Shown: positions 1 to 64,000 of the stretch, in pieces | Layout: the number at the start of each line of letters is the position of its first letter | Numbering within the stretch: the stretch's first letter is position 1 | Assembly (NCBI GenBank): GCA_963805085.1 | Contig: CAWDTA010000002.1 | Span: 1,472,001-1,536,000 of the forward strand | Direction of reading: 5' to 3' | Source of the DNA: an uncultured Veillonellaceae bacterium | GTDB taxonomy: Bacteria > Bacillota > Negativicutes > JARBTT01 | Length of the DNA: 64,000 bases | Program-made: the position numbers and the translations under genes | Notes under the pieces: generated by a model | Database searches by the model: none | What the model was told of the DNA's origin: nothing | What the model saw: only the letters and a program-made list of their open reading frames with translations

Positions 1-147
1 GTTAAATTGCTTAATTGTTTTTACCAGTGCTGTTAAATCTTCTACCGTGTGTGTAATTTCAAATGGTCGCTGAATAATTTCACCATAAGGCTTTAAAATA
101 CAAACGGTACTTTTACCTTTTGAAACGTCAATTCCTACACTGATCAA
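1..147 (-). CDS. IS110-family DEDD transposase/bridge recombinase, N-terminus (runs off the window)
   Basis: Minus strand reads TTG-start MISVGIDVSKGKSTVCILKPYGEIIQRPFEITHT (GIDVSK DEDD motif); AGGAGG RBS at 157-162. Confidence 0.9.
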   Translation of the reverse strand, partial: MISVGIDVSKGKSTVCILKPYGEIIQRPFEITHTVEDLTALVKTIKQFN

Positions 148-204
148 GGGGATATACCTCCTAATATAATCTTTGTAAAATGGTATCCAATCCTACTTAT
201 TATT

Positions 205-400
205 CTTCATTTTAGTTCGTTACACGAAAGCCAGAAAATGGTTTCAACCTGCTTAATCGAAGATTTATAATAAGAGGATGGCAGACTGTTTTCGTCACGG
301 ATACGAAATCCAAAGGAACGTACGTCTGACCATATACTCCACTTATTATAATAAAAATAAGTGCGAACAACTAAAAATTTTCATTTAGTGTTCACACTTT
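205..400 (-). ncRNA. IS110 bridge RNA in the left non-coding end (5' stem-loop, target-binding loop, donor-binding loop)
   Basis: Three stem-loops in the order known for IS621. Loop segment 312-321 (aaaggaacgt) is identical to flanking DNA 410-419; loop segment 289-298 matches the repeat's GTGACGGAAA at 9/10. Confidence 0.8.
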
Positions 401-409
401 TATAGTACT

Positions 410-440
410 AAAGGAACGTCCCCGCCTGCCACTTGCCCTC
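410..440 (+). repeat. 3' end of a dispersed repeat copy interrupted by IS110
   Basis: aaaggaacgtcccc is the 3' motif of the repeat (compare 6593-6606) and abuts the IS end tatagtact. Confidence 0.75.
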
Positions 441-545
441 AAAGAAACGCTTGTTTACTTTATGAATAAAATAGAATATAATAAGCATATACTAAATAAA
501 CCAAAAACGCACTGCGTAAACAGGACGTTTCGGTTGAATACGAGG

Positions 546-635
546 TTAGGTTAGCACTTTTATGGTAAAAGCAATTAATGCTACTACCTTAACAAGTACC
601 ATTGGTTCGATCTGAAAATCAAAATGGAACTTCAT
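546..635 (-). CDS. 29-aa hydrophobic peptide, candidate type I toxin
   Basis: AGGAGGTG RBS; MKFHFDFQIEPMVLVKVVALIAFTIKVLT; opposing TTTACT-17-TATAAT promoter at 454-482; hairpin 661-688. Confidence 0.5.
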   Translation of the reverse strand: MKFHFDFQIEPMVLVKVVALIAFTIKVLT

Positions 636-814
636 AAGGTCACCTCCTTGTATTCAGTTTTAAGGACGTAGTTAGCGCTACGTCCTTAGTTATTATAACT
701 TAATATTACCAATTTTGATAACTTGAATTTCGGGCTGTTTTTTTTATGTCTCTTCTGATTTCATCTCTATGAATTGCTGATAAAACATTAATAAAGGCGA
801 ACACAAATACTGGT

Positions 815-970
815 AAATAGAATATAATCACTAAAAAGGAAACTCCTGCTGAATTCTGTATAAATTTGGCAGGAGTTTTGAGGTTTCATGAGAATATGTA
901 ATTTTAATACCAAAAAGCGATGGTAAGGTGACGGAAGAGGAACGTCCCTGAGTGTCCTCTGAGTGTCCGT
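815..970 (+). repeat. Dispersed repeat copy A (short form)
   Basis: aaatagaatataa...aactcctgctgaattctgtataaatttggcaggagtt...gagaatatgt...ggtgacggaagaggaacgtccc plus a tandem ctgagtgtcc tail. Confidence 0.95.
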
Positions 971-980
971 AAGATATACA

Positions 981-2348
981 TTAGAGTGATGGTTTCTCCG
1001 ATTTTACGGCACTTTTAACACCATAAGGATCAAAAATCCTAAATGGATCATAATTAGGCATTGCAAATTTAAGTGGATTCGTTTTACTATAATATAGCCA
1101 ATCTTCTTTGGTATTAATTGCTGCATAGTCTATAGATTCGTTCTGTGGTTGAGTGCTGATGGGGACAATATCACATTCATAAAACGTTGCATCCGTTCGT
1201 TTTAAAGTCAAATGTAAAATTGGCCGTTTCATATCCATTTTTATCATATCTTCAAATTCATATAAGTGCAGAGTGTTTGTTTGGATACCATTAATTGAAA
1301 TAATTTGATCACCTGGTTTTACAGCAATAAGTGTTGGTATTTGTTCTGTACTTACCTTCTGAACTGTAAATGGGCCTTTGCTCCAACTTTCATTTGCATC
1401 CAAATATTTTTTTCGAAGATTGAGTCCATAATCATTGAGTCCATAAAAACCTTCGTAGGTTTGATCAATGAGTTTTTTTGTATCTAATAAATATTTATCA
1501 AATTTATCTGGTTTTTTGTCATTAGATAATGTAAACGATAATGGTATATAGTCGGTGCCACTAGAAACGTACATACCAGTCCATGAATCTTTACGAGTAT
1601 GCTCATAGATTAGCCAAGCACGATAATTCAGCCAAGTACCTTCTGATGTTTCAATAAAATCACAGAAATTAAGCACGTCGCTGTCATCACCTCTAAAGCC
1701 AATAGACTTGTTTACATCATCTCTGGCATAACGATTATATCCGTAATAGCCACTCATTACTTTTTTTATGTCATAGTGATAGTTTAAATTATAGCAAAAA
1801 GCATCTTTTATCTGAGAGTATGTTTTGTTTGGAAAAAACAGTTGATAAGTCGGTATATCATAAGCAATGGCTGGATATGTATGCGCTTTTTCTACTGGAA
1901 TTTTCCCGATTTTAACAAATTCCTCTGGTATGATCCTACAGCGTGATTTTATATTTTTCTTGTCAGATATTTTTAATTCATATTCCAATTTCTGTTTTGA
2001 ATTTAGTCCCTGCCAATCAGATTCATTATAAACATACCATTTATCAATAGAGTTACTTGTCGTAGCGTTTTTTCTTAGAGCAGGATCTTTTATTTCTGTC
2101 AGTGGAATTTTCGTTGTTTTATCAACAATAATATTTGCTTCTAAGATATCTGGCACATTTTTATTAATGTGAAGTACTGTATAGTCTTTTTCTTTCGTGA
2201 AAACATGTTGAATTTCTAAGTAGTCGTCTTGAGTAAAATATACTGTTGTACCATTTGTTTGGTCTACCTTGTAAATTGTTGCTTGACAACTACCGATATT
2301 TACTAAGAAAAAAAACAAAATTATCAATAACTTGTGCATCCATGTCAT
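981..2348 (-). CDS. Secreted hypothetical protein with C-terminal PDZ-like domain
   Basis: Signal peptide; VKPGDQIISING PDZ motif; GAGGA RBS. Confidence 0.75.
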   Translation of the reverse strand: MTWMHKLLIILFFFLVNIGSCQATIYKVDQTNGTTVYFTQDDYLEIQHVFTKEKDYTVLHINKNVPDILEANIIVDKTTKIPLTEIKDPALRKNATTSNSIDKWYVYNESDWQGLNSKQKLEYELKISDKKNIKSRCRIIPEEFVKIGKIPVEKAHTYPAIAYDIPTYQLFFPNKTYSQIKDAFCYNLNYHYDIKKVMSGYYGYNRYARDDVNKSIGFRGDDSDVLNFCDFIETSEGTWLNYRAWLIYEHTRKDSWTGMYVSSGTDYIPLSFTLSNDKKPDKFDKYLLDTKKLIDQTYEGFYGLNDYGLNLRKKYLDANESWSKGPFTVQKVSTEQIPTLIAVKPGDQIISINGIQTNTLHLYEFEDMIKMDMKRPILHLTLKRTDATFYECDIVPISTQPQNESIDYAAINTKEDWLYYSKTNPLKFAMPNYDPFRIFDPYGVKSAVKSEKPSL

Positions 2349-2545
2349 GAAATTTTCCTCCTAAATTATGTTGTTATATTTTATCCTTGCTAATTGTAGC
2401 ATAATTTACCAATACTAAGCAATTTAGTTAAAAGAGATTTATAAAGCAATTAAGACGTTTTTGCAAATGCAGAACGGGCAATCAAGCTCCATCACGATAA
2501 AGAATTAGGTGCTTTTTCACCATTCTGCCGTTCCCTTGTCGCATG

Positions 2546-2761
2546 TAAAACACCAAAAAGGAAACTCCTGCTGAATTCTGTATGAATTTGGCAGGAGTTT
2601 TGAGCTTTTATGAGAATATGTAAATTTAATATCAAAAAGTTGATGGCAAGGTTGAGGCGGGCGAAGTGGCGGAGGTAGTGTCTTAGAGGAAAGCAATAAG
2701 ACGAAATCACCGTCCCCAGTCGTTCAAGAATAGTGGGACAGGGAACCTGTCCCCTTGTCCC
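2546..2761 (+). repeat. Dispersed repeat copy B (long form)
   Basis: Same core hairpin and promoter; ends gggacagggaacctgtccccttgtccc. Confidence 0.95.
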
Positions 2762-2890
2762 TATAGAAAAATTTTCTGAATTCATGAAAAGAATGACAGT
2801 AGGGACGTTTCTTTATTTTCAATATCATTACTGATTTCATATTTATGAACCTATAATAAACCATTGAAAAAGGTCTATAGGAATACCATT

Positions 2891-3037
2891 AAATAGAATA
2901 TAAACACTAAAAAGGAAACTCCTGCTGAATTCTGTATGAATTTGGCAGGAGTTTTGAGGTTTCATGAGAATATGTAGGTTTAGTATCAAAATGTCGATGG
3001 CAGGGTGACTGAAAATGAACGTCCATCGTTTGTCCGT
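2891..3037 (+). repeat. Dispersed repeat copy C (short form)
   Basis: Near-identical core to copy A. Confidence 0.95.
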
Positions 3038-3064
3038 AATAATTAATTATGGGGTGAGGGTATC

Positions 3065-3565
3065 ATGAAAGTATCATTAAGGGCATTAGCTATTGATGAT
3101 TTTCAAGTTTTAGAACAATGGTATGAACAAATTAACGGAGCAACATATACATCGCGATATGGGCCTAAAAAATTTAATGGAATTGATACAAGTATAAGTG
3201 AAAAATATACTTGGTATATTATCAAGGTTAATGAAATCGACTGTGGAGTAATATGGCTTGAAAAAGAAGAAAAGAATAATGATATAGCTATTCTTGGGAT
3301 AATGATAGGTAAAGAAGATTATTTTGGGAAAGGTATTGGAAAAGAAGCAATAAGTTTAGCTATTAATCAATCAAGGAAAGACCTTAAATTTAATAAAGTT
3401 TGCCTAAATGTGAGAAAAACAAATATTAGAGCAATCAGATGTTATACTAAGTATGGCTTTTGCATTAGTGGTGAAGGTGAAAAAATTGGCAGTGAAGAAC
3501 AGAAGATAGAATTTTTCAGTATGATTTTAGATGTAGAAAAAGTGCAGCGTGAAGTATTCTTTTGA
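3065..3565 (+). CDS. GNAT N-acetyltransferase (RimJ/RimL-like)
   Basis: GKGIGKEA acetyl-CoA motif A; NIRAIRCYTKYGF motif B. Confidence 0.9.
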   Translation: MKVSLRALAIDDFQVLEQWYEQINGATYTSRYGPKKFNGIDTSISEKYTWYIIKVNEIDCGVIWLEKEEKNNDIAILGIMIGKEDYFGKGIGKEAISLAINQSRKDLKFNKVCLNVRKTNIRAIRCYTKYGFCISGEGEKIGSEEQKIEFFSMILDVEKVQREVFF

Positions 3566-3584
3566 CTACACAATAATGCCGCTG

Positions 3585-3750
3585 AATAGAATATAAACAG
3601 TAAAGAGAAAGCTCCTGCTGAATTCTGTATGAATTTGGCAGGAGTTTTGAGCGTTTATGAGAATATGTAAATTTAATATCAAAAAGTTGATGGCAAGGTG
3701 ACGGAAAAGAAACGTCCCTGAGTGTCTCCTGAGTGTCTCTGATTGCCTCC
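3585..3750 (+). repeat. Dispersed repeat copy D (short form)
   Basis: Core hairpin; ends gaaacgtccctgagtgtctcctgagtgtctct. Confidence 0.95.
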
Positions 3751-3789
3751 AAAAATTAAAGCCCTGGGTGCAGTCAGAGAATAGGTGGG

Positions 3790-4296
3790 TTATTTCTTGA
3801 ATTCGATATTTTGCATGATGTAGGAGAATTCGGCAAGGGTGGTTTCGTACTGAGATTCTTTTGGCGCACTGAATAGAAAATAGCGAAAGTCGGCTCCGTC
3901 AATTGCAAGCATAGAATATATGCGCTTATCATTATTCGGATACATCACGACTGCAGTTAACCAAAAGGCTTGGTGATTATTCACTTGTAGATTTTTGCAA
4001 GTTCTAATTCGAGCGTTGAGGCTTGTGATGTAAGAGTTTTTGGTTTTGAGCAAACAGTCATCTAAACTACCTTCTTTGGGGATAACAGTCAAGTTTATAT
4101 CTGGTGATTTATGATTTTGCATAGTGAATAGGTAAAGAAAGCCCGTAGGAATATCATTTTTATAAGGAATAGCTTCTTGAGTGAACTCAATTTTTATAAA
4201 TTCGTCTTCGTATACCTTTATCTGCTGAGGCTCTGCAGCATACACTGATGTTACGGCAAACATTATTGATACGAGTGATAATAAGATTCGGTGCAT
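3790..4296 (-). CDS. Secreted hypothetical protein (possibly PsbP/DcrB-like fold)
   Basis: Start reassigned to ATG 4296 after AGGAGG; signal peptide MHRILLSLVSIMFAVTSVYA. Confidence 0.7.
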   Translation of the reverse strand: MHRILLSLVSIMFAVTSVYAAEPQQIKVYEDEFIKIEFTQEAIPYKNDIPTGFLYLFTMQNHKSPDINLTVIPKEGSLDDCLLKTKNSYITSLNARIRTCKNLQVNNHQAFWLTAVVMYPNNDKRIYSMLAIDGADFRYFLFSAPKESQYETTLAEFSYIMQNIEFKK

Positions 4297-4455
4297 TAGG
4301 GACCTCCTGTTTATTTCGCAATTTTGATACTGACAATAATCTTTTTCTATTATAAGGTAATTTAAGCGGGATGGGAAGGTATAAGAAGATAATGGCAAAG
4401 GAATAGAAAAAATGTCACTATCTGTAGGAGAATCGATAGTTAAGGGGGAGCATTA

Positions 4456-5019
4456 ATGCCAAGAATCTTTGGGGAAAGAATAATATTGCGAGAATATAAA
4501 AAAGAAGATTTGCTATATATGCGAAAATGGGTTAATGACCCAGAAATAGTAGATAATTTATCTGACGTATTTTTACATGCTAATACAATAAATGAAACGG
4601 AAAACTTTCTGAACAGTATACTTGAGGGGAAAAATAATCAACAAAAAAATTTTGTTATTGCTGATAAACAAACTGAAGAATATATTGGGCAAATTGATTT
4701 AATTAATATTGATTGGAAAAATCGTGTTGCTGAAATGGGTATCGTTATTGGCAATAAAGATTTACTAGGAAAAGGGATTGGAACAGAGGCTATCAAGTTA
4801 TTACAAGCTTTCGTTTTTGAGAGATTAAATATGAATCGGTTAGAATTAAATTTGCATGATTATAATGAAAGAGCTTATAAATGTTATTTGAAATGCGGCT
4901 TTGTGGAAGAAGGACGACTACGGAAAAAATTTTTTATTAATGGTCAATATACCGATGTTATTCTGATGGGAATACTTCGTGATGAGTATAATAGGGGGAG
5001 TAAAATATCAAGTATATGA
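4456..5019 (+). CDS. GNAT N-acetyltransferase (RimJ/RimL/SpeG-like)
   Basis: GKGIGTEA; NERAYKCYLKCGFVEEGRLR. Confidence 0.92.
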   Translation: MPRIFGERIILREYKKEDLLYMRKWVNDPEIVDNLSDVFLHANTINETENFLNSILEGKNNQQKNFVIADKQTEEYIGQIDLINIDWKNRVAEMGIVIGNKDLLGKGIGTEAIKLLQAFVFERLNMNRLELNLHDYNERAYKCYLKCGFVEEGRLRKKFFINGQYTDVILMGILRDEYNRGSKISSI

Positions 5020-5101
5020 TCAAAGAAGGCTTTAAAAGTATTGCAATAAGGCAATACTGGATAAAAAATTATAGACAAAAGTTTGAACAAATATTGACAA
5101 A

Positions 5102-5222
5102 TAAAATATAAACTCCTGCTGAATTCTGTATGAATTTGGCAGGAATTTTGAGCTTTCATGAGAATATGTAAGTTTACTAGTTGAAAAATTATGGTAAGTT
5201 GACGGAAAAGAAATCTTTCCGC
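5102..5222 (+). repeat. Dispersed repeat copy E
   Basis: aactcctgctgaattctgtatgaatttggcaggaattttgagctttcatgagaatatgt. Confidence 0.9.
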
Positions 5223-5245
5223 CTTCTATGGGGGAATAGAACTTT

Positions 5246-6451
5246 ATGAATAATATTAAGGCTGTATTTTTTGATTTTGATAATACAATAGTAGATTATG
5301 TAAAATCAGATATAGACAGTCTGAGGATGGTAGCAGAATCTTTGCCAATTACAGTAGACACAAATGTTTTCATTGACATTGCTGTTGAGCAAATTATGAA
5401 GTTTCATGGCTTGGTTAGTGATGGTAAAGTGGAGCCTAGTGATATACATAATTATCGTTTTTATAACACCATGAAGTATTTTTCTGTTGAATTGAAAACA
5501 AAATATTTAGATATTTATTTGCAACATTTCATAAAATCTACAATTTGTTTTTCGGGAGTAGAAGAAGTAATAAGATATTTGTATGGTAAGGTTAGATTGG
5601 GAATAGTAACCAATGCCTATAATTCGGAAGAACAAAAACGAAGAGTTGACAATACAGGGATAACAGGGTATTTTGATGATATTGTTGTATGTGCAGATAT
5701 CGGAGCCTATAAACCAACCAAAGAGGCATTTCTTTATTTGGTTGATAAGTACCGCTTGAAGCCGTTTGATTGTTTATATATTGGTGATTCGGAAGAATAT
5801 GATATAAAAGGGGCTAGAAATGCTGGTTTATATACAATAAAGATGGCTCATAATTCATCAAAAATAAATTCAGTAGCAGATTTTGTTTGTGATGATTTTC
5901 AGGATTTATTTAAATTATTCTTGGAAAAATTAGTGGTAAAGAATAATGTGGGAATTGATGGGGATATTTCCTACAAAGAATGTGCACAAGATGTAGCTCT
6001 TGCAGATGTAAGTAAACATACGATGCAGCTTATCTGGTTTCTGAATAATGATGATCGTTTACTTGATCATTTTGGTTCTAATAGCTCAGTTAAGATAACT
6101 GAACAAGAATTTTTAGAAACCAATAGAAAATGGATTGTCGAAAATTATGCGGATATGTTTGCTATCGTCTTAGGGAAAAAAGCAATAGGGATTATATCTT
6201 TAAGTCACAAGGATACTATCAACCATACAGCACGAATTGGTTATTGGCTCGGGAGTGCTTATTGGAATAAGGGATGCGGAAGTAGGGCTTTTAAACTTAT
6301 GCTTAGCGAAGCAAAGAATAGAGGCTTTAAATATGTATCTTCTACGATTAGAAAAGACAATGTAGCATCTATAAAGATATGGGACAAATATGGCGCACAA
6401 ATCATATCTAGTAATGGTAGATATTCGTGTGTTATCAACCTTGAAAATTAA
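5246..6451 (+). CDS. HAD-family hydrolase fused to a C-terminal GNAT domain
   Basis: FDFDNT motif I, KP, IGDSEEYDI motif IV; C-terminal IGYWLGSAYWNKGCG GNAT. Confidence 0.85.
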   Translation: MNNIKAVFFDFDNTIVDYVKSDIDSLRMVAESLPITVDTNVFIDIAVEQIMKFHGLVSDGKVEPSDIHNYRFYNTMKYFSVELKTKYLDIYLQHFIKSTICFSGVEEVIRYLYGKVRLGIVTNAYNSEEQKRRVDNTGITGYFDDIVVCADIGAYKPTKEAFLYLVDKYRLKPFDCLYIGDSEEYDIKGARNAGLYTIKMAHNSSKINSVADFVCDDFQDLFKLFLEKLVVKNNVGIDGDISYKECAQDVALADVSKHTMQLIWFLNNDDRLLDHFGSNSSVKITEQEFLETNRKWIVENYADMFAIVLGKKAIGIISLSHKDTINHTARIGYWLGSAYWNKGCGSRAFKLMLSEAKNRGFKYVSSTIRKDNVASIKIWDKYGAQIISSNGRYSCVINLEN

Positions 6452-6475
6452 ATATCGCAGTAGAAACTGTTATGT

Positions 6476-6500
6476 GAGTTCGAATTCCTCCGGGCGCACA
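6476..6500 (+). other. Degenerate tRNA 3'-end fragment (tRNA-Arg-like), possible att remnant
   Basis: gagttcgaattcctccgggcgcaca resembles T-arm plus acceptor GTTCGAATCC..CGGGCGC.CCA; no 5' half present. Confidence 0.5.
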
Positions 6501-6527
6501 AGCTAAATACAATAAAAGTAAGGCTTC

Positions 6528-6625
6528 AGAGTTCTGAGCCTTTATGAGAATATGTAGGTTTAGTATCAAAAAGTTGATGGTAGGGTGACGGAAAAGGAAC
6601 GTCCCCGACTGTCCGACTGTCGTCC
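6528..6625 (+). repeat. Dispersed repeat copy F (5'-truncated)
   Basis: tttatgagaatatgtaggtttagtatcaaaaagttgatggtagggtgacggaaaaggaacgtcccc plus tandem gactgtc. Confidence 0.9.
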
Positions 6626-6735
6626 TAAATTATATAGGACAAGTATTTCATTATTTTAGTTGCTTTTTTCTCACCTCAGAAAGTGTTTAATGGGTGGTGA
6701 TTACATGTTGCTTAGATTTTGACGTACTTCAAGAA

Positions 6736-6846
6736 ATGTTAATTATAGTTGAGAGTATCTTAGGAATAGCAAAGATTGCTTTAGAGATTTTTTTGGAATA
6801 CAAAGAAATTAAGAAATCTCGTACACGGAGAAAACATCATAATTGA
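6736..6846 (+). CDS. 36-aa membrane peptide, candidate type I toxin
   Basis: MLIIVESILGIAKIALEIFLEYKEIKKSRTRRKHHN, hydrophobic helix plus basic tail; terminator gagagccttagggctcttttttt follows. Start uncertain (in-frame GTG at 6694). Confidence 0.5.
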   Translation: MLIIVESILGIAKIALEIFLEYKEIKKSRTRRKHHN

Positions 6847-7024
6847 GAGCCTTAGGGCTCTTTTTTTCATGCCATAAATGAGGTGAGTAGATGATACTAA
6901 ATAAAGCGAGGTCAACGGACGTGAAAAATCTGGTGACCTCGCTTTTTCTATATCAAAATCATATTTCGATTTACTTTTACTTGCAATCTCTAAGAAACGT
7001 AATATAACTAGGAATAGGTGAAAA

Positions 7025-7120
7025 TTAAAAAAGTCGCCGTGTCTTGCCGTAGTGACACACTCTCAAGCAAGAGCAGGTGAACAGGCACCTACACGTAACA
7101 GCTAGCTGTCTACGACGACA
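7025..7120 (-). ncRNA. Candidate structured small RNA
   Basis: Minus-strand TATAAT at 7125-7130; closing stem gtcgtcgt/acggcgac plus U-tract; several internal hairpins. Confidence 0.4.
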
Positions 7121-7265
7121 ATTTATTATACCGTGGTATAAATCAGCTTCTAATTTCCTACGAATACTTTGAAGATTTAACGTGATTAAGGCTAAACTTT
7201 TGGGTATCTGTCAAACAATTATTCAAGGGTAAAAAAAGTTATTACCCCACAAATTGTGTAAAATA

Positions 7266-7294
7266 TTGACATAAAATAATAAAAGTAGTATAAC
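7266..7294 (+). promoter_or_regulatory. SigA-type promoter upstream of the PKS cluster
   Basis: TTGACA-17bp-TATAAC. Confidence 0.65.
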
Positions 7295-7452
7295 TAACAT
7301 AAATAATACAAATAAACCAAAATATGTTTTATGATGTAAAAAGACATCGTTTTATGTTTCCCCAATATTGATTTCGATGGAGTTTTCTTAAAGCGCTGAT
7401 ATATGAGACTATGGAAATGATGTAAAACCGATAAGAATGGAAGTAATACAAA

Positions 7453-8241
7453 ATGAATTTAGAGATTATAAAAGATGTTTCTGAGAAGAATCCGGAGTTT
7501 CCTTCTCTTCTTTTTGTGCATGGAATATGTCATGGGGCATGGTGTTGGAAAGAAAATTTTCTCCCTTATTTTTCAGCAAAAGGTTTTCCTTCGTATGCTC
7601 TTAGTCTGCGTGGGCATGGCAAAAGTGAAGGTTATGAAAGTCTACATTCTTTTTCATTAGATGATTATATGGAAGATGTGCTTGAATTGATGCTAACTTT
7701 AAAGGAAAAACCTGTGTTAATTGGACATTCAATGGGAGGGGCGGTTGTGCAAAAGATATTATCTTTACATCCAGCTAAAGTAAAAGCAGTAGTTTTGCTA
7801 GCTTCGGTGCCTCCTAATGGTATGTTCAAAGATTTAGTTAGACTAATCTTTACCAATTTTACAGAAGCTAAACAATTGTTTTTGTTTAATAGAAGGAGAA
7901 ATGTAAGATCTCCTATTAATTTATTTTTGTCTCCAAATTTACGCAAGGATAAAAAAGAAAAATATGGGATGCTATTACAACCGGAGTCAGTTAAAGCAGG
8001 TAAAAATTGCAGTAAGCCAATCATTACTAAGCCAATAAATACTAAAGTTCCAATTATGGTAATTGGTTCTAGAAAGGATTGGATTTTTTCTGAAAAAACT
8101 GCTGCAGGGATTGCAAAATTTTATCAATCAAAACTAGTTGTATTTGATAACGTTAGTCATGATATGATGTTAGATCCGAATTGGGAATTGGTGGCCGACC
8201 AGATCCTTATTTTTTTGCGTGAGATAGTACATAAAAGGTAG
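7453..8241 (+). CDS. Alpha/beta hydrolase (PKS cluster)
   Basis: VHG oxyanion motif, GHSMGG nucleophile elbow, SHDMML catalytic His. Confidence 0.9.
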   Translation: MNLEIIKDVSEKNPEFPSLLFVHGICHGAWCWKENFLPYFSAKGFPSYALSLRGHGKSEGYESLHSFSLDDYMEDVLELMLTLKEKPVLIGHSMGGAVVQKILSLHPAKVKAVVLLASVPPNGMFKDLVRLIFTNFTEAKQLFLFNRRRNVRSPINLFLSPNLRKDKKEKYGMLLQPESVKAGKNCSKPIITKPINTKVPIMVIGSRKDWIFSEKTAAGIAKFYQSKLVVFDNVSHDMMLDPNWELVADQILIFLREIVHKR

Positions 8242-8253
8242 GAGGAGTAAGGT

Positions 8254-9075
8254 ATGAATCAGCAATGTTCTTACCGAATTGAAACAATTGCCGGTAATGT
8301 AGAAATAGAAATAGGCCGGTTGAAAGCCCAGGTAGAGTTGTTTTGGGATAAGGAATTAAAGCATTATATTGAATTTGGTTTAAGGGATGGGGTGTCAATA
8401 GCGGAGCTTGGCTCAGGACCGGGATTTCTTACGGAAAAACTTTTGAATAATTTTCCTAGTTCACACATTACAGCGCTAGAGATTGATCCCTATTTGGTTG
8501 ATTTAGCCAAGGGACATTTGTCGGAAAAGTTTGGGGAACGATGCAAAATTTTTGAAGGATCAATTTTAGAAACGGGCTTAAGCGAAAACACATTTGATTT
8601 TGCCATTATCAGGTTATTACTGGAACATTTACCTAATCCGGTCGAGGCGGTCCGCGAAGTATTCCGGATACTTAAACCCGGCGGGAAAGCGTTGTTTGTT
8701 GACAATGATTTTGAAATGCATATTATGACTTATCCGCACGTTTCGGATTTGAGAAATCTTTATGATGCTTATTGCCGATCCAGATATGCTGAAGGGGGGA
8801 ATCCTAAAATTGGACGGGAATTGCCTGCAGTATTGAAAAAAGGCGGGTTTTCGAATGTTGATTTTGAAATCATTAGTGCCCATAGTGAGATCATAGGAGA
8901 GAAACTATTTTCCAAATCTGAAGGAGTTAGTATTCCGTTTAAATTAGTAAAGGATGGTTATTTATCAAGTAAGACTATGGGACAAGTTTCCGTTGAATGG
9001 CGAAATATGCTTAAGAACGAAGGTCATTCAATTATTCGACAATTGTATATGGCTGTTGGGGAAAAATTGTTGTAG
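8254..9075 (+). CDS. Class I SAM-dependent methyltransferase (PKS cluster)
   Basis: ELGSGPG motif I; RILKPGG. Confidence 0.9.
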   Translation: MNQQCSYRIETIAGNVEIEIGRLKAQVELFWDKELKHYIEFGLRDGVSIAELGSGPGFLTEKLLNNFPSSHITALEIDPYLVDLAKGHLSEKFGERCKIFEGSILETGLSENTFDFAIIRLLLEHLPNPVEAVREVFRILKPGGKALFVDNDFEMHIMTYPHVSDLRNLYDAYCRSRYAEGGNPKIGRELPAVLKKGGFSNVDFEIISAHSEIIGEKLFSKSEGVSIPFKLVKDGYLSSKTMGQVSVEWRNMLKNEGHSIIRQLYMAVGEKLL

Positions 9076-9083
9076 AAAAGGGA

Positions 9084-12000
9084 GTGCAGAGGATGAAAGT
9101 CAACAATCCTAATAACATAGAGTACTTTGAAAAGCAAGTGAAAGAGATAATAATAAACTTATTAAAGGATACTGGCGAAGCCCTGGATTTAGATAAAAGT
9201 TTTCTGGAGTTGGGTATTAATTCAGTGTTGGCTGTGGAATTAGTGGAAGCGATTAATCAAAAATTGGGAACTGAATTGGGCATTGAAGTTGTTTTTGACT
9301 ATGCAAGTGTGAAGGAGTTAGCTGAGTTTATTTATTGTAAATCTGAAAAAAAAATCCATCCAGCCAACTTTGACAGCGTATTGGTTGCTGACAGCAATCT
9401 TTCCAGTGAAAATAGTGCACATGATTATATGAGCAAGAAAGAAGCAGAAATTTCGGCAGAAAGAAGTAACGGTTACTCAGATATTAATGCCGGTCGGAGT
9501 CCAGATATAGCAATCATCGGCATTTCCGGTAAATTTGCCGGTTCTGAAACAGTTGAAGAATTTTGGGATCATCTGCAATCTGGTGATAGCTGTATAGAGG
9601 AAATTAAACGCCAAGGGTGGGCAGAATATTATGATTCTGATCCTAGCCAAAAGAATAAATCAATTAGTAAATGGGGGGGGTTGTTAAAAAACATCGACAA
9701 ATTTGATGCTTCATTTTTCAACATATCACCGATTGAAGCCGAAAGGATGGATCCACAACAACGGTTATTCCTGGAAGAAGCATTTAAAGTGTTCGAAGAT
9801 AGTGGATATTCCGCCCAACAGTTATCGGGGCAAAAAGTTGGTGTTTTTGTTGGAGGAAGAGCCTCAAGTTATAAAGACAAGACCTTGCTTGTGGAAGAAA
9901 TTAATTCTCAGACATTTGTAGGCAATGATATGTCGGTTTTGGCTGCGCGAATTTCATATTTTCTAAATTTGAAGGGACCCAACCTGTCAGTAGATACTGC
10001 ATGTTCCTCTTCCTTAGTGGCGATTCATTTAGCTTGTGAGAGTGTTCGTCGAGGAGAATCGGAACTTGCATTGGCAGGGGGGGTCTTTGTTATTGATTCT
10101 CCGGATTTTTACGTCATGACATCAAAAACAAATCTATTATCACCAGATGGTAAATGCAAAACTTTTGATAATGCTGCAAACGGAATTGTGCTTGGCGAAG
10201 GCGTAGGGGTAATGGTATTAAAACGATTGGAAGCGGCTTTGGAAGATGGTGATCATATTTACGGAGTAATTAAAGGCTCTTCTATGAATCAGGATGGAAA
10301 GACAAAGGGAATTACTGCACCGAGTATGCTTTCGCAAAAAAAACTGATATATGAAACATACAAGAATGCTTTGATTAATCCGGAGACTGTTAGTTATATT
10401 GAGGCACATGGTACAGGTACAAAATTAGGGGATCCGATAGAGATTAAAGCATTAACAGAGGCATTTCGTATGTTCACCGATAAAATGCAATTTTGCGCAG
10501 TCGGATCGCATAAACCTAATTTTGGACATACAATCATGACAGCAGGGATTGCAGGAGTCTTTAAAGTCTTAATGGCAATGAAATACAGAAAGATTCCGCC
10601 AGCAATCAGTGTAGAGAAAATCAATGAACATATTGATTTTGATACAAGTCCGTTTTTTGTAAATACGAAACTAAAAAACTGGATAAGTAATGATGGTGGA
10701 CCTTTAAGAGCGGGAGTTAGCTCATTTGGTTTTAGCGGAACAAATTGTCATATTATTATCGAAGAACCGCCAAAAATTAAAAATAATACCGGCAATCCGG
10801 TTAGACCTTATTATTTCTTTCCGTTATCAGCAAAGAGTACAACGGTGTTAAAGCAAAAAATCGCAGATATGGCAAGCTGGTTGGAAAAAGAAGAAGGTAA
10901 TTATGTAGTTGACGATATAGTCTATACATTACTAGTTGGGCGTACTCATTTTTCCGCTCGGTGTGTTTTCGTGGCCAAGGATATAGCCGAATTAAAATAC
11001 AGGATAAAAGAAGTCATTGAAAATGGAAAGACAGAGAATTATTTTTTTAATGAGGAAAATAATTGCGATAACCTGGAACCGATGTTAAAAGAATTAAAGA
11101 AATATGGCGAAAAGCTCATGGAAGAATTACAGGAAACAGGTAATTTAGCCAGAGAAAGATATAAGGAAAAATTGCTGGTCTTATCACATTTATATATAAA
11201 AAAATATGATTTAAATTGGGAAGAATTCTTTAATAAAGGTAAATACCACCGTATTCCTTTATCTACATATCCGTTTGCAGGAGACAGTTATTGGATACCG
11301 GGAGCGACTAAACATCAAGTAGCTATTACCTGCGATGGTGGTGCTGCTTTTATTCATCCTTTATTGCATCGAAATACCTCTGATTTTTCAGAACATCGAT
11401 TTAGCTCGATTTTTACTGGTCGTGAGTTTTTCTTTTTGGATTATGCAGGTAAAGGGAAAAAGGTGTTGGCAGGGGAAGCTTGCCTTGAAATGGCACGGGC
11501 GGCAGTAAAGCAGGCAGCAGGGAATATAGCGGAAGAGAAAACGACAATTAGGCTTAAAAACGTGGTTTGGGGCAGTCCTATGGTTATTGGTGAAGAGCCG
11601 GTACAAGTGCACATTGGACTTTTTCCTGAAGAACACGATCAGATTGCGTTTGAAATCTATGGTGATTCTGTAAAGAGCGGTGCAGAGCCTATAGTGTACT
11701 GTCAAGGCAGTACAATGTTTGATTCGACAGTGGAGATTCCCCTCTTAAACTTAAAAGCCTTAGAAGCACAATGTGAACAGGAAAAAATTAATTCCAGTCA
11801 ATACTGCGAAGCCAATGTTGCAATGGAATTTAACTGTGGCTCGGAACAGAGGAAAATTGAAATGTTGCAGATAGGAAAGGATCGGGCTTTGGTAAAATTG
11901 TCTTTACCTTCTTCCCTTGCTGATACAGGAAAACAATTTGTCGTACACCCTTGTCTACTTCAGGGAGTCTTGCAGGCTTCAGCATGTTTACTCAATTCTA

Positions 12001-15000
12001 GTGAAGTGAAATTGCCCGGAAAGGTAGTTTCACTAACACCTTCATTGCCTTTAGCTCTGGATGAAATTGAAATCCTTGGCGGCTGTACCCCATCCATGTG
12101 GGCATTGATACAGTTTAGAGAGAAAAACAAAGCAGGAGAAAAGGGTCAAAAATTCAATGTGGACTTTTGCGATGATCAGGGAAAAATTTGTGTGCGCTTA
12201 AAGGGAATGGAAATGAAGCCTGTAGAGTTAGCAGAGTATTGTCAAAAACACACTGTGCCGAGGACAAAGCATGTACTGCAAAAGCAATGGGAACATTGTC
12301 CGGGTACTTCTAACCGGAGATTGGACCGGTGTATTGCCATCCTAATGACGCAAGAAACCAAAGAATTAGCAGAAAAGCTTGCTCAGCACCTGCAAAAGAG
12401 TGAACTTTTAGATCTAAATGATCTTGCTGTACAACGTAAACAGGTGGAAGAATGGAAAACATATGATGGATGTGTGGATCTGTCAGGCTGTGGAGAAAGT
12501 ATAAGCAAATCAATGGACTGGATAGTATGGCTGCAACAATTGATTGAGCAGGGCCATAAAGAAGGGCTGATGTTATTGTGCGTGACCAAGGGCTTGGAAT
12601 CATATCAGAATACCAATGCTAATTTGTCAGGTGCTTGTCACGCCGGCTTGTATCGTATGCTGCAAAGTGAATATAGTCAATTAAGATCACGGCATATGGA
12701 TGCAGAAGCAAGTGCTGATACTGAAACGCTAGCGAGACAGATTGCCGCCGAGTTGTTTATGGACAGTGAAGATCCGGAAGTATGTTACCGGAATGGGAAA
12801 CGTTACCGGGCTATGCTTGTTGCATTGCAGGAAAGTGGCAATAACGATACGGGACTGATGTTTCCGCAGGATCAGGTGTTATGGATTACAGGCGGCACAA
12901 AAGGAATTGGATATTTGTGTGCCCGGCACTTTGTCATGCACCATAAAGTCAGGAAACTGGTGTTGACAGGACGAGAAGTACTGCCACCACGAGAAGAATG
13001 GGATAATTACGAGGATAAAAACAATTCTATAGGCAGAAAGATTGAATCTATCCGAGAATTGGAAAAGCAAGGAGCAAAAGTACGGGTTTTGTCAGTGGCG
13101 TTGACAGATAGTGAGGCAGTGCAGCAGAGCCTGCAGGAGATTAAAAATACAATGGGAACTATTGGCGGACTCATACACTGCGCGGGAATCAGCGATGCCG
13201 ACAATCCGGCATTTATCCGAAAAAATATTGATGGGATTAAAACAGTATTGGAACCAAAGGTTAAGGGACTGGAAGTATTGTACCAAAGTTTAAAGGAAGA
13301 ACCGCTGCAGTTTATCGTCTTGTTTTCATCCGTAGCAGGGATAATCCCCAGTTTGGGAGCAGGGCAAAGTGATTATGCGATGGCGAATGCATATATGGAC
13401 TATTTTGCTAGAGTGCATAGGAAATCGAGTCCAATTGTCAGTATACAGTGGCCAAGCTGGAAAGAGGCAGGTATGGGAGAAATCAAGAGCAGAGCATATC
13501 AGCAAACCGGCCTGTTAAGTCATACAGATAGAGAAGGGTTACAATATTTGGACTATGTTCTGTCCCAGAAGATAGGCCCTGTGGTTTTACCGGCAGTGAC
13601 CAATCCAGATAAGTGGAAACCACAGCAGCTTATGGGGCGGAAAATTCAAGAAGAGACCACAACAAGTATACCAGTTAAGGGCGTTCTGGATGAAAGCAAG
13701 GGAGAAGCAAATAATGTCCTTGTTAAAGCAACGCAAGAATGGCTGATATCGTTATTCGCCAGGGAATTGAAGATGGACACCGCGAAGGTGGAAATAGACA
13801 CTCCTTTTCAGGACTATGGATTGGATTCTATTTTACTCGCCCAGATTATTACTAAGATGGATCGTGAGTTAAAAGGCGCAGCATTAGATCCATCGGCACT
13901 TATCGAAAATTCTACAGTAAGAAGTTTGGCAAGGTATTTAACGCAAACTTATCCGGAGTTTCTTACTGCTTTATTCTCTATTGAGGCCTCACTCAGGGAG
14001 AGTGCTGCACAAAGTATTCCAAATGATTCGAAGTCAGTGCTGCTTTTGCAACGAAAGAAAAGAAAAGGATTTTGTCAAACCAAAGCCGACACGCAGAAAG
14101 AAAAGGTTGCAATAATAGGTATGGCCTGTCATTTTCCGGATGCAGCAAATATTTATGAATACTGGGAGAATTTAAAACTTGGAAGAGATAGTATACGCGA
14201 AGTACCGAAGAGTCGGTGGGATTGGGAAAAATATTATGATACCCAGGGCGGTGAAAAAGGAAAAAGTATTAGCAAATGGGGTGCATTTTTAGAAGGAATT
14301 GAAGCATTTGACCCTGGATATTTTAATATCTCAGAGCAATTAGCACCTAAAATTGATCCCCTTCAAAGACAATGGCTTGAGGTCAGTATTGAAGCTTTGG
14401 CGGATGCAGGTTATGAAAAGAAAGATTTGTGGGGGAAACAGATAGGGGTTTTTGCGGGTGCAAGGACAAGTAACTTTGCCGATAAACTTGATAAAAGTAG
14501 CAAAGGTAAGATTATAGGGGGAGGACAAAATTTTATTACGGCTCATTTAGCGCATATTTGTAATTTTAAAGGTCCTAATATGGTTGTAGATACAGCTTGT
14601 TCCAGCTCCTTAACGGCTATCCATTTAGCTGTAAGAAGTATTCAAAGCAAGGAGGCAGAGATTGCCTTGGCTGGGGGAGTTGAAATTCTTTTGGATGAAT
14701 CCGTATTTATTGCGTTAAGTGGCGAAAAAATTTTATCACCTGACGGGCGGTGCAAGACTTTTGATACGAGTGCCAACGGAATCGGGTTAGGCGAAGGTTG
14801 CGGGGTACTGGTTTTAAAATCTTTAAACAAGGCTATTGCTGACAATGATAAGATCTATGGAGTTATTGATGGTTCGGCTATTAATAATGATGGTAATACA
14901 GTGGGGGTAACTACTCCGAATCCTGAAGCTCAGCGTCAGCTCATTGGAGCTGCTATTGCTGATGCAAATATAACCCCTGACACAATAAGTTATATCGAAG

Positions 15001-15551
15001 CACATGGAACAGGTACAGTAATTGGTGATCCAATAGAATTAAAAGCACTTACCCAAATACTCTCAGAGCATACAATGAGGAAAGGTTTCTGCGGTGTAGG
15101 CAGTGTAAAAAGCAATATTGGACATTTGCTAAATGCAGCTGGTGTATCGGGTATTATTAAGGTATTGCTGGCTATAATTCATCAACAAATCCCTCCAACG
15201 TTACATTGCGATAACCCTAATCCACGTTTTAACTTTGAAGAATCACCGTTGTATTTGGTACGGGGTTTACAGGATTGGAGCAGCGAGAACCAGGTTCTGC
15301 GTGCCGGTATTAGTGCATTTGGACTAGGAGGAAATAACGCCAATATTATTGTCAGTAATCAAGGAGTACCCGATACACATAAAGCATCAATGGTACCAAG
15401 GGGTAATAAAGTGGTATTTAAGCGAAAAATCTATTGGCCTGAAATGGCATTGAAAACTTATAAGCAGGAAAGTGAACTTCAAGAGGGTATTCAGCCTAAA
15501 CAGGACGAAGAAGACGAATTTAATGAGCTTTTTGAAATACAGGAGGTGTAA
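9084..15551 (+). CDS. Trans-AT polyketide synthase 1: ACP-KS-DH(inactive)-KR-ACP-KS
   Basis: GINS ACP; two KS with DTACSSS/HGTGT/GH; DH lacks the HxxxGxxxxP His (LDYAGKGKKVLAG); KR GGTKGIG/YAMAN without LDD; GLDS ACP; no AT domain. Confidence 0.95.
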   Translation: MQRMKVNNPNNIEYFEKQVKEIIINLLKDTGEALDLDKSFLELGINSVLAVELVEAINQKLGTELGIEVVFDYASVKELAEFIYCKSEKKIHPANFDSVLVADSNLSSENSAHDYMSKKEAEISAERSNGYSDINAGRSPDIAIIGISGKFAGSETVEEFWDHLQSGDSCIEEIKRQGWAEYYDSDPSQKNKSISKWGGLLKNIDKFDASFFNISPIEAERMDPQQRLFLEEAFKVFEDSGYSAQQLSGQKVGVFVGGRASSYKDKTLLVEEINSQTFVGNDMSVLAARISYFLNLKGPNLSVDTACSSSLVAIHLACESVRRGESELALAGGVFVIDSPDFYVMTSKTNLLSPDGKCKTFDNAANGIVLGEGVGVMVLKRLEAALEDGDHIYGVIKGSSMNQDGKTKGITAPSMLSQKKLIYETYKNALINPETVSYIEAHGTGTKLGDPIEIKALTEAFRMFTDKMQFCAVGSHKPNFGHTIMTAGIAGVFKVLMAMKYRKIPPAISVEKINEHIDFDTSPFFVNTKLKNWISNDGGPLRAGVSSFGFSGTNCHIIIEEPPKIKNNTGNPVRPYYFFPLSAKSTTVLKQKIADMASWLEKEEGNYVVDDIVYTLLVGRTHFSARCVFVAKDIAELKYRIKEVIENGKTENYFFNEENNCDNLEPMLKELKKYGEKLMEELQETGNLARERYKEKLLVLSHLYIKKYDLNWEEFFNKGKYHRIPLSTYPFAGDSYWIPGATKHQVAITCDGGAAFIHPLLHRNTSDFSEHRFSSIFTGREFFFLDYAGKGKKVLAGEACLEMARAAVKQAAGNIAEEKTTIRLKNVVWGSPMVIGEEPVQVHIGLFPEEHDQIAFEIYGDSVKSGAEPIVYCQGSTMFDSTVEIPLLNLKALEAQCEQEKINSSQYCEANVAMEFNCGSEQRKIEMLQIGKDRALVKLSLPSSLADTGKQFVVHPCLLQGVLQASACLLNSSEVKLPGKVVSLTPSLPLALDEIEILGGCTPSMWALIQFREKNKAGEKGQKFNVDFCDDQGKICVRLKGMEMKPVELAEYCQKHTVPRTKHVLQKQWEHCPGTSNRRLDRCIAILMTQETKELAEKLAQHLQKSELLDLNDLAVQRKQVEEWKTYDGCVDLSGCGESISKSMDWIVWLQQLIEQGHKEGLMLLCVTKGLESYQNTNANLSGACHAGLYRMLQSEYSQLRSRHMDAEASADTETLARQIAAELFMDSEDPEVCYRNGKRYRAMLVALQESGNNDTGLMFPQDQVLWITGGTKGIGYLCARHFVMHHKVRKLVLTGREVLPPREEWDNYEDKNNSIGRKIESIRELEKQGAKVRVLSVALTDSEAVQQSLQEIKNTMGTIGGLIHCAGISDADNPAFIRKNIDGIKTVLEPKVKGLEVLYQSLKEEPLQFIVLFSSVAGIIPSLGAGQSDYAMANAYMDYFARVHRKSSPIVSIQWPSWKEAGMGEIKSRAYQQTGLLSHTDREGLQYLDYVLSQKIGPVVLPAVTNPDKWKPQQLMGRKIQEETTTSIPVKGVLDESKGEANNVLVKATQEWLISLFARELKMDTAKVEIDTPFQDYGLDSILLAQIITKMDRELKGAALDPSALIENSTVRSLARYLTQTYPEFLTALFSIEASLRESAAQSIPNDSKSVLLLQRKKRKGFCQTKADTQKEKVAIIGMACHFPDAANIYEYWENLKLGRDSIREVPKSRWDWEKYYDTQGGEKGKSISKWGAFLEGIEAFDPGYFNISEQLAPKIDPLQRQWLEVSIEALADAGYEKKDLWGKQIGVFAGARTSNFADKLDKSSKGKIIGGGQNFITAHLAHICNFKGPNMVVDTACSSSLTAIHLAVRSIQSKEAEIALAGGVEILLDESVFIALSGEKILSPDGRCKTFDTSANGIGLGEGCGVLVLKSLNKAIADNDKIYGVIDGSAINNDGNTVGVTTPNPEAQRQLIGAAIADANITPDTISYIEAHGTGTVIGDPIELKALTQILSEHTMRKGFCGVGSVKSNIGHLLNAAGVSGIIKVLLAIIHQQIPPTLHCDNPNPRFNFEESPLYLVRGLQDWSSENQVLRAGISAFGLGGNNANIIVSNQGVPDTHKASMVPRGNKVVFKRKIYWPEMALKTYKQESELQEGIQPKQDEEDEFNELFEIQEV

Positions 15552-15557
15552 CACAAA

Positions 15558-18500
15558 ATGTTGGAAAAAGGTAAAACATTTTCACAGAAAATAAGACATT
15601 CTAACTACATTGTACGTGATCACCGCATTCATGGTGTACGTACTCTTCCTGGTGTAACCTTGCTGGATATGATCTACCGGCTATCGGCTGGCTATATAGG
15701 TACTCAGGCAATTGAACTAAAACAGGTTTTATTTAAACAACCTGTAGTTACGTCGGAAAACTTTGATCGAGATGTATTAGTAACCTTCATTCCCAGAAAT
15801 TCACATTGGGAAATAAAAGTTGTCAGTCAAAAAATAAAAAATGATGTGATTTTGGATTCAGCGTATGACGAAAATATGGAATGCTTGCTTTTCCAGCGGG
15901 AAAACACGGAATTAGATAAGAATTTTGATGTGAAGTCATTTATAAGTAATGCAAAAACGCAATGGGATATGGATAGTATTTACCGCTTTGGACGCCAGGT
16001 TAATATTCAACACTTTGAATTTATGAAAACATTAGGCACGGTATACTTAAATGATGATGCAGAAATAATGCATCTTCATTTAAGTGAGCTGGCAGAAAAG
16101 TACAGAGAAAGTTTTTATGCTCATCCGGCTTTTTTGGATGGTTCAACCTTGGCTGGGTTGCCCTTCCAATTAACCGGAAGCGATCAGGAAATATTTCGTG
16201 GTATACCGTACATTCCATTTTTAATTCAGCGGTTTTGCATATACCGGCCATTGCCTAAAAGTATTTATACATATACCAAAAAACCTGAATTTATTATTAA
16301 AAACAAAGAAAATCCTCCAGACATATTTACATTTGATATTACCATTTTTAACGAATTAGGTGAGATCTTAGTTAAATTTGAGAAAATGATGGTGAAACGG
16401 ATCAGAGAACCGCACTTGATTAAAAAACTGATTGAAGCTGACAATAACCGCTTATCACAAGAAAAAACGGAATTTGTAGGAGAAAGCAGTCTTAAGAAGG
16501 AAACCACGCAAGCATGGATTGAAACGCAACGGGAACAGCCAACGGATACCGATGCTAAACATGTCATTCAGTCGTATTTGCAAAAGGAAATTGGTCAAGT
16601 ATTAAAAAAGAACCCTGGTGATGTTGATATAAACTCTGGATTTTATGAATTAGGGTTGGATTCAACTAATTTGTTAGGTCTTGTAAAAGTGCTGGAAGAA
16701 AAATTAGGTGAACAGCTTTACCCGACGTTGTTATTTGAGTATTCAACTATACAACGGCTATCTGACTATTTATCAGAGGATTATGCAAACGCATTTTCTT
16801 GTTTGGAAACAAGTCGGAACAAGGCGGAGAGGAAAACAAGGGACCAAGCTAATAGTGATTCTCGACAGATAATTGTTTCTTATCTGCAGCAAGAGATTGG
16901 TAGAGTATTAAAAAAGAATTCAAACGAAATTGATGTGAACAGCGGATTTTATGAATTGGGGTTGGATTCGACAAATCTTTTATCTCTTGTTAAACAGTTA
17001 GAAGAAAAATTAGGCGAACCGCTTTATCCAACTCTTTTATTTGAGTATTCTACCATTGAGCGTTTGGCGGAGTATTTGCTGAGTAACTATGATAAACTCT
17101 TTCTTGATTTTCATAATAAGGAAAACAATGACAAAGATAATCGCAGTTTACAAAATTCCAATAACGCAAACATGGTATTTCTGGAACCTGGTTGGTATAA
17201 ACAAAATATTATGAACCAGCAAGCCGTAACTCAAAAACACCAGCATATAGTTATACTGTTTAGTGATGAGGAAAATGTAAAGTCAGCAATTCAACAAAGT
17301 ATGTGTACTGCGGACGTTATTATATTGACTTCAAGAGAAGAAAATATTGTATGCCGGTTTGAGGATAAATTTATACAATTGCTGCAACTAATCCAAGAGC
17401 GGCTAGGGCAAAAAACTCCAGTAGAACTGTTATTGCAAATTGTTGCAGATTCGGATAGCGAAGGTAAGTATGTTTATGCGCTGGCGGGAATGTTGAAAAC
17501 CGCTTATTTAGAAAATCCAAAGATTCATAGTCAAATCATTGCTATTGATAAGCTGCAGTCACAATCAATTTCTGCCATTGTGCAGATTCTTCAAAAAGAA
17601 TCTCTTGCCTTTGAACAGGATGTACTGGAAATTTGCTACAGAGGAGAAGGACTCCATCGTTATATAAGACAGCTAAATGAGAAGGAGCCTTCAGCAAATA
17701 CGTTGATATCTTATAAGGAAAATGGAGTATATGTTATTACAGGAGGATTAGGCGGTCTAGGAATTTTAATTGCCGATCATATTGCCAACCAGGTTAAAAG
17801 TAAACTTGTATTAATTGGCCGGTCTCAGTTAGATTCGACAAAGGAAGAAAAAATACGCCAGTTACGGCAAAAAGGAGCAGAGGTATTATATCTGCAGGCG
17901 GATATCAGTAAAAAAACGGAGATTGTAAACGTATTTAACGTGATCAAAAATAAATTTGGATTTATCACCGGGATTTTTCATAACGCAGGGGTATTAAAAG
18001 ATCAGGTTATTATTAAAAAAAATCTGTTAGAAATACAAGATGTTTTCCGCCCTAAAGTACATGGCTTGTGGTACTTAGATGAGGCAACTCAGGACGAAGA
18101 AATGGATTTCTTTATTGTATTTTCTTCCCTTTCGGCCATTACGGGCAATCTGGGGCAAGCAGATTATGCAACTGCGAATGCTTTTATGGATGTTTTCGCG
18201 ACTTTCCGTCAGGATAGGGTAAAGGAAGGCAAACGGTTTGGCAAAACAATCAGCATTAACTGGCCATTATGGTCTGATGGCGGAATGCAGGTAGATGACA
18301 GGTTTGAAGAAATGATGGCTGGTTCATTTGGCATGAAACCATTACCAGCACAATTAGGTCTAAAGGCTCTGGATACTTTATTAAGCCAAAACAGAACCCG
18401 CAATATTGTTTTTTATGGTGACAAAAGCAAAATGCGCAGTTATCTAGGTTCTTATATTCATGCAACACAGGAAGATGCGCAAATTTCTATGAAAAGGTCA

Positions 18501-21500
18501 ACATATGTTGATGCTGTGAAAAAAACTGACGATCAAATTTTCCAATCGGAATACAGGTCTAATGATATTGCTATTATCGGTCTATCAGGTCGTTATCCGA
18601 TGGCGGATTCAATACGAGAATTTTACCAGAACTTACGAGAAGGAAGGGATTGTATTTCAAACTTCCCTAAAAACAGATGGAAGAATTATCAATTCGGGTT
18701 TGATGTGGAACAATTTTATAAATACGGGGGGTTTCTTGATCATATTGATGAGTTTGATCCACTCTTTTTTAATATTGCTCCTCGTCAGGCAGAAATGATG
18801 GATCCACAGGCTAGGCTCTTTTTAGAAACAGTTTGGGAAGCTTGTGAAGATGCGGGATTTTATCAGGATAGAACGCAGAACTGTTATCCGTCATCAAGTG
18901 ATAAGAGTGTAGGCGTATTTGCCGGAGTTTTTTGGAATCATTACGAACTGTTTGGGGCTGAAATGACGCAGCGGGGCATACCGACCTCGCTTGGCATCAG
19001 CCCGGCATCTATACCCAATATGGTTTCATATTGCTTGAATTTTCATGGCCCTTCTATGGCTGTTGATACGATGTGTTCATCGGCACTAACGGCTATTCAT
19101 TTAGCTTGTGAAAGTATCCGCCATCATCAATGTCATTATGCTATTGCGGGAGGCGTTAATTTAGTAACACATCCCCATAAATTTATATTTCTTAAGCAAG
19201 CTCACTTTTTATCCTCAGATGGGCGGTGCAGGAGTTTTGGGCAAGGCGGCGATGGTTATGTACCGGGAGAAGGAGTCGGTGCTGTGTTGTTAACAACTCT
19301 TGAACGGGCTCAGCAGGAAGGCTACCCCATCTATGGAATTATCAAAGGTTCGGCATTAAATCACGTTGGAAAGACATCAGGCGTAACAGTTCCCGACCCT
19401 ATTGCGCAGTCTGAAGTCATAGCAGATGCATTAAAAATAGCGGATGTTGATCCACGATCAATTAGTTATATTGAAGCCCATGGAACAGGTACGGCATTAG
19501 GTGATCCGATAGAAATTCAAGGCCTTAAAAGGGCATTTAATCAGTGGACGCAGGATCGGCAATATTGTGCAATCGGTTCATCAAAATCCAATATCGGTCA
19601 TTTGGAAGCCGCGGCTGGCATTGGAGGACTTACAAAATTATTGCTTCAATTAAAACACCAGGAAATATTTCCTTCCTTACATTCTGAGCAGTTAAATCCT
19701 TATATTTCTTTTGACAATACACCCTTCTACATTGAGCATAATCTTAAAAAGTGGAATCGTCCTGAAGTGGAATTAGATGGAGTAAAGCTGAGATACCCTA
19801 GGCGTGCCGGTTTAAGTTCTTTTGGTGCAAATGGGAGTAACGCCCACATTATTGTGGAAGAATACATTTCTCAAAAAACGAAAAAAAACAGCATTACGAT
19901 TAATGAGATAAATCTGGCTCTTGTACCACTTTCCGCCAAAAATAGAGATTGCCTTAAGGTCTATGCCCAAAAACTTCTTGATTTTCTTAAGGATGTTCCG
20001 GAAATCCGGGGTAGTTCTAACGAGCAGCTTGCAAGAATAGTCGAAGGAGAAATCATCCAAATTCTAGCGAAGATACTATCCGTCAAGGAAAATGATATTG
20101 ACCCTGTTCAAGACTTGTCTGAATTCAATGCTGACTACATCCAAATGGCTAGTTTCCATCAAAATCTGCAAGAGAGGTATGGACTAGATATTGATAAGAA
20201 TATCATTTTTCAGGTGCAATCCATACGCAGTCTAACAAGTCAATTTATTCAACAGTACCAACCAGAATTGGAACAACATTTCTTCAGATCTAAAGACACA
20301 TCCGACGGGACAAAAATCAGGCATCACATTGATATAGTGGATTTGGCTTATACCTTGCAAGTAGGCCGGGAAGCGATGGACTGCAGAGTCGTCTTCAATG
20401 TTAAAACTATCAATGAATTGATAGAAAAATTAGAGCTATTTATTGAAGGCAAAGTCAATATTGATAACTGTTTTCAGGGACTGGAGAAAAGGGATAGGGA
20501 TTTGATCACAACGATTACTTATGACGAGGATATGAAGGAGGTCCTTGACAAATGGATTGACAAGGGAAAGAAAAATAAATTGGCGGAGCTATGGGTCAAA
20601 GGCTTAAAAATAGACTGGGATAAGCTTTATGGAGATATCAGACCCCACAGGATCAATTTGCCTACTTATCCCTTTGCTAGGGAACACTACTGGATATCGG
20701 CGGTTGAGGACAAAGTAAAGTTGAGTGGCAACATAACTACATGTGAGACAGCTCTCATTCACCCATTATTACAGCAAAATACGTCCGATTTCTCTGAACA
20801 GAGGTTTAGTTCGACTTTTACGGGGCAAGAGTTTTTCCTAATGGATCACGTCGTACAAGGTAAGCGAGTTTTGCCGGGAGTGGCCTTTCTCGAGATGGCT
20901 AGGGCGGCAGTAGATCAGGCGGTGGGAAGTTTGTCGGCAAGACCGATAGGGATTCACCTTAAGAATGTTGTTTGGGCACAACCGGTTATCGTAAAGGAGC
21001 AAGCAGTACAGGTGAATATCGGACTATACCCTGAGGATACTGGTGAAGTTGCCTATGAAATTTATAGTGAATCGGAATGTGGTGAAGACCGTGTAATATA
21101 TAGTCAAGGAAGAGCAATGTTGAGTTCGGTTTTAAAAATGCCTGTTTTAGATCTTAAGTCCTTGCAGGCTAAGTGCAGTCAGCATGTCTTTAATTCAAAC
21201 CAATGCTATGAAGGCTTTAGAACAATGGGAGTTCAATACGACCCAGCTTATCAAGGAATAGAAAAGGTGTATGTGGGGCAAGAGCAAGTTTTGGCGAAGA
21301 TATCATTGTCAGTTGGTGACAACAACATGAAGAATCGTTTCGTTTTACATCCCATTCTGCTGGACGCTGCCATACAGGCTTCCCTATATTTAACTGTGCC
21401 AATTCCATTTAGCAGCAGTACTTCTCTTAAGCAATTCCTACCAGTTACCCTTGAGGAGTTAGAAACAATTAGTGAATGTCCTGCTGATATGTGGGCTTTG

Positions 21501-24500
21501 ATTCGCTACAGCTATGGTAGCATAGCCGGGGGCAAGGTGCAGAAAATTGATATTGATTTATGTGACGAGCAAGGGAATGTTTGTGTACGAATGAAGAAGT
21601 GTTTATTAAGAGTAACGGAAATTGATATGATTTCAGTAGGATCCATGGCAACGCATGGTACTTTGTTGCTCTACCCTTGCTGGCAAGAGCAAACCGTTAC
21701 CGAAAAATTTTTAGCCACTGATTATATTCAACATTTAGTGATGCTCTTGGAGCTAGGTGAAGTTTCCCAAGAAAGTATGGAAAACCACATGAGTGGGGTA
21801 AGCTGTCTTGCTTTACAATCTAAGCAGGAAAACATAGGGGAACGATTCCAGAACTATGCCGTTCAGGTTTTTGAGGAAATTCAGCGTATCATCAAAGAGC
21901 AACCAAAGGGTAAGGTGTTGATCCAAATAGTCATCCCCGCTCAAGCCGAACAACAACTCTTCTCAGGAATTGCTGGAATGTTGAGAACCGCCCGGTTTGA
22001 GAATCCAAAACTAATAGGCCAGTTGATTGAAGTGGAACAGGGAGAAGATATCGAAGAGATTGTAGAAAAACTGAAGGAGAGTAGCCGCTGCCTTTTTGAT
22101 GATCATATCCGTTATGAAAAGGATAAACGCTATGTTATCGACTGGAGAGAATTTGAAAATTTTCAGAAAGCCATGCCAATTCCTTGGAAAAACCAGGGGG
22201 TCTATTTAATTACTGGAGGTGCTGGCGGTCTGGGATATATAGTTGCTAAAGAGATAGCGAATAAAGTTAAAGATGTGACAATGATTTTCACAGGCCGGTC
22301 TTTGCTCAATAAGGACAAGCAAGTTCGAATTAAGGAATTGGAAGCCTTAGGTGCCCGGATCGAATACAAAAAGGTCGATGTGACCCATAAGCAGGCTGTT
22401 GTCGATTTGATCCAAAACATCCAAGAGAACTTCGGTGGTCTCAATGGTATCATTCATAGCGCGGGTATCATCCACGATAACTTTATTCTTAAGAAAACCA
22501 AAGAAGAATTGCAAGCGGTTATGGCGGCAAAAGTTACTGGACTGGTAAATTTGGATCAGGCAAGCAAGGATATAAGCCTTGATTTCTTAGTGCTCTTTTC
22601 ATCTACATCAGGAGTCTTTGGTAATCCAGGACAGGTCGACTATTCCACAGCTAACGCATTTATGGATGCTTATGCTAAGTATCGGAACAGTTTAGTGTCA
22701 TCACAAAAACGTTATGGCAAAACACTCTCAATCAGTTGGCCGCTGTGGAAAGAAGGCGGGATGCGTATTGATGCGGAAGTCGAGAAGATGATAAGGCAAA
22801 GTATGGGAATAGTCGCTATGGAGACAGTAACCGGAATCCAAGCTTTGTATAGAGGTTTAGCCTCCGGACGAGATCATATGATGGTATTGGAAGGGGATAT
22901 TCCAAAGATTAGAGAGCAACTATTGAAACCAAAAGTTTATTCGTATCAGGTAGAGCCATCTGTTACACAAGTAGATATAGGCTTGCTTAGAGAAAAGACG
23001 TTGGATCAATTAAAGATACTATTAGGAGAGATCACTAAGTTAAGTGTTAGCAAGATTGATATCGACGAGCCTTTAGAAAACTATGGAATTGATTCGGTTA
23101 TGATTACTCAATTGAATCATAAATTTGCCGGTGTGTTCGGAGAATTATCAAAAACGTTACTTTACGAATATCAGACTCTAGGATCATTAGCTGAGTATTT
23201 TATTGAGGAAAAGTCACACGAATGTATGCTGTGGACCGGACTTGCGAAACAGGTACGATTAAAAACGGAAGCATCAAAAAAACCGGAAATGTCTTCGGTA
23301 AAATCGCGCATCGATAGTGCATTTTCTGTTGTGTTGGATTCTTTAAAACCACAACAGAAAAAAGCGCGTAGTTGTTCTTATATAAGTTTAGATAATAATC
23401 CCAGGGAGCCTATTGCTATCATAGGTATGAGCGGTCGTTATCCTCAGGCAAGGAATTTAAAAGAGTATTGGGATAATTTACAGTTAGGCAAAGATTGTAT
23501 TACCGAAATACCTAGAGAACGTTGGACGTTAGAAGGATTCTATCATCCTGATCCCAAAGAAGCGGTGGCTCATAACAAAAGCTATAGCAAATGGGGTGGT
23601 TTTGTAGAAAAATTTTCCGATTTTGATCCGCTCTTTTTCAACATTTCACCTCGAGAAGCAATCAATATTGATCCTCAGGAACGATTGTTTATTGAGTCAT
23701 GTTGGGAAGTGTTGGAGGATGGAGCCTACACTAAGGAGCAACTTAGAGCTAAATTTAATAGCCAGGTTGGTGTTTTCGCAGGAATTACTAAAACAGGTTT
23801 TGATTTGTACGGTCCCGATTTATGGCGACAAGGTGAAAAAATTTTGCCTCACACTTCATTCAGTTCAGTGGCTAATCGGGTTTCATATTTACTGAACTTG
23901 CAAGGCCCTAGTATGACAATTGATACAATGTGTTCTGCATCATTGACTGCCATTCATGAAGCATGTGAGCATCTTTACCAAAGAGAATGTGAGATGGCAA
24001 TCGCTGGCGGTGTAAATTTGTATCTTCATCCTGCAAATTATAGCGCATTATGTGCGCAGAGAATGTTGTCTGTAGATGGAAAATGCAAAAGTTTTGGATA
24101 TGGTGCTAATGGATTTGTACCTGGTGAGGGAGTGGGATGTGTTCTGTTGAAACGATTGTCTCAAGCAGTCAAGGATCAGGATCATATTTACGCTGTTATT
24201 CGGGGCAGTAGCATTAATCATGGCGGGAAAACCAACGGCTATACGGTACCAAATCCGGCAGCTCAAAGAGACCTCATTCGATCGACACTGAATAAAGCTG
24301 GAGTCAATGCCCGGACAATTAGTTATGTTGAAGCTCATGGGACGGGGACAGAACTTGGCGATCCAATCGAAATTACCGGACTTACGCAGGCATTTGGAAC
24401 TGATACCAAAGATACACAATTTTGTGCCATTGGTTCAGTAAAATCAAATATCGGTCATTTGGAAGCAGCGGCAGGGGTTGCCGGATTAACTAAGATTGTA

Positions 24501-27500
24501 CTACAAATGAAACACCAAAAGATTGTTCCGAGTTTGCACGCCAAAGAATTGAACCATAATATTAATTTTGTTAAAACTCCTTTTGTGGTTCAGCAGGAAC
24601 TTGCGGAATGGAAACGACCAGTAGTCGAGATAGAAGGAGAGAGCAAAGAATATCCTAGAATCGCCAGTATTTCAGCTTTTGGCGCAGGAGGTTCAAATGC
24701 TCATGCAGTGATTGAAGAATACATTGCTAATAACCAAGCATCATCTCAGATTGCGATTACCATTCAGAACCCAGCAATTATTATATTGTCGGCTAAAGAA
24801 GAAGAGCGGCTCTGTGAGCAGGTGTTGCAATTATTGGCTATTATTGAGGAGCAGCAGTTTACTGATGAGAGCCTAGCAGATATGGCGTACACTCTTCAGG
24901 TGGGTCGTGAAGCCATGGAAGAACGCTTAGGCTTAATAGTGGGATCAATCAAAGAGCTTAAAGAGAAACTAAATAATTTTGTGGAAAACCAGGATGGCAT
25001 TAGAAATTTATATCGGGGGCAAGTCAAACGCAATAAGGAAACGCTAAGCGTTTTCGGGGCGGATGAAGATATGGCGAAAATGATTGATTCCTGGATAGCG
25101 AAAAGGAAATATGCGAAGCTTTTAGATCTTTGGGTAAAAGGTTTGAATTTTGATTGGGATAAGTTATACAGTGACGTTAAACCTCGTCGAATAAGTTTAC
25201 CGACCTATCCTTTTGCTCGGGAAAAGTATTGGCTACCTAAAATTAATAGCCAGTCTGCTGATAGAGTTTCAGCTTCAGCAGCAGTATTTTACATTCATCC
25301 GCTAGTACATCAGAATACCTCTGATTTTTCAGTACAACGGTTTAGTTCGATATTTACTGGCCAAGAATTCTTTTTAGCTGATCATATAGTAAAAGGTCAG
25401 CGGGTACTGCCTGGGGTAGCCTATCTTGAAATAGCTCGAGCTGCAGTGGAACAGGCTTCTGGTGCTATGAATAAAGGACAGGCTGGAGTTTGTTTGAAAA
25501 ATGTTGTTTGGGCTAGACCTATTGTTGTAGAACAACAGCCAGTGCAGGTAAATATCAGACTTTTTCAAAAAGAGAATGGTAATATTGTCTACGAAATTTA
25601 TAGTGATTGTGAAATGGCTGATGCTGAAACAGAAACTGTAATATACAGCCAAGGTAATGCAATGCTAAGTACGACTTCCAAAGTTCCAACTTGCGATCTT
25701 CAAGCCTTGCAGGCTGAGTGTAGCCAGTTGAGCTTGTCGCGTGATCAATGTTATGAAGCATTTAGAGCAATAGGAATTGAATATGGTCAGGGACACCAAG
25801 GAATTTCAAAGTTGTATGTAGGATCAGGTCAGGTGTTGGCAAAGTTATCCTTGCCGTCTTCAGTATTCGATACTTTAGGTCAATTTGTTCTGCATCCCAG
25901 TTTGATGGATTCGGCTCTGCAAGCCTCAATTGGTTTAAATTTGAATATGGATGAGTCAATGCTAGTTAGTAATAATTCTCCTAAACTTTTCCTTCCTTTT
26001 GCTTTGGAGCAACTTGAAATTTTTAATAAATGTACTTCCGATATGTGGGCACTAATTCGATACAGTAATGACAGCGTTGCTGAAAATAAGGTAAAAAAAT
26101 TGGATATTGATTTGATTGATAATACTGGAATAGAATGTGTGCGAATGAAGGGAGTATCGTTAAGAGTATTGGAAGGCGAAGTCAAGTCGGTAGAGAGTCC
26201 GGCAAATTTTGACACACTAATATTTCAACCTTGCTGGCACGAACAAGATGTTGACGGGAAGTACAAGACGTATCGCTTTAGACAACATCTTGTGATACTT
26301 TGCGAATTGCCGGAAACTTCGCGAAAAAGAATTGAATGTGAAATTGGAGGGGGAATACAATGCCTTATTTTGCAATCAGGGAAGAAAAATATAGCGGAAA
26401 GGTTTCAAGACTATGCTGTTGAAGTGCTTGGACAAATCCAAAACATTATCAAAGAAAAACCTGAGGGCAAAGTATTGATCCAGATAGGAGTTCCTAGTCA
26501 AGGAGAGCAGCAACTTCTTACAGGACTCTCCGGACTTTTGAAAACAGCTCAGCTTGAAAATCCTAAATTAATGGGACAAATGATTGAAATAGAAGATATA
26601 GAAAGAATTGTAGAAAATCTGAAAGAGAACAGTAATACTCCCCTAGATAAGAGGATTAGGTATCAGGATGGAAAACGGTTGGTTGGTGGTTGGAGTGAAT
26701 TAGAAGCAATTAACGCTCCAATGTTAATTCCATGGAAGGATCGGGGAATTTATTTAATTACCGGTGGTCTTGGTGGTCTTGGATATATCTTTTCTAAGGA
26801 GATTGCTGGAACGGTGAAGGAGAGCATTTTAATTCTCACAGGTCGGTCTCCGCTTAATGAGGCTAAACAGGTTCAACTTAAGGAACTGCAGACAATGGGT
26901 GTTCGGATACTATACAAGCAAGTCGATATTACGCAAAAAAATGCGGTTATTGACTTGATTCAAGGTATCCTTAATGAATTTGGAAGTCTCAATGGTATCA
27001 TCCATAGCGCGGGGGTGATTCATGACAATTTCATTCTCAAAAAAACAAAAGATGAACTGCAAATGGTTCTGGCTCCTAAGGTTACCGGACTAGTAAATTT
27101 GGATCAGGCCAGCAAGGACATAAGCCTAGATTTTTTCATTTTATTTTCATCTATTGCAGGAGCATTAGGTAATTCAGGTCAAGCTGATTATTCCGCCGCT
27201 AACGCATTTATGGACGCTTATGCAGGATATCGTAATTGTTTGGTGGCCACGAATGAGCGATATGGTCACACCCTAGCAATAGATTGGCCGTTATGGAAAA
27301 ACGGTGGGATGCATGTTAACGAACAAACCAAGAAGATGATGCAAAATATGGGCATATTTGCTATACCGACATCAGTCGGTATTAGAACTTTGTATCAATG
27401 TTTAGCTGTCAATACAGATAATGTGATGATGATTGGAGGAAATATTAACCTCTTAGAGAAAAAAATATATCAAATAATAAACCCAGTTATGCAAAAATTT

Positions 27501-30419
27501 GCAAAAACTTCAACCCAATCCGTTTTTACGAAACAAAGCGAATTACCTAAAGAAGAAAATTTGAAGGAAAAGATGATTTTTTATTTAAAACAAGTCATTT
27601 CCAATACGCTTAAAATGGATCCGGAACGGATGGATATAAATGTAAGTCTGAGCAAATACGGTTTAGATTCTATTGTGGTTCTAGAAATTAACAACAGATT
27701 GGAAAAATATTTTGACGAGCTTTCGAAAACGCTATTTTTTGAATATAGCACGATTAACGAGCTAGCTAATTATTTTATAAAATCGCATAAGGAAGCTCTC
27801 GTAAAACTCTTTGAGCCTAAAGAAATAGATCAAACAGAAAACACATTGCAGCAAAAGAATCAACATTTGTCTAACATGCCGGATCAGTCATATGAAAAAA
27901 ACAGCCGAACAAAGTATTTTGCTATACAACAGGATAATAAAGACACTGAGTCAATGCCAGTTAATCAAAGAATACAAGCACAGTCGGCAGATAATATTCA
28001 GGAGAGTCTAGTTAATATAATGGAAAAAAACGATTTTAGCTTGGATAATATTGTTAATTTTTTATATGATAAAAATATTATTTCTATAAATAACGATACC
28101 AGAGGTATTATCGCGCCTGTGTTATCAGAACCTTTGTTGATTCATGAAGATGAGCTGAAAAATAAACCGGAGGTTGCAACTATTATTAAAGGTATTGATG
28201 ATGTAAATTCGCCAGTAGGATATGAACGATTGCTGTATCCGTATTTTTTCATAACTTCAGATAAAAACAAATATTTGCGACTCATTATGGATCAATCAAA
28301 TAAACTTATTTTCCCATATACAGTGTCAGATGAAGGTATTTATCAAGAACTTCTCCGTTATAGTCAAAAAATTGGTTATCAATTACTAATAGTTGACTTA
28401 TATAGCGATTGGATTGACTTAAAGCAAACGAGACTCATCCCGCTGGGGGTTTGGCAAAATATTGTTATTAATCAGTTCACACTAGCAGGTAATAAGATGA
28501 GGAAAGTGCGCTATTTAGTGGAGAAATTTAGAAAATCGGGGGAAGTTAGAATTGAAGAATATCATACCGAATTAAATTTACCGTTAGATGAAATGAAAGA
28601 TCTAATGATTAAATGGAGCGAGGATAAAAAAAATGTAATTCACCATTCATTTGTATGTATGGAAGAACTTTTGCGTAAAATGCTCCCTAGTGGACACCGG
28701 GCATTTTTAACCTATCACAATAATAAACTGTGTTCCCTTATAGTAATGGAAAAAATGCAGGATGGAATATTTCTAATGGACCAAGAATTTTATGATGCCA
28801 AAACGGCACCGTTAGGTCATATGGAATATGCAATTGTTAAGATCATTGAACAACTAAAAACAGAGGATGCTCAAATCTTCTCGCTTGGGTTAACCTGGTT
28901 TCCGTTTGCTTTTGAAGATTATCCCCATAAAGATAACGAAGGTTGGGCGTGGCTAAAAGAACAAAATGATAAGAAAACTCTTTTAGCTCAAATCTTTCAC
29001 CAAGGTGAAACAAATTATCAATTTAAAAAGAAGTTTGGTGTCGTAGGTGAACCTGTTTTTGCCTACTTACCTAAAAATTTACCATTTTCCTCATTGTTAA
29101 GCTATTGGACTGTTTTTTATCAAAACTCACTGACTTCTAGCCAACTCATAAAGAAAATAAATCTAATAAATTTATTGGATTTACATGAAAATAAAGAGAA
29201 CGAAAACAGACAAAAATACCACCAAAACAAAGAGGAAAGACGGGAATCTCTTGCTAAAACAGAAAAGTTAGAACAGCTTGATTATAATGACAGCCCGCTT
29301 GATTTACAAACGGATTCTTGGTACTTACTTCAAACTGATGCGGTAAAAAGACATGTTGCTTATTTAAAAACCCAGCCACACTCAATAAACGCAGAAGTAC
29401 TCCACACGATATTTCCATTTAAACATATCATTTTAACGGCACAAGGACGAAGTGCTGAATTGCTTTTTTACCAGGCTTACTCTAAGAAAAAGAAAAAAAT
29501 TGTTACTACCATTCCCTGGACTACGACCCTTATGCATCAACTACAAAATGGTTTTGATGTTGTTGAATTACCTCATTCGTCAGTTAAACAAGCACAATCA
29601 GCTCATTTATTTAAGGGAGAAATGGATTTAGAAGCATTAACGGAACAATTACAGCTAGACAGTAACAACATTGCTTTTGCTGGCTTAGAAGTATTAAGTA
29701 ATGCTAGCGGCGGTAACCCAGTTAGGCTTTCTCACATACAATTGCTCAAAACAATACTACAACAATACCAAGTACCTCTTGTGTTGGATGCTTCTAGAAT
29801 TGTACGCAATGCATTCTTAATAAAAGAATATGAAGAGGGCTTTAAACAAAATACTATTTGGGATATTGTCAAACTGACTTTCGAACAAGCCGATCATGTT
29901 GTAACTAGTTTGACTAAGGATTTTGCGGTTTCAGTAGGAGGATTAATTGCTACAAATGATGATCAATTAGCAACCGACATTCGAAATATTCAATCTAGTC
30001 AGGAGCAAGCAATAACTGTAGATATGAAAAATATGATTATACAAGCATTAGCAGAAAAAGAAACTATTATTGATCTTATAACCAGACAAATGGCATTTAC
30101 TAAACATTTGCAAGATATGCTTGTGAAAATTCGGGTGCCAATATTACAACCTGCCTATGGCCATGCTATTGTCATTGATGTATCCCAGCTCGCAAATGGA
30201 GAAACCAATGCGCAAAAGAAAGAACAGTTTCTCAGAAATTTATTTATTGAAACAGGTATTCGAGGTGGTATTCATCAGGTTGGTAAACAGAAAAATACAA
30301 TACTTGATCAGTGCATTCGTTTGGCAATTCCATTGGGTTTAACAGAGGAAGATGAACATATTATTTATGATAGGCTAAATAGTTTCTTTAAACAAAACAT
30401 GGAAGTACTTATTAACTAA
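15558..30419 (+). CDS. Trans-AT polyketide synthase 2: DH-ACP-ACP-KR-KS-DH-KR-ACP-KS-DH-KR-ACP-DUF2156-PLP cysteine lyase (SH)
   Basis: DH HRIHGVRTLPG, HVVQGKRVLPG, HIVKGQRVLPG; GLDS/GIDS ACPs; DTMCS KS; C-terminal tryptophanase-fold motifs DLQTDS, QGRSAE, DASR, SLTKD, GHA, RLAIP. Confidence 0.93.
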   Translation: MLEKGKTFSQKIRHSNYIVRDHRIHGVRTLPGVTLLDMIYRLSAGYIGTQAIELKQVLFKQPVVTSENFDRDVLVTFIPRNSHWEIKVVSQKIKNDVILDSAYDENMECLLFQRENTELDKNFDVKSFISNAKTQWDMDSIYRFGRQVNIQHFEFMKTLGTVYLNDDAEIMHLHLSELAEKYRESFYAHPAFLDGSTLAGLPFQLTGSDQEIFRGIPYIPFLIQRFCIYRPLPKSIYTYTKKPEFIIKNKENPPDIFTFDITIFNELGEILVKFEKMMVKRIREPHLIKKLIEADNNRLSQEKTEFVGESSLKKETTQAWIETQREQPTDTDAKHVIQSYLQKEIGQVLKKNPGDVDINSGFYELGLDSTNLLGLVKVLEEKLGEQLYPTLLFEYSTIQRLSDYLSEDYANAFSCLETSRNKAERKTRDQANSDSRQIIVSYLQQEIGRVLKKNSNEIDVNSGFYELGLDSTNLLSLVKQLEEKLGEPLYPTLLFEYSTIERLAEYLLSNYDKLFLDFHNKENNDKDNRSLQNSNNANMVFLEPGWYKQNIMNQQAVTQKHQHIVILFSDEENVKSAIQQSMCTADVIILTSREENIVCRFEDKFIQLLQLIQERLGQKTPVELLLQIVADSDSEGKYVYALAGMLKTAYLENPKIHSQIIAIDKLQSQSISAIVQILQKESLAFEQDVLEICYRGEGLHRYIRQLNEKEPSANTLISYKENGVYVITGGLGGLGILIADHIANQVKSKLVLIGRSQLDSTKEEKIRQLRQKGAEVLYLQADISKKTEIVNVFNVIKNKFGFITGIFHNAGVLKDQVIIKKNLLEIQDVFRPKVHGLWYLDEATQDEEMDFFIVFSSLSAITGNLGQADYATANAFMDVFATFRQDRVKEGKRFGKTISINWPLWSDGGMQVDDRFEEMMAGSFGMKPLPAQLGLKALDTLLSQNRTRNIVFYGDKSKMRSYLGSYIHATQEDAQISMKRSTYVDAVKKTDDQIFQSEYRSNDIAIIGLSGRYPMADSIREFYQNLREGRDCISNFPKNRWKNYQFGFDVEQFYKYGGFLDHIDEFDPLFFNIAPRQAEMMDPQARLFLETVWEACEDAGFYQDRTQNCYPSSSDKSVGVFAGVFWNHYELFGAEMTQRGIPTSLGISPASIPNMVSYCLNFHGPSMAVDTMCSSALTAIHLACESIRHHQCHYAIAGGVNLVTHPHKFIFLKQAHFLSSDGRCRSFGQGGDGYVPGEGVGAVLLTTLERAQQEGYPIYGIIKGSALNHVGKTSGVTVPDPIAQSEVIADALKIADVDPRSISYIEAHGTGTALGDPIEIQGLKRAFNQWTQDRQYCAIGSSKSNIGHLEAAAGIGGLTKLLLQLKHQEIFPSLHSEQLNPYISFDNTPFYIEHNLKKWNRPEVELDGVKLRYPRRAGLSSFGANGSNAHIIVEEYISQKTKKNSITINEINLALVPLSAKNRDCLKVYAQKLLDFLKDVPEIRGSSNEQLARIVEGEIIQILAKILSVKENDIDPVQDLSEFNADYIQMASFHQNLQERYGLDIDKNIIFQVQSIRSLTSQFIQQYQPELEQHFFRSKDTSDGTKIRHHIDIVDLAYTLQVGREAMDCRVVFNVKTINELIEKLELFIEGKVNIDNCFQGLEKRDRDLITTITYDEDMKEVLDKWIDKGKKNKLAELWVKGLKIDWDKLYGDIRPHRINLPTYPFAREHYWISAVEDKVKLSGNITTCETALIHPLLQQNTSDFSEQRFSSTFTGQEFFLMDHVVQGKRVLPGVAFLEMARAAVDQAVGSLSARPIGIHLKNVVWAQPVIVKEQAVQVNIGLYPEDTGEVAYEIYSESECGEDRVIYSQGRAMLSSVLKMPVLDLKSLQAKCSQHVFNSNQCYEGFRTMGVQYDPAYQGIEKVYVGQEQVLAKISLSVGDNNMKNRFVLHPILLDAAIQASLYLTVPIPFSSSTSLKQFLPVTLEELETISECPADMWALIRYSYGSIAGGKVQKIDIDLCDEQGNVCVRMKKCLLRVTEIDMISVGSMATHGTLLLYPCWQEQTVTEKFLATDYIQHLVMLLELGEVSQESMENHMSGVSCLALQSKQENIGERFQNYAVQVFEEIQRIIKEQPKGKVLIQIVIPAQAEQQLFSGIAGMLRTARFENPKLIGQLIEVEQGEDIEEIVEKLKESSRCLFDDHIRYEKDKRYVIDWREFENFQKAMPIPWKNQGVYLITGGAGGLGYIVAKEIANKVKDVTMIFTGRSLLNKDKQVRIKELEALGARIEYKKVDVTHKQAVVDLIQNIQENFGGLNGIIHSAGIIHDNFILKKTKEELQAVMAAKVTGLVNLDQASKDISLDFLVLFSSTSGVFGNPGQVDYSTANAFMDAYAKYRNSLVSSQKRYGKTLSISWPLWKEGGMRIDAEVEKMIRQSMGIVAMETVTGIQALYRGLASGRDHMMVLEGDIPKIREQLLKPKVYSYQVEPSVTQVDIGLLREKTLDQLKILLGEITKLSVSKIDIDEPLENYGIDSVMITQLNHKFAGVFGELSKTLLYEYQTLGSLAEYFIEEKSHECMLWTGLAKQVRLKTEASKKPEMSSVKSRIDSAFSVVLDSLKPQQKKARSCSYISLDNNPREPIAIIGMSGRYPQARNLKEYWDNLQLGKDCITEIPRERWTLEGFYHPDPKEAVAHNKSYSKWGGFVEKFSDFDPLFFNISPREAINIDPQERLFIESCWEVLEDGAYTKEQLRAKFNSQVGVFAGITKTGFDLYGPDLWRQGEKILPHTSFSSVANRVSYLLNLQGPSMTIDTMCSASLTAIHEACEHLYQRECEMAIAGGVNLYLHPANYSALCAQRMLSVDGKCKSFGYGANGFVPGEGVGCVLLKRLSQAVKDQDHIYAVIRGSSINHGGKTNGYTVPNPAAQRDLIRSTLNKAGVNARTISYVEAHGTGTELGDPIEITGLTQAFGTDTKDTQFCAIGSVKSNIGHLEAAAGVAGLTKIVLQMKHQKIVPSLHAKELNHNINFVKTPFVVQQELAEWKRPVVEIEGESKEYPRIASISAFGAGGSNAHAVIEEYIANNQASSQIAITIQNPAIIILSAKEEERLCEQVLQLLAIIEEQQFTDESLADMAYTLQVGREAMEERLGLIVGSIKELKEKLNNFVENQDGIRNLYRGQVKRNKETLSVFGADEDMAKMIDSWIAKRKYAKLLDLWVKGLNFDWDKLYSDVKPRRISLPTYPFAREKYWLPKINSQSADRVSASAAVFYIHPLVHQNTSDFSVQRFSSIFTGQEFFLADHIVKGQRVLPGVAYLEIARAAVEQASGAMNKGQAGVCLKNVVWARPIVVEQQPVQVNIRLFQKENGNIVYEIYSDCEMADAETETVIYSQGNAMLSTTSKVPTCDLQALQAECSQLSLSRDQCYEAFRAIGIEYGQGHQGISKLYVGSGQVLAKLSLPSSVFDTLGQFVLHPSLMDSALQASIGLNLNMDESMLVSNNSPKLFLPFALEQLEIFNKCTSDMWALIRYSNDSVAENKVKKLDIDLIDNTGIECVRMKGVSLRVLEGEVKSVESPANFDTLIFQPCWHEQDVDGKYKTYRFRQHLVILCELPETSRKRIECEIGGGIQCLILQSGKKNIAERFQDYAVEVLGQIQNIIKEKPEGKVLIQIGVPSQGEQQLLTGLSGLLKTAQLENPKLMGQMIEIEDIERIVENLKENSNTPLDKRIRYQDGKRLVGGWSELEAINAPMLIPWKDRGIYLITGGLGGLGYIFSKEIAGTVKESILILTGRSPLNEAKQVQLKELQTMGVRILYKQVDITQKNAVIDLIQGILNEFGSLNGIIHSAGVIHDNFILKKTKDELQMVLAPKVTGLVNLDQASKDISLDFFILFSSIAGALGNSGQADYSAANAFMDAYAGYRNCLVATNERYGHTLAIDWPLWKNGGMHVNEQTKKMMQNMGIFAIPTSVGIRTLYQCLAVNTDNVMMIGGNINLLEKKIYQIINPVMQKFAKTSTQSVFTKQSELPKEENLKEKMIFYLKQVISNTLKMDPERMDINVSLSKYGLDSIVVLEINNRLEKYFDELSKTLFFEYSTINELANYFIKSHKEALVKLFEPKEIDQTENTLQQKNQHLSNMPDQSYEKNSRTKYFAIQQDNKDTESMPVNQRIQAQSADNIQESLVNIMEKNDFSLDNIVNFLYDKNIISINNDTRGIIAPVLSEPLLIHEDELKNKPEVATIIKGIDDVNSPVGYERLLYPYFFITSDKNKYLRLIMDQSNKLIFPYTVSDEGIYQELLRYSQKIGYQLLIVDLYSDWIDLKQTRLIPLGVWQNIVINQFTLAGNKMRKVRYLVEKFRKSGEVRIEEYHTELNLPLDEMKDLMIKWSEDKKNVIHHSFVCMEELLRKMLPSGHRAFLTYHNNKLCSLIVMEKMQDGIFLMDQEFYDAKTAPLGHMEYAIVKIIEQLKTEDAQIFSLGLTWFPFAFEDYPHKDNEGWAWLKEQNDKKTLLAQIFHQGETNYQFKKKFGVVGEPVFAYLPKNLPFSSLLSYWTVFYQNSLTSSQLIKKINLINLLDLHENKENENRQKYHQNKEERRESLAKTEKLEQLDYNDSPLDLQTDSWYLLQTDAVKRHVAYLKTQPHSINAEVLHTIFPFKHIILTAQGRSAELLFYQAYSKKKKKIVTTIPWTTTLMHQLQNGFDVVELPHSSVKQAQSAHLFKGEMDLEALTEQLQLDSNNIAFAGLEVLSNASGGNPVRLSHIQLLKTILQQYQVPLVLDASRIVRNAFLIKEYEEGFKQNTIWDIVKLTFEQADHVVTSLTKDFAVSVGGLIATNDDQLATDIRNIQSSQEQAITVDMKNMIIQALAEKETIIDLITRQMAFTKHLQDMLVKIRVPILQPAYGHAIVIDVSQLANGETNAQKKEQFLRNLFIETGIRGGIHQVGKQKNTILDQCIRLAIPLGLTEEDEHIIYDRLNSFFKQNMEVLIN

Positions 30420-30433
30420 GCTTAAGAGTCTTT

Positions 30434-30480
30434 TGCAAAAAGGTAAGGGTAGCCATTTGGTTTGTCCATACCTTTTTGCA
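30434..30480 (+). terminator. Stem-loop after PKS2
   Basis: tgcaaaaaggta...tacctttttgca inverted repeat. Confidence 0.55.
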
Positions 30481-30717
30481 CTTGCATTCTGCAAATAAAG
30501 ATCCGGTCCAATATGGAGAAATATTTCATTTGCTTCCTGCTTTTTCGTAAAATCTTGTACAGTACACCAAGTATATGGCTGTATTATTGTGCCTTTTGGT
30601 CAAAATAATTTGCAAATTAACAGTCGCGAAGTAAGGAAGTCAGAAAGTTTAATGTAAAAAATCAGTTCAGTTACTATCCTTTGGAAATGAACACAAATTA
30701 TTTAAGGGGGAATTTTA

Positions 30718-31860
30718 ATGGGACACATTGCTAACGCCAAAGAAGAGGTCTACATGGCACTGGCTGAACGCTTGAGTAAAAATCCAATGGTAACGTCCGT
30801 AACCGAAGAGATGATTGCAATACTCTACCGGATTTATACCGAAAACGAGGCTATGGTGGGCAGCCGATTTCCTATAGCACCAATGATGTTGGATAAGATT
30901 GCCGAAATAACCAATATGAAAGAAGACGAGCTAAAAAGAATATTGGATGGAATGGCCGATAAAGGATTAGTGCTAGACCTACCCCGCAGGGAAGGTACTT
31001 ACTATCTGCTGGCTCCATCAGTATTTGCTTTCTTCGGGTTTGCTTTCGCACGAGTTGGGGATGGGAGAAACGTGAAGAAAATAACAGAACTCTTCATAAA
31101 AAATATGCAAAATCCTGAAGTGATTAAAGATTTCATGATGGATACTAAGACATTTAAGACATTGGTGTACGAAAAGGTTATACCATATGCAGTGGAAACA
31201 GAGGTTATGCCTTATGAAAGAGCTTCTGACATTATTCGTCAGTCAGGGGGAGGGGCGATTAGCCTTTGTGCGTGTATGCATAGGGCTAGTCACTTGGGTA
31301 AGTCATGTAAAATAAATGCACCCATGGAGAAGTGTATGAGTTTAGGCGAATTTGGGCAATGGTGTGCGCGACGAGGGGGTGGTAAGCCGGCTACTGTGGC
31401 CGAAATGTTACGGTTGTTGGATCAAACTGAAAAATTGGGTTTAGTTCACCAAGTCGACAATGTACTTAATCAACCAGTGTTCATGTGTCACTGTTGTAGC
31501 TGCTGTTGTGAAGTTCTTGATGCATCCAGGCAATCTGGAGTATTAGGTACACACCCCAGCAATTTCATTCCGTCTATTGATCTGAATCGTTGCAAAGGAT
31601 GTGGTGAATGCACTAAAAAATGCCCTATGAATGCCATTAGTATGAGCAGCGTGGGCAACGGGAAAGAAGCACCGGAGCTTAATAAGCAAATGTGCATCGG
31701 TTGTGGTCTATGCGCCACTGCCTGCCCTAATAGTGCCCGGACCATGTTACGCCGATCAGTTTTACATATTTCTCCGGAAACAAAAACAGAACAATTACTT
31801 CGTATTGCTAGAGAAAAGGGTAAAGACATAAAATTGACCTCAGACGATTTTCTCTTTTAG
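30718..31860 (+). CDS. 4Fe-4S ferredoxin-domain protein
   Basis: CKGCGECTKKCP and CIGCGLCATACP; Cys-rich CHCCSCCC. Confidence 0.9.
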   Translation: MGHIANAKEEVYMALAERLSKNPMVTSVTEEMIAILYRIYTENEAMVGSRFPIAPMMLDKIAEITNMKEDELKRILDGMADKGLVLDLPRREGTYYLLAPSVFAFFGFAFARVGDGRNVKKITELFIKNMQNPEVIKDFMMDTKTFKTLVYEKVIPYAVETEVMPYERASDIIRQSGGGAISLCACMHRASHLGKSCKINAPMEKCMSLGEFGQWCARRGGGKPATVAEMLRLLDQTEKLGLVHQVDNVLNQPVFMCHCCSCCCEVLDASRQSGVLGTHPSNFIPSIDLNRCKGCGECTKKCPMNAISMSSVGNGKEAPELNKQMCIGCGLCATACPNSARTMLRRSVLHISPETKTEQLLRIAREKGKDIKLTSDDFLF

Positions 31861-32058
31861 TAATAAGTTAGAATCCTTAACCCACAGGTCTCTTCCTTAA
31901 AGAAAGTTGCACTGAAATCACAAGATGTCAAGTGGAAGTAACCACTATTATTGGGATTGACAAATTATTCAAGTAGGAATAGTATGAAACAGTAAATTAA
32001 TTACAATTAAACCAGTGGGAATACTAAGAATTAAGTCTGCAATATTCCTGAAGGTATA

Positions 32059-33303
32059 GTGTTTATAGGGAGGATGATCGTTTTGAAAGGAATGCTTATA
32101 GAAAATCAGGAGGCAGTTGTTCAGGAGAACTTATGGTCGACAGCTTTTGTTTTTACCATAATGGTGAATTTTCTTGCCTATCTGGGGAATTTTATGTTAC
32201 TGTCAACTTTACCTTTACATGTTTTAAACATTGGGGAAAACAAAATAATGGCGGGGCTAGTATCCGGTATTTATTATTTAACCGGTTTCATAGCTCGTCC
32301 AAAGATTGGAGGTCTGCTAGATCAAAAAGGAAGAAAGTCAATTATGCTTACGAGTCTGACTGTGCTGCTGCTGGCAACGCTCTCTTACAATGCGGTGGCA
32401 TATTCAGTTATTATGTTGCTAATACTGAGAGCGATACACGGAATAAGCTGGAGTGCAACTACCACGTCAGTCAGCACCATAGCCTCCGATCTGATTCCAG
32501 CCAGCCGCAGAACTGAAGGAATGGGCTTTTTTGGAATATCAAACTCAGTTGCTATAGCTCTCGGTCCTGGCTTAGGATTATACGTATTGGAGCATTATAA
32601 TTATATATTACTTTTTCTTCTTTCAGCTTTCTTCATTGTATTAGCATTACTTACCGGTTTCTGGCAAAGGCGCTACCTTAATCAAATAAGTACAGAGCCT
32701 CCACTTATTAAAAAAATTGAACATAAAGCAGGGCAAAAAAACAAGATATTGGTTTTTGAGAAAACAGCGATGTGGCCATCTTTTTTATTTTTTATCGTTA
32801 TGATGACTTACTCTACCATAGGAGTCTTCTTACCTGCATATGCGAATGAGAAAGGTATAGAAAATATTGGGATATTTTTTATAATTAGTTCACTGGCTAC
32901 AATATTTGTCAGGCTAACATTTGGTCGATTTGCTGACCGACATGGAGGCTCCAAAATAGTGGTTTCCGGCATGCTTTTATTAGCAATTGCCCTGAAGCTG
33001 TTGTCTGTAGCTCCTTCGTTGCCAATATTCCTTATCGTTGCTGTAATTTATGGCATTGGTTTCGGTGTAGTTCAGCCAACCCTAAATGCATTAGTTATAT
33101 CTTTTGCACCTGCGGAAAGACGAGGAATGGCTAATGCAACATATCTATGTGCAATGGACTTAGGAATAATGGTTGGCTCTGTTCTTTGGGGCAGTGTGGC
33201 ACAAGTGTTTGGATTTATTTACATATACAACATTTCAACTATTCTCATTATTTTATCTCTTATAATGTATTTAGTAGCTTTCAGAGGTAGCTCAAACGAA
33301 TAG
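32059..33303 (+). CDS. MFS transporter (likely product export)
   Basis: About 12 hydrophobic segments; GGLLDQKGRK and GRFADRHG MFS motifs. Confidence 0.92.
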   Translation: MFIGRMIVLKGMLIENQEAVVQENLWSTAFVFTIMVNFLAYLGNFMLLSTLPLHVLNIGENKIMAGLVSGIYYLTGFIARPKIGGLLDQKGRKSIMLTSLTVLLLATLSYNAVAYSVIMLLILRAIHGISWSATTTSVSTIASDLIPASRRTEGMGFFGISNSVAIALGPGLGLYVLEHYNYILLFLLSAFFIVLALLTGFWQRRYLNQISTEPPLIKKIEHKAGQKNKILVFEKTAMWPSFLFFIVMMTYSTIGVFLPAYANEKGIENIGIFFIISSLATIFVRLTFGRFADRHGGSKIVVSGMLLLAIALKLLSVAPSLPIFLIVAVIYGIGFGVVQPTLNALVISFAPAERRGMANATYLCAMDLGIMVGSVLWGSVAQVFGFIYIYNISTILIILSLIMYLVAFRGSSNE

Positions 33304-33427
33304 TAAACCATTGTTTACAGACTATTTGTTAAGCATCATTAAGAATCGCAGGATTATCACCCTAGAAAATTACAATTTATCATTTGCGTAAGAGCCGCAA
33401 GTGGGCCAACAAAAATGGCTTTATATA

Positions 33428-33476
33428 ATAATGTTAGTCATGATATGATGCAGTATCATATCATGACTAACATTAT
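33428..33476. repeat. 22-bp perfect inverted repeat
   Basis: ataatgttagtcatgatatgat-gcagt-atcatatcatgactaacattat. Confidence 0.85.
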
Positions 33477-33585
33477 AATTATGAAGAACATTCATTTTTG
33501 CGATTTTATTAGGTTTACCACGCTAGGATGAGCAGAATTATTTATGATAGGCTGAATGACTTTTTTAAACAAAGTATGGAGGTAA

Positions 33586-36459
33586 TTGTTAATCATGTCT
33601 AGACAAAATTTAAAGGATCTAGTAGCACTATTAACAGAAGAACAACAACAATCTTTATACGAAGCAGTTACTCAAACGAGGACTGAGAAGTTAGAATCTG
33701 AGGAGACAAAAAAGATTCAACAGTGTGATATTGCTATTATTGGGTTGAATGGACGGTATCCACAGGCAGATAATCACTATGAGTTTTGGCTGAAACTTAA
33801 ACAAGGAACAAAATTTATCAAGAAAACTCTGGAGCACCAATGCTATTGTGATGAACACCATGATTCTTCAACTAGTGATTCTTTATATCTTCATAAAAAG
33901 TGCTATAAATTAGGCACTTTTTTAAAAGCGCATGATACATTTGATGCATCTTTTTTTGATTTACCTTCTGATGAAATATCTATTATGGATCCTCGAGAGT
34001 GTCTTGCGTTAGAAACAGTGTGGTCTTGTATTGAAGATGCAGGTTATACTTTTGAAGAATTAGGCAATTCAGTAGGAATATTTAATGGGATAACACCTAG
34101 TAAATATCAAATTAAAAACCATTCCCATATATTAAATGATAGGATAGCCGATTTTTTTAATTTTCAAGGTCCAGCTTTAATTGTAAATGCGGGTGCTTGT
34201 TCTTCTTTATCGGCGATTCACTTGGCAGGCCAAAGCTTAATGCGAAAAGAATGCCAAGCGGCATTAGTTATTGGAGCAAATATTCTTGATCCGAACCTAT
34301 GCACTGATCCTTTTGATATAGACGATGACCGGGTGTTAGCTGAAGGAGTTGTATCCATTTTACTGAAACCACTACAACAGGCTTTACTAGACAAAGATCA
34401 TATTTATGCAATTGTTAATTCATGTAATATTTGTCATGAAAAAAATACGTCAAAGTTTATGGTCTCCAATCCAAAACAACAAGCTAAACTTATTCAAGCT
34501 AATTTTGAAAAAGCAGGAATACATCCAGCGACCATAAGTTGTATGGAAGCGGCGGCCAGTGGAACATCTGTAGGTGATGTTGCTGAAATTGAAGGTTTAA
34601 TATTAGCGTTTAATCAGTTCATTAATGAAAAGCAATTTTGTCCGATTGGGTCAGTACAATCTATTATTGGACATGGTCAAGCCGTATCTACATTACTACA
34701 ATTAACAAAAGTATTGCTGCAGTTTAAATCGAAAAGTTTTATTCCGTTAATTAATTTACCAGAAATAGAACCAAATATAAATATAAAAGACTCCCCGTTC
34801 TACTTTCAAACATCAACAACAGAATGGATACCGCCTGTTCTAACGGTTAATAATAAACAGTTTTCAATGCCGCGTCGGGCAATGATATCATCCCTTGATA
34901 ACAGCGGTAACAATGGGCATCTTATTTTGGAAGAACATATTGTAGAGAATACCGAGGAACAAAAATTAGATTCTTATTTTATTCCATTATCGTCCGAAAC
35001 AAACTATCAGCTTCGGCAAACTATCGAAAACTATATTGAATTCATTGAAAGGTATCAAAATCTTGATGCACAATGGGATACTAATTATACTTTGTCCAAT
35101 ATAATGTTTACACTTTGCGTTGGTAGAGTAGTGTTTTCTGAACGAGTAGTATTTATAACTGATAATCTTAAAACATTAGTTAAACAATTTCGACAATTTT
35201 TAAACAGTGAAATATCTGCCGATATTATTTCAACTGCTAATGTGGATGCTAATACGATGACTGAAAACTGTGAGGAGGCTCAGGTTCAAAGCTATTTGAA
35301 CAATCATTCATGGCATAAATTAGCAAAATTATGGGTACAAGGCTCAAATATTTCTTGGAAAACGTTTTTTCATTCATATAATGTTTATCGTATATCCTTA
35401 CCAACATATTGTTTTCAAAAACAACTTTACCCTGTTCCTAAAGCAATGTATTCTGCAAAGGAAGAAAAATATATAGCCAATAAGGAAAATAGCAATAAAT
35501 CTTACACAGAGAAGAGAATTAATTTAGAACCAGATATAAATAGAAACAACTGGTCTCAGTTCCCTGAGCTGATACACCTTAATCAGGTTTCTCAAGGACG
35601 ACCTGTATTTTGGCTTCATGGAGGGGGCGGTGGAGTTGAAGGATATCAAAGTATTGCCCAGAAAAGTCAGCGCCCTTTCTATGGTATACAAGCACGAGGG
35701 TGGATGAACGGTGGTTCTCCTTTAGATGGAATTCAATCAATGGCTTCTTATTACGTTCATATAATTCAATCAGTACAATCAGAGGGACCATATGATTTAG
35801 GCGGTTTTTCTCTGGGGGGAGCTCTAGCATATGAAATTACACGCCAAATGCAAGAGTTGGGACAAAATGTCAATACGATTATTATGCTGGATTCACCAGA
35901 TAGTATTGGCATGAGGAAAGTAAATTCATCTCCTAAAAATTTGATTTTACAAGCAGTTAACATGGAGCTTATGCCTATGATCCGGCAAGAACCGGAAAAA
36001 GCGGCACAAATAATAATCCATCAAGAGGAAGTGGATTTGAATGCAGATGATGAAGTTTTTTTGCAGCAAGTAGTTATACTTGCCAAAGCACGTGGATTAA
36101 CCAAAACGGAAGCTCTATTGCGCGAGCGGATTCAAAATAATGTAAAAGTTCAGCAGGCATATAAACTCAATCACTTTAGCATTTTACCGTTAACCTACCC
36201 TCAAACAGTAACTTGCTATTATTTTCGCAATAAGAACGGAGTCTTCTTTGGTGAATTTGTAGCAAATGCAAAAGACAAAATTTTACTTGATCATACAAAA
36301 TATTGGGGGGAATGGGAACAACAACTTCCCAATTTTCACATAATAGATGTAGATTCTTCTAGTCACATGATGTTGTTGCTTGATCCTAAAACTTGTAATA
36401 AAATCTCCACATTCTGCAAAAAACTTTATTCGTTAGATGAGATGGTAATTATTCAGTAA
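33586..36459 (+). CDS. Non-elongating KS0 - thioesterase
   Basis: KS keeps ACSS but HGTGT is replaced by AASGT; TE FPELIHLN...GFSLGG...SSHMM. Confidence 0.88.
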   Translation: MLIMSRQNLKDLVALLTEEQQQSLYEAVTQTRTEKLESEETKKIQQCDIAIIGLNGRYPQADNHYEFWLKLKQGTKFIKKTLEHQCYCDEHHDSSTSDSLYLHKKCYKLGTFLKAHDTFDASFFDLPSDEISIMDPRECLALETVWSCIEDAGYTFEELGNSVGIFNGITPSKYQIKNHSHILNDRIADFFNFQGPALIVNAGACSSLSAIHLAGQSLMRKECQAALVIGANILDPNLCTDPFDIDDDRVLAEGVVSILLKPLQQALLDKDHIYAIVNSCNICHEKNTSKFMVSNPKQQAKLIQANFEKAGIHPATISCMEAAASGTSVGDVAEIEGLILAFNQFINEKQFCPIGSVQSIIGHGQAVSTLLQLTKVLLQFKSKSFIPLINLPEIEPNINIKDSPFYFQTSTTEWIPPVLTVNNKQFSMPRRAMISSLDNSGNNGHLILEEHIVENTEEQKLDSYFIPLSSETNYQLRQTIENYIEFIERYQNLDAQWDTNYTLSNIMFTLCVGRVVFSERVVFITDNLKTLVKQFRQFLNSEISADIISTANVDANTMTENCEEAQVQSYLNNHSWHKLAKLWVQGSNISWKTFFHSYNVYRISLPTYCFQKQLYPVPKAMYSAKEEKYIANKENSNKSYTEKRINLEPDINRNNWSQFPELIHLNQVSQGRPVFWLHGGGGGVEGYQSIAQKSQRPFYGIQARGWMNGGSPLDGIQSMASYYVHIIQSVQSEGPYDLGGFSLGGALAYEITRQMQELGQNVNTIIMLDSPDSIGMRKVNSSPKNLILQAVNMELMPMIRQEPEKAAQIIIHQEEVDLNADDEVFLQQVVILAKARGLTKTEALLRERIQNNVKVQQAYKLNHFSILPLTYPQTVTCYYFRNKNGVFFGEFVANAKDKILLDHTKYWGEWEQQLPNFHIIDVDSSSHMMLLLDPKTCNKISTFCKKLYSLDEMVIIQ

Positions 36460-36477
36460 TGCTCTTTTGAATACCAC

Positions 36478-36590
36478 GTGTCCAGCGAAGCTGGACTATG
36501 CTTGTGGATGAAAGTCCTATCCCGGTAACTTACTTAACCGACTGGGTAGAAACTCTGGGTGCATCGTCAAAATGCGGGGTGCTAAGAGGG
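36478..36590 (+). ncRNA. Degenerate group II intron 5' fragment (domain I)
   Basis: gtgtccagcgaagctggac hairpin followed by ggatgaaagtcct..cccggtaac..ccgactgggtag, resembling bacterial group II intron 5' ends; no RT gene. Confidence 0.4.
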
Positions 36591-36689
36591 AGGATAAAGT
36601 ACCTGCCTAAAAAGCAAAAATCTTCTTCATTTCCATTTAAAAATGGGTACACGAATCCTACCCAGTTCTAAAATCTGTTTTTTAATTGT

Positions 36690-37770
36690 CAAAGAACAAA
36701 ATTATATCTATTCTAACTTTGGTATCAGTCACTCAATATTCGTAAACGTTTCATAAAATTCATGAATATACGGACAGTTACTACAAAGCTTAAAAGTAAT
36801 GCTTCTAGCCGACTTTACTAGTTTTCCTGCAATCTTCAAGAGCTTTAGCCGAATCGTATCTGCACGAAACTTTTTCATTTTTTCAGGCAGACATAACCGA
36901 CGAAACTAGTTGAAAAGATTGTATGCCAACATACAAAACTGTAAGCGATTCGAATTAACAAGCATAGAATGGCTACTCATCACACTAAAACCAAATTCAT
37001 TTTTGGATTCCTTAATGAAATTTTCCATTCGTCCGCGATTGCGGTAAAACTTTACTATTTCCTGTGGTGACAGTGCCATATTAGCCACGATGAATGTATG
37101 GCGAAAAGTTATTCAGGACGTTTCTCTATTTTGCAGATAACGCGTCTGGAGTAATCCCAACTTCCTGCCTGATATGAAAATTCGCCATAAAGAGCTATAA
37201 ATCTATCGGGATGAAGAGCTGCCTTTGCAGTTACTTCTTCTTCCAAATAGAACGCCTTTTCTTGAAGTAAGTGATTACCTTTGAGCCGTATTGCATAAGA
37301 AAAGCCATTGGATTCCGCTTGTGTGTAAAGTTCTGGCGTAGCAAAACCGCTGTCTCCACGGAGAAACAGCTGAACCTCTGGATATTGGCTAAGATATTCA
37401 TCAAGAAGCGGTTGCAAAAAATTCTGTACACCCGTTGAAGAATAGGTACTACCCTTGCGAAGCTCGATTTTTAACAGATCACCTGTAAAGCCATCATAAC
37501 AAACTAGTGGATGATAGCCATGAGCCGAGTAATGATAGTTAAAAGCTTCGCCTTCCTGCATTTCGTAGGTTAGAAGAAGTGTTGAATCCAAATCCAAAAG
37601 AATACTTGGAGGCTGGGCAATAGAATAAATTCGTTTGCGTAAATCACATGTAATTTCATGAAGTTGCTCCAGTGTTATTTCGTCCAAACGAGATCCAAAG
37701 CGTGAAATAGTAGGCTGAGAAGCAAGTCGACTTTTACCAAGACAAGTTGTGAAAACAGGATCACTAGAAA
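36690..37770 (-). pseudogene. IS1380-family transposase, frameshifted and truncated
   Basis: LDLDST, HGYHPL, RGDSGF, YAIRLK, YRNRGRMENFIKE split across ORFs 37109-37687 and 36906-37088. Confidence 0.88.
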
Positions 37771-37771
37771 G

Positions 37772-38093
37772 TGTAGTGCTTCAAAAATTCGGACACTGTC
37801 CCTATAGAGAAAATAACATTTTTTAAAAATGTTGCCTCCTATAACTAACCGGCGTCATCCCCTTTAACCGAGCTTGAAAACGTTCATTATTGTAATAATA
37901 TAAATACTCTTCTACGATTTCTTTAACATCTTCATATGAATTTATTGCTTTTTTACGAATATGTAAACACTCACATTTAAAATGACTAAAGAAATTTTCG
38001 GCTAAGGCATTATCCCAACAGTTCCCCTTTCGTGACATACTTGGGATGATGCCTTTATCTATTAACATTAACTGATAGGCTTTATTTGAATAA
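37772..38093 (-). mobile_element. IS3-family 3' fragment with terminal IR
   Basis: SMSRKGNCWDNALAENFF..K.E; end reads tgtagtgcttcaaaaattcggaca. Confidence 0.85.
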
Positions 38094-38137
38094 TCGACTA
38101 AAGAAAAGGGAGCAATCCCTTTTCTTTAGTCGATTAT
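38090..38137. repeat. 22-bp perfect palindrome with GCAA loop, probably fused group II intron domain VI ends
   Basis: ataatcgactaaagaaaaggga-gcaa-tcccttttctttagtcgattat. Confidence 0.7.
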
Positions 38138-38481
38138 ACGAATCGGACATTCCACGGAATGATTGTAAAAGCTGGTATGACACAGAGCATGTCTAGAGTA
38201 GGAAAATGTATCGATAACGGTCCAATGGAAGGCTTTTGGGGGATTTTGAAACGGGAACGATATTATGGCAAACGCTTCATGGATAGAGATTCTTTGATTG
38301 ATATGATTAAGTGTTACATGATTTATTACAATACGAAACGAGTACAACGCAATCTTGGTGTTTTGACACCGTACGAAAAACATGAGATGTATTTAGCCGC
38401 ATAAAAAACTGCCAGCAACCCATTTTACAAAGTTACTGGCAGAGAAAATATTTTTTCTTATTTCATTGTCTACTTGACGGG

Positions 38482-40081
38482 CAATGTCATTAAGTTAAGT
38501 AATTAAGAGCAGGTTAATGTATCAAAAAATGGTGAACGCTATGATAAGTGTTCACCATTTTTATGATTTAAACATACCAAAAGCAGATGACGTTATAAGC
38601 CATCTGTACAACATGCAGATATGAAGAGTTGTTGTTAAGAAATTCTATATGCAAACCCGACAGCCTTTTTAATATTTTGATATCTTTCAAATACTCTGCC
38701 AGGACGTATTGGAGACATAAATTTTTGCACAATTTTCAAAAGACTTCTTTCAGAAATTTTGCCTTTAAAATACTGATAACAAAAATGTATCGCTCTAGCG
38801 AAATTGATTCTTTTATCTTTTGGATGTTCTACTTGATAAGATATTAAAGCTGGAAAATTGTACATAATTAACTTTGAAAAAATTTCTTGAAGTACAAAAT
38901 CTTGCTTTTTACTATGAATGCTGGCTAATCCAACATCATATTTTAATTCTTTGAATGAAGTTTCGATACCCCATCGCATTTTATATAGTTCTTTCAAAAC
39001 TTCAGCAGGAAATTCATTCGCAGGTAAATTTGTGAATAACGTTTCATAAGTGGTATCTGAAATTTTAAATCGAACAATTCTAAATTTCAAATCATACATC
39101 TCATTTTCTCTAGACAGTAAGTAATCAAACGTTGTATGAGGTTGAATCCAACGATATCTATCAGGATTTTCTTTAATCAATGCTATTGTATCTTTCGTTT
39201 TTCTCCGAGTAAGGGTGATGGTGGTTTCTTTATCGAATTCATCACTATCAGGATTTTCATATTTAATACCGTAGGATTCTTTCGAACGTATAATATAATT
39301 CCAATTCTTTTCTTGAAAATGAGCAATATTATTAAAAGATTCGTATCCTCTATCAGCTATAACAATAACACTTCCAGTTGCTTCAGATTTTTCAATCATT
39401 GATACCAGAGCCTTATGTTCATTCATACCTTTTTTACTTTGTATTGAAGCGTCAACATAATTATGTCGCATCAAATCATACATAGCATCAAGATGAAGAA
39501 GATTATATCCTTTAGTATTATCATCATTTTTGATATGAGAATTATCGTCATTTTTATTTTTAGGTAATCTTATATCAGACCCATCTACAGCAAGAAGACG
39601 ATATCCTTTAAATAAAATCCGCTCGTCACATTGTTTAACCATTTCTCTAAAAATATATTCCATAGCTTTAGATGAAATTTTATTCCTTTGTTGAACAAAG
39701 GCAGAAACAGATGCGGTATCTTCTGCATAATTGAACCAATCATATATTTCTTTACATAAGCTATTTCCGCCCATGCCAATCATCATTTTAATAATTGTTT
39801 CAAATGATAGTTTTCGATTCCTTGTAAAGTCCTTTGATGGATTTTGCAAAAAATCAGATGGATCATCTGATATAGTACTTATTATGTGTGAAAGTATTTC
39901 TTTTACTTCAGTTGGTTTCATATGTGTTCCTCCCTAGAAACTTTATATTTCAAGGGCGGAGCCGCAAATTTTCGACTATTTGTCAAGTGTTTTTTTATAT
40001 GACTAGCAAATATAAAAATAGAATGTTTACATCTACTTTTATCGATGTAAACATTCTATTTTGCTTAACTTAATGACATTG
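38482..40081 (-). mobile_element. Complete IS4-family element
   Basis: 18-bp IR caatgtcattaagttaag/cttaacttaatgacattg; 10-bp TSD acttgacggg at 38472-38481 and 40082-40091. Confidence 0.92.
38635..39921 (-). CDS. IS4-family DDE transposase
   Basis: LAVDGS, IADRGY, YKMRWGIETSFKELK (YREK). Confidence 0.93.
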   Translation of the reverse strand: MKPTEVKEILSHIISTISDDPSDFLQNPSKDFTRNRKLSFETIIKMMIGMGGNSLCKEIYDWFNYAEDTASVSAFVQQRNKISSKAMEYIFREMVKQCDERILFKGYRLLAVDGSDIRLPKNKNDDNSHIKNDDNTKGYNLLHLDAMYDLMRHNYVDASIQSKKGMNEHKALVSMIEKSEATGSVIVIADRGYESFNNIAHFQEKNWNYIIRSKESYGIKYENPDSDEFDKETTITLTRRKTKDTIALIKENPDRYRWIQPHTTFDYLLSRENEMYDLKFRIVRFKISDTTYETLFTNLPANEFPAEVLKELYKMRWGIETSFKELKYDVGLASIHSKKQDFVLQEIFSKLIMYNFPALISYQVEHPKDKRINFARAIHFCYQYFKGKISERSLLKIVQKFMSPIRPGRVFERYQNIKKAVGFAYRIS

Positions 40082-40101
40082 ACTTGACGGGTAGCATATC
40101 A

Positions 40102-40423
40102 ATTGAAACCTTTTTTCGCCAAACCAAAGGAAATCTTGGATTAAATCAGTATCAAATGCGTAGTATTACTGCTATTAAGCGTTTTTGGGCACTTACAACA
40201 TTAACTTATTTATTTTGTACCATTGGTACGTCAAAGATAACATCACTTGCGTCAGGAATGTCAAGTATTCGCAAGCAAGTGAAGTCAAATTTATATACTT
40301 GGATATTTAGCCAAGCCAAAGCGGGAGTTTCATTATCTCATATTTTAGATAGGCTAAAATGTGCATAAGTGAGCTATATCTTGCCTGCTGTAAATATTTG
40401 TTAGTATTTATACTCATTTATAG
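40102..40423 (+). pseudogene. IS701-like transposase 3' fragment and end
   Basis: IETFFRQTKGNLGLNQYQMRS; end tactcatttatag. Confidence 0.7.
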
Positions 40424-40520
40424 GTATAAAATTAAAAAAACCATGTTAAATTATGTATAACTTGGCAGGAATTTTAATTTTTGACTAGAATATGTAGGAC
40501 AGAAGGGACGTCAGACTGTC
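40424..40520 (+). repeat. Dispersed repeat copy G (diverged)
   Basis: aaattatgtataacttggcaggaattttaatttttgactagaatatgt keeps GCAGGA-17-GAAT. Confidence 0.75.
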
Positions 40521-40540
40521 ATAGATGGTCAATAGAAATA

Positions 40541-40744
40541 ATGGATTTGCTGTGGTTTATATTCGCTTTACTTTTTGTGAAAATTTTTATGGGAAAAGCT
40601 TTTTTCTTCATTCCTTTTCTTATGATCGTTATAGGAAGTGGAGTAACACATTTATTATATAAGGCTTGTCCTCGGTGTCGAACTATAACATGCAAGAGGT
40701 CACACGATTTCTGCCATAACTGCGGTCAAAAATTCAAGTCATAA
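40541..40744 (+). CDS. Small membrane protein with C-terminal zinc ribbon
   Basis: Two hydrophobic segments then CPRC...CHNC. Confidence 0.6.
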   Translation: MDLLWFIFALLFVKIFMGKAFFFIPFLMIVIGSGVTHLLYKACPRCRTITCKRSHDFCHNCGQKFKS

Positions 40745-40757
40745 AGGCGGAATAATT

Positions 40758-42041
40758 ATGTTTGATAGATTCTGGAAAAAGACTACCGATATAACTAAAT
40801 TAGAATCATATAGAGCGAACTCACCGTGGAAGCACGATGCAGTTCTTTTGCATGTAACTAACAGACTTGGGCATTTACGTATGGCCTATGGAATGGCGAA
40901 AAATAATAAACAAAAATTCTTTATGCTATTAAAAGATATTCCGTTAGTGAAGTGGCATTGTATTGATGAATATAACTGCCCCACATGTGAAAAACTCATA
41001 TCCGCTGGTTATGGGTTAAATAACATAAATGAAGAGGTTATTAGTGAAATCAGAAGGTGCATGAACCAATCCCATGAAACGATTGATTTAGCAGTAGATA
41101 ATTTAGTACCTATACTAAAGCTTTTACCCAGTGGATATTATGTAGTAGCCGATTTACCTCTGTATCCGTCTGATGGAAATGGACAATTTTTTTGGAATCA
41201 AAGCAATCAACCAGCCTTTAATAAAGGAACCTGCTCAATTTATTATAAACAAATGTATTCGCAAGGGATGCCTACTTTTATCCTGCCAAGCCAACTGCCT
41301 GAAAGTTATGATGCAGCGACAATGAAGCGGTATCAGGAAATGTATCGAGCTGGGGAATCATTAAGAGGATTGGCTTATTATATGGGGGATTATCTCTGTA
41401 CCCTACTGGATGGGCATCATAAGGCAGTGGCAGCAGCTTTGGAAGGACGAGAATTTCGTTGTTTAACAATCTTGCCAGTACATGGTATTTCATGCTTGAA
41501 AGATGAAAAAGATTTTAAAATGTCAATTGGCGGTGAATGGATTGATTCAAAAAATCTTCCGACAAAATTTAATAAACACTTCAAGAAATCATATGGTCAA
41601 GCGAATAAATTAAAAACTGACGAAGTTGAAAAATATCTAACTATGGAAGCGGAATGTTGGGCGCAGTTTAAATGGCCACAAGAATTATTAGATATTGGGA
41701 AGCAATACCCCGACGCATTTACGGTGGCTTGTATAGAGTTTTCTGGAGATTTATCGGACGAACGTGTTTATAGACTTCTTCGGAATGAAGAAGCTGATGC
41801 CGAGGATAAACTAGAGTTTGTTTTTAAGTCTCTTGTTGGCTTAAAAGACATCCGGGCCGCAGAAATAGCAATGAAAATTGCCAAGGATGAAGGATTACGC
41901 AATCTATGGCAAGAGGTTTTTGAATATTTGGCTACTGTCCAAAGTGAACAAATAGAGGATTTCTTTATTGACTTTCTAGTTAATGATGAAAAACTGCGAC
42001 CGAAACTTACGAAAATAGCGGATAACTATTTAAAACACTAA
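40758..42041 (+). CDS. Hypothetical protein (CPTC and LLDGHHK motifs)
   Basis: 427-aa ORF; ParB/Srx-like DGHH motif; stop codon lies inside repeat copy H. Confidence 0.7.
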   Translation: MFDRFWKKTTDITKLESYRANSPWKHDAVLLHVTNRLGHLRMAYGMAKNNKQKFFMLLKDIPLVKWHCIDEYNCPTCEKLISAGYGLNNINEEVISEIRRCMNQSHETIDLAVDNLVPILKLLPSGYYVVADLPLYPSDGNGQFFWNQSNQPAFNKGTCSIYYKQMYSQGMPTFILPSQLPESYDAATMKRYQEMYRAGESLRGLAYYMGDYLCTLLDGHHKAVAAALEGREFRCLTILPVHGISCLKDEKDFKMSIGGEWIDSKNLPTKFNKHFKKSYGQANKLKTDEVEKYLTMEAECWAQFKWPQELLDIGKQYPDAFTVACIEFSGDLSDERVYRLLRNEEADAEDKLEFVFKSLVGLKDIRAAEIAMKIAKDEGLRNLWQEVFEYLATVQSEQIEDFFIDFLVNDEKLRPKLTKIADNYLKH

Positions 42042-42246
42042 AAAGGAAACTCCTGCTGAATTCTGTATGAATTTGGCAGGAGTTTTGAGCTTTTATGAGA
42101 ATATGTAAGTTTAATGTGAAAAAGTTGATGGCAAGGTTGAGGAAGGCGAAGTGGCGGAGGTATTGTCTTAGGAAAAAGCAACAAGACGAAATCACCGTCC
42201 ACAGTCGTTCGAAAATAGTGGGACAGGGAACCTGTCCCCTTGTCCC
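42031..42246 (+). repeat. Dispersed repeat copy H (long form)
   Basis: Near-identical to copy B. Confidence 0.95.
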
Positions 42247-42382
42247 ATTTGTTGGATATGAACGGTTCCTCGTACAGAGTAAATCATGCTATTGCTAACG
42301 ATTAGGTGGCTCAAATATTCATGAGCACAAGTGGCTTGAAATTTCATGAGCGAGTGGCTCACTTTTTCATTGACGTTTATAC

Positions 42383-42684
42383 TCCGTTGGAACTTTGAAC
42401 GGTTTTAGAAGAATAGCCATTGCGACTATTCTTTGTTTTCTTATTTTTGTAGTCATATTTGGAGTATCCAAGTTCTTCATCCAGTTCAGCATCAAGAGCT
42501 GTCTGGATGGTTTCAGCTGTAAGCATTTTGACAAAATCATGGACATCATTCATGTCTTTAATACCATACTCTTTGATAAGATCTTTGAGCTTGTTGTTTT
42601 CTTTATTTGCCATAATAAAATACCTCCAATATTAGTTTTATTTTACCTAACATTGGAGGTTTACACAATTATTTCAGCACTACC
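42383..42684 (-). mobile_element. IS256-family 5' fragment with left IR
   Basis: LDAELDEELGYSKY...RNGYSSKT; end reads GGTAGTGCTGAAATAATTGTGTAAA on the minus strand. Confidence 0.85.
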
Positions 42685-42764
42685 TCCCGATGGCTATAGC
42701 GATATTTCACTCCAAAGTGTGAATATCGACTATAACCATCGGGATATACTATTTCTAATGTATT

Positions 42765-44033
42765 TTACCCAGCAATTCTATCTGAAAATAAGATGTTTAA
42801 CTGGTCTAAAACCATATCCCAGTTTCGACATCTTTGCGTCCATCTTTCGACGATTTTCTTTGATGCCAAATATAATATTTTTCTTAAGCTATCGTCATTC
42901 GGAAACGATGGCTTATTTTTTGTTATTTGCCTAAACTGCCGATTCAGTCCTTCAATTATGTTAGTCGTATATATTATTCTTCGTATCTCTGGTGGATATG
43001 CATAAAACGCCGATAATATATCCCAATTTTCTTCCCAACTCTTTATGCACGATGGATACGCTTTTACCCATTTTTCTTTGAATTCCATTAGGTGATTTAA
43101 TGCTTCCTCTTCTGTTACAGATTGATACACTTGCTTTAAATCAACCATCAATTCTTTGATGTCTTTATAGCTTACATATCTTGTACTAGAACGTATTTGG
43201 TGGATAATACAGCGTTGTATTTGTGCTTTTGGATAGGTTGCATTAATTGCTTCTTTAAATCCTTTTAAACCATCTACGCAAAATAGATAAACATCAAGTA
43301 TACCGCGGCTTTTTAGGTCATTTAAGACACCTAGCCAAAACTTACTGCTTTCATGTTCACCTATCCAAATACCTAAAATATCTTTACTTCCATCTAGCGT
43401 AATACCAAGAACAACATAGGCAGCTTTTGTTACGATTTGGTGGTTTTCTTTAATTTTATAATGTATGGCATCCATGAAGATAAAGGGGTAAATTGCTTCA
43501 AGTGGTCTGGCTTGCCAAGCGTTTACATCCGGCATGATTTTTTCACTGATTTTACTTACAAGTTCAGGGGAAATTTCTACATCGTAGAGAATTTTAATTT
43601 GTTCAGCAATATCTCTTTGACTCATACCACAGGCATAAAGAGAGAGTATTTTTTCTTCCATTCCATCGGCATTACGATTGTATTTAGCAATGATTTGCGG
43701 TTCATATTCACCGTTGCGATCACGAGGAATCTTAACGTCGATTTCACCAAGCTGAGTTTTAACAGTCTTTTTAGAATAACCATTACGATAATTTTGTGAC
43801 TTTGATAAATCGACAGAATCGTCCAGATGTTTACTTTTTTCGTAACCAAGTTCTTGATCTAACTCAGATTCCATAACTTGCTGGATAACGTCTTTGAACA
43901 TATCTTTCATGGCTTGCATAATCTCAGTAGTAGAGGTGAAATTTTGGCTTTGTACATACTCTTTCATTAGATCTTTAGGTGCAGTTAACATAGAAAAAAA
44001 CTTCCTTCCAGGTTTGAATTTCTTATATTCCAA
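42765..44033 (-). CDS. IS256-family transposase
   Basis: RNGYSKK, PRDRNG, FMDAI, VDGLKGF, QRCIIH, YTTNIIEGLNRQFR; left IR GAGACTTCATAAAATTTTGTGTAAAA ends at 44088. Confidence 0.95.
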   Translation of the reverse strand: MEYKKFKPGRKFFSMLTAPKDLMKEYVQSQNFTSTTEIMQAMKDMFKDVIQQVMESELDQELGYEKSKHLDDSVDLSKSQNYRNGYSKKTVKTQLGEIDVKIPRDRNGEYEPQIIAKYNRNADGMEEKILSLYACGMSQRDIAEQIKILYDVEISPELVSKISEKIMPDVNAWQARPLEAIYPFIFMDAIHYKIKENHQIVTKAAYVVLGITLDGSKDILGIWIGEHESSKFWLGVLNDLKSRGILDVYLFCVDGLKGFKEAINATYPKAQIQRCIIHQIRSSTRYVSYKDIKELMVDLKQVYQSVTEEEALNHLMEFKEKWVKAYPSCIKSWEENWDILSAFYAYPPEIRRIIYTTNIIEGLNRQFRQITKNKPSFPNDDSLRKILYLASKKIVERWTQRCRNWDMVLDQLNILFSDRIAG

Positions 44034-44156
44034 TTCTTACCTATCGGGAAGTTTTTTATTCTTTTTACACAAAATTTTATGAAGTCTCATCTTTTTGTCA
44101 ATGGACATCTGATTTCCTCATTATGGATCGTTAATAAAGAATTAGTACCAATCGCT

Positions 44157-44255
44157 AAATAGAATATAAACAGTAAAAGGAAACTCCTACTGAATTCTGT
44201 ATGAATTTGGAAGGAGTTTCCTTTTATGAGAATATGTAAGTTTAGTATCAAAAAG
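44157..44255 (+). repeat. Dispersed repeat copy I (3'-truncated)
   Basis: aaatagaatataaacagtaaaaggaaactcctactgaattctgtatgaatttggaaggagtt. Confidence 0.9.
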
Positions 44256-44292
44256 AAACTTCTTATATAGCCTTTGAATTTTTCTTTTCCTC

Positions 44293-45108
44293 TCACTTCT
44301 GAGGATCTAATATCTCTCCATCATTATTAATTTTTACGCTTAACGGTTTTCTGAAATATACTCCACAGCCTGTTGGATCATAGACACCTCCCAGACGTTT
44401 CTTTTTATTGAGCTCTTTTTTGAAATCCTCTGATTTTGCTTCATCAATGATTCCTAATTCGATCACTTTACTTGTAACCAGATCAAATACTGATTGGCGG
44501 GCAATATTTGCACTGAGACTTGCCTTTTTATCTATATTCTCCGCACTTTCATAATAGCCATATCCTTCGGCTTCAATCTTCAAACCATCATCTTCTTGCA
44601 TTACTTTTTTGATTACTGCTGGTTTTTGCGGTATATTTTTCTCGATAAACGGATTGAACGCATTAACATCAATAGGTTTTTCACGGAAAGAAAAAAACCA
44701 CTGCGTATATTCTTTGCCTTTGCTTTTTACTGTTTCTTGTTTTTCTTCGATCATCTCTAATGGAATTGTCTCTGTAGAAACATAAAACATGGACGAATCC
44801 AGTCCCAATCGTGAATTATAGACCTTCGTATTATATTCTTTAGCTAATTTTAAACGAACCATATGCCGAGCAAAATCAATTAGCTTTTCATGTGACATGT
44901 TATTATTAAAGTTAACGCGAAAAAAATCTGCGGATGCGCTTTGTTTATAAACTTTTCCTTCCGTAACAAAAATTTCCTCAAACCTTTTTGCTTTGCTCCC
45001 ATCAGAATCCGGTAATGCAAAGGCATATACCGATGAAATAGCCACAAGTTGAATCATAGTAACCAAAATTGTAAGAAGAAATCTATTTCTAACAAAAAAA
45101 CTTCTCAT
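44293..45108 (-). CDS. Secreted hypothetical protein
   Basis: ATG 45108 after GGGGG RBS; signal peptide ending SSVYA. Confidence 0.7.
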   Translation of the reverse strand: MRSFFVRNRFLLTILVTMIQLVAISSVYAFALPDSDGSKAKRFEEIFVTEGKVYKQSASADFFRVNFNNNMSHEKLIDFARHMVRLKLAKEYNTKVYNSRLGLDSSMFYVSTETIPLEMIEEKQETVKSKGKEYTQWFFSFREKPIDVNAFNPFIEKNIPQKPAVIKKVMQEDDGLKIEAEGYGYYESAENIDKKASLSANIARQSVFDLVTSKVIELGIIDEAKSEDFKKELNKKKRLGGVYDPTGCGVYFRKPLSVKINNDGEILDPQK

Positions 45109-45339
45109 TATTAACCCCCATTTTATCATTATCAGTCTAAAAACTTCGCTATTAATATTAGAAAAACCTTTTATTGACAATAGAAATTAACTTTTTATCA
45201 ATGTTTTTTAATCAACAAAACAAAAAAATCTTTAGTAAAATCAGTGTTAGGTGGGATCGATGGTGGAGAAGTATAGTTGAGATTTGTGTTCTGCTAGTTC
45301 CAAGCTATGTGCGTTACTGAAATATAAGGCGATAAAGGT

Positions 45340-45553
45340 AAATGGAACATAAACACTAAAAAGGAAACTCCTGCTGAATTCTGTATGAATTTGGCGGGAA
45401 TTTTGAGGTTTTATAAGAATATGTAAATTTAATATTAAAAAGTTGATGGCAGGTTGAGGAGGGCGAAGTGGTGGAGGTAGCGTCTTAGGAAAAAGTAACA
45501 AGACGAAATCATCGTCACGGCCATTAAAAAATGGTGGGACAGGGAACCTGTCC
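45340..45553 (+). repeat. Dispersed repeat copy J (long form, REP end split by IS1182; remainder at 47216-47234)
   Basis: Core plus gggacagggaacctgtcc|IS|gaacctgtccccttgtccc. Confidence 0.93.
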
Positions 45554-47215
45554 GAAACCACTGAAAAATGACCATTTTTTAAGTCACTAGAATATTTTTA
45601 TATTTTATAATTCTTTGATGGACATTATTTTTCAAAATTCGGAGTAAATATTCGAAGAAAAAGGATACTAGAGCTGCTATCCTTTTCAAGTTCACTGCCA
45701 AAGCTGTAAGCTTGGCTTGCAGACTCATACTTTTTAGACCATACCCTCGGGCACGGTCTAATCCATGAAAGCGTTTCATTTCTCCATTTTTCCATTCATG
45801 GCTGGCACGTTTTTTATATTTTTCCTTAAATTCGGGTGTCTTTGCCCGTTGATTATGTTCATAATAGTCAGCTGTATTAATTCCAACATCTAAACGTTTT
45901 ACAGATGCTTTTTTGCCAGCACATTCTACTCTATTGGGACAATCTTTACACATAACCTTATTAAATTTATACTTTAGAATTTCTTGCCCCCAGCTACTTT
46001 TCCCATGTTTTTTTGTTATCGTATGATTTCCCATTATACAAAACCACTGATCACTATCCTTGTTATAACTGAATTTACTCTCGTCAATTTTGTATACTGA
46101 CGCACTTACGGGTATAATTGGCTCCACATTGTCTGCCTTTAAAATATCAAGTATCGGTTTACGAAAATACGCTTTGTCACCATAGGCTTCTTTTATATTA
46201 ATTCCACATTCTTTACTTCGATTATATAATTCGCCAAACTTATTTCCATCTACATAAGCACCATCACACGTTTCTATAGCCATAATAATACGTTCTTCTG
46301 GTATCATTGTAAATTCAACTTTATAACCATAAAAACTATCCGTTTTTGATTTATACCCTACACGAGCGTCTTTATCAACAAGTGAGCGTAAGCCTTTTTG
46401 TATGATAAACTTTTCATCGCTTAGTATCTCTTTTGCTTGGACTATCGCTTTTGAAGTTTTTGGCATGGTCGAGATATCAACGTTATTTTCGACTTCTGTC
46501 ATCATGCTTTCCAAAAAAGTTTTCATCATTTCCTTAGCTTCTTTATGATCCACTATTCCCTTATAATCGGGGATAGTGGTATTTATCTCAGGCGATATTT
46601 CTCCTGATTCTTCTTTTATATTTTTAAATATTTTCTTGGCCAAATGTTTCATAATCCGTTCTGGGACTAGCTTCATTGTATTGGCTTTTGCATGAGTGGC
46701 GTCAATTGTTAATCCTGTCCCTTTAATAAGGCCATTTTCGATACATTGGTGTACGACTTCCGTAATAATATTATCAACACTAGTATCTTTGAGTCGCTGT
46801 GTTCTGAATTTTGCAAGTAAGCTTGCATCAGGTAAATCTTCATCTGGGTTGATACCAATAAACCACATATATGCAAGATTCAAAGAGGCTTCTTCTATGA
46901 CTTTTACATCTGATAAATTATACAAATATTGCAATATGAGAAGTTTCGCCATCATTTCAGGTTCCTTTGCTGGACGACCAAAATGCTTGCTGTAGGAGCC
47001 TTCAAGTAATTTATTTATAAAACTGAAATCTACTACTTTATCTATGCTTTTAAGTAAGTGATCATCGGGTATTTTATCATATAAAATTGAATATAAACTT
47101 AATTGTTTCGATGTAGATTTAAGCATACTAAACCCCACTTTCTCAATATATACAATATCTTTATTATACCAAAAATGGGGTATATTTGATATAGTTTGAC
47201 TTTTTCAGTGGTTTC
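45554..47215 (-). mobile_element. Complete IS1182-family element
   Basis: IR gaaaccactgaaaaa/tttttcagtggtttc; TSD gaacctgtcc. Confidence 0.9.
45579..47138 (-). CDS. IS1182-family transposase
   Basis: GRPAKEPEMM, IDATH, GDKAY, CKDCPNRVEC, YKKRASHEWKNGEMKRFHGL. Confidence 0.9.
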   Translation of the reverse strand: MGFSMLKSTSKQLSLYSILYDKIPDDHLLKSIDKVVDFSFINKLLEGSYSKHFGRPAKEPEMMAKLLILQYLYNLSDVKVIEEASLNLAYMWFIGINPDEDLPDASLLAKFRTQRLKDTSVDNIITEVVHQCIENGLIKGTGLTIDATHAKANTMKLVPERIMKHLAKKIFKNIKEESGEISPEINTTIPDYKGIVDHKEAKEMMKTFLESMMTEVENNVDISTMPKTSKAIVQAKEILSDEKFIIQKGLRSLVDKDARVGYKSKTDSFYGYKVEFTMIPEERIIMAIETCDGAYVDGNKFGELYNRSKECGINIKEAYGDKAYFRKPILDILKADNVEPIIPVSASVYKIDESKFSYNKDSDQWFCIMGNHTITKKHGKSSWGQEILKYKFNKVMCKDCPNRVECAGKKASVKRLDVGINTADYYEHNQRAKTPEFKEKYKKRASHEWKNGEMKRFHGLDRARGYGLKSMSLQAKLTALAVNLKRIAALVSFFFEYLLRILKNNVHQRIIKYKNILVT

Positions 47216-47293
47216 GAACCTGTCCCCTTGTCCCATTTATTGGATATGAACGGTTCCTCGTACAGAGTAAATCATGCTATTGCTAACGATTAG

Positions 47294-47599
47294 GTGGCTC
47301 AAATATTCATGAGCACAAGTGGTTTAAAATTTCATGAGCGAGTGGCTCACTTTTTCATTGACGTTTATACATCTCATCCTGCACAGTCAAAGTGGTGGGA
47401 TTTTGGAGAAATATATGATGGCGATATTGAAATTTTAATTGAATGTGTTAAATATGTTCTTCTTAAGATGTTGCAATATGAGGCAAATAACAGAAAAGTT
47501 TCTAATAACCCAGATAAATGGTCAAATTGGTTTGCTGATAATGCTAATATGTTATTTGAGGCAGTGTGGTTTCATAGATTGCCTAATGTAATTAGGTAG
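47294..47599 (+). CDS. Hypothetical protein or fragment; 5' part duplicated at 42247-42382
   Basis: 101-aa ORF directly after the repeat J end. Confidence 0.45.
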   Translation: MAQIFMSTSGLKFHERVAHFFIDVYTSHPAQSKWWDFGEIYDGDIEILIECVKYVLLKMLQYEANNRKVSNNPDKWSNWFADNANMLFEAVWFHRLPNVIR

Positions 47600-47782
47600 A
47601 TTATAGAGAATAAATAACATATGAAAGCGTTGAGTGGTGTATAAAAAAGCACTTGATTACGTGGCGAGTTAAATAAATTTATAAATTCTGGCGAGAAAGT
47701 ATTTACATAAATGTCATAAAACAAAAAGGGTGATCAGAATAATTTTTTATTCTGCTCACCCTTTTTTGTTGCGCCTACCGTC

Positions 47783-48088
47783 TTATTTAATTCCGTATTT
47801 ATAGCAAAGGAATTCCTTAAATAAATCCAATTCTTTTTGTGCATCAGCTGGAAACGCATCTATTTTACTAGTATCCGACTCTTTATCTTCTGAGAAAAAG
47901 TCCGCTAAGCTGATTTCTAGTGCGTTACAAATTTTTTCTAAGGTGATAATTGTAGGAGATTTTTTATTGGACTCGATGTCACTAAGTGCGGCTTGGCTAA
48001 TTACAGCTAATTGATATAGCTTGTATTGGCTAAGTCCTTTTTGTTGTCGGATTTCTACGATTCTATTACCAACATTCATGTTATTCAC
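47783..48088 (-). CDS. XRE-family HTH repressor
   Basis: RQQKGLSQYKL...ISQAALSDIESNKKSP. Confidence 0.9.
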   Translation of the reverse strand: MNNMNVGNRIVEIRQQKGLSQYKLYQLAVISQAALSDIESNKKSPTIITLEKICNALEISLADFFSEDKESDTSKIDAFPADAQKELDLFKEFLCYKYGIK

Positions 48089-48097
48089 CTTCCATAT

Positions 48098-48181
48098 ATC
48101 GCTATAGCAATTATAACATAGTTAAAAACAAGAAAATACATAACTAAAGTGATTGACATTATATAACTAAAGCGATATAAT
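48098..48181 (+). promoter_or_regulatory. Divergent promoter/operator region
   Basis: TTGACA(48153)-17-TATAAT(48176) overlapped by direct repeats ATAACTAAAGYGAT at 48140 and 48163. Confidence 0.75.
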
Positions 48182-48204
48182 CTGAATCAAAAGGGGGTGA
48201 GAAT

Positions 48205-48420
48205 TTGAAAAACTTAGTTATATTTCGTAAGGAGAAGAGCTGGTCTCAGAAAAAATTAGCTGAGAAAGCGGGGATTTCACAAACCTATATATCGGAACTT
48301 GAAGCTGAGAAGAAACAACCGACAATTCCGATTGTAGAAAAATTGGCTTTAGCTTTAGGAGTAAGTATTCCAAAACTATTAAATCAAAAGTCTCAATTCC
48401 CAAAAATGATAGTCGGCTAA
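48205..48420 (+). CDS. XRE/Cro-like HTH regulator
   Basis: SQKKLAEKAGISQTYISELEAEKKQP. Confidence 0.9.
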   Translation: MKNLVIFRKEKSWSQKKLAEKAGISQTYISELEAEKKQPTIPIVEKLALALGVSIPKLLNQKSQFPKMIVG

Positions 48421-48620
48421 GGAAGTGATGTGCTAAATAAAAATCCTACTACCTAAAGTATACCAATAATATTCGCAAAATTCCGTATTTAAAACAAAAT
48501 TGTGATTTGCTTTTACAAAGGAAATAGCAGTGCTTACTTGAAAGGGAATGAGCTATGAGGGACGGTGAAATTTTTGGCTATGGAAATCAGATAACAGAAA
48601 AGTTGAGAGGAGGAATGAGC

Positions 48621-49076
48621 ATGGAGATTGGACAGGTTTTAAATGAGGATTTAATAAATTTGGAGCTAAAAGCGAGGACGAAAGTCGAGGCGATCAGGGA
48701 GCTGATAGAGATGCTCTACAAGCAGGGCAAAGTCAGTGATCGCGATCTGTTTATGCAGGATGTGTATGCGCGGGAATCAGAGGGACGGACTGGGATTGGT
48801 AAGCATGTGGCTATACCGCATGGAAAGTCGGATGCGGTGGCGGTGACTTCGATTGCGATTGGTCGGACTGGGCAGGATTTGGTATGGGAATCTCTCGATG
48901 ACAAGCCAGTTCATATGGTGATTTTGTTTGCGGTGAGGAAGGAGGATAAGACGAAACTGCATTTGAGGTTGTTGGGGCAGGTTGCGTATGCTCTGGCAGA
49001 TGAAGAGATACTAGAGCAATTGCTCATGACCAAGGATAAAAAAGAAGTCATTGCTTTGTTGGCAAGGAACGAATAG
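48621..49076 (+). CDS. PTS fructose-family IIA component
   Basis: RE..G.TGIG..VAIPHGKS; start reassigned near the GAGGAGG RBS. Confidence 0.9.
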   Translation: MEIGQVLNEDLINLELKARTKVEAIRELIEMLYKQGKVSDRDLFMQDVYARESEGRTGIGKHVAIPHGKSDAVAVTSIAIGRTGQDLVWESLDDKPVHMVILFAVRKEDKTKLHLRLLGQVAYALADEEILEQLLMTKDKKEVIALLARNE

Positions 49077-49094
49077 CGGAAGGGAGGAGCGTAG

Positions 49095-49409
49095 ATGAAG
49101 ATTGTAGGGGTTGCGGCTTGTACAGCGGGGATTGCTCATACATATATTGCCGCAGAAAAGCTGAGAAAGGGCGCAATGGCGCGGGGGCATGAGGTGCATG
49201 TTGAAACGCAGGGGACGATTGGCGTTGAAAATGAGCTTTCACAGGAACAGATTGATGTGGCGGATTTGGTGATTTTGGCAGTCGATATCAAGATAAACGG
49301 TGAAGAGAGGTTTTCGGGTAAACGTATTGTTCGTGTGAAAACGGCGACTGTGATCAAATCGCCAGTGCAGTTTATGGAGAAAGTAGAAGCGGAGCTTGCG
49401 AAAAACTAA
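49095..49409 (+). CDS. PTS fructose-family IIB component
   Basis: ACTAGIAHTY, VETQG. Confidence 0.93.
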   Translation: MKIVGVAACTAGIAHTYIAAEKLRKGAMARGHEVHVETQGTIGVENELSQEQIDVADLVILAVDIKINGEERFSGKRIVRVKTATVIKSPVQFMEKVEAELAKN

Positions 49410-49436
49410 GAACTAAAGAGGATGAGGTGAAGAAAA

Positions 49437-50534
49437 ATGGCAGCACAACGTAATGTGATTGGAACGATCAAAAAGCATGTACTGACAGGTGTTTCTTATA
49501 TGCTTCCTTTGATTGTTGCCGCAGGAATTTGTATGGCATTGGGACAGGTAGTAGGCAGGTTGATGGGTGGCAATCTGATTGAGGTGCAGGGGTCATTGCC
49601 GTATGTACTCAATCAGATCGGTATTTATGGTTTAGCGTATTTGATTGTGCCTGTAATTTGTGCGTTTATTGCATTTTCTATTTCAGACAGACCGGGGATT
49701 GCACCGGGGCTTATTGTAGGATTTATTTGTACTCAGATTCATGCAGGATTTATTGGTGGGATGGTAGGCGGATTTGTTGTCGGGTATGTAGTCAATGCAA
49801 TCAAGAAATATGTGAAGGTACCTGTTGCGGCACAAGGCTTGATGCCGATCATGATTATTCCGGTATTGTCGACGGTCATTGCGGGACTTGGCATGTACTA
49901 TATTATTGGTCAGCCAATTATTTGGTTGCAGAGCAGTTTGATTCATATGCTTGAGAGTATGCAAAATGGCTCAAAGTTTACTCTGGGGGCGATACTTGGA
50001 GTTATGGCGACGTTTGATTTTGGCGGGCCAGTGAATAAAACAATGTCACTATTTGTGGATGGGCTTTTAGTTGATGGTGTTTATGGGCCGGAGTCGGTGA
50101 AGTTTGTGGGGTCGATGATTCCACCGTTTGGTATCGCGATTTCATATCTCTTGACGAAGGATAAATATACGAGGGCTGAAAAGGAAGCGCTGAAAGCGGC
50201 GTTCCCGATGGGAATCTGCATGATTACGGAAGGCGTGATTCCGATTGCGGCGCGAGATTTGTTTCGGGTGGTGGCTTCTTGTGTTACAGGTTCAGCGATA
50301 GCGGGCGGATTGCTGATGGTCTGGGGTGTGGAGTCGCCAGTACCGCATGGTGGAATGTTTGTTGTGCCGCTGTTTAAAGAACCGTTGTTATTTTGTGCGG
50401 CGCTTTTACTTGGTTCGGTTATTTGCGGTGTGATGTTGTCCTTTTTGAAGAAAAAGGTGACAGAGGCAGATGAAACTTTTGATGATGATGCGGTTCAGGT
50501 AAAAGATGAGGATATCAGTTTTAGTTTGGAATGA
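49437..50534 (+). CDS. PTS fructose-family IIC component
   Basis: TGVSYMLP, DFGGPVNK, ITEGVIP, PHGG. Confidence 0.93.
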   Translation: MAAQRNVIGTIKKHVLTGVSYMLPLIVAAGICMALGQVVGRLMGGNLIEVQGSLPYVLNQIGIYGLAYLIVPVICAFIAFSISDRPGIAPGLIVGFICTQIHAGFIGGMVGGFVVGYVVNAIKKYVKVPVAAQGLMPIMIIPVLSTVIAGLGMYYIIGQPIIWLQSSLIHMLESMQNGSKFTLGAILGVMATFDFGGPVNKTMSLFVDGLLVDGVYGPESVKFVGSMIPPFGIAISYLLTKDKYTRAEKEALKAAFPMGICMITEGVIPIAARDLFRVVASCVTGSAIAGGLLMVWGVESPVPHGGMFVVPLFKEPLLFCAALLLGSVICGVMLSFLKKKVTEADETFDDDAVQVKDEDISFSLE

Positions 50535-50571
50535 TATTGGTTAAATAAAATAGAGTAAAAAGAGGAGTGGT

Positions 50572-51438
50572 TTGTTTATGTTAGTAAAAATGTCAGAGTT
50601 GTTAAGAGTTGCGAAAACAGAAAAGTTTGCGGTGGGAGCGTTTAATGTATCGGATAGTTCATTACTTAGAGCGGTGACGGAGGAAGCAGAATCTTCGAAT
50701 TCTCCGGCGATTATTGCGATTCATCCCGATGAACTGAAATTTATTACGGATGAGTTTATGGCGTATGTAATCGAAAGAACGAAAAGAAGTCCTATTCCTT
50801 TTGTGATTCATTTGGATCATGGCGGTTCGTTTGCGGATGTGATGCATGCGATTCATGTAGGCTTTAATTCGGTGATGATTGATGGCTCACGGCTTCCTTA
50901 TGATGAAAATGTTGCATTGACGAAAAAGGTAGTGGAAGCGGCGCATGCGGCAGGTGTTTGTGTCGAGGGAGAACTCGGCACAATCGGGAATACAGGAACC
51001 TCGATTGAGGGTGGCGTTAGTAAGATTACCTATACAGAGCCCACGCAGGCAGAAGAATTCGTAAAAGTAACGGGTGTGGATTCTTTAGCGGTAGCCATTG
51101 GAACGGCACATGGCATTTATCCGAAGAATGTTACCCCGAAATTGCAAATGGACATTTTAAAAGCAATTACCGCAAAAGTAAGTATACCGATTGTACTGCA
51201 CGGTGGTTCGGCAAATCCAGATAAAGAGATTGCCGAGGCAGTTAAACTTGGTGTGCAGAAGGTCAATATTTCTAGTGATATGAAATTTGCCTTTTTCAAA
51301 AAAGCTCGGGAAATCCTGTCGGCGCAGGAATGTTGGGAACCAAATACGATTTATCCGCAGTGTATTGAAGCGGCTAGAGAAGTGATTCGTTTTAAGATGA
51401 ATTTGTTCGGCTCCATTGGGACGGCAAAACGCTACTGA
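50572..51438 (+). CDS. Class II ketose-bisphosphate aldolase
   Basis: IHLDHG, VMIDGS, EGELG, GTAHG, LHGGS. Confidence 0.93.
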   Translation: MFMLVKMSELLRVAKTEKFAVGAFNVSDSSLLRAVTEEAESSNSPAIIAIHPDELKFITDEFMAYVIERTKRSPIPFVIHLDHGGSFADVMHAIHVGFNSVMIDGSRLPYDENVALTKKVVEAAHAAGVCVEGELGTIGNTGTSIEGGVSKITYTEPTQAEEFVKVTGVDSLAVAIGTAHGIYPKNVTPKLQMDILKAITAKVSIPIVLHGGSANPDKEIAEAVKLGVQKVNISSDMKFAFFKKAREILSAQECWEPNTIYPQCIEAAREVIRFKMNLFGSIGTAKRY

Positions 51439-51451
51439 GGAGGGAAAATGA

Positions 51452-51994
51452 ATGCCTAATTTGATCTTGAAGGAAGAAGTCGAGGGATTATTTAAAAAAG
51501 CGCATATTGCTTTGACGGCAGAAGAAAAGGAACGATTAGAGTTTACTGATTTTGGCTTTGGTATAGGAAATGTCAGAAAAGAAGGGCTACAGCTTATTGT
51601 TTATTGTAATAATGAACGTTACTGTGCCAAGGATATGGCTCTCTTGCCAAATCAAACCTGTCCAGAACATCGTCATCCGCCAAAGAAAAATGATGCAGAG
51701 GGCAAGATGGAAACGTTTCGTTGTCGTTATGGCAGAGTGTATCTTTATGTAGAAGGGAATGTGACAGAAGGTATATCGGCAGATGTTCCTGAGAAACATA
51801 AAAAATGGTATACGGTAAGACATGAAATTGTTTTGCACGCAGGACAGCAGTATACGATTCCACCGAATACACGTCATTGGTTTCAGGCAGGAGGTAAGGG
51901 GGCAATTGTAAGTGAGTTTTCTTCCCCAAGCGATGATGCTTCGGATATATTTACAAATCCGAAAATACGGCGTGTGGCAGTGGATCGAGTGTAG
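51452..51994 (+). CDS. D-lyxose/D-mannose-family sugar isomerase (cupin)
   Basis: QTCPEHRHP, GKMETFRCR, HWFQAG, SEFSS. Confidence 0.88.
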   Translation: MPNLILKEEVEGLFKKAHIALTAEEKERLEFTDFGFGIGNVRKEGLQLIVYCNNERYCAKDMALLPNQTCPEHRHPPKKNDAEGKMETFRCRYGRVYLYVEGNVTEGISADVPEKHKKWYTVRHEIVLHAGQQYTIPPNTRHWFQAGGKGAIVSEFSSPSDDASDIFTNPKIRRVAVDRV

Positions 51995-52006
51995 AAGCCT
52001 AAGAGG

Positions 52007-52050
52007 TAATAAATCAGGAGCTGTGCATTTGCATAGCTCCTGATTTATTA
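52007..52050 (+). terminator. Intrinsic terminator
   Basis: taataaatcaggagct...agctcctgatttatta. Confidence 0.75.
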
Positions 52051-52177
52051 AAGTAGATGGTATGATTATTTGCTCTTATTGGGACTATATTCCTGTTTAT
52101 TGTTTATTTTACAGGAATTTGATTTTTTTCCTTGAATATCAGTTTTTAGAACAAATTATACAATAGGAGTGAAGTAA

Positions 52178-53767
52178 TTGAATTTTCAATTGAAGACAAG
52201 GATTGTCACAGGATTCATAGCAATCATAATAACATTTTGCAGTGTGGTTTACGCCAGCGAGCCAACCGAAAAAGAAACGAAGACGGTGTCTGTTGTCACC
52301 GCTGATACCACACAAAAACAAGTGGTAAGTGAAGTGAAAAAATCTGGCAAATACGGTTACATTGATCAAACTGGGGCTTTCGTCATACCAGCTGAGTTTA
52401 ATCAACTAACTTTATTTAAAGCGCAAGGTCTCATTTTGGCAAAGCAAAAAGGAAAATATGGCGTGTTTGACCAGAATGGGAAAAGCATACTTCCCGTAGT
52501 ATTTGATGATGTAACGATTCATGAAGATAATACCATTTCAGTGAAGCAAAAAGATAAATGGGGTATTTACGATAATCAAAGCAACGTGATTTTGCCTATA
52601 GAATTTGATGAGTTGACTACTTTTTCTTCTGGTTTAGTAGCAGCAAAAAAAGATAAACTTTGGCGCTATTACGATAAATCAGGTAAAGCTGTCTTGGAAG
52701 AGGCCTTTGATGGTGCTAATAATTTTTCCGAAGGGCTTGCACTTGTAATGCATGATAATAAGTGTGGATATATAGATATCCAAGGAAAAGTCGTGATTCC
52801 TTATCAATATAAAAATGCAGCGGATTTTTCTGAGGGGCTGGCAGCAGTAAGAACAAAAGATAAGTGGGGTTTTATCGACAAAACAGGGAAAGTTGTTATT
52901 GAAGAAAAATTCAACGGATATGAAGCCGCTTTTAAAGAAGGGCTTGCGATTGTAAATCAAACAAGCAAACATGATTATATTGATATAAATGGTAATATTG
53001 TTTTTAGTGCACCTTATGATTTTGTCTTCCAATTTGAAGATGGTCTCGCAGAGGTTCGTGTAGAAAAAAGTAGTTTTTCTTGGGGCGGCTTTGTAAGTAC
53101 TGCGATTTCGGCAACGCTTGGTGGCTATTCAGATCCCGCAGATAACAATTTAGTGGAGTTCAATCTTAAACGTGGTTTTATCGACAAGACAGGGAAGCAG
53201 GTTATTACAACAAAGTATGATTTAGTCAATGTATTTAAAGATGGTTTATCTAAGGTTATTGACCATGGTAAAACTGGTTATGTAAATCGTAAAGGGGAAT
53301 TTGTGATTCCCGCAGAATATCAAGGTCTATCTGATTTTGAAGATGGTCTAGCTATGGATAAAAAAGATGATAAATGGGGCTATATTGACAAGAGTAATCA
53401 GCCTTTAACTACTCTAAAGTTTGATGAAGTAAAAGCCTTTAGTTGTGACAGGGGAGCAGTGAAGCTTGGCGAAAAGTGGGGGTTCATCGATCGTACAGGG
53501 AACCTTGTAATTAGAGCCAAGTTTAATGATGTTAAACCGTTTGTCGATAATAGCGCTGTCGTAAAATACATCGACGCTTGGGGGATCATTGATTTATCTG
53601 GTAATTATATGATTCCTGCAAAATCGGGTTATGAAGAAATGACTGTGTTCAATCACGATTTTATCGGCATTAAAGTAAATGGTAAATGGGGCTTTATGAA
53701 TAAAGATGGACGCATTATTGTTGAACCACAATACGATACAATATGCCCGATTTCTTCCTTAAAATAA
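52178..53767 (+). CDS. Secreted WG/KWG-repeat protein
   Basis: Signal peptide; many KWGFIDKTG / FSEGLA repeats; upstream SigH-like CAGGA-17-GAAT at about 52112-52137. Confidence 0.9.
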   Translation: MNFQLKTRIVTGFIAIIITFCSVVYASEPTEKETKTVSVVTADTTQKQVVSEVKKSGKYGYIDQTGAFVIPAEFNQLTLFKAQGLILAKQKGKYGVFDQNGKSILPVVFDDVTIHEDNTISVKQKDKWGIYDNQSNVILPIEFDELTTFSSGLVAAKKDKLWRYYDKSGKAVLEEAFDGANNFSEGLALVMHDNKCGYIDIQGKVVIPYQYKNAADFSEGLAAVRTKDKWGFIDKTGKVVIEEKFNGYEAAFKEGLAIVNQTSKHDYIDINGNIVFSAPYDFVFQFEDGLAEVRVEKSSFSWGGFVSTAISATLGGYSDPADNNLVEFNLKRGFIDKTGKQVITTKYDLVNVFKDGLSKVIDHGKTGYVNRKGEFVIPAEYQGLSDFEDGLAMDKKDDKWGYIDKSNQPLTTLKFDEVKAFSCDRGAVKLGEKWGFIDRTGNLVIRAKFNDVKPFVDNSAVVKYIDAWGIIDLSGNYMIPAKSGYEEMTVFNHDFIGIKVNGKWGFMNKDGRIIVEPQYDTICPISSLK

Positions 53768-53783
53768 TAATTTAGATTCATTC

Positions 53784-53830
53784 AAACAGAGAAATCCCAG
53801 CCTTTAAATAGGCTGGGATTTCTCTGTTTT
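53784..53830 (+). terminator. Intrinsic terminator
   Basis: aaacagagaaatcccagcct...aggctgggatttctctgttt. Confidence 0.8.
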
Positions 53831-53881
53831 GATCTTGATGGCTTTAAAATGAAGCAAAAAAGATGAGAGGATGAATGATGC

Positions 53882-54338
53882 ATGAATTTTGGAGAGCCCT
53901 TAAATGAGAATTTAGTAAATTTAGAGTTGCAAGCTAAGTTGAAAGTGGAATCGATACTGGAGTTGATAGACCTGCTGTATCAAGAGGGGAAAGGCAATGA
54001 TCGTGATCTGTTTTTGTAGGATTTGTATGAGCGGGAAGCAGAGGGGCGGACGGGGATTGGTAATCTCGTGTGTTGATTCGGTATTGTAAGTCGGATGCGG
54101 TGGCAGTGACTTCGATTGTGATTGGACGGAGTGAGTGGGGTTTAATGTGGTATTCTCTCGATGGCAAGCTAGTTCATATCGTGATTTTGTTTGCGATGAG
54201 CAACAAAGATAAAACGAATTTGAATTTGGGCCTGTCGGGGCAGGGGTTACGAATGATTTAGCGGATGAGCGAATACTGGAGTGATTGCTCTTAACCGAGG
54301 ATAAAAAAGAAGTCATTTCGCTGTTAGCGGGAGAATGA
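53882..54338 (+). pseudogene. Degenerate duplicate of the PTS IIA gene
   Basis: Colinear with 48621-49076 (e.g. aagtcggatgcggtggcagtgacttcgatt, ggataaaaaagaagtcatt) with stops and frameshifts. Confidence 0.85.
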
Positions 54339-54361
54339 ATAAAGAATACTGGCATTATCGT

Positions 54362-54538
54362 AAATAGAATATAAAAGTAAAAAGAAATTCATAATAAATT
54401 ATGTATAATTTAGCAGGAATTATAATATTTTACTAGAATATGTAAAATTAATATTAAAAGGATGACGGCAGATTGAGGAGGGCGAAGGCATTGTCTTAGA
54501 AAAAAGCCAACGAGACGAAGACAACGTCCCCTTATCAT
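54362..54538 (+). repeat. Dispersed repeat copy K (diverged), upstream of the bacimethrin genes
   Basis: aaatagaatataaa...gcaggaattataatattttactagaatatgt...ggcgaag...gtcttag...gacgaa...aacgtcccc. Confidence 0.85.
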
Positions 54539-54556
54539 GCAACGGGTGAGAAAGAT

Positions 54557-54994
54557 ATGAAAAAAATTTTTTTAGCAGCTCCCTTTAAAAGTCTTGTAGA
54601 CGAAAAAAAGTCATTAATGTGTGAGAAATCAAAAATGCAAATCTTAAATTTAATTACATTCCTGGAAAGTAAAGGCTATAGTGTTCACAATGCTCATAAA
54701 CGAGAACATTGGGGGCTTGAATTTATGCCACCTGATCAATGCACTCAAATTGACTATAACGAAATTAATAAGTGTAATATTTTTATTGCGTTTCCCGGTA
54801 ATCCGCCTTCTCCTGGTACACATATTGAAATTGGATGGGCATCTGCATTTAACAAAAAAATCTTTATACTTCTTCACGGAGCAGAAGAAAATTATGCCTA
54901 TCTCATACGAGGATTACATACTGTTGCGGATGTAACTTATATTATCTATTCGGAAGAAAAGGAATATTATGAAGCACTTAACAGGTATTTGTAA
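54557..54994 (+). CDS. bcmB: Nucleoside 2-deoxyribosyltransferase-family hydrolase (hydroxymethyl-CMP hydrolase, BcmB-like)
   Basis: FLAAPF, SPGTHIEIGWA NDT motif; gene context. Confidence 0.75.
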   Translation: MKKIFLAAPFKSLVDEKKSLMCEKSKMQILNLITFLESKGYSVHNAHKREHWGLEFMPPDQCTQIDYNEINKCNIFIAFPGNPPSPGTHIEIGWASAFNKKIFILLHGAEENYAYLIRGLHTVADVTYIIYSEEKEYYEALNRYL

Positions 54995-55009
54995 TGTAGT
55001 TTTTGAGAG

Positions 55010-56005
55010 GTGATAAACATGAAGTTTTCCAGTTTTCAAGAAGCCTATTTGCATAATTTAAAAGATGTTTATTATTCTCCTCAATTTGTAAATATGCCAA
55101 GAGGAAATAAAAGCAAAGAAAGGCTGAATTTATCGTTTACTATTATTAATCCTATTGATAGGGTTTGCTATCTAAAATCAAGAAAAATCAATATTGTGTT
55201 CAACCTTGCAGAAGCATTATGGTATCTATCAGGTAGTAATGAACTTTCCTTTATTGAGTATTATGCCAAGAATATGCGGAAATACTCTGCGGATGGAATA
55301 ACTTTACAAGGCACAGCTTATGGTCCCCAAATTTTTGCATATGGCAATAATCATATCAATCAATGGGACAGGCTGATAAAACTATTTAGAGAAGATAAGG
55401 ATACCAAGAGAGCATTCATATCAATTTTTGATCCCAATGAAAATCTTTTCCTTGATAATATTGATGTTTCATGCACGATTGGATTACAGTTCTTTATCAG
55501 AAATAACTCATTGTATCTAACAACATTCATGAGAGCAAATGATGCTTACAGAGGTATGATAAGTGATGTGTTTTCGTTTACGTTCATTCAGGAAATGTTA
55601 GCAACTCAATTAAGCCTTAATGTAGGAGAATATTGCCATAATGTAGCCACTGTGCATATTTATGAGCCAGACAATGCCAAGGTAAAAAAAATAGTATCAC
55701 AAAAGATTGAAGAAAATGATAGATTAGTATTCCCATCCATGCCTCATAAAGATAATTGGGATAATGTTCAAATCGTTCTTTTATATGAAAAACAGTTAAG
55801 AGAGAATAAAATAGTTCTAGATGCCAAAACAATTGAAGATATTAAGGTTGATACATACTGGAAACAAATTATCATTTTATTTGCACTTTATCAAAAAATT
55901 TTATATGAAAATAAGATCGATATTTCTTTATTTTATAAATTAATACCATTATATCAATACTTAGTAAAGGTTAAATGGGAATATCTGTTTAAGAAAGAGA
56001 AGTGA
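55010..56005 (+). CDS. bcmA: Thymidylate-synthase-family CMP hydroxymethylase (BcmA-like)
   Basis: AYGP, DTKRA, DVSCT catalytic Cys, MRANDA, SDVFSF (Asp typical of cytosine-specific members), HIY. Confidence 0.8.
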   Translation: MINMKFSSFQEAYLHNLKDVYYSPQFVNMPRGNKSKERLNLSFTIINPIDRVCYLKSRKINIVFNLAEALWYLSGSNELSFIEYYAKNMRKYSADGITLQGTAYGPQIFAYGNNHINQWDRLIKLFREDKDTKRAFISIFDPNENLFLDNIDVSCTIGLQFFIRNNSLYLTTFMRANDAYRGMISDVFSFTFIQEMLATQLSLNVGEYCHNVATVHIYEPDNAKVKKIVSQKIEENDRLVFPSMPHKDNWDNVQIVLLYEKQLRENKIVLDAKTIEDIKVDTYWKQIIILFALYQKILYENKIDISLFYKLIPLYQYLVKVKWEYLFKKEK

Positions 56006-56769
56006 GAGATATGGGCACATCGTGGCATGATGAAAAAGTATCAAAAAATTTTAATGAATATAACGATATGTTGGAGGACGTATTGGGGTTCCACTACATT
56101 TTTCAATTTATACAAGATGAACCTAATGTAAGATCCATTTTAGATTTCGGATGTGGCCCTGGGAAAGTATCCGAAAGATTGGCGGAGTTTAATGATAAAT
56201 ATGATATTTTAGCTGTGGATCAATCTCAAAAGATGATTGATCTTGCATCAACTTTTAGGAAGCGAAAGAATATTCAATATCGTTTAATCGAAAATGATAA
56301 TTTGGGTTTTATTAAGTCAAATTCTATTGACTGCGCAATTATCTGTTTTGTTATAATAAATAATTCTGATTCCAATCGTATCTCCAACATTATAAACGAA
56401 GTTTATCGAGTACTTAGAAATAATGGTTTTTTGATCATATTAGACTCCAATCCAAATGCTGTTGGACTTGAATTCACCACATTTACTAATGGAGATAAAG
56501 GGAAAAATTACAAGATAGGAGGAAGCAAAAAGCAATATCTTAAAATACCAAATCAGACGGATTTAATCTTAAATGATTGGTATTGGACAAAAGATAATTA
56601 TTTAAGTTGGATAACTCAGATTGGTTTTAAATCCGTTAGTTTAATTGAACCAACAATAGATAATTTATCACAAGAAGATAGATTATTTTATGAAAGAAAA
56701 TATAATTTTAATAAGTGGGGAAATGAAAGGACTATTCCACCTTTTATTATTTTTAAATCCATAAAATAA
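56002..56769 (+). CDS. bcmC: SAM methyltransferase (BcmC-like)
   Basis: LDFGCGPG; gene context. Confidence 0.75.
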   Translation: MRDMGTSWHDEKVSKNFNEYNDMLEDVLGFHYIFQFIQDEPNVRSILDFGCGPGKVSERLAEFNDKYDILAVDQSQKMIDLASTFRKRKNIQYRLIENDNLGFIKSNSIDCAIICFVIINNSDSNRISNIINEVYRVLRNNGFLIILDSNPNAVGLEFTTFTNGDKGKNYKIGGSKKQYLKIPNQTDLILNDWYWTKDNYLSWITQIGFKSVSLIEPTIDNLSQEDRLFYERKYNFNKWGNERTIPPFIIFKSIK

Positions 56770-56864
56770 ACATAATACACTTATTCATTCTTTATAAAAA
56801 TAATTGAGGATTAAAAACAATTAATAATATATCAAGCCTATAAAAATAAGAGAGGAGAAAACAC

Positions 56865-58076
56865 ATGAAAAAAGCCAAACGAGTTTATGTGGCTTTGGCG
56901 GCTGTTGTTATGTTATTGTACTTACCAGTGAGTTTTGCCTATTCGGCAAATACTACAGAACAAAACCAAACGATTTTAAATGTTGCATTATATGGCTATG
57001 TTCCTGATGTTCAACGATTTAGAAACGCCGTGCAGACTTCTTGGAAACAAGTGGAACCGAATGTGGATTTAAATTTCGTGGATTGGGATTGTTATGAGAG
57101 TGACCCGACTCAGGACATAGATGTTTTTGTTTTTGATTCTATTTACCTGCAGCATTATGTTAACGAAGGATATTTGCTTCCAATTTCTGAAAATCAAATT
57201 AAAAATAAAGATGACCTGTTGGATTTTGCTTTATCAGGATGTACTATAAATAATACAATCTATGCGATACCTCAAATTATTTGTACAAATCTCTTATATT
57301 ATCGGAATGATGATAGTGAAATGGCACAAGTAGACACAGTAAATGAATTGTATCAGTTACTTGGGGATAGAAAATCTAATAGCATTATACCAGGTGAAAA
57401 TGAAGGATTAATGATTGATATGTCAGGTGGTACATCAAAAGTGTGTTTATACTTGGATGCACTCATAGACCAAACACAAACATATACAGATTATGCGCAA
57501 TTACCGCAAAGGTTTGATGAACATGTTGTATCTTACTTAAAAATGTTACAATCAATGGCTGGAACAGCACATGCCAATTACTATCCAGAAGACAATGATG
57601 CTTATATAAGAGCAAAATGGCTAGCGGAAGGCAAAGGCAGAGCCTATATTGGATATACCGAAGCAATGTCCAGCATGGGTGATTTTGCAAATAATGTTAA
57701 CTTCAAATTGATTTCGTACAGTCAATATAATAATATTCCATTGTTTTACGGTGATATTATTGGAATCAACTCTGATATCAATACGGATAAGGAAAATTTA
57801 GCAATAAAGTTGGTAAATGTCGTTGCATCTAGTGATACTATGATTGCATCAATTTCGTCTAATGCAGACAACTCTTATCCGCAGTATCTATTGCCTGCAA
57901 GATGCAGCGTTTATAAGGCAATGAGTAGCGATTATCCTATTTATAGAAAGCTCTATAAAATTGCAACTGATCTTAACAATAGGCTGTTTTTATTAGGATC
58001 AAATGCAGAAACATGGTTAACAGAAGTTAAAGGTACTTTGAGTGAGATGTTAAATGAAAATCCGGAAGCTGCATAA
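56865..58076 (+). CDS. bcmE: Thiaminase I (thiamine pyridinylase), secreted
   Basis: Signal peptide; VALYGYVPD, DVFVFDSIYL, YAIPQIICTNLLYYR (catalytic Cys), GYTEAMS (catalytic Glu), YPQYLLPAR. Confidence 0.88.
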   Translation: MKKAKRVYVALAAVVMLLYLPVSFAYSANTTEQNQTILNVALYGYVPDVQRFRNAVQTSWKQVEPNVDLNFVDWDCYESDPTQDIDVFVFDSIYLQHYVNEGYLLPISENQIKNKDDLLDFALSGCTINNTIYAIPQIICTNLLYYRNDDSEMAQVDTVNELYQLLGDRKSNSIIPGENEGLMIDMSGGTSKVCLYLDALIDQTQTYTDYAQLPQRFDEHVVSYLKMLQSMAGTAHANYYPEDNDAYIRAKWLAEGKGRAYIGYTEAMSSMGDFANNVNFKLISYSQYNNIPLFYGDIIGINSDINTDKENLAIKLVNVVASSDTMIASISSNADNSYPQYLLPARCSVYKAMSSDYPIYRKLYKIATDLNNRLFLLGSNAETWLTEVKGTLSEMLNENPEAA

Positions 58077-58147
58077 ATTTAGCACAGCTACTTATAACTA
58101 AAATATTATTTAAACTCTTTAAAATAATATGGTGGTTTTATATTAAA

Positions 58148-58226
58148 ATAGGGGGACTACTTCGTAGTTGAGAAGTTAAAACTTGACCCTTTGAACGTGC
58201 TGGTTAATACTAACGTAAGGAAGCAA
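58148..58226 (+). ncRNA. TPP riboswitch
   Basis: aggggg..tgaga..gacccttTgaac.tg..ggttaatac..cgtaaggaa; terminator 58253-58285; upstream of thiamin salvage genes. Confidence 0.85.
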
Positions 58227-58297
58227 TTTCTTACGCTGTATTGCGTTTGAAAGAGCTTCCAAATTGGAAGTTCAATTTTTTTTTAGGAGGAAAGACA

Positions 58298-58963
58298 ATG
58301 AAGTTTATGAAGAAAACTATGGATGTTTCAGTGCCGATCTGGAACGAGTCTCTGAACACTCCGTTTGTGCAGGAACTGAAAACTGGAATATTGCCCTATG
58401 AAAAATTTAAAAATTACATGATTCAGGACAGTATCTATTTGAAATATTATGCCCGCGTTTACGGCAAAGCTATGTATCATTCTACAACCTTAAAGGACAT
58501 TCAGCTTTATTACTCTATTCTAAGTTTTGTAACAAACAGAGAATCGGTCGTTAGGTTAAATTATTTGAAACAATTTGGTATGACAGATAACGATATTGAA
58601 CTAATTGCACCATTGCCGGAGAATCAGAATTATATAGATTTTATGCTCAATATTGCTGAACGGGGTAATATTTGTGAAATACTAATGGCTGTTCTTCCAT
58701 GTATGCTGAGTTACAGCTATATTTTCCGAGCAATCGCCGCTGAGTCGGAGGCTGATAAATCAAAGTATTGGGACTTTATTCAGGACTACGCAGATGAGCA
58801 ATATTTTGAAGGTTGTAAAACATTGTGTGACTCTACGGATAAAAAATGTGCTTCACTTACCATCGTAGATAAAGAAAATCTAAATTCAATTTTTAAAGAA
58901 GCAAGTTTACTTGAATTGGGTTTTTGGAAGATGGCTTATAAAGAAAATAGAAAGGTGGATTGA
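58298..58963 (+). CDS. tenA: TenA thiaminase II / aminopyrimidine aminohydrolase
   Basis: YMIQDSIYL, LPCMLSY, ELGFWKMA; AGGAGG RBS. Confidence 0.9.
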   Translation: MKFMKKTMDVSVPIWNESLNTPFVQELKTGILPYEKFKNYMIQDSIYLKYYARVYGKAMYHSTTLKDIQLYYSILSFVTNRESVVRLNYLKQFGMTDNDIELIAPLPENQNYIDFMLNIAERGNICEILMAVLPCMLSYSYIFRAIAAESEADKSKYWDFIQDYADEQYFEGCKTLCDSTDKKCASLTIVDKENLNSIFKEASLLELGFWKMAYKENRKVD

Positions 58964-59011
58964 ATTGCCAAATGTTATTTTTCCACGAGAGATAAAGGAG
59001 GATATTTTAAT

Positions 59012-59821
59012 ATGAAAAAAGTTTTGAGCATCGCCGGATCTGATTGTAGCGGCGGAGCAGGAATCCAAGCAGATCTAAAAACGTTTTCGGCACATGGTGT
59101 TTTCGGAATGAGCGTTATTGTGTCTGTTGTCGCAGAAAATACAAGCAGGGTGATAGACATCCAGGATATAACCCCCGATATGATAAAAAAGCAGATCGAC
59201 GCTGTTTTCGAGGATATTGAGGTGGACGCCGTTAAAATCGGAATGTTGTCTACTCCGCCTTGTATGAACGCCATTGCTGAAAAACTCATGCAGTATAAGC
59301 CACAAAATGTAGTAATTGATCCCGTCATGTATGCAAAAAACGGCTGTTCTCTTATGGAGCCTGCGGCTGTTGATACATTGATAAAAGTAATCATTCCACT
59401 TGCTGACGTACTGACTCCGAATATTCCAGAAGCCGAAAAAATTATAAATATGCAGATTTCTTCCGTAGCAGACATGGAAACCGCCGCAAAGAAAATATAT
59501 GCAATGGGTTGCAAGGGCATCGTGGTCAAGGGTGGTCATGCGATAGGCAATGCTTTGGATGTTCTGTTTGATGGAAAAAAGATTTACCATTTTGAAACCA
59601 AGCGTATTGATACAACAAACACACATGGTACTGGCTGCACCTTTTCCTCCGCTATCGCTTCACAGCTTGCAAAAGGACTGACTATTCAGGAAGCTGTCAA
59701 AAAGTCCAAGGCATATGTTACTACTGCGATTGAACATTCACTTGCCATCGGTCACGGGAATGGCCCGACCAATCACTTTTATGAACTTTACAAAAGCGGA
59801 TTGCAAGGATGGGATAATTAA
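59012..59821 (+). CDS. thiD: Hydroxymethylpyrimidine/HMP-P kinase
   Basis: [33 protein letters not shown]. Confidence 0.95.
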
Positions 59822-59823
59822 CG

Positions 59824-61032
59824 ATGGACACAAAAGAATCAAAAACCTCAACATTCAGTCAGGTGCTTTTATGGTTTGGAGCTGCTGTTTCAATATCTGA
59901 ACTGATGACAGGGGCGTTAATCGCTCCGCTTGGACTTTGTCAAGGTACCTTAGCAATCTTGACCGGTCATATAATTGGCGCTCTCGTGCTGTTCCCCGCC
60001 GGTTTGATCGGTGCTAAAAGCGGCTTGTCATGGGCGGAATCTACCCGTATATCTTTTAGCAAATACGGGTCATACGGGTTTTCCATATTAAACATTTTGC
60101 AGCTCCTTGGCTGGACTGCTGTAATGATTATAAGCGGTGCAAAGGCATTTGATGGCATTGCGGAGCAGCTCTGGAACTATCAGAACGAACGGCTTTGGTG
60201 TATCGTAATCGGACTGTTTATCTGCCTTTGGATTGTCATTGGGCTGAAAAATCTTTCAAAAATAAATGCTGTAGTCATTACCCTGCTTTTCCTATGTACT
60301 ATTGTGCTTGGAATTACTGTTTTTTCTACGCCGCAAAGCACCGCAGACGCGAATGATACAATCAGCTTTGGAGCTGCTGTAGAACTGAACATCGCCATGG
60401 CTTTATCATGGCTACCGCTTATTTCGGACTACACCCGGACGCTAAAAAAACCTTTCAGAGGAACAGTTGGAAGCATATTGAGCTATTTTATCGGCTCAAT
60501 CTTTATGTTCATCATAGGGCTTGGTGCCGCTGTTTACTATGGTACATCTGATGTGTTTACGATTATGGCATCAGCCGGATTCGGTTTTGCCGCCCTTGCT
60601 GCAATATTACTTTCCACGGTAACGACGACTTTTTTAGATGTGTATTCGGCAGGCGTCAGCTCTGTCAATATAAGCGGGAAAATCAATCAAAAGCTGGCGT
60701 CAGCCATTGTGTGTATCGCAGGCGTTGTCATTGCGATATTTATACCGATAAGCAGATATGAAGATTTTTTATATTTGATAAGCTCAGTGTTTGCACCTTT
60801 GTTTGCTGTATCATTTACCGATTACTTCTTGTTACATAAACAGGAAATGAGATCCCAAAGCGATCTGAGTATCAAAAATTTAATCATATGGTTGGTCGGC
60901 TTTATTATCTATCGGTTATTGATGTCGTATAATACAGTCGTTGGGATCACACTGCCTATCATGCTTGGTCTTGTGGCTGTCAGTTACATTTGGGGAATCA
61001 TTGAAAGAAAATCAGATGAACAGAAAATTTGA
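59824..61032 (+). CDS. cytX: Hydroxymethylpyrimidine permease (NCS1)
   Basis: LWFGAAVSISE, LSWLPLISDYTR, STVTTTFLDVYSAG. Confidence 0.88.
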   Translation: MDTKESKTSTFSQVLLWFGAAVSISELMTGALIAPLGLCQGTLAILTGHIIGALVLFPAGLIGAKSGLSWAESTRISFSKYGSYGFSILNILQLLGWTAVMIISGAKAFDGIAEQLWNYQNERLWCIVIGLFICLWIVIGLKNLSKINAVVITLLFLCTIVLGITVFSTPQSTADANDTISFGAAVELNIAMALSWLPLISDYTRTLKKPFRGTVGSILSYFIGSIFMFIIGLGAAVYYGTSDVFTIMASAGFGFAALAAILLSTVTTTFLDVYSAGVSSVNISGKINQKLASAIVCIAGVVIAIFIPISRYEDFLYLISSVFAPLFAVSFTDYFLLHKQEMRSQSDLSIKNLIIWLVGFIIYRLLMSYNTVVGITLPIMLGLVAVSYIWGIIERKSDEQKI

Positions 61033-61426
61033 TTATACGCTATATTCGGTCACTTACAGGAATTTATGAGTACAAAGGACTTAGAAATAGCCTTCGAAGA
61101 AGTAATTGATGGCGATGGTACAGTTTCGGGATAAGTCAGCATCCTCAATGGAACTCTATGAGCAGACCATTCGCATTAAGAAAATAACAGTTCGTTATGG
61201 TATTCCACTGCTCGTAAATGATTGCATAGATATCGCATCGGCAAACGGAGCTGACGGTGTACATATCGGGCGAAGTGATATTTCTGCTACCATTGCCCGA
61301 AAGATAATAGAACGCGATATACTTTTGAGCGTATTCGCTTCCTACGTCAATGAAGCTCTGCAAGTTGCCCCTTCAAAATATATTGTATATGAGGACGTTT
61401 TGCAGGCTGTCAAAAGCGCGAAGTAG
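61016..61426 (+). pseudogene. thiE: Thiamine-phosphate synthase pseudogene
   Basis: MNRKFDYTLY.. then frameshift; VQFRDK, LLVND, DGVHIG; C-terminal half deleted. Confidence 0.8.
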
Positions 61427-61554
61427 TCAGAAATGATCGTTTATGGTGTTTACGACAAATATTCTGAGCATAATCAATCGGAATTTAGCGCATGAGCGGA
61501 TGGTTATCTATTTGATTTTCGTAATGCGTTCATACCGTACAGGGAGGTGTAATA

Positions 61555-62049
61555 ATGGCAGAGTTGTGGGATATGTATAATCAGGAGCGAAAAAAGACCG
61601 GACACTTACATGAGCGCGGAACACCGATTCTGCAAGGTTTCTATCATCTTGTGGTAAGTATCTGGATTGTGAACAGTCAAGGGCAATATCTTATGTCACA
61701 ACGACACCCAAGTAAGCCGTATCCTGAATATTGGGAGTGCACGGGTGGTTCTGTTATTGCCGGTGAAAATAGTTTGCAAGGAGCTATTCGAGAAGTAAAA
61801 GAAGAATTAGGATTGTCGCTTGACGCCGATACAGCACAGCTGATTTATCAGACACGCCGAGAGGATTGTCAGGACTTTTATGATGTGTGGCTTTTCCATT
61901 TTGACATTAACATAAAAGAATTGACTTTACAAAATTCAGAGGTTATTAATGCATGTTGGATGTCAAAAGAAGCTATCAATATATTAAATCAAATGAATAA
62001 ACTTCATCCATTACTTTCATATTATCAGGATATTCTGATGCTAGGGTGA
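61555..62049 (+). CDS. NUDIX hydrolase
   Basis: GGSVIAGENSLQGAIREVKEELG Nudix box. Confidence 0.92.
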   Translation: MAELWDMYNQERKKTGHLHERGTPILQGFYHLVVSIWIVNSQGQYLMSQRHPSKPYPEYWECTGGSVIAGENSLQGAIREVKEELGLSLDADTAQLIYQTRREDCQDFYDVWLFHFDINIKELTLQNSEVINACWMSKEAINILNQMNKLHPLLSYYQDILMLG

Positions 62050-62069
62050 TGTATGACAAGGGGAAGGAG

Positions 62070-62148
62070 GTACTGTCTCGAAAAAAAGTGTTGTGATACC
62101 AGTGAGCAGAGTAAATTAACAAGACGAAACCACTATCCCCTTATCATT
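62070..62148 (+). repeat. Possible 3' remnant of the dispersed repeat (copy L)
   Basis: ggaggtactgtctcgaaaaaaag...aacaagacgaaaccactatccccttatcat resembles the long-form tail. Confidence 0.55.
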
Positions 62149-62407
62149 AACCTATGTCATCTGCATCGGATATTTTTACGAATCCGAAAATACGGCGTGT
62201 GTGTGTGCTTGATTTTGGATATAGTTTATCGGTATTATTAACATAAAAAAACTTTCTTTTAGGTTTGAATTGCTTAGCAGCGGATTCATATCTGTTAGGA
62301 AGTTTTTCATTCTTTTTCATAGTTGCAAAATAGCTTACATTTTGTTACAATGAATTCATCTAATAAGAGATAATCATTATCTCTGCATTTAAAACTAAAT
62401 ATATTGA

Positions 62408-62530
62408 AATATCTTCAGGGCAGGGTTAAATTCCCGACCGGTGGTAAGCAGATTTGCTGCAAGCCCACGAGCCGCAAGGCAGATTTGGTGTGATTCCAAA
62501 GCCGACAGTATAGTCTGGATGTAAGAAGAG
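62408..62530 (+). ncRNA. FMN riboswitch (RFN element)
   Basis: tcttcagggcagggttaaattcccgaccggtggt..agcccacga..gatttggtg..attccaaagccgacagtatagtctggatg.aagaaga; terminator at about 62594-62620. Confidence 0.97.
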
Positions 62531-62657
62531 AAGTAAGTAGATGCAATAGGGCTTAGTAAGCTCGCATATGCATGCGTTTACAAATCATTAGATTCCCGAA
62601 GAGATTTCGGGGATTTTTTAGTTTTAAGGTGTGATGATATTTTTAGGGGGAATAGAC

Positions 62658-63245
62658 ATGGTTTCTACCAATACACGATATATTACTAAAATCGGAATGT
62701 TATCAGCAATTGCTGTGATCTTAATGTTTTTTGAAGTACCTTTACCAATGATGCCTATTTTTTTGAAATTGGATGTCAGCGAATTGCCTGCGATTATTGG
62801 AGCCTTTGTGTTCGGCCCTATGGCAGGTGTGGCGATTGAATTTATTAAAAATCTGCTACATGCTGCAAATACGCAAACAATGGGAATTGGGGAAGTTGCT
62901 AATTTTCTAGTGGGCGTGGCATTTGTTCTGCCAGCAGGCTATTTGTATCAACGCTATCATAGTCACAAGGGAGCTGTCATCGCTCTCGTTGTTGGAACCT
63001 TTTCTATGATGTTTCTGGCGTCATTGCTGAATTATTTTATATTGCTGCCCATATATCAGGCGGTACTGCATTTTCCACTAGAGCAAGTCGTTCATATGGG
63101 TACAATCGCAAATCCTCAGATTATTGATTTAAAATCTTTTATTGCCTTAGCAATTGCACCTTTTAATATGATAAAAGGAATTGTCATGTCTCTGCTGACT
63201 TTGGTGATTTATAGAAAACTATGCAATGTATTATGCGAAAGATAA
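62658..63245 (+). CDS. ribU: ECF riboflavin transporter S component
   Basis: FLKLDVSELPA, GEVANF, PFNMIKG; downstream of the FMN riboswitch. Confidence 0.92.
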   Translation: MVSTNTRYITKIGMLSAIAVILMFFEVPLPMMPIFLKLDVSELPAIIGAFVFGPMAGVAIEFIKNLLHAANTQTMGIGEVANFLVGVAFVLPAGYLYQRYHSHKGAVIALVVGTFSMMFLASLLNYFILLPIYQAVLHFPLEQVVHMGTIANPQIIDLKSFIALAIAPFNMIKGIVMSLLTLVIYRKLCNVLCER

Positions 63246-63266
63246 GCTGAAATTTAGTCCTTAGGT

Positions 63267-63320
63267 AAAAGCATTAAAAGACCACTCTTTTTAAGGAGTA
63301 GTCTTTTAATGCTTTTTTTT
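63267..63320. terminator. Bidirectional terminator
   Basis: aaaagcattaaaagac...gtcttttaatgctttttt. Confidence 0.8.
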
Positions 63321-63337
63321 ATTTTGATGATTGATTT

Positions 63338-64000
63338 TTATAGTTGTTTGGGGCCGGGGAGTGTGAAGCCTCTGCCTAAAACTTCCACGGCATCTTGAAC
63401 GATCATAAAAGCATTAGGGTCTACAGCTTGGATGAGAAGCTTGATCTGACCAATTTGAGTTAGACTCACAACGACAAAGATCACTTGTTTTTCTTGGCGG
63501 GTAAAGGCGCCTGTTCCATTGAGAATCGTAGCACCTCTGCCTACTTCTTTTAAGATGGCTTCAATGATTTCATCGGTTTTATAAGAAACAATATGCAAGG
63601 TTTTCTTACGATTAAATCCTTCCACGACATTGTCCGTAATATTTGCGCCAATAAACATGGAGATAAGGGTGAGAATGGCTAGTTTAATGCCAAAGAGAAT
63701 AGCAGCGACCAGCATAATCAGGCAATTAATCGAAAAGGAAGTAATACCTACATTGAGAGAGTAGTATTTTTTTAGGATGCTGGAAATGACATCAAGTCCG
63801 CCGCCGCTGCCATTGGCTCTAAATATAAGGCCGGAGCCAATGCCTGTCACAATACCACCCGTGATCGCAGAGAGAATTGGATCATCGACGATCATAAAAT
63901 TCGCTAAATAGTCTGTTGCATCTACGAATACGGAAAAGAGCACTGCCCCATAGACGGTTTTAAAAAAATATTCTCTGCCAATGAGCCGATAAGCAGCATA
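63338..64000 (-). CDS. YitT-family membrane protein (5' end outside the window)
   Basis: GSGGGLD, GRGAT..G.GAFT, DPNAF...EVLGRGF. Confidence 0.88.
   Translation of the reverse strand, partial: YAAYRLIGREYFFKTVYGAVLFSVFVDATDYLANFMIVDDPILSAITGGIVTGIGSGLIFRANGSGGGLDVISSILKKYYSLNVGITSFSINCLIMLVAAILFGIKLAILTLISMFIGANITDNVVEGFNRKKTLHIVSYKTDEIIEAILKEVGRGATILNGTGAFTRQEKQVIFVVVSLTQIGQIKLLIQAVDPNAFMIVQDAVEVLGRGFTLPGPKQL

Follow-up and report, generated by a model that had tools for sequence, protein, structure and literature searches.

Predicted bridge RNAs are already available for thousands of IS110 elements, and it is already published that this family targets REPs. In E. coli, IS621 is described as targeting REPs (PMC11208160, Durrant et al. 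2024). For the wild-type element, 4 bp of RTG-RT pairing including the core are reported, extendable to 7 (PMC11208160). Its target is read as 7 + CT + 2, and extension of the right guide raises this to 14 nt (PMC11208160; bioRxiv 10.1101/2025.05.14.653916). In Pseudomonas putida, ISPpu9 and ISPpu10 of the same family are reported to insert into a REP or a single conserved multicopy intergenic repeat (PMC12288879; bioRxiv 10.64898/2026.03.19.712850).

Here we analyse an IS110-family element at the left edge of a 64,000-nt stretch of DNA (the window, C2:1472001-1536000) from an uncultured Veillonellaceae bacterium. An initial annotation had proposed that a bridge RNA, its parts ordered as in IS621, is encoded in the non-coding end of the element, with guides aimed at a repeat of the genome itself. 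Both proposals stand: the fold is kept in 67 orthologues, and the element sits in a copy of the repeat that its guides match. Very probably, judging from sequence, this is an ordinary, now broken IS110-family element whose bridge RNA targets a REP-like hairpin of its host and which an in-frame stop has turned into a relic.

Insertion site, core and copies

The element lies on the minus strand, with its left end at window position 409, and continues past the window's left edge. Tracked leftwards in host contig C2, its far part extends ~1.17 kb beyond window position 1 to a right end reading ...TTAGCAGG-TT at C2:~1470830. In total the element spans ~1.58 kb, from AGTAC (window 409) to ...TTATTAGCAGG-TT. 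The coordinates of its features are given in Table 1.

Table 1 Features of the IS110-family element and its target repeat in the window
Feature	Position	Strand	Details
IS110-family element, in-window part	1..409	-	Left end begins AGTAC at 409; ends common to copies A, B and C
Left target ACGTTCCT + core TT (411-410)	410..419	-	Left half of interrupted REP-like repeat; 10/10 identical to guide
-10 box TACTAT	402..407	-	Predicted sigma-70 promoter with TTGATT of the right end, only across the circle junction
5' stem-loop	361..397	-	6/6 counted pairs with compensatory changes
Target-binding loop module	265..351	-	Outer stem 351-339/276-265; inner stem 330-324/286-281; hairpin 311-299
Left target guide ACGUUCCUUU	312..321	-	8 nt + UU for the core
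Right target guide GUGACGAAAA	289..298	-	Effective part ~296-289
Donor-binding loop module	204..263	-	Outer stem 263-258/209-204; inner stem 248-242/229-219, variable tip
Left donor guide AAGCAGGUU	246..254	-	Equals right end AGCAGG+TT
Right donor guide ACUAAAA	210..216	-	Pairs with core TT + AGT of the left end
Recombinase gene start	1..147	-	TTG at 147-145; TAA at codon 227 falls outside the window
Uninterrupted REP-like site ACGTTCCTTTTCCGTCAC	6585..6602	-	17/18 to guide-predicted target

The right end (...TTAGCAGGTT) is followed by CTGTCACCTTGCC, the rest of the repeat. TT is found at both junctions, and the flanks joined with a single TT read GGGGACGTTCCTTTTCTGTCACCTTGCCAT. This rebuilt empty site aligns without gaps to a paralogue at C2:1456356 (144/154 identity, identical through the REP), and the core is therefore TT, with no other duplication. 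By this comparison, the window element is a clean insertion into one REP-like hairpin. The initial annotation had predicted that the far end would read CTGGCTT, with the repeat's other half next to it. That half does come next, but the predicted end was wrong because the left donor guide had been mis-assigned to CUGGCUU.

In an excised circle, the junction would read TTGATT, 16 nt and TACTAT, a candidate promoter recognised from its motifs only. Inspection of the listed loci shows that most have TTGAYW ahead of the right end at a constant spacing.

A BLAST search of the element against the assembly, followed by inspection, identified the window element (copy A), a second full copy (copy B, C1:313547-315145, 92% identical), a fragment (copy C) and one vestige. 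Copy C is a 223-bp piece of the left end only (C2:2070025-2070247) that retains the whole target loop, and the vestige is ~35 nt of a left end (C2:1939854-1939894). These two are remnants of earlier insertions. Each of them adjoins half of a hairpin repeat.

The initial annotation expected other copies to sit in the repeat, and it had raised insertion at unrelated sequences as an objection. The other copies are found at related hairpins, so this objection does not apply; the exception to the expectation is copy B's own left junction, which is a poor match. The right junction of copy B is the cognate right target. Copy B lies between two direct 179-bp copies, 98% identical (L002:874-1052 and 2645-2823, on C1), the upstream one of which is preceded by the cognate left-target half. 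Half-match recombination between sister chromatids, a circle that took flanking DNA along and an earlier tandem duplication were each considered as the origin of this 179-bp repeat, and none fitted the junction letters exactly. An array of 9-/18-nt periodicity beside copy B (L002:3364-3999) encodes a PVNPVAPV-type repeat protein.

Public sequencing runs were screened by sampled words; the maximum share was 0.27, and no RNA run was among them. Four runs contained ~1.5-kb contigs from relatives at 88% likeness, which possibly belong to other organisms and give a hint only. These contigs stop 7-12 nt past the right end; on the other side they break off inside the 5' stem-loop, 34-46 nt before the left end is reached. 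In the same runs the flanking repeat has a much higher summed contig depth, and loose ends cross the uninterrupted repeat. Left of the occupied repeat in element orientation, window 428-555 reaches a summed environmental contig depth of up to ~3000, compared with ~20 for the element; this segment is probably another repeat family.

Bridge RNA fold and guide covariation

The 5' non-coding end of the element comprises a 5' stem-loop, a target-binding loop and a donor-binding loop, giving a predicted bridge RNA of ~195 nt. Folded on its own, the sequence of copy A reaches -54 kcal/mol (z = -4.69), and none of 200 shuffles was equally good. RNAalifold returned one architecture with seven helices from 10 leaders as well as from 67. 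In the 67-orthologue alignment, 95.0% of cells are paired, compared with 32-47% with slid partners, and 27 of the 39 pairs have compensatory changes on both sides; 0/500 shuffles reached any of five measures. The stems covary, and the loops do not pair within the RNA. The leader alignment drew on 82 of 88 loci, leaving out those with <240 nt upstream, and also omitted L013, L019, L016 and L017 (duplicates or truncated); the fold alignment used 67 of the 68 distinct leaders, L091 being dropped for its aberrantly short leader. An Rfam search of window 1-1200 with E up to 10 gave five weak matches, none of them relevant.

The 5' stem-loop and the target loop are as initially drawn. In the latter, GUCAGAC (330-324) pairs with GUCUGC (286-281), and the GGAU/AUCC hairpin separates the two target guides. 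The third loop had to be redrawn. It had been given as CAUUUU-(CUGGCUU)-UCGU/ACGA-(ACU)-AAAAUG, and the orthologue alignments give another pairing, in which GUUGAAACC is matched with GGCUUUC..AC and three of four pairs are compensatory. The donor loop has AUUAAGCAGGUU (257-246) as its 5' strand, AUUUUCU is the variable-length tip of its inner hairpin, and CUGGCUU is the 3' strand of that hairpin.

The left target guide of copy A matches its left flank at all ten positions, as first noted. Its right target guide, read as reverse complement, agrees at 9/10 with the canonical repeat, again as proposed, and at 8/10 with the actual right flank, where two of the five covarying positions are mismatched. 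Guide-flank agreement was counted over distinct pairs with the GTACNAT motif and a full flank. The left target guide matches the left flank at a mean of 6.42/10, compared with 4.21 +/- 0.18 when permuted (n=55 distinct loci), and the right target guide matches the 10 nt after ...GCAGG at 7.25/10, compared with 4.77 +/- 0.13 (n=71). For neither guide did any of 2000 permutations reach the observed mean, although these figures overstate independence because related loci are kin. In the fixed register, left-guide scores are >=8 in 23/55 loci and <=5 in 22/55, and several of the low scores, judged by eye, are 1-nt shifts in T runs. Right-guide scores are >=8 in 35/71. This subfamily, which is widespread in the Bacillota and has a 400-aa recombinase and a TT core, may tolerate such 1-nt register slips as well as half-matched sites.

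The per-position analysis was made without L031, L034, L061, L062 and L097, in which the leader could not be aligned or the right end was not credible. The left guide signal covers eight positions, -10 to -3, before the invariant TT. On the right, an invariant T comes after the TT, then five positions that covary strongly and a further one that does so weakly. The right target guide is thus longer than that of IS621, as had been suggested. Recognition of ~18 bp had also been suggested; the per-position covariation indicates a slightly shorter site of 8 + 2 + 6-7 bp, that is, about 16-17 bp.

The donor guides can be read in the same way. ACUAA is complementary to the element end TTAGT, in line with the initial annotation, and the variable base of the right donor guide is Watson-Crick with the element's first base in 71/71 distinct loci, using all four combinations (G:C 38, A:U 25, T:A 7, C:G 1). 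Variants of the left donor guide are rare, and each accompanies a matching right end: AAACAGGUU, CAGCAGAUU and AAGCAAGUU occur with ...AACAGG, ...GCAGA and ...GCAAG, respectively. Across these loci, all four guide segments covary with the DNA that they are predicted to read.

We then propose a mechanistic model along the lines of IS621. The target loop strands 321-312 and 298-289 would read the two halves of the site around the TT core, and the donor loop strands would do so for the right (254-246) and left (216-210) ends of the element itself. By analogy with the IS621 mechanism, an excised circle would rebuild the promoter across its junction, the bridge RNA would keep the target next to the circle junction, and strands would be exchanged at TT by the DEDD/Ser recombinase. 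Copy A would have arisen by clean insertion into the hairpin, followed by the in-frame stop in its recombinase gene.

Target repeat and RAYT-like genes

The target is the T-rich loop plus the 3' arm of a REP-like hairpin, GGGGACG-TTCCTTTT-CCGTCACC. The 18-mer predicted from the guides has 11 sites in the genome with <=2 mismatches, compared with 0 in the reversed genome, and 25 with up to three mismatches, compared with 6. The site at 6585-6602, proposed earlier to be empty, is uninterrupted, and the near-sites reported in other repeat copies are present at window 928, 3005 and 3698. The repeat had been taken for a multicopy repeat of the genome that offers many safe landing pads. It is not dispersed genome-wide: we found 13 copies on one strand within 41 kb, together with inverted pairs at three RAYT-like genes. 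The motif is an imperfect palindrome (GACG..CGTC) with ~20 copies, far fewer than typical REPs, in an assembly that is 83% complete.

The 41-kb cluster (C2:1437184-1478584) consists of 12 uninterrupted copies and the occupied one, all on the minus strand, and each copy stands at one end of a ~135-bp unit that has a terminator-like hairpin and no Y1 gene. Units in the window lie at 927-948, 3004-3025, 3697-3718 and 6584-6605, and the others at C2:1437184-1470063, left of the window. The 13 units separate unrelated accessory genes, among them LysR, PadR and AraC regulators, hydrolases, GNATs, a CAT-family acetyltransferase, GH26 and an aldehyde dehydrogenase, and the layout is cassette-like. An integron was considered and rejected: the unit, by reading, is not an attC-like palindrome, and the genes run in both directions. 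Tandem 9-11-nt repeats (GGACACTCAG, GGACACTAG or GGACAGGTG) abut the GGGGACG end of the motif at window 949-970 and at most other copies, with 1 to >4 units.

The three best 18-mer sites are perfect at all covarying positions, and they are the 3' flanks of three near-identical Y1 (IS200-like) transposase genes. Each gene lies within an inverted pair of motifs, the upstream one on the + strand and the one at the 3' end on the - strand. A Y1 gene between inverted repeat copies is described as the defining RAYT layout (Nunvar et al. 2010, PMC2817692). The protein matches PF01797 at 3.1e-14 and scores 27.6 bits on the IS200 model, where 55 is required; on the RAYT model NF047646 it scores 75.6 bits, below the cut-off of 80, and we therefore term it RAYT-like only. 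Two of the gene copies, 100% identical, lie 2648 bp apart (L103:1139-1888 and 3787-4536), indicating a recent segmental duplication. Nearby, another IS110-family gene (L103:1915-2583; C2:1949415-1950083, minus), truncated to a 222-aa DEDD domain (PF01548, 8.6e-30), stops exactly at the tandem repeat beside the RAYT-like unit.

A second hairpin family (...GACAAGGTGACGGTTCTTTTTGTCT...) has ~20 members and occurs on all five contigs; four members have another Y1 paralogue at a distance of 54-110 nt. This second family includes the flank of copy C and a site 190 bp to the left of copy B, and copies B and C carry target-guide variants other than those of copy A. Copy A reads ACGUUCCUUU / GUGACGAAAA, matching the GACGTTCCTTTTTCGTC family; in copies B and C the guide is ACGGUUCUUU or CCGGUUCUGU, matching the GTGACGGTTCTTTTTGTCT family. 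The 88% orthologue is inserted in GGGGACGTTTCTTT / .. / TTGACAACAAGGTGATAT, which resembles the 5' flank of the host's RAYT-like unit. It is tempting to speculate, though we hold this only tentatively, that one IS110 lineage was retargeted within one genome by a few point changes in the target loop, following two related families of hairpin repeats that go with different RAYT-like tyrosine transposases. If so, this would be a transposon living on the recognition hairpins of another transposon.

A related question is whether the repeat belongs to the host at all. It could be the end of an IS200-like or RAYT-like transposase unit, with its solo ends, so that the IS110 element would parasitise the recognition hairpins of another transposon and not use a neutral landing pad of the host. 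The inverted motif pairs around the three Y1 genes agree with this, as do the multicopy nature of the Y1 gene, whose paralogues number >15 in this genome at 33-42% identity, and a RAYT-model score just below the cut-off. The second hairpin family adjoins other Y1 paralogues too, and the guides of copies B and C are closer to that family. However, the 13 clustered motif copies lie inside units that have no Y1 gene, and RAYT/REP and IS200-like ends form a continuum, making the choice one of naming more than of mechanism. We regard transposon ends as a possible but not the favoured description, and keep to that of a REP-like hairpin of the host.

State of the element and relation to known systems

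The two ORFs of the copy A recombinase match PF01548 (2.6e-35) and PF02371 (2.8e-19). An intact orthologue, 93% identical (locus L005), scores 205 bits on NF033542, 'IS110 family RNA-guided transposase' (cut-off 140), and matches the structures of IS621 (4.7e-18) and ISCro4 (2.6e-16), with only residues 4-109 and 275-395 aligned. D7, E57, D99, D102 and S321 are invariant in 7/7 aligned orthologues and presumably have the roles of their IS621 counterparts. Both a DEDD RuvC-like domain and a catalytic-serine Tnp domain are present, parted in copy A by a stop. Searches of whole genomes yielded intact orthologues that are 93% and 88% identical, along with more distant ones at 48-58%. A pattern scan of genome contigs with a 7-protein alignment added 80 further loci, nearly all from Bacillota; two related loci, in a Selenomonadaceae MAG and in Sporomusa rhizae, come from the same class as the host genome, the Negativicutes. 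The same kind of contig scan with the 226-aa N-terminal ORF gave 71 stretches that matched the pattern, of which 0 were confirmed.

In copy A, an in-frame TAA at codon 227 splits the recombinase gene into ORFs of 226 and 168 aa, and as the reading frame stands the copy cannot make a full-length recombinase; it would thus be a relic unable to mobilise itself. One may object that the element still functions through a split enzyme, stop readthrough or a recombinase supplied in trans, and could still move, or rearrange the DNA between the clustered repeat copies as first suggested. In fact all catalytic residues lie within the two ORFs (DEDD in the 226-aa one, the catalytic serine in the 168-aa one), the RNA stems are intact, and the protein, if the stop is disregarded, shares 379/400 residues with an intact orthologue. 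Yet both intact orthologues checked have Gln at codon 227, the only other full copy is frameshifted, and a search with this query found no intact copy or other close homologue in the 83%-complete assembly. The junction promoter, moreover, needs a circle. Continued function therefore seems improbable to us. It is far less plausible still that the leader is only a cis-regulatory 5' UTR whose flank match arose by chance or is a copied piece of target. Leaders of IS110-family elements are reported to regulate transposase expression (ISPpu9, PMC8450116), but four loop strands that covary with their DNA over dozens of differing loci, in an RNA whose stems covary and whose loops are unpaired within it, already contradict this idea. 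We thus retain the reading of a broken element with a bridge RNA aimed at a REP-like hairpin.

Our results leave the knowledge of how bridge RNAs work unchanged. What is gained is a correct annotation of the ends, the core, the four guides and the donor loop, together with an alignment of 67 sequences from a Bacillota subfamily that makes every guide position legible. The subfamily reads more bases right of the core than IS621, which is of some interest in the search for bridge recombinases of higher specificity. The preference of IS110 elements for REP hairpins, known from Proteobacteria, is extended to Negativicutes, with a target tied to RAYT-like genes.

The scheme known from IS621 recurs here in a new bacterial group, with TT as the core and with guides that are longer. 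As in IS621 (structures 8WT6 etc.), the 5' stem-loop, target loop and donor loop lie in the left end, upstream of the gene, the arrangement of the IS110 subgroup; in each loop the left guide is identical to the top strand and the right guide complementary, and the core takes part in all four pairings. The natural target is a REP in IS621 and REP-like here. IS621 rebuilds a promoter across its circle junction, and the motifs at the ends here would allow the same. In contrast, the core is TT here and CT in IS621, the left target is 8 nt rather than 7, and the right target is 6-7 nt rather than the 2 of wild-type IS621. The recombinase has 400 aa, compared with a 328-residue chain in IS621. The host belongs to the Negativicutes.

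ISCro4/IS622 (PDB 9T56) belongs to the same family and has a two-loop bridge RNA, whereas IS622 is described as reading 14 nt, with CT or GT cores and defined handshake guides (bioRxiv 10.1101/2025.05.14.653916). CazIS110-1 of Caloranaerobacter azorensis, also in the Bacillota, is reported to have a ~170-nt bridge RNA whose TBL and DBL pair with the junctions of the element (bioRxiv 10.1101/2025.10.25.684509). Compared by description only, it differs from the broken copies here in being active, with ten copies in its genome. ISPpu9 and ISPpu10 share the insertion into repeats but belong to Gammaproteobacteria, and ISPpu10 has been linked to >100-kb amplifications (PMC12288879; bioRxiv 10.64898/2026.03.19.712850), whereas among the copies here the one rearrangement seen is the 179-bp duplication at copy B.

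Follow-up and report, generated by a model that had tools for sequence, protein, structure and literature searches.

The genome of an uncultured Veillonellaceae bacterium (Negativicutes; GCA_963805085.1) contains 67 copies of a mosaic repeat, 100-330 bases long, that is oriented with replication in every copy and whose 3' tails derive from TIRtrons, the genome's own elements that encode Y1/HUH tyrosine transposases of ~250 aa (TIRYTs, relatives of RAYTs). We analysed a stretch of 64,000 nt, termed the window (CAWDTA010000002.1:1,472,001-1,536,000, + strand), and the whole source genome (G000; contigs C1-C5), in which the copies were counted by profile search. Our preferred reading, to which we assign a probability of roughly 55%, is that the repeat is a non-autonomous, TIRYT-derived element of MITE or BIME type that forms a terminator-promoter module and a breakpoint for cassette turnover. 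It is a known kind of element in a new variant form, and the analogy with integrons is valid for layout only.

Anatomy and distribution of the repeat

Each unit is built, in order, from an optional 5' extension, box 1, a hairpin, a promoter-like site and a variable 3' tail. A conserved core of about 105 nt holds the predicted terminator hairpin and promoter-like site, and the core/tail junction reads ...AAAAAGTTGA followed by TGGCAAGG.... Copies A-F and H-K of the original prediction gave significant matches to the profile on the plus strand (Table 1). Copy G is likewise present, but only as a weak, diverged match (E 1.9e-5 in a window-only profile search; 84% like K over 63 nt). The sharp 5' edge that had been described was not upheld, as at least 12 copies reach 75-125 nt further upstream, and B and H begin only after box 1. 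In 6 of the 67 copies the extension ends in a left inverted repeat, GGACAGAAGGGACGCTTATTTTTTGTCA, which forms terminal inverted repeats (TIRs) of about 28 bp with the tail.

The hairpin is a stem of 15-18 bp between A and T runs. It contains two G-T wobbles, as had been noted, and the plus-strand fold is the more stable one in 49 of 56 copies, with a mean folding energy of -21.3 kcal/mol against -16.4 kcal/mol for the minus strand. Loop and upper stem are conserved in sequence, and the lower stem covaries (CACC/GGTG, CAAC/GTTG, TGCC/GGCG, CTAC/GTAG). The 15-nt left arm has 20 matches at up to 3 mismatches in comparison with 2.56 expected from shuffles. At the level of consensus, the structure is predicted to be a bidirectional intrinsic terminator.

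The promoter-like site overlaps the hairpin. Its -35 hexamer, TTGGCA, lies in the right hairpin arm and is separated by 18 nt from a -10 hexamer that reads GAGAAT or TAGAAT (box 2). The GAGAAT version is present in copies A-E, and the diverged copies G and K keep hexamers and spacing with a different spacer sequence. Consensus matching suggests an outward promoter of the sigma-70 type, and the promoter half is retained in copies that have no left hairpin arm. Copy F has a different sequence in place of the hairpin. Likeness to the profile is lost exactly in the loop (model position ~41) in four copies, at C2:1426583, C2:1455702, C4:329752 and C5:65166. Among the distances listed for the array, 11 of 32 downstream plus-strand genes begin no more than 35 nt past the copy end, and the ribosome-binding site and ATG (3065) of a GNAT gene directly follow copy C.

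Table 1. Repeat copies and cassette genes in the window (window positions), and inverted pairs flanking Y1 genes (contig positions)
Feature	Position	Strand	Description
RE2 tail	409..438	+	belongs to copy C2:1470703, upstream of the window
Copy A	734..976	+	short form, 231 bits; 5' extension, box 1 815-827, hairpin 840-878, promoter-like site 866-895, RE2-type tail 935-949, then TGAGTGTCC repeats
Copy B	2537..2761	+	long form, without box 1; hairpin 2562-2600, promoter-like site 2588-2617, type-4-like TIR pair, RE1 hairpin and CCTTGTCCC at 2735-2761
Copy C	2796..3057	+	most complete unit of the window, 226 bits; left TIR2-like GACAGTAGGGACGTTTCTTT ~2796-2815, 5' extension, box 1 at 2891, hairpin 2916-2954, RE2-like tail 3012-3026
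GNAT gene	3065-3565	+	cassette gene between copies C and D
Copy D	3572..3740	+	short form; hairpin 3609-3647, RE2 tail 3705-3719
202-aa gene	3790-4398	-	cassette gene, no known family
GNAT gene	4456-5019	+	cassette gene
Copy E	5066..5237	+	short form, degenerate tail; hairpin 5110-5148
HAD-GNAT fusion gene	5246-6451	+	cassette gene between copies E and F
Copy F	6529..6624	+	3' half only: box 2 and RE2 tail 6592-6606
Copy G	40438..40520	+	diverged, subfamily with K; TTGGCA, 18 nt, TAGAAT, then GACAGAAGGGACGTC
427-aa gene	40758..42041	+	cassette gene, no Pfam family
Copy H	42034..42246	+	long form; hairpin 42047-42085, RE1 42220-42246
Copy I	44078..44258	+	5' extension, box 1, hairpin 44181-44219, box 2; without TIR tail
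Copy J	45325..45527	+	long form; RE1 hairpin cut by or abutting an IS1182-like element from ~45528
Copy K	54337..54530	+	diverged long form, 56.5 bits
Solo long-form-tail-like sequence	62050..62150	+	GGAGGTACTGTCT ... AAGACGAAACCAC; by eye, no statistic
Type 1 inverted pairs GGGGACAG	C2:248k, 548k, 553k, 801k; C3:14.5k		flank Y1 genes
Type 2 inverted pairs GGGGACGT	C2:1948k, 1951k, 2044k		flank Y1 genes

The array proposed for the window is real but runs far beyond it: 53 of the 67 copies lie in about 144 kb around the window (C2:1,382,324-1,526,487), which places 79% of the copies in 3.4% of the genome. Two outlying remnants had been listed. The one at 410 is indeed a repeat tail, but it belongs to the copy at C2:1470703, from whose core it was split by an IS110 element of ~1.6 kb (right part at window positions 1-412). 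A 1.6-kb "cassette" that appeared to be duplicated on C1 likewise turned out to be an IS110 element, which had entered TIR sequences in either place. By eye only, the remnant at 62070 looks like a solo long-form tail; it stands upstream of an FMN riboswitch (62407-62534), the only Rfam match in the whole window to pass the gathering score.

As predicted, the copies are separated by unrelated genes encoded on either strand: the array has 107 ORFs (68 plus, 39 minus), and 106 proteins contain 114 Pfam families. Copy H begins straight after the TAA of the 427-aa gene. This gene had been thought to take its stop codon from the repeat, but it does not: in G004, a genome of another family, its orthologue stops at the identical TAA although no repeat follows.

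Orientation follows the direction of replication, as judged by GC skew, in 67 of 67 copies (57 on C2 plus, 6 on C5 plus, 4 on C4 minus), including the 10 that lie outside the array on three contigs. Co-orientation had been described as a property of the array; it is genome-wide and common to the Y1 genes, whose 24 Y1_Tnp matches are all oriented with replication in the same way. The orientation of genes does not account for it, because a minus-strand gene lies downstream of 21 of the 53 array copies. Long ORFs are on the leading strand in 1991 of 2408 cases (83%) genome-wide and in 68 of 107 (64%) within the array.

Relation to Y1/HUH elements

The Y1_Tnp family (PF01797) has its 24 matches distributed over the genome, near-identical multi-copy sets among them. 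NHVHIL and YIHQNP are visible in the ~250-aa Y1 proteins, which thus have an HUH motif and a catalytic Tyr region, followed by a C-terminal extension of ~110 aa that ends ...LSIREIERATGISRGIV. On the TIRYT protein, Pfam returned Y1_Tnp alone at E up to 0.01; TIRYT type 2 scored 53.6 bits on PF01797 and 75.6 bits on NF047646 (REP_Tyr_transpos), just below the cut-off of 80. A single TIRYT fragment, C2:712995-713552 (+), is oriented against replication. The ~250-aa genes are bounded by inverted repeats, as in TIRtrons; passages of Di Nocera et al. 2013 (PMC3733652) and Quentin et al. 2018 (PMC6006769) describe TIRYTs, TIRtrons, the TIR motif GGGGWSAS and "TIR families in dimers or clusters". TIRtrons correspond to subclass 2.1 of the latter classification, which is characterised by a C-terminal helix-turn-helix extension. 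The type 1 repeat fits GGGGWSAS and the type 2 repeat is one position off the motif.

Both 3' ends named in the original prediction, GGAACGTCCC and GGGACAGGGAACCTGTCCC, are real, and so is the link that it drew to RAYT-type Y1/HUH genes. The short-form tail, ...AAAAGTTGA..CGGAAAAGGAACGTCCCC(nnTGTCC)n, is the right end of type 2, including the last codons and the stop, and the long-form tail, ...AATAGTGGGACAGGGAACCTGTCCCCTTGTCCC, is the right end of type 1. Of the 15 exact occurrences of GGAACGTCCC in the genome, 6 are in the array and 9 are at type 2 elements or close to them. With up to 3 mismatches allowed, the type 1 hairpin is matched 33 times, mainly next to Y1 genes or within the array. 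About 23-26 of the 67 copies have a right TIR2-like tail; the figure of 26 takes in about 3 long forms for which the searched span extended into a neighbouring copy. A right TIR1 tail is found in 6 of 67 and a left TIR2-like end in only 6 of 67. Solo TIRs of type 2 were found almost exclusively joined to the core.

The core itself has no likeness to the interior of any TIRtron in G000. No copy in G000 has an intact Y1 gene between core and tail or following the core, and the MARLRRAK reading, proposed as the trace of a deleted RAYT gene, is only a loose likeness to TIRYT N-termini. The sole core found beside a TIRYT is in genome G027, where core and TIR tail abut a 5'-truncated TIRYT with an internal TGA. 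A TIRYT match was present in 12 of 14 genomes with a repeat match versus 7 of 27 without one, a comparison over 41 genomes that is descriptive because the DNA query is partly a TIR and relatives are not independent. The cognate transposase is not always present, as G004 has ~11 copies with RE2-like tails, yet the closest counterpart of TIRYT type 2 in that genome shares only 40% identity with it.

Two other candidates were rejected. The resident IS200 is not the parent, as the ends of its five identical copies are unrelated to the repeat. A TIR2-flanked segment of 1.75 kb (C2:2047.5-2049.3k) that resembled a cargo TIRtron is a frameshifted DDE insertion sequence, named IS1182-like only by its sequence and layout likeness to the IS1182-like element of the window.

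Variability between relatives and competing explanations

The array flanks are syntenic with G004 and the interior mostly differs. Flanking core proteins of the two genomes are 63-86% identical and their repeat copies 78-95%; the 427-aa gene is 91% identical in nucleotides to a G004 gene in a different array context. When one contig of G001, a genome of the same genus (~95% identical), was compared with G000, all five rearrangement breakpoints fell at repeats or TIR remnants. One core is present in one of these genomes and absent from the other with its tail kept, and elsewhere a tail and two genes are swapped at the core/tail junction. In relatives, the cassette genes of copies C-F (3065..6451) stand in another order. 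Contigs of four other DNA runs contain the same cassettes in different order, with repeats at many-fold higher summed depth, and include two cassettes that are adjacent, 42 nt apart, with no repeat between them. Copies scattered in both orientations among syntenic, invariant genes, the pattern of an ordinary MITE, were not what these comparisons revealed.

Under the preferred TIRtron-derived MITE reading, the 3' tails and some 5' ends are the TIRs of the genome's own Y1/HUH elements, and a TIRYT may move the repeat in trans. Copies would be laid down or kept only in the replication orientation, like the Y1 genes, which is what strand-specific single-strand HUH transposition is expected to produce. 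They would accumulate in one insertion-tolerant, hypervariable accessory locus, where each copy could stop transcription arriving from upstream and initiate a new transcript downstream. The copies would then be breakpoints, with recombination within or at repeats adding, removing and re-ordering blocks of promoter half, tail, gene(s) and terminator half; the shuffling itself is probably driven either by RecA or by HUH proteins.

Several points count against this reading. Most copies could not move from TIR to TIR, given that the left inverted repeat is present in only 6 of 67. The extreme clustering, atypical of REPINs and MITEs, requires an added assumption of local hopping or insertion tolerance. 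The promoter and terminator are consensus-level predictions, the core is unlike any TIRtron interior, and the TIRYT fragment mentioned above runs against replication. Finally, neither a target-site signature nor a series of empty sites nor an excision product came to light.

The locus is of interest for the host role of RAYT/TIRYT proteins. Here their end sequences are fused to a predicted terminator-promoter module that marks almost every joint of a ~145-kb accessory locus, reshuffled between genomes that are ~95% identical. If the TIRYT link is causal, the locus would offer a tractable test of gene turnover driven by HUH relatives, with defined substrates and strand and with natural variants, and would show how diderm Firmicutes organise and express fast-changing accessory genes without integrons. 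If it is not, the repeat would still be a clear strand-locked regulatory MITE that helps to annotate these genomes.

A less likely explanation dispenses with transposition. The repeat would be a shared terminator-promoter module acting as portable homology, a cassette would consist of module half, gene and module half, and RecA-dependent recombination between direct repeats would excise, integrate and exchange cassettes between cells. Direct orientation would be kept since inverted copies lead to harmful inversions, and the TIR tails would be incidental insertions of TIRtron ends. Some G001 breakpoints do fall within the core, past the hairpin and where core and tail meet, and the repeat downstream of gene D has the same 5'-extension variant in G000 and G001. 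The identities given above for G000 and G004 repeats and cassette, as against flanking core proteins, also favour this explanation, and clustering would be natural if new cassettes enter only at existing repeats. It leaves unexplained, however, the replication orientation of the copies outside the array and the fact that only TIRtron right ends, in a single orientation, serve as tails. Neither the gain or loss of a core beside a kept tail nor the adjacent cassettes without a repeat would follow from simple repeat-to-repeat crossover.

A bolder proposal, to which we give equally limited credence, is that the array is a working cassette exchange system of Negativicutes that uses HUH chemistry instead of an integrase. 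TIRYTs would make top-strand cuts at TIRs and where core and tail meet, and tail-gene(s)-core blocks would be moved, swapped and captured in a replication-coupled, strand-specific manner. If true, each block would arrive already equipped with a terminator and a promoter, and the array would be a functional integron analogue in an integron-less phylum and the first cellular role for TIRYTs.

That the hairpin is a recombinase core site or single-strand substrate that captures cassettes, as in a true integron analogue, is improbable. The layout of 15-nt arms and a 7-nt spacer is like that of recombinase core sites; the conserved loop and upper stem over a covarying lower stem, the better fold of the plus strand, the array layout and the accessory gene content would all fit. 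However, most observed breakpoints lie outside the loop, and for the four copies that lose likeness exactly there, a kept promoter half, with its -35 in the right arm, is just as good an explanation. Genes occur in both orientations, and repeats can be missing between cassettes. In agreement with the reported lack of an integrase, no Phage_integrase domain lies near the array: PF00589 has three matches (C5:313 kb, C2:943 kb, C4:2.6 kb), none closer than 440 kb, and the two serine recombinase matches are at C2:200 kb and C5:703 kb. The integron-like site-specific capture that had been suggested found no evidence in these comparisons. A Xer/dif origin was also considered and rejected; boxes 1 and 2 are loosely like dif half-sites by eye, arm matches are poor, and the array lies ~0.56-0.7 Mb from the skew minimum (origin), not at the terminus.

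It is very improbable that the core functions mainly as an RNA element (as a small RNA gene, or as the cis-regulatory leader of a regulon, repeated for regulation and not mobility), as the stem covariation, plus-strand folding bias and promoter-like boxes on both sides of the hairpin might suggest, because downstream genes are unrelated and often on the other strand, a box 1 transcript would comprise little beyond the terminator hairpin, TIR tails and presence/absence polymorphism point to dynamics at the DNA level, and the best Rfam match to the repeat (E up to 1 over 2480-3800) reached 28.1 bits against a cut-off of 61.7.

Comparison with known systems

TIRtrons are among the closest known systems. 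As far as the passages cited above portray them, the likeness includes ~250-aa Y1/HUH proteins with flanking TIRs, of which type 1 fits the published motif, and solo and clustered TIR copies, here forming the repeat tails. Unlike in those passages, the TIR is here welded to a conserved core with a predicted terminator and promoter, all copies point with replication, most of them within one locus, and the TIRYT genes are multi-copy.

Like the REPINs and BIMEs of Proteobacteria, the repeat is non-coding, intergenic and tied to a Y1 gene flanked by the same sequence. It is a mosaic of several motif types, as BIMEs are, and insertion sequences enter it (IS110 in an RE2 tail, the IS1182-like element at an RE1 hairpin). 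REPINs, however, are short REP doublets, hundreds of them, dispersed in both orientations and accompanied by a single-copy RAYT. The present repeat is longer and asymmetric, points one way throughout, is clustered, and coexists with multi-copy transposase genes.

Elements of the IS200/IS605 family are strictly co-oriented with replication, as the repeat is. They and PATEs also share with it Y1/HUH chemistry, asymmetric left and right ends and the absence of a visible target duplication. In contrast to PATEs, the ends of the repeat do not match those of the resident IS200, and they are inverted repeats, not distinct subterminal hairpins. The Correia/NEMIS elements of Neisseria and ERIC are MITE-like intergenic repeats that also provide promoters and terminators to their neighbours, but they are symmetric TIR elements, genome-scattered in both orientations with TA duplication, and we know of no HUH link for them.

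With sedentary chromosomal integrons and CALINs, the array shares a long series of co-oriented repeats that alternate with unrelated accessory genes, singly or a few at a time (GNATs, small unknowns), and vary between relatives. By inspection, it differs in the absence of IntI, attI and attC architecture, in genes that lie in both orientations with repeats sometimes missing, and in a repeat that is a predicted terminator-promoter module with transposon-end tails. attC sites are imperfect palindromes with extrahelical bases and a GTTRRRY crossover site at the 3' end of each cassette; the hairpin here, by inspection, is a near-perfect stem with no bulges, followed by TTTTGAG. Firmicutes are not known to host integrons.

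A full repeat copy gave zero blastn matches in a plasmid collection. Within the genome, one repeat together with 535 nt has a duplicate on C4 that is 98.8% identical. The exact 29-nt hairpin pattern was found at four loci in a collection of species genomes, in Propionispora, two Sporomusa and one Pelosinus MAG. The Propionispora and Sporomusa loci share the hairpin alone, and the full mosaic element is present at the Pelosinus locus.

Distribution, orientation and structure of the repeat

The original prediction described a co-oriented repeat, and this observation proved real. The left hairpin arm gave 20 matches at ≤3 mismatches in a pattern search, against 2.56 expected, and a repeat search grouped nine copies. 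The genome comprises 4.21 Mb in five contigs (C1 to C5; 37% G+C), and the window corresponds to C2:1472001-1536000. A profile built from seven window copies (E ≤ 1e-3) returned 66 genome matches, one of them a palindromic echo, and a longer profile recovered 67 copies: 57 on C2 (all +), six on C5 (all +) and four on C4 (all -). By profile, copies A to F and H to K were significant in the window and copy G was weak. Fifty-three of the 67 copies lay within C2:1,382,324-1,526,487 (144 kb, 3.4% of the genome), and 57 inside 228 kb.

Cumulative GC skew placed the origin near C2:820 kb and identified the leading strand as + on C2 beyond the origin and on C5, and as - on C4. As these are the strands carrying the repeat, 67/67 copies are co-directional with replication, and the co-orientation proposed from the window holds genome-wide. 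Long ORFs occupy the leading strand in 1991 of 2408 cases (83%) genome-wide, 68 of 107 array ORFs are on +, and a minus-strand gene lies downstream of 21 of the 53 array copies; the orientation bias of the repeat exceeds the gene strand bias.

The order of parts (Table) was derived from alignments of copies. The lower hairpin stem covaries among copies, the upper stem and loop are conserved, and 49 of 56 copies fold more stably on the + strand (means -21.3 for + vs -16.4 kcal/mol for -). With its flanking A and T runs, the hairpin has the form of a predicted bidirectional intrinsic terminator; that of copy B was called as such by a terminator/promoter scan. The same scan gave a promoter-like site (TTGGCA, 18 nt, GAGAAT) in copies A to E, its -35 within the right hairpin arm and its -10 within box 2. 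Diverged copies G and K keep the hexamers (-10, TAGAAT) and spacing with a different spacer sequence, and four copies without the left arm retain the promoter-like half. Downstream + genes started ≤35 nt from the copy end in 11 of 32 cases.

Elsewhere, the exact 29-nt hairpin pattern matched only named Propionispora, Sporomusa and Pelosinus records, which places the host among the Negativicutes (diderm Firmicutes), and the complete element is present at one Pelosinus MAG locus. At loci in Propionispora, Sporomusa malonica and S. aerivorans, the hairpin has its own conserved 3' flank (GTAGTTTCAGCCGGAAAA...) without the remainder of the element. The terminator hairpin may thus predate the element and be conserved as a module in its own right.

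Table. Parts of the repeat and coordinates of features in the genome
Feature	Position	Strand	Description
Part 1, 5' extension			75-125 nt, at least 12 copies; begins with GGACAGAAGGGACGCTTATTTTTTGTCA in 6/67
Part 2, box 1			TAAATAGAATATAAAC
Part 3, hairpin			AAAAAGG, 15-18 bp stem, loop (C/T)TGTATG, then TTTTGAGCTTTT
Part 4, box 2			TATGAGAATATGTAAGTTTAATATCAAAAAG
Part 5, tail			3' end of unit
Type 1 ends			GGGACAAGGGGACAGG...CTGTCCC one side; GGGACAG...CCTGTCCCCTTGTCCC other side
Type 2 ends			GACAGAAGGGACGTTCCTTTTTTGACA one side; AAAAGTTGACGAAAAAGGAACGTCCCC(TAGTGTCC)n other side
Fullest unit, example	window 2796-3057		
TIRYT-like Y1 genes	e.g. C2:238565, 248640, 1948687		at least five families, ~250 aa, PF01797
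Left syntenic flank	1371860-1394336		G004 2503247-2517555
Right syntenic flank	1582130-1594677		G004 2622586-2633637
NRPS/PKS-type cluster	window 7453-36459	+	ORFs of 2155, 4953, 380, 414, 957 aa; last ~5.3 kb 95% identical to C4:179109-184463
WG-repeat gene	window 52178-53767	+	529 aa, 13 WG-containing beta repeats (PF14903)
FMN riboswitch	window 62407-62534	+	RF00050, 117 bits
ORF downstream of riboswitch	window 62631-63245		204 aa
IS110 family	C2:1470818-1472412; C1:313547-315145		window 1-412 is part of the C2 copy
IS1182-like	window 45528-47236; C2:1395117-1396822; C2:551172-552838		DUF772 + DDE; 98-99% identical
IS4 type	window 38482-40081; C4:320839-322438		99.8% identical
IS256/Mutator-type transposase gene	window 42765-44033		

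Origin of the tails

The genome encodes several families of ~250-aa Y1/HUH proteins (24 PF01797 matches), each gene bounded by inverted repeats. The type 2 protein scored 75.6 bits on NCBIfam REP_Tyr_transpos (cut-off 80). RAYT-type genes are usually single-copy, and their load here is unusually high; five identical copies of a classical IS200 are also present. The Y1 genes and their inverted repeats match the TIRYT or "TIRtron" class, relatives of RAYTs with terminal inverted repeats (TIRs), for which the TIR motif GGGGWSAS and a subclass 2.1 with a C-terminal HTH have been published (PMC3733652, PMC6006769).

A link between the repeat and RAYT-type HUH proteins had been suggested and is borne out, the tails being right ends of the genome's own TIRYT elements. 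The short-form tail is the type 2 right end, including the gene's last codons and stop and 8-nt tandem units; the long-form tail has the right end of type 1 at its terminus and holds a type-4-like TIR pair. The genome has 15 exact occurrences of GGAACGTCCC, six of them in the array and nine at or near type 2 elements. In six copies the left repeat is the left end of type 2; the fullest units are therefore elements of ~300 nt bounded by terminal inverted repeats of ~28 bp. Their core showed no resemblance to anything in the genome's TIRtrons. In another genome searched (G027), core plus TIR tail adjoins a 5'-truncated TIRYT gene, so core/TIRYT fusions do arise. The simplest account is that the repeat is a TIRtron-derived, non-autonomous mosaic element, which would double as a predicted terminator-promoter module and mark the joints of a hypervariable accessory locus.

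The 24 Y1_Tnp matches share the replication-linked orientation of the repeat; one additional TIRYT fragment, from a protein search, is opposite to them. This strict orientation is common to the repeat and the Y1 genes and is unexplained by gene orientation. It fits HUH transposition of the kind that IS200/IS605 elements undergo, single-stranded and on the lagging-strand template.

Rearrangement of the locus and its possible causes

The locus was compared with that of G004, a genome from another family. Both flanks are syntenic, and the interior (188 kb vs 105 kb in G004) has only scattered common genes in changed order; that of G004 holds 11 + strand copies. A 427-aa gene (91% nucleotide identity, homology from 17 nt before the ATG to the TAA) has a repeat tail upstream in G004 and copy H downstream in the genome under study. 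Since homology ends at the TAA and no repeat follows the gene in G004, the stop codon is the gene's own; the idea that copy H donated it was wrong, the G004 orthologue ending at the same TAA.

In G001, a same-genus relative (~95% nucleotide identity), all five rearrangement joints scored on one 9-kb contig lie at repeats or TIR remnants. At one, a core present in G001 is missing here with the tail retained; at one, tail type and two genes are swapped exactly at the core/tail junction; at one, a moved gene is still followed by the 5' half of its repeat, broken just after the hairpin. A second G001 contig is collinear with the array's left edge over 6.2 kb, so part of the locus is not in flux. 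In contigs of four other DNA runs, the summed depth of the repeats exceeds that of the cassettes many-fold. The cassettes themselves recur at roughly 85-99% identity in different arrangements, for example with two GNAT genes adjacent and 42 nt but no repeat separating them; likeness frequently ends at box 1 and after ...ATCAAAAAG. Reordering between relatives, which the original prediction proposed as a check, was seen against G004, G001 and the four runs.

We infer that a TIRYT may mobilise the element; against this, the left repeat is absent from most copies and a close type 2 TIRYT was not found in G004. Clustering would need local hopping, insertion tolerance or cassette entry at resident repeats. 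The main rival explanation takes up the last of these: new cassettes would enter by recombination at resident repeats and so produce the clustering. The hairpin may act as a DNA site. It is unlikely that the array is a working HUH-based cassette system, and an integron-like site-specific mechanism is unsupported, neither a tyrosine nor a serine recombinase being found near the array, in line with the integrase absence claimed earlier.

TIRYTs, TIR families, BIME mosaics and regulatory MITEs are already known. What appears new is a TIR fused to a predicted terminator-promoter core, oriented with replication in every copy and concentrated in one syntenic, fast-shuffling locus, a combination that we did not find in passages of the TIRYT/RAYT literature (PMC3733652, PMC6006769) or among the literature matches listed.

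Genes and insertion sequences in and near the array

The 106 array proteins scanned gave 114 Pfam families, among them GNATs, HxlR, LysR, AraC and PadR regulators, aldehyde dehydrogenases, phenolic acid decarboxylases, FMN reductases and transposases. The large NRPS/PKS-type cluster, between copies F and G, has internal module repeats and is preceded by an alpha/beta hydrolase and a methyltransferase. The WG-repeat gene has a 306-nt DNA periodicity and a 66% identical G004 counterpart. A solo long-form-tail-like sequence lies ~300 nt upstream of the FMN riboswitch.

The tails are insertion places of IS elements. An IS110 splits a repeat copy upstream of the window and separated its tail from it; the "remnant" at 410 is thus repeat sequence, as proposed, but not a separate remnant. 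Both IS110 copies, with the transposase as two ORFs, occupy equivalent sites within TIR sequence, preceded by GACAnAAA and followed by AGGAACG or AGAACCG; this pattern suggests that IS110 targets the ends of TIRtrons. A direct duplication of ~175 nt borders the C1 copy. In copy J, an IS1182-like element lies at the type 1 hairpin, and all three copies of this element start at a type 1 GGGACAG..CCTGTCCG hairpin; the element either ends in this hairpin or targets it. The array also contains the IS4-type element and the IS256/Mutator-type gene. On C4, the IS4 copy cuts short a duplicated segment of repeat plus cassette that shares 98.8% identity with C2:1454505-1455165.

Follow-up and report, generated by a model that had tools for sequence, protein, structure and literature searches.

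A repeated intergenic unit with a hairpin, a putative SigH-type promoter and REP-like tails in a Veillonellaceae genome

Main finding

A short repeat lying between genes of an uncultured Veillonellaceae bacterium appears to be a composite, reusable intergenic unit, an explanation to which, taken as a whole, we give a probability of roughly 0.55. The 18-bp hairpin of the unit, with its A-rich 5′ and U-rich 3′ flanks, would act as an intrinsic terminator for transcription coming from upstream. The descending arm, together with TGTATKAATTTGGCAGGAGTTT, would provide a SigH-type -35 region, with the -10 GAAT 17-18 nt further on, and the transcript would run through a 35-nt leader and a REP-like tail into the downstream DNA. 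There it would meet a sense gene in ~60% of the copies, and otherwise an IS that inserted later or an inverted gene, entered from its 3′ end. The unit has multiplied in a plasticity region that holds GNATs, methyltransferases, CAT, IS elements and a PKS cluster; candidate routes of spread are homologous recombination between copies (PeSL-like), RAYT-aided single-strand transposition, or an unrecognised recombinase. We infer the start by SigH-RNA polymerase, the termination at the hairpin and the route of spread from the sequence.

The window, that is, the whole stretch of 64,000 nucleotides analysed, corresponds to C2:1472001-1536000 of the source assembly (G000; 4.2 Mb, 37% G+C, 5 contigs, 83% complete).

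Results

The motif belongs to a repeat family

An earlier note on this DNA had described GCAGGA-N17-GAAT as being kept in several copies of a repeat. An exact search of the 64-kb window finds this motif nine times, always on the + strand, for 0.14 expected from 100 dinucleotide shuffles; the largest shuffle count was one and none reached nine. The enrichment is hence confirmed as real and far from chance. Eight of these matches, including that at 869-895 (GCAGGAGTTTTGAGGTTTCATGAGAAT), lie in copies A, B, C, D, E, G, H and K of one repeat, the very copies that the earlier note had named (Table 1). The ninth, at 19313, was rejected as a copy: it lies inside a 4953-aa PKS ORF and is an unrelated chance match.

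The repeat family comprises 11 copies in the window, every one on the + strand and with a -10 box of the form GAATATGTA. The exact motif is missing from three of them: F, I and J (-10 boxes at 6548, 44230 and 45417). The N17 spacing is found in all eight repeat-borne matches, and GCAGGA(G/A)TT, to be set beside the full SigH -35 consensus RNAGGAWWW, in 8 of the 11 copies. As had been claimed, copies G and K keep the motif although their hairpin is gone (fold z -0.44 and -1.12); yet they are 84% identical over 63 nt and hence count as a single diverged lineage, not as two independent witnesses. No Rfam family covers the repeat: the FMN riboswitch alone passed the gathering threshold, and nothing meaningful appeared at E values up to 5. 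Our literature search found no description of it either.

Table 1 Copies of the repeat in the 64-kb window and their neighbours (positions counted from its first nucleotide)
Feature	Position	Strand	Motif start	-10 box start	Remarks
Copy A, module U, TAAATAGAATATAATCACTAAAAAGG	811..836	+			A-rich, with a second GAATAT box; repeat family D15
Copy A, hairpin	840..878	+			left arm 840-856, loop ~857-861, right arm 862-878, then T-rich
Copy A, -35 GCAGGA (AGGA 871-874)	869..874	+	869		within the right arm
Copy A, -10 GAAT	892..895	+		892	17 nt past AGGA; predicted start ~901-904
Copy A, conserved leader ATGTAATTTTAATACCAAAAAGCGATGGTAAGGT	896..929	+			repeat families D1, D6
Copy A, REP-like tail GACGGAAGAGGAACGTCCCTGAGTGTCC	930..968	+			TGAGTGTCC repeated; CGTC-tagged
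Copy B, long tail ending GGGACAGGGAACCTGTCCCCTTGTCCC	2533..2761	+	2591	2614	repeat families D9, D14, D19; no gene before copy C
Copy C	2887..3035	+	2945	2968	then GNAT gene 3065-3565 (+)
Copy D	3580..3735	+	3638	3661	next ORF on opposite strand (3790-4398); GNAT gene farther on, 4456-5019 (+)
Copy E	5104..5232	+	5139	5162	then HAD-GNAT fusion gene 5246-6451 (+)
Copy F	6529..6625	+		6548	-10, leader and REP tail only; without hairpin, without -35
Copy G	40434..40520	+	40465	40488	hairpin lost, GCAGGA-N17-GAAT kept; then directly GGACAGAAGGGACG (inverted REP type); upstream of a small ORF and a 427-aa gene, 40758-42041
Copy H, long tail	42018..42246	+	42076	42099	then inverted Mutator-family transposase gene 42765-44033
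Copy I	44153..44258	+		44230	hairpin; GAAGGA, shortened spacer; leader stops after CAAAAAG; next ORF inverted (44293-45180)
Copy J, long tail	45336..45553	+		45417	GCGGGA for GCAGGA; TAAGAAT at -10; inverted DDE transposase gene next, 45579-47138
Copy K	54355..54530	+	54413	54436	hairpin lost, motif kept; fills a divergent intergenic region before a long + strand operon (54557 onward), sole conserved element there

Anatomy of the unit

Alignment of the copies gives the order module U, hairpin, T-rich spacer with the -10 box, leader and tail. Module U is an A-rich upstream piece, TAAATAGAATATAAACACTAAAAAGG, and a box similar to that of copy A, AATCGAATAGAAGTAA, stands 5′ of the hairpin in another family. 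The hairpin reads AAACTCCTGCTGAATTC-TGTAT-GAATTTGGCAGGAGTTT, with 18 bp and a U-tract on its 3′ side. The conserved loop-proximal bases next to the descending arm are TGTATKAATTTGGCAGGAGTTT, some 14 bases are conserved 5′ of AGGA (TGTATKAATTTGG), and the block can be written as TGTATKAATTTGGCAGGAG. The -10 box, GAGAATATGTA, comes after the T-rich spacer, followed by 35 nt of conserved leader terminating in GGT(T)GA and by a tail of one of at least three kinds. No stable fold was found for the leader (copy C, z +0.95), and a coding leader peptide is ruled out by 1-nt indels between copies. The long tail folds at -44.6 kcal/mol (z -3.0).

The hairpin is maintained

In copy C the hairpin forms 18 pairs with a predicted energy of -25.8 kcal/mol (z -6.55) on the + strand and -19.2 kcal/mol on the - strand, the + strand being favoured because of two G·U pairs. 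This fold and the copy alignment bear out the earlier claim that the -35 box lies in the right arm. The structure is likely an intrinsic, possibly bidirectional, terminator. A terminator scan of positions 600-7000 passed one of five hairpins (copy B) under a U-tract rule of 5 T in 8; the other four fail because the T run partly pairs within the stem.

A profile built from 19 copies gave 69 matches in the genome, 67 of them non-overlapping, and these 67 are the genome copies referred to below. The hairpin is kept in 49 of them. In seven of these 49, pairing is preserved by compensatory changes that destroy AGGA, turning it into AGTT, AGTA, AGGC or AGGT; arm pairs of this kind include CACCTGC/GCAGGTG, CAACTGC/GCAGTTG, CTACTGC/GCAGTAG and GCCTGC/GCAGGC (three times). 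The hairpin itself is thus under selection and does not merely drift. Furthermore, at least one double change was seen at 10 of the 14 predicted pairs among 105 hairpins from many genomes, a set in which right-arm variation is suppressed by the right-arm pattern used to gather it.

The right half resembles a SigH promoter

The comparison with a sigma-H consensus drawn in the earlier note holds closer to home. The available part of a dRNA-seq study of Sporomusa sphaeroides KIAC gives an identical SigH motif, with AGGA at -35, GAAT at -10 and a spacer of 17-18 nt (PMC12456013). The same text assigns this motif to 322 of 2,158 dRNA-seq start sites, puts its share of the start sites of growing cultures at 16%, and describes SigH as active during growth on H2/CO2 (PMC12456013). 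The transition-phase timing proposed for the repeat, an extrapolation from Bacillus, is accordingly doubtful.

The genome encodes sigH (C4:119561-120157; TIGR02859, 376.1 bits for a cut-off of 294.8), and no spo0A scored above the cut-off in the 83%-complete assembly. As sigH is found in 294 of 301 genomes of the class, its presence does not discriminate and does not explain the patchy distribution of the block described below.

GAAT is present in 51 of the 67 genome copies, as counted from the copy table. The hairpin is missing from 18 of the 67, and 14 of these 18 have kept GAAT. In the 36 most diverged genome copies, conservation reaches 0.8-0.9 in the right arm and loop, versus 0.5-0.8 in the left arm. 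Copy K is also in keeping with a promoter, being the one conserved element of the divergent region ahead of its operon (Table 1). The bare motif AGGA-N17-GAAT occurs 218 times genome-wide, versus 129-191 times at other spacings, so that most of its occurrences are due to chance. All the sequence features of a SigH promoter that were tested were found, and survival of the block where the hairpin is gone supports that part of the earlier note which held the promoter to be preserved by selection. The promoter reading seems to us well supported, if unproven: a promoter would be the best single explanation of the conserved right half, and SigH the best-fitting sigma factor. Within the composite unit, the hairpin and the REP tail are as real as the promoter.

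Copies are co-oriented with replication

The 67 genome copies are distributed over three contigs: 55 on C2, between 1.38 and 1.66 Mb and all +; eight on C5, all +; and four on C4, all -. On C2 the cumulative GC skew is lowest near 0.8 Mb, which makes + the leading strand at the C2 copies. The copies are thus always co-oriented with replication (67/67 by contig).

The genes that follow do not obey this rule. With crude ORF calls of at least 70 aa, 41 of the 67 copies have a co-oriented ORF as their nearest downstream neighbour (within 400 nt, 33 same versus 22 opposite), for a + strand background of 64% (68/107) in the copy region. Since co-orientation equals background, the copies are not specifically placed before genes, and their orientation is set by something other than the gene preceded. 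The earlier suggestion that each copy may switch on its downstream cassette is overstated in this respect: about 4 in 10 copies would give antisense RNA or read into an IS. On the other side, the upstream ORF is co-oriented for 50 of the 67 copies versus a background of 64-73%, a weak enrichment that fits a terminator role.

The genes found between copies are of a typical accessory kind and encode GNATs, methyltransferases, CAT-family and DJ-1/PfpI proteins, AraC, LysR and PadR regulators, and hydrolases. Transposase genes of the IS110, Mutator and DDE kinds occur as well, several of them inverted immediately behind a copy. The operon behind copy K, called the bacimethrin operon in the earlier note, is bacimethrin-like, with genes for nucleoside deoxyribosyltransferase-like and thymidylate-synthase-like proteins, a methyltransferase, thiaminase I, TenA, ThiD and a permease. 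A rule that an array opens with a hairpin-less copy was rejected, being true for two small arrays and failing in the large one.

Tails, RAYT-like genes and unit borders

We found 24 Y1_Tnp matches in the genome, among them five IS200-type genes of 164 aa, identical to one another, and some 17 longer genes of 250-300 aa. Three representative RAYT-like proteins scored 73.9, 75.6 and 84.5 bits on NF047646 (REP-associated tyrosine transposase; cut-off 80). The three tail types of the repeat are the flanks of three groups of RAYT-like genes, and carry the CGTC tag. One flank, CGAAAAAGGAACGTCCCC followed by tandem TAGTGTCC, is the short tail; a second, GGGACAG..CCTGTCCCCTTGTCCC, is the end of the long tail (for example at the C2:548640 gene and in the copy B tail); the third, ..GAACCGTCACCTTGTC, is the tail of the C4 copies. 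The tail sequence type of copy A follows the stop codon of the Y1_Tnp genes at C2:1948687, 1951335 and 2044231. A CGTC tag is described for one REP superfamily in the available part of the relevant literature (PMC3733652). The hairpin was found at the ends of none of 16 inspected RAYT-like genes and has neither a GTAG nor a CGTC tag. The tails are hence of REP/RAYT type, and the hairpin-promoter part is not REP. Hairpin, short leader and varied REP-type tails also occur together in arrays of another family. An inverted REP partner, GACAGTAGGGACG, stands 5′ of copy C (~2793-2806; reverse match at C2:1474802); as no other array copy has one, we rejected the idea of a MITE with two REP ends.

Comparison of close relatives indicates that the units differ between them at their borders. 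One copy and both its flanks are common to G000 and G001, a genome of the same genus; an extra 2,067 bp in G000, with AraC-type and SDR genes, begins exactly after the GTTGA of the leader and has its other end in unique DNA. In G004, a gene 91% identical to that following copy G stands after a canonical, hairpin-bearing copy, and the homology of the gene region sets in immediately past the tail. Finally, two genes conserved in both genomes enclose a hairpin-only copy in G000, at C2:1583165, and in G004 a different element, 300 nt long and carrying a terminator of its own.

From these observations a bolder reading could be drawn, which we regard as unlikely: that the repeat is a previously undescribed mobile regulatory unit of spore-forming, large-genome Negativicutes, combining a conserved hairpin read as ssDNA, a SigH promoter and a REP handle. 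RAYT-like HUH enzymes would copy it during replication, building integron-like arrays of accessory genes that are co-oriented with replication and have their own stop and start signals.

Quite unlikely, too, is that the hairpin is in essence an ssDNA site for recombination or transposition by a RAYT-like HUH enzyme or one of an unknown kind, giving rise to integron-like arrays of promoter cassettes. The strict co-orientation with replication speaks for it, and all 24 Y1_Tnp matches show the same strand rule on C2, being - to the left of the skew minimum and + to its right. Gene-strand bias and tandem growth could, on the other hand, yield the same co-orientation. The outer stem covaries, whereas the loop and inner stem keep their sequence; in at least seven copies without a hairpin, homology sets in at one shared point of the loop, (T)GTATGAATTTGG, and three RAYT-type REP tails are found after the same junction. 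The divergence of gene content between G000, G001 and G004 exactly past the module points the same way, as do arrays of 9-10 copies within 34-63 kb in other genomes. Yet the single clean indel has just one end in the module, the "arrays" here cover 280 kb with ordinary genes included, and none of the inspected RAYT-like genes is flanked by the hairpin. Furthermore, no Phage_integrase domain was found in 100 ORFs scanned over the 124 kb of C2:1412001-1536000, a scan made without two PKS ORFs.

Conservation in relatives

In a BLAST search with one copy, 23 of 61 related genomes were positive, its own included, and distant families matched at query positions 30-90. The block is common to Sporomusa sp. 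and Pelosinus sp. MAGs. Searched with up to 2 mismatches, the loop and right-arm pattern TGTATKAATTTGGCAGGAGTT was present in 49 of the 301 genomes sampled from the class, and the reversed control pattern matched twice. The positive families have large genomes (f25 18/20, f6 11/15, f10 4/4), and the pattern is rare or absent in others (f12 0/66, f17 1/62, f24 0/45). A scan of the genome collection for the two hairpin arms alone was too loose, giving 122 loci in many phyla with the real block in five.

These relatives bear on the proposal that function resides in the hairpin, be it a terminator or a 3′ structure stabilising the RNA, as part of a spreading REP-like element, with GAAT a passive passenger devoid of promoter activity. 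In a sample of 40 sites, picked by hand from ~150 listed places (1-4 per genome from 23 genomes; G000, G001, G004 and places retrieved earlier were excluded), GAAW was found in 21, 16 of them at N17 and five at N18, and GAAT accounted for 12 of the 21. The other 19 sites had no GAAW at N16-18, and eight of these read CAAA or CAAT. A ten-copy array in G216 has GCAAAT where GAAT is expected, which means that the SigH -10 is not universal in the hairpin family. GAAW was present in just 12 of the 29 hairpin-bearing sites, and the BLAST matches in distant families fall on the hairpin part. The proposal draws further support from the compensatory changes that override AGGA in seven copies, from the hairpin-only copy serving between two conserved genes, and from the orientation of downstream genes, which equals background.

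Three results oppose it. Eleven of the 40 sites lacked the left arm (folding energy above -12.5 kcal/mol), and nine of these 11 had GAAW behind loop and right arm, as had 14 of 18 hairpin-less copies here; with the block surviving without the left arm, a terminator-only function cannot account for the conservation. Moreover, among 30 non-identical hairpins from the BLAST loci, oriented by their loop sequence alone, GAA[T/A] stood 16-18 nt past AGGA in 19, versus one of 30 reverse-strand controls. The right arm, last, is better conserved than the left. We consider a hairpin without a promoter quite unlikely, and prefer the composite unit, in which both parts would be of use.

Other sigma factors

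If the right half is a promoter, it could be a housekeeping SigA one, with TTGGCA at -35, an 18-nt spacer and GAGAAT at -10, and a sigma-70 scan does give 9/12 for all five copies in 600-7000. Such a score is commonplace, with 38 matches at 9/12 in 6.4 kb versus 29.9 expected. The relatives, furthermore, mostly read GGGAAT, GGGAAA or CGGAAA, with no A at the second -10 position, and the Sporomusa SigA motif is TTGHHW / TATAAT in the part of the dRNA-seq study available (PMC12456013). These points leave a SigA promoter very improbable.

A sigma-54 promoter, TGGCAGG-N4-TTGNN, can be practically dismissed: the spacing and the -24 TGGCA fit the consensus TGGCACG-N4-TTGCW, and TTGC stands in a few copies (e.g. 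C2:1459781 and L020), but the -12 C is mostly absent (TTGA here, TTGT in most relatives, TTGC in ~2/30 by eye) and no enhancer-binding-protein context was seen.

Discussion

With dozens of copies between accessory genes and its recurrence in relatives, the unit looks like reusable on/off punctuation. Should it work as we read it, GNATs, methyltransferases, a chloramphenicol-acetyltransferase-like gene and a bacimethrin-like operon would come under one control signal, and the SigH regulon, already unusually wide in Sporomusa, would grow further. REP/RAYT biology, a mostly proteobacterial topic so far, would be tied to promoter delivery in diderm Firmicutes. As a compact insulated promoter, a terminator followed by a promoter, the unit is also a candidate genetic part for acetogens.

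The promoter resembles the SigH promoters of S. sphaeroides KIAC, as far as the available part of that work describes them, in its AGGA -35, its GAAT -10, its 17-18 nt spacer and the class of the host (PMC12456013). It differs from them in being multi-copy and in having its putative -35 embedded in a terminator arm, and the conserved TGTATKAATTTGG 5′ of AGGA is not mentioned with the published motif in that part of the paper.

Co-oriented hairpin repeats between mostly single accessory genes (GNATs, CAT) recall an integron. In the present case, however, the hairpin is conserved in sequence across families, the GTTRRRY core is absent from the copies, each unit has its own putative promoter, and the copies are separated by many ordinary genes and by stretches of several genes. 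By the tests made on the 124-kb region and on the copies, the module is not an integron.

Correia elements of Neisseria are short dispersed repeats able to give their neighbours promoters and terminators. The module is likewise short and dispersed and may supply a promoter and a terminator to adjacent genes; unlike them, it has no terminal inverted repeats bounding the unit, with both REP ends in copy C alone (partner ~2793), and no target duplication was seen.

The tails share with the REP/REPIN and RAYT systems, in the available part of their description, the CGTC-tagged palindromic or inverted sequences, the extragenic and multi-copy state and the position mostly downstream of genes (PMC3733652). 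The hairpin-promoter part differs, being untagged and flanking no inspected RAYT gene, and an internal promoter is not known as a REP feature. The host, too, is a Negativicute, whereas the described REP families are mainly proteobacterial.

In its arrangement the module appears closest to the PeSL (promoter-early stem-loop) elements, the composite terminator/promoter cassettes of T4-type phages (PMC4122927). The available part of that description shares with our observations a stem-loop terminator joined to a promoter, repetition among variable accessory genes in hyperplastic regions, and a gene content that differs between close relatives at the repeats (PMC4122927). The module differs in lying on a bacterial chromosome, in its putative alternative-sigma promoter, in its REP tails and in its strict co-orientation with replication; a module-bounded indel, moreover, is known from one end only (the 2,067-bp difference between G000 and G001). 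If our reading is right, the phage PeSL cassettes gain a counterpart on the bacterial chromosome.

Architecture and surroundings of the repeat copies

Module U, the A-rich piece upstream of the repeat's hairpin (window 811-836 in copy A, and its equivalents), carries a second conserved GAATA box approximately 20 nt upstream of the hairpin, which reads ATAGAATATAAAC in G000, the genome of the window, and AATCGAATAGAAG in another family. No AGGA was found at the proper distance from this box. Between the neighbouring plus-strand copies B and C (window 2762-2886) there is no gene: apart from the long tail, the 'empty' 354-bp interval comprises just 33 nt and copy C's inverted REP partner. Genes for Mutator-, DDE- and IS110-family transposases lie immediately behind repeat copies in inverted orientation; insertion may favour the repeat, or its tail, as a target.

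Coordinates of individual features (window positions unless a contig is named)
Feature	Location	Strand	Remarks
Hairpin + promoter + REP-tail unit	L013 (G027:C1:3545201-3548255)	minus	
RAYT-like Y1 transposase genes, examples	G000 C2:1948687, 1951335, 2044231, 548640, 538112		
Inverted transposase genes behind repeat copies	42765-44033, 45579-47138; C2:1470945-1472147		
29-aa hydrophobic ORF (MKFHFDFQIEPMVLVKVVALIAFTIKVLT)	546-635	minus	strong Shine-Dalgarno sequence
Hairpin accompanying the 29-aa ORF	660-689		
Operon	54557-61426		nucleoside-deoxyribosyltransferase-like, thymidylate-synthase-like, methyltransferase, thiaminase I, TenA, ThiD, permease, truncated TMP-synthase
FMN riboswitch	62407-62534		117 bits (gathering 66.2)

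Other loci in the window

The 29-aa ORF is enclosed in a block of approximately 290 nt (453-744) that shares 88% identity with an intergenic element at another locus of a relative, G004. The block has the appearance of a unit that is mobile between sites, of a type I toxin-antitoxin-like or small-membrane-peptide kind. Downstream of the FMN riboswitch is a gene for an ECF-transporter S component (62631-63245). The gene content of the operon, assigned from Pfam domains, is consistent with a bacimethrin-type antivitamin cluster.

RAYT-like genes and CGTC repeats

In the relative G027, the hairpin, promoter and REP-tail unit directly adjoins a RAYT-like gene (one resembling REP-associated tyrosine transposases) without its first approximately 60 codons; the unit apparently took the place of this transposase gene's 5′ end. 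Outside the window, G000 has approximately 17 RAYT-like Y1 transposase genes (250-300 aa), all of them in the direction of replication, with at least five flank types, each consisting of inverted CGTC-containing repeats at the gene borders. The passage on CGTC REPs in a REP survey describes them as having no dedicated transposase (PMC3733652), whereas the CGTC repeats of G000 bound RAYT-like genes; for this reason, their pairing in G000 may be noteworthy.

Follow-up and report, generated by a model that had tools for sequence, protein, structure and literature searches.

The 64,000-nucleotide stretch of DNA analyzed here (the window) encodes a trans-AT polyketide synthase, PKS2, that ends in a didomain of the DUF-SH family of leinamycin-type synthases. 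Sequence comparison and phylogeny confirmed this membership and placed the didomain in a separate, non-leinamycin clade. Reading the didomain together with its neighbors, by analogy with characterized systems, we consider it likely that it would form the sulfur-installing end of a small acyltransferase (AT)-less (trans-AT) polyketide line with an Art28/Art9-type start and a sulfur-bearing diacid as its product.

PKS2 is a single unbroken open reading frame of 4,953 amino acids (15558 to 30419; this and all other features below lie on the plus strand). Pfam run on its last 953 amino acids gave three domains, in the order ACP (PP-binding, E 1.8e-13), LPG_synthase_C (PF09924, formerly DUF2156; E 9.4e-15, 54.9 bits, cutoff 27.5), and beta-eliminating PLP lyase (Beta_elim_lyase, PF01212; E 3.3e-26, 92.7 bits, cutoff 27). 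The original prediction had placed a DUF2156 region and a PLP lyase after the last ACP of PKS2; that observation was confirmed, and every motif string it quoted was found. The DUF domain, which resembles the C-terminal part of MprF, spans 28131 to 29144; its conserved N-terminal half starts at about 28131, some 20 nucleotides after the predicted start of 28110. It contains the strings FTLAGNKMRKVRYLVEKF (28476 to 28529) and GETNYQFKKKF (29004 to 29036). The SH domain, with a PLP beta-eliminating lyase fold (29277 to 30401), carries DLQTDS at 29301, QGRSAE at 29442, DASR at 29787, SLTKD at 29907, GHA at 30159, and RLAIP at 30318. The PLP lysine, Lys603 of the didomain, is encoded by codon 29916 to 29918, as predicted; it does not vary in alignments of 12 and of 34 family members and lines up with the second Lys of the tyrosine phenol-lyase motif SGKKD, which we take to be the PLP lysine, K257, of that enzyme. 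In the 34-sequence alignment, F123, G127, R134, W169, R197, T201, D224, E226, N302, K306, and K308 of the DUF domain and K603, D560, R563, N531, S600, and R737 of the SH domain are invariant, and all are present in PKS2. NCBIfam matched the lyase domain to tryptophanase (E 4e-52) and tyrosine phenol-lyase (E 1e-42). Because both scores fall far under the equivalog cutoffs, we rejected either enzyme as its identity and regard the SH domain as a member of the fold family.

A six-sequence SH family profile searched against solved structures matched 9cen_A, a "Polyketide Synthase Protein," best (3.2e-70), ahead of tyrosine phenol-lyase (2.1e-64); with single-sequence phmmer, tyrosine phenol-lyase (5.6e-38) outscored the solved PKS SH domain (1e-31). 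The DUF family profile matched MprF-type aminoacyl-phosphatidylglycerol synthase structures (4v36, E 5e-5; 6lv0, E 6e-5). Trees were built from 73 SH-type sequences and rooted on four free-standing lyases. Sixty-five rows formed one clade (LG+G4, SH-aLRT 99) made up of every one of the 55 DUF-linked domains plus 10 in which no DUF was detected. The window's SH domain fell inside this PKS-embedded clade, in a 23-row subclade (support 99 and 100 in two trees), and was excluded from the KS-ACP-ACP-DUF-SH-TE synthase clade (tree support 100; AU test p 1e-45). It shares just 24 to 31% identity with the leinamycin-type class, so a shifted substrate is possible, and the DUF domain is 26 to 32% identical to the characterized enzymes. 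The label "leinamycin-type" in the original prediction thus holds for the homology of the didomain but not for its strict clade. Nor, at the genomic level, is the family rare and mainly actinomycete, as had been supposed: relatives are encoded in 225 species genomes of many phyla, and the best 80 of the 225 are all non-actinobacterial. Non-leinamycin DUF-SH clusters have been known since Milano 2013 and appear also in the available text of Meng 2021; a product of any such cluster was not found in the literature searched.

The last extension module, KS-DH-KR-ACP (23406 to 27773; Pfam and motifs), feeds the didomain. Its KS has the Cys and HGTGT, its DH has HxxxGxxxxP and DxxxQ, its KR has YxxxN, and its ACP has GLDS at residue 4035. 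With intact DH and KR motifs, such a module should deliver the terminal enoyl-ACP that had been postulated. Each of the five loci fetched from the window's clade (L015 to L019: two Verrucomicrobia, SAR324, Solibacteraceae, and Paenibacillus) has the order KS-DH-KR-ACP-DUF-SH-KS-ACP, and their KS after DUF-SH has AANGS in place of HGTGT, as opposed to the HGTGT of 65 of the 75 other loci. A further genome, from another family of the same class (G039), holds an orthologous cluster with collinear PKS and the same KS-DH-KR-ACP-DUF-SH order; identities to the window are 71% for the methyltransferase described below, 66% for DUF-SH, 58% for the nonelongating ketosynthase (KS0), 58% for the hydrolase, and 34% for the MFS transporter. 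In the window, as in L015 to L019, a nonelongating KS comes after the module and didomain. This clade-wide order supports sulfur addition to an enoyl-ACP.

Upstream, PKS1 (2,155 amino acids, 9084 to 15551; Pfam and motifs) reads ACP0-KS-DH(degenerate)-KR-ACP-KS, and PKS2, called by Pfam on ten overlapping pieces and by motifs, reads DH-ACP-ACP-KR-KS-(ACP-like without Ser)-DH-KR-ACP-KS-DH-KR-ACP-DUF-SH; neither contains an AT. As had been noted, no NRPS or HMG-CoA synthase gene was found in the 64-kb window, nor was an acyltransferase gene, which was also not found within 360 kb. The first DH of PKS1 has LDYAGKG where HxxxGxxxxP is expected; since Tyr replaces the catalytic His, the hydroxyl is probably kept. 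Downstream, a 957-amino-acid protein (33586 to 36459; Pfam) joins KS0 (about 33727 to 34758) to a thioesterase (about 35599 to 36408) with no ACP in between. In a KS alignment, KS0 has Ala in the canonical Cys column and its Cys one position further on, lacks 14 aligned residues, and reads AASGT for HGTGT. The 58% identity given above is to the G039 KS directly after DUF-SH; to its counterparts in L015 to L019, KS0 is 42 to 46% identical. Two genes precede it: the MFS transporter, a likely exporter (32059 to 33303; PF07690, E 8e-51), and a 380-amino-acid Fe-S protein (30718 to 31860) with a Cys-rich N-terminal part and two 4Fe-4S motifs. In the latter, Pfam Fer4 matched only the C-terminal part and nothing matched residues 1 to 285. 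It has 808 homologues, the best 120 at 53 to 63% identity and named mostly from anaerobic Firmicutes; the G039 cluster has no orthologue, only a different ferredoxin domain matching at 26%. Its GC3 (0.405) is higher than that of its neighbors, and it is probably a passenger gene.

Two genes ahead of PKS1 bear on how the chain starts. The alpha/beta hydrolase (262 amino acids, 7453 to 8241; Pfam Abhydrolase_1/6), a candidate Art9-like methyl-ester esterase, shows GHSMG, Asp, and His motifs but matches the BioH model weakly (38.4 bits, cutoff 207). The class I SAM methyltransferase (273 amino acids, 8254 to 9075; Pfam Methyltransf_11/25), a candidate Art28-like malonyl-ACP O-methyltransferase, has BioC as its best NCBIfam model (42 bits, under the cutoff). 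Among 201 genomes of the class, four have the methyltransferase, and in a phylum sample of 401 only the window's own genome does; in all four it lies directly upstream of a PKS gene starting ACP-KS. In two of these, G080 and G098, a hydrolase orthologue (53% identity) directly precedes it, giving the order hydrolase-methyltransferase-PKS. The 48 kb examined in G080 showed no match to the DUF-SH part of the window. Together, these findings tie the methyltransferase to the start rather than to sulfur. In the available text of Li 2021, the malonyl-ACP O-methyltransferase Art28, encoded by an 822-bp gene, works on the ACP at the N terminus of Art10, the esterase Art9 resembles BioH, and Art28 homologues of Bacillus, Paenibacillus, Brevibacillus, Thermoactinomyces, and Clostridium proved active. 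The window's methyltransferase gene is also 822 bp, and its homologues at 58 to 73% identity, judged by their names, cover four of these five genera, not Thermoactinomyces. Art9 as described there has a transmembrane stretch, whereas none was seen in the hydrolase (no stretch above KD 1.37). Homologue names and gene context suggest a methyl-ester start of the Art28/Art9 type as the most likely role of the pair, which the original prediction had overlooked. The predicted product would then be a diacid, not a plain polyene.

The methyltransferase could instead be a GnmP-like S-methyltransferase that caps the new thiol as a methyl sulfide or the hydropersulfide as a methyl disulfide; in that case the hydrolase would be an unrelated tailoring or release enzyme. 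GnmP is indeed a stand-alone SAM methyltransferase of a DUF-SH cluster, of a class that could not be predicted from sequence according to the portion of Meng 2021 available, and the window's methyltransferase is conserved, at 71%, in the DUF-SH cluster that is orthologous in G039. We nevertheless think this unlikely: besides the G080 and G098 cassettes and the shared Art28 genera, the gene always adjoins one starting with a loading ACP, a homologue (P0283) is fused to an ACP, and no close homologue was found in any of the five further genomes representing the DUF-SH clade of the window, one of which has matches of 27 to 28% only, on other contigs. Somewhat less probable still is that the cluster is a relic, decaying or silent, and has stopped making a product with sulfur. 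The altered KS0 with no ACP ahead of its TE, the PKS2 ACP-like segment without Ser, and the lack of a nearby AT gene would fit full or partial decay, as would the first DH (in G080 it is canonical and keeps the catalytic His), the lack of a LoaP antiterminator in the window's cluster, unlike G039, an 11-kb transposase gene block directly downstream with one gene truncated, and the Fe-S gene, which separates DUF-SH from its KS0 here but not in G039. Yet all three large frames are unbroken, and catalytic motifs are intact wherever checked (four elongating KS, DH2 to DH4, all KR, six ACPs, DUF, SH, and TE). The G039 KS0 shares the shifted Cys and has no ACP after it, so these are lineage features, not fresh damage, and no AT was found near the G039 and G080 clusters either.

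Finally, the didomain of this clade might add and cleave a different amino-acid-derived nucleophile, or its DUF might be an MprF-like aminoacyl-tRNA-dependent transferase. The low identity to characterized enzymes, a DUF fold family of such transferases (PF09924; 4v36, 4v34), and the want of any non-leinamycin product in the literature searched leave some room for this. It is nonetheless improbable, given the invariant residues common to all clades of the 34-sequence alignment and the single clade of all 55 DUF-linked SH domains in the tree; a DUF profile from the W-clade only did not match tRNA-dependent synthases significantly (E 0.06 to 0.4), and Meng 2021, in its available text, describes the leinamycin-type and other didomains as highly homologous, with the same chemistry expected.

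In the preferred reading of a sulfur-installing end on a methyl-ester-started line, a remote acyltransferase would load malonate onto the N-terminal ACP, and the 273-amino-acid methyltransferase would convert it to the malonyl-ACP methyl ester starter. Four extensions would follow, with the first DH inactive. In GnmT, LnmJ, and WsmR, the SH domain is a thiocysteine lyase and the DUF is proposed to form the adduct, according to the available parts of Meng 2021 and Phillips 2024. By analogy, the DUF domain would attach sulfur from L-cysteine or L-thiocysteine at C3 of the 2-enoyl chain on the ACP. PLP-dependent beta-elimination in the SH domain would then break the cysteinyl C-S bond, and the polyketide would keep an -SH or -SSH group. 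The chain may be released straight from the ACP preceding DUF-SH by the degenerate KS0-TE protein, the MFS protein may export the product, and the alpha/beta hydrolase may take off the methyl group later. We predict a product of about C11, a 3-sulfanyl (or 3-hydrodisulfanyl) 9-hydroxy-4,6-dienedioic acid or a cyclized form.

Taken together, these results partly support the original interpretation. What is new is an orthologous DUF-SH cluster in another family of the class and an adjacent methyltransferase and hydrolase that resemble the Art28/Art9 start pair rather than a sulfur methylase. A two-part unit known to insert cysteine sulfur into polyketides occurs here in a simpler, uncharacterized cluster of an anaerobic spore-former lineage.

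The last 953 residues of PKS2 (15558-30419; 4953 aa) contain a PP-binding domain, then LPG_synthase_C (PF09924, formerly DUF2156; E 9.4e-15; here DUF), then Beta_elim_lyase (PF01212; E 3.3e-26; here SH), all above the Pfam cut-offs. The original prediction of a DUF-SH didomain at this end of the synthase holds: all eight strings quoted for it are present, and the codon of the pyridoxal phosphate (PLP) lysine, Lys603 of the didomain, lies at 29916-29918. Across 34 aligned members, the window included, SH residues K603, D560, R563, N531, S600 and R737 and DUF residues F123 to K308 are invariant, and K603 pairs in the alignment with the second lysine of SGKKD in tyrosine phenol-lyase. The window element is thus a real, correctly recognised DUF-SH didomain of a known and widespread domain family.

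Using solved structures and curated models, we determined which proteins each half resembles. Tyrosine phenol-lyase and tryptophanase are free-standing enzymes of about 460 aa. They (PDB 2ez1, 1ax4) share a fold family and identical PLP-binding residues with the window SH, which differs in being fused behind DUF2156 in a PKS and in forming part of a separate clade; the NCBIfam models for both enzymes match the PKS2 end, far under their equivalog cut-offs. In a single-sequence phmmer search, the window SH found tyrosine phenol-lyase first (5.6e-38) and 9cen at 1e-31, and a profile built from six family sequences placed 9cen_A first (3.2e-70 versus 2.1e-64 for tyrosine phenol-lyase). This chain, named "Polyketide Synthase Protein", matches two proteins of the tailed class, synthases ending KS-ACP-ACP-DUF-SH-TE, at 1e-89 (P0095) and 5e-88 (P0087); the same two proteins reach tyrosine phenol-lyase at about 1e-29. 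For the DUF half, the family profile found aminoacyl-phosphatidylglycerol synthases (4v36, 6lv0) at E about 5e-5, and a DUF-only profile of the window's clade found nothing significant among solved structures (best 6lv0, E 0.06). The likeness to the MprF C-terminal domain and these synthases lies in the PF09924 match above cut-off; the window DUF differs in having no membrane flippase part, and the MprF equivalog model matches it only at E 1e-3.

The original prediction called the didomain leinamycin-type, and in the strict sense this does not stand. A search of 1.84 billion protein representatives returned 987 proteins with E <= 1e-3, of which 163 reach E <= 1e-30. DUF was detected in 110 of 139 proteins with a near full-length SH segment; SH is followed by about 300 to 360 aa in 30 of these (tailed), by a longer stretch in 67 (continuing) and by no more than 40 aa in 13 (ending). 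Two tailed proteins (P0105, P0099) read KS-ACP-ACP-DUF-SH-hydrolase, and Phillips 2024 (PMC7618002) gives KS-ACP-ACP-DUF-SH-TE as the architecture of leinamycin module 8. We built an SH tree of 73 rows, comprising 26 of the 67 continuing, 16 of the 30 tailed, 14 of 29 DUF-less and all 13 ending proteins, with four free lyases from relatives as the outgroup. In the LG+G4 tree, one clade of 65 rows (SH-aLRT 99) holds all 55 DUF-linked rows and 10 DUF-less ones, leaving outside it the four free lyases and four other DUF-less rows. The window SH sits in a 23-row clade with support of 99 (LG+G4) and 100 (PMSF model), and the 16 tailed rows form a clade of their own with support of 100. Forcing the window into the tailed class, a group named after the tree was seen, cost 183 log-likelihood units (p-AU 1e-45). 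Identity to the window is 35 to 75% within its own clade and 24 to 32% in the tailed class. Five proteins of about 900 aa (P0126, P0136, P0138, P0147 and P0150) have no DUF but a tandem pair of tryptophanase-like lyase domains. Three of them were included in the tree, where they branch off between the free lyases and the clade of PKS-embedded SH domains.

With the leinamycin family (LnmJ, GnmT and WsmR; PMC8479088 and PMC7618002), the window shares the order ACP, DUF2156, PLP lyase in an AT-less PKS, the invariant PLP lysine, aspartate and arginine, and membership of a common PKS-embedded SH clade relative to free lyases. However, its SH falls outside the TE-tailed clade, its preceding module is KS-DH-KR-ACP without tandem ACPs, its thioesterase is on a separate protein that carries a degenerate, non-elongating ketosynthase (KS0), it has neither an HMG-CoA synthase cassette nor an NRPS, and its host belongs to a class of endospore formers rather than to Streptomyces. 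The window's clade and its cluster context thus differ clearly from the characterised leinamycin type.

The modules around the didomain define this difference further. We mapped the domains of 80 fetched loci by tblastn with the window's own domains, a crude map that is insensitive to diverged domains. KS-DH-KR-ACP-DUF-SH-KS-ACP was found in all five loci of the window's clade (L015-L019: two from Verrucomicrobia and one each from SAR324, Solibacteraceae and Paenibacillus), and in each the KS after SH reads AANGS. In the other 75 loci, DUF mostly follows an ACP or KS-ACP alone, with DH-KR in three (L020, L082, L087), and the motif of the KS after SH is HGTGT in 65 and EGHATGT in two; in eight this KS was not found or was cut off. 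Only 5 of the 80 loci, none of them from the window's clade, have a match to HMG-CoA synthase within 10 kb. The variant is defined by DH-KR in front of the didomain and KS0 behind it. The presence of DH-KR-ACP ahead of DUF-SH in all five clade loci also supports the earlier proposal that sulfur is added to a plain enoyl-ACP.

In the window, the KS after the didomain is encoded apart from PKS2, in a KS-linker-thioesterase protein without a carrier domain (KS0-TE; 33586-36459; 957 aa). Aligned with the window's four elongating KS domains and with the KS after DUF-SH in relatives, KS0 has AASGT in place of HGTGT, alanine in the canonical cysteine column with a cysteine one residue later, and a gap of 14 aligned residues. 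Judged by these substitutions, KS0 is non-elongating and perhaps only a scaffold. Its orthologue in a related genome of the same class (G039) has serine in the canonical column, cysteine at +1, no ACP and no TE; the shifted cysteine and the missing ACP are therefore shared features of the lineage. The GC3 values of DUF-SH (0.27) and KS0-TE (0.26) are lower than that of the upstream PKS modules (0.35), and the Fe-S gene that lies between DUF-SH and KS0-TE has a higher one (0.41). This pattern fits an origin of DUF-SH-KS0 as a single evolutionary unit that an insertion later divided. On the coding strand between 30300 and 36460, we found no terminator-like site.

From open reading frames and Pfam, we found seven co-directional genes, starting with an alpha/beta hydrolase (7453-8241), a class I SAM methyltransferase (MT; 8254-9075; 822 bp, 273 aa) and PKS1 (9084-15551; 2155 aa), followed by PKS2 and then by an Fe-S protein (30718-31860; 380 aa), an MFS transporter (32059-33303) and KS0-TE. 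Domain order was read from Pfam on overlapping pieces together with motif checks. PKS1 reads ACP0-KS-DH-KR-ACP-KS, and PKS2 reads DH-ACP-ACP-KR-KS-(ACP-like)-DH-KR-ACP-KS-DH-KR-ACP-DUF-SH. The active-site cysteine and HGTGT are present in all four elongating KS domains, and the motifs of DH2-4, all four KR domains and six ACPs are intact. The first DH of PKS1 (11355-12227) has LDYAGKG in place of HxxxGxxxxP and QxxxQ in place of DxxxQ, so that the catalytic histidine is replaced by tyrosine, the motif proline by alanine and the aspartate by glutamine; the first DH of a related synthase (G080) is canonical. In the window this DH is probably inactive. The ACP-like segment of PKS2 (20049-20237; aa about 1498 to 1560) sits between a KS and its linker and reads FNADY, with tyrosine in place of the serine that carries phosphopantetheine. 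Its absence from the collinear G039 orthologue suggests a remnant left behind when a module was lost or recombined. Many more PKS genes are found elsewhere in the window's genome (contigs C2:1053-1136 kb and C3:157-253 kb), and copies 76 to 79% identical to the KS of the window's last module lie in other clusters at C2:1129606, C2:1134082, C3:161453, C3:222125 and C3:238171, which suggests recent exchange of modules between them.

No acyltransferase domain (PF00698) was found by Pfam in PKS1, PKS2 or KS0-TE. The genome has six PF00698 matches, none of them in the window; the closest is about 365 kb off, next to a different trans-AT cluster. Likewise, there is no acyltransferase gene in the window or near the related clusters of G039 (L095-L097) and G080 (L102-L104), and those of G039 are 170 kb and 930 kb from its cluster. 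An acyltransferase encoded elsewhere thus appears to serve this family of clusters. The prediction that the cluster has no NRPS and no HMG-CoA synthase was borne out, in that no Pfam-scanned ORF of the cluster has a condensation or adenylation domain and no HMG-CoA synthase is encoded in the window; the sole match of the genome is on contig C3.

We then considered the two genes that open the cluster. The best curated match of MT is BioC, below cut-off, and the hydrolase, which has a Ser-Asp-His triad and no predicted membrane segment, weakly matches BioH. MT homologues 58 to 73% identical are named from Bacillus, Paenibacillus, Brevibacillus and Clostridium and include a 273-aa Bacillus subtilis-group cluster; one homologue is an MT-ACP fusion. 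Among 201 genomes of the class, MT occurs in four, and in a phylum sample of 401 it occurs in the window's own genome only. In all four, MT directly precedes a PKS gene that starts ACP-KS, with the GINS carrier motif conserved in the starting ACP of all three checked (window, G039, G080). The order hydrolase-MT-PKS is common to the window, G080 and G098, and in the fourth genome the hydrolase is elsewhere in the cluster. The window's DUF-SH part has no match in the 48 kb of G080 examined, and the whole genomes of five other members of the DUF-SH clade contain no close MT homologue. By tblastn, the MT, hydrolase, Fe-S and MFS proteins were each found in 0 of the 80 DUF-SH loci, which reach only 10 kb upstream; the window MT lies 19 kb upstream of DUF. 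From this distribution, we take MT and the hydrolase to be a putative initiation and deprotection system rather than a sulfur methylase.

A precedent exists in aurantinin biosynthesis in Bacillus subtilis. Li 2021 (PMC8302727) showed that Art28, the product of an 822-bp gene, is a methyltransferase for malonyl-ACP formed on the N-terminal ACP with which the first PKS begins, and that BioH-like Art9 removes the ester at the end of the pathway. The Art28 activity was also shown there for homologues from Bacillus cereus, Paenibacillus, Brevibacillus, Thermoactinomyces and Clostridium papyrosolvens. In the window, too, a class I methyltransferase of 273 aa and an alpha/beta hydrolase weakly resembling BioH are encoded beside a trans-AT PKS that starts with an ACP; the MT gene is 822 bp like art28 and has close homologues in four of the five genera of tested homologues as described there, as well as in Bacillus subtilis, the Art28 host. 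The candidate link to Art28 is drawn from homologue names, gene length and gene context, and the window hydrolase, without a predicted membrane segment, is unlike Art9 as the source describes it. In the literature searched, we found no Art28/Art9-type start combined with a DUF-SH end. Most likely, the window's DUF-SH is combined with a known but rare initiation logic.

The cluster has an ortholog in G039, which belongs to another family of the same class. Its DUF-SH is 66%, KS0 58%, MT 71%, hydrolase 58% and MFS protein 34% identical to those of the window, and its two PKS genes are collinear with the window's and about two modules longer. The G039 cluster lacks an Fe-S gene and a TE, and no acyltransferase is encoded within 170 kb of it. 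The G039 cluster opens with a LoaP-type NusG antiterminator (L095, 7794-8300; 212 bits versus a cut-off of 125). No LoaP remnant was found in the window, where a 1-kb stretch before the hydrolase gene (6452-7452) holds no ORF of at least 60 aa; NusG-like matches lie elsewhere in the window's genome. Rfam on the whole window found no riboswitch or leader near the cluster. Spo0A is present in five of five relatives examined, the same genus included, and this speaks for a Firmicute (Bacillota) origin, although a search of the window's own genome, at 83% completeness, did not find it.

The Fe-S protein, whose gene lies between DUF-SH and KS0-TE, was considered as a persulfide-handling partner. We rejected this role: the gene is absent from the G039 cluster, its family is large and general, and its composition differs. 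The cysteine-rich N-terminal 285 residues match no Pfam family, and the best 120 of 808 homologues, at 53 to 63% identity, are named mostly from Peptococcaceae, the Desulfotomaculum group, Pelotomaculum and Sporomusa. The protein belongs to a widespread family of unknown function. Downstream of the cluster are about 11 kb of transposase genes; in the IS-rich block that directly follows it (37109-47138), we found DDE_Tnp_1_4 (truncated, 192 aa), DDE_Tnp_1, Mutator and DUF772/DDE_Tnp_1_6 domains and two ORFs (427 and 295 aa) without a Pfam match. Further on, an FMN riboswitch (62407-62534; 117 bits) precedes an ECF transporter substrate-specific component (62631-63245), presumably a riboflavin importer. 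Four metagenome sequencing runs matched, with small word shares of 0.06 to 0.12 and no RNA run listed, and these matches have no bearing on expression or habitat.

The window cluster does not represent a new kind of system. We scanned one genome per species with patterns from a six-sequence alignment, which may under-sample actinobacteria, and found 225 stretches encoding a relative; the 80 best are from Verrucomicrobia, SAR324, Acidobacteriota, Bacteroidota, Gammaproteobacteria and others, with one Paenibacillus. Of 41 genomes close to the window's own, 13 match; the whole didomain is found only in the window's own genome and G039, and the other 11 have the lyase half only, at 26 to 31% identity in frames of 460 to 520 aa. 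CP-DUF2156-PLP3-KS architectures in Kordia algicida and Lysobacter are already listed in Milano 2013 (PMC3870968), and Meng 2021 (PMC8479088) reports 109 dereplicated DUF-SH clusters, sorted into four similarity groups of which three do not belong to the leinamycin family. The didomain itself is known, widespread in genomes and already flagged by genome mining. As far as these sources describe them, the non-leinamycin clusters resemble the window in having DUF-SH within a trans-AT PKS, a KS after it and no characterised product, and the literature searched describes no product of any of them. In most such loci (65 of the 75 fetched outside the window's clade), however, the following KS is an elongating one and the didomain follows an ACP or KS-ACP, whereas the window's clade has DH-KR ahead and KS0 behind.

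From the domain order, the following pathway can be proposed. Malonyl would be loaded on ACP0 and then O-methylated. Of four extensions, the first would keep its hydroxyl and the next three would yield a conjugated triene. DUF would add the sulfur of cysteine or thiocysteine at C3, and SH would cleave the C-S bond to leave -SH or -SSH. The TE would take the chain from the ACP in front of DUF-SH and release it, the ester would be hydrolysed, and the MFS protein would export the product, a predicted diacid of about C11: a 3-sulfanyl or 3-hydrodisulfanyl 9-hydroxy-4,6-dienedioic acid or a cyclised form of it.

Release could also occur differently. The canonical cysteine of KS0 is lost and no ACP follows it in either the window or G039, so the persulfide could itself attack the thioester. 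KS-DH-KR-ACP-DUF-SH-KS0 would then be a portable "enoyl-to-beta-hydropersulfide" module, and the chain released in these two clusters would be a small diacid, protected as its methyl ester, that bears a 1,2-dithiolan-3-one, the ring found in the leinamycin warhead. We consider this whole scheme improbable. If true, its methyl-ester start and persulfide end would place two cryptic protecting and activating logics in one minimal pathway of an anaerobic spore-former lineage.

To our knowledge, DUF-SH is the sole assembly-line unit that installs a thiol or intact hydropersulfide in a polyketide, and all tested examples that we know of are from large leinamycin-type hybrids of Streptomyces. The window cluster is a far smaller system, with four extensions, no NRPS and no beta-branching. 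A plain enoyl-ACP is the expected substrate of its didomain, and in vitro tests of the putative role of DUF would be easier for that. That the didomain is paired with a non-elongating KS, specifically in this clade, hints at a module that could be transferred to engineer sulfur into polyketides. If DUF-SH is indeed joined here with methyl-ester initiation of the Art28/Art9 type, as it appears to be, two recently described logics would be combined in a new way. The cluster is of moderate interest as a minimal test system and for its product, probably a small and new sulfur metabolite made by anaerobic Firmicutes.
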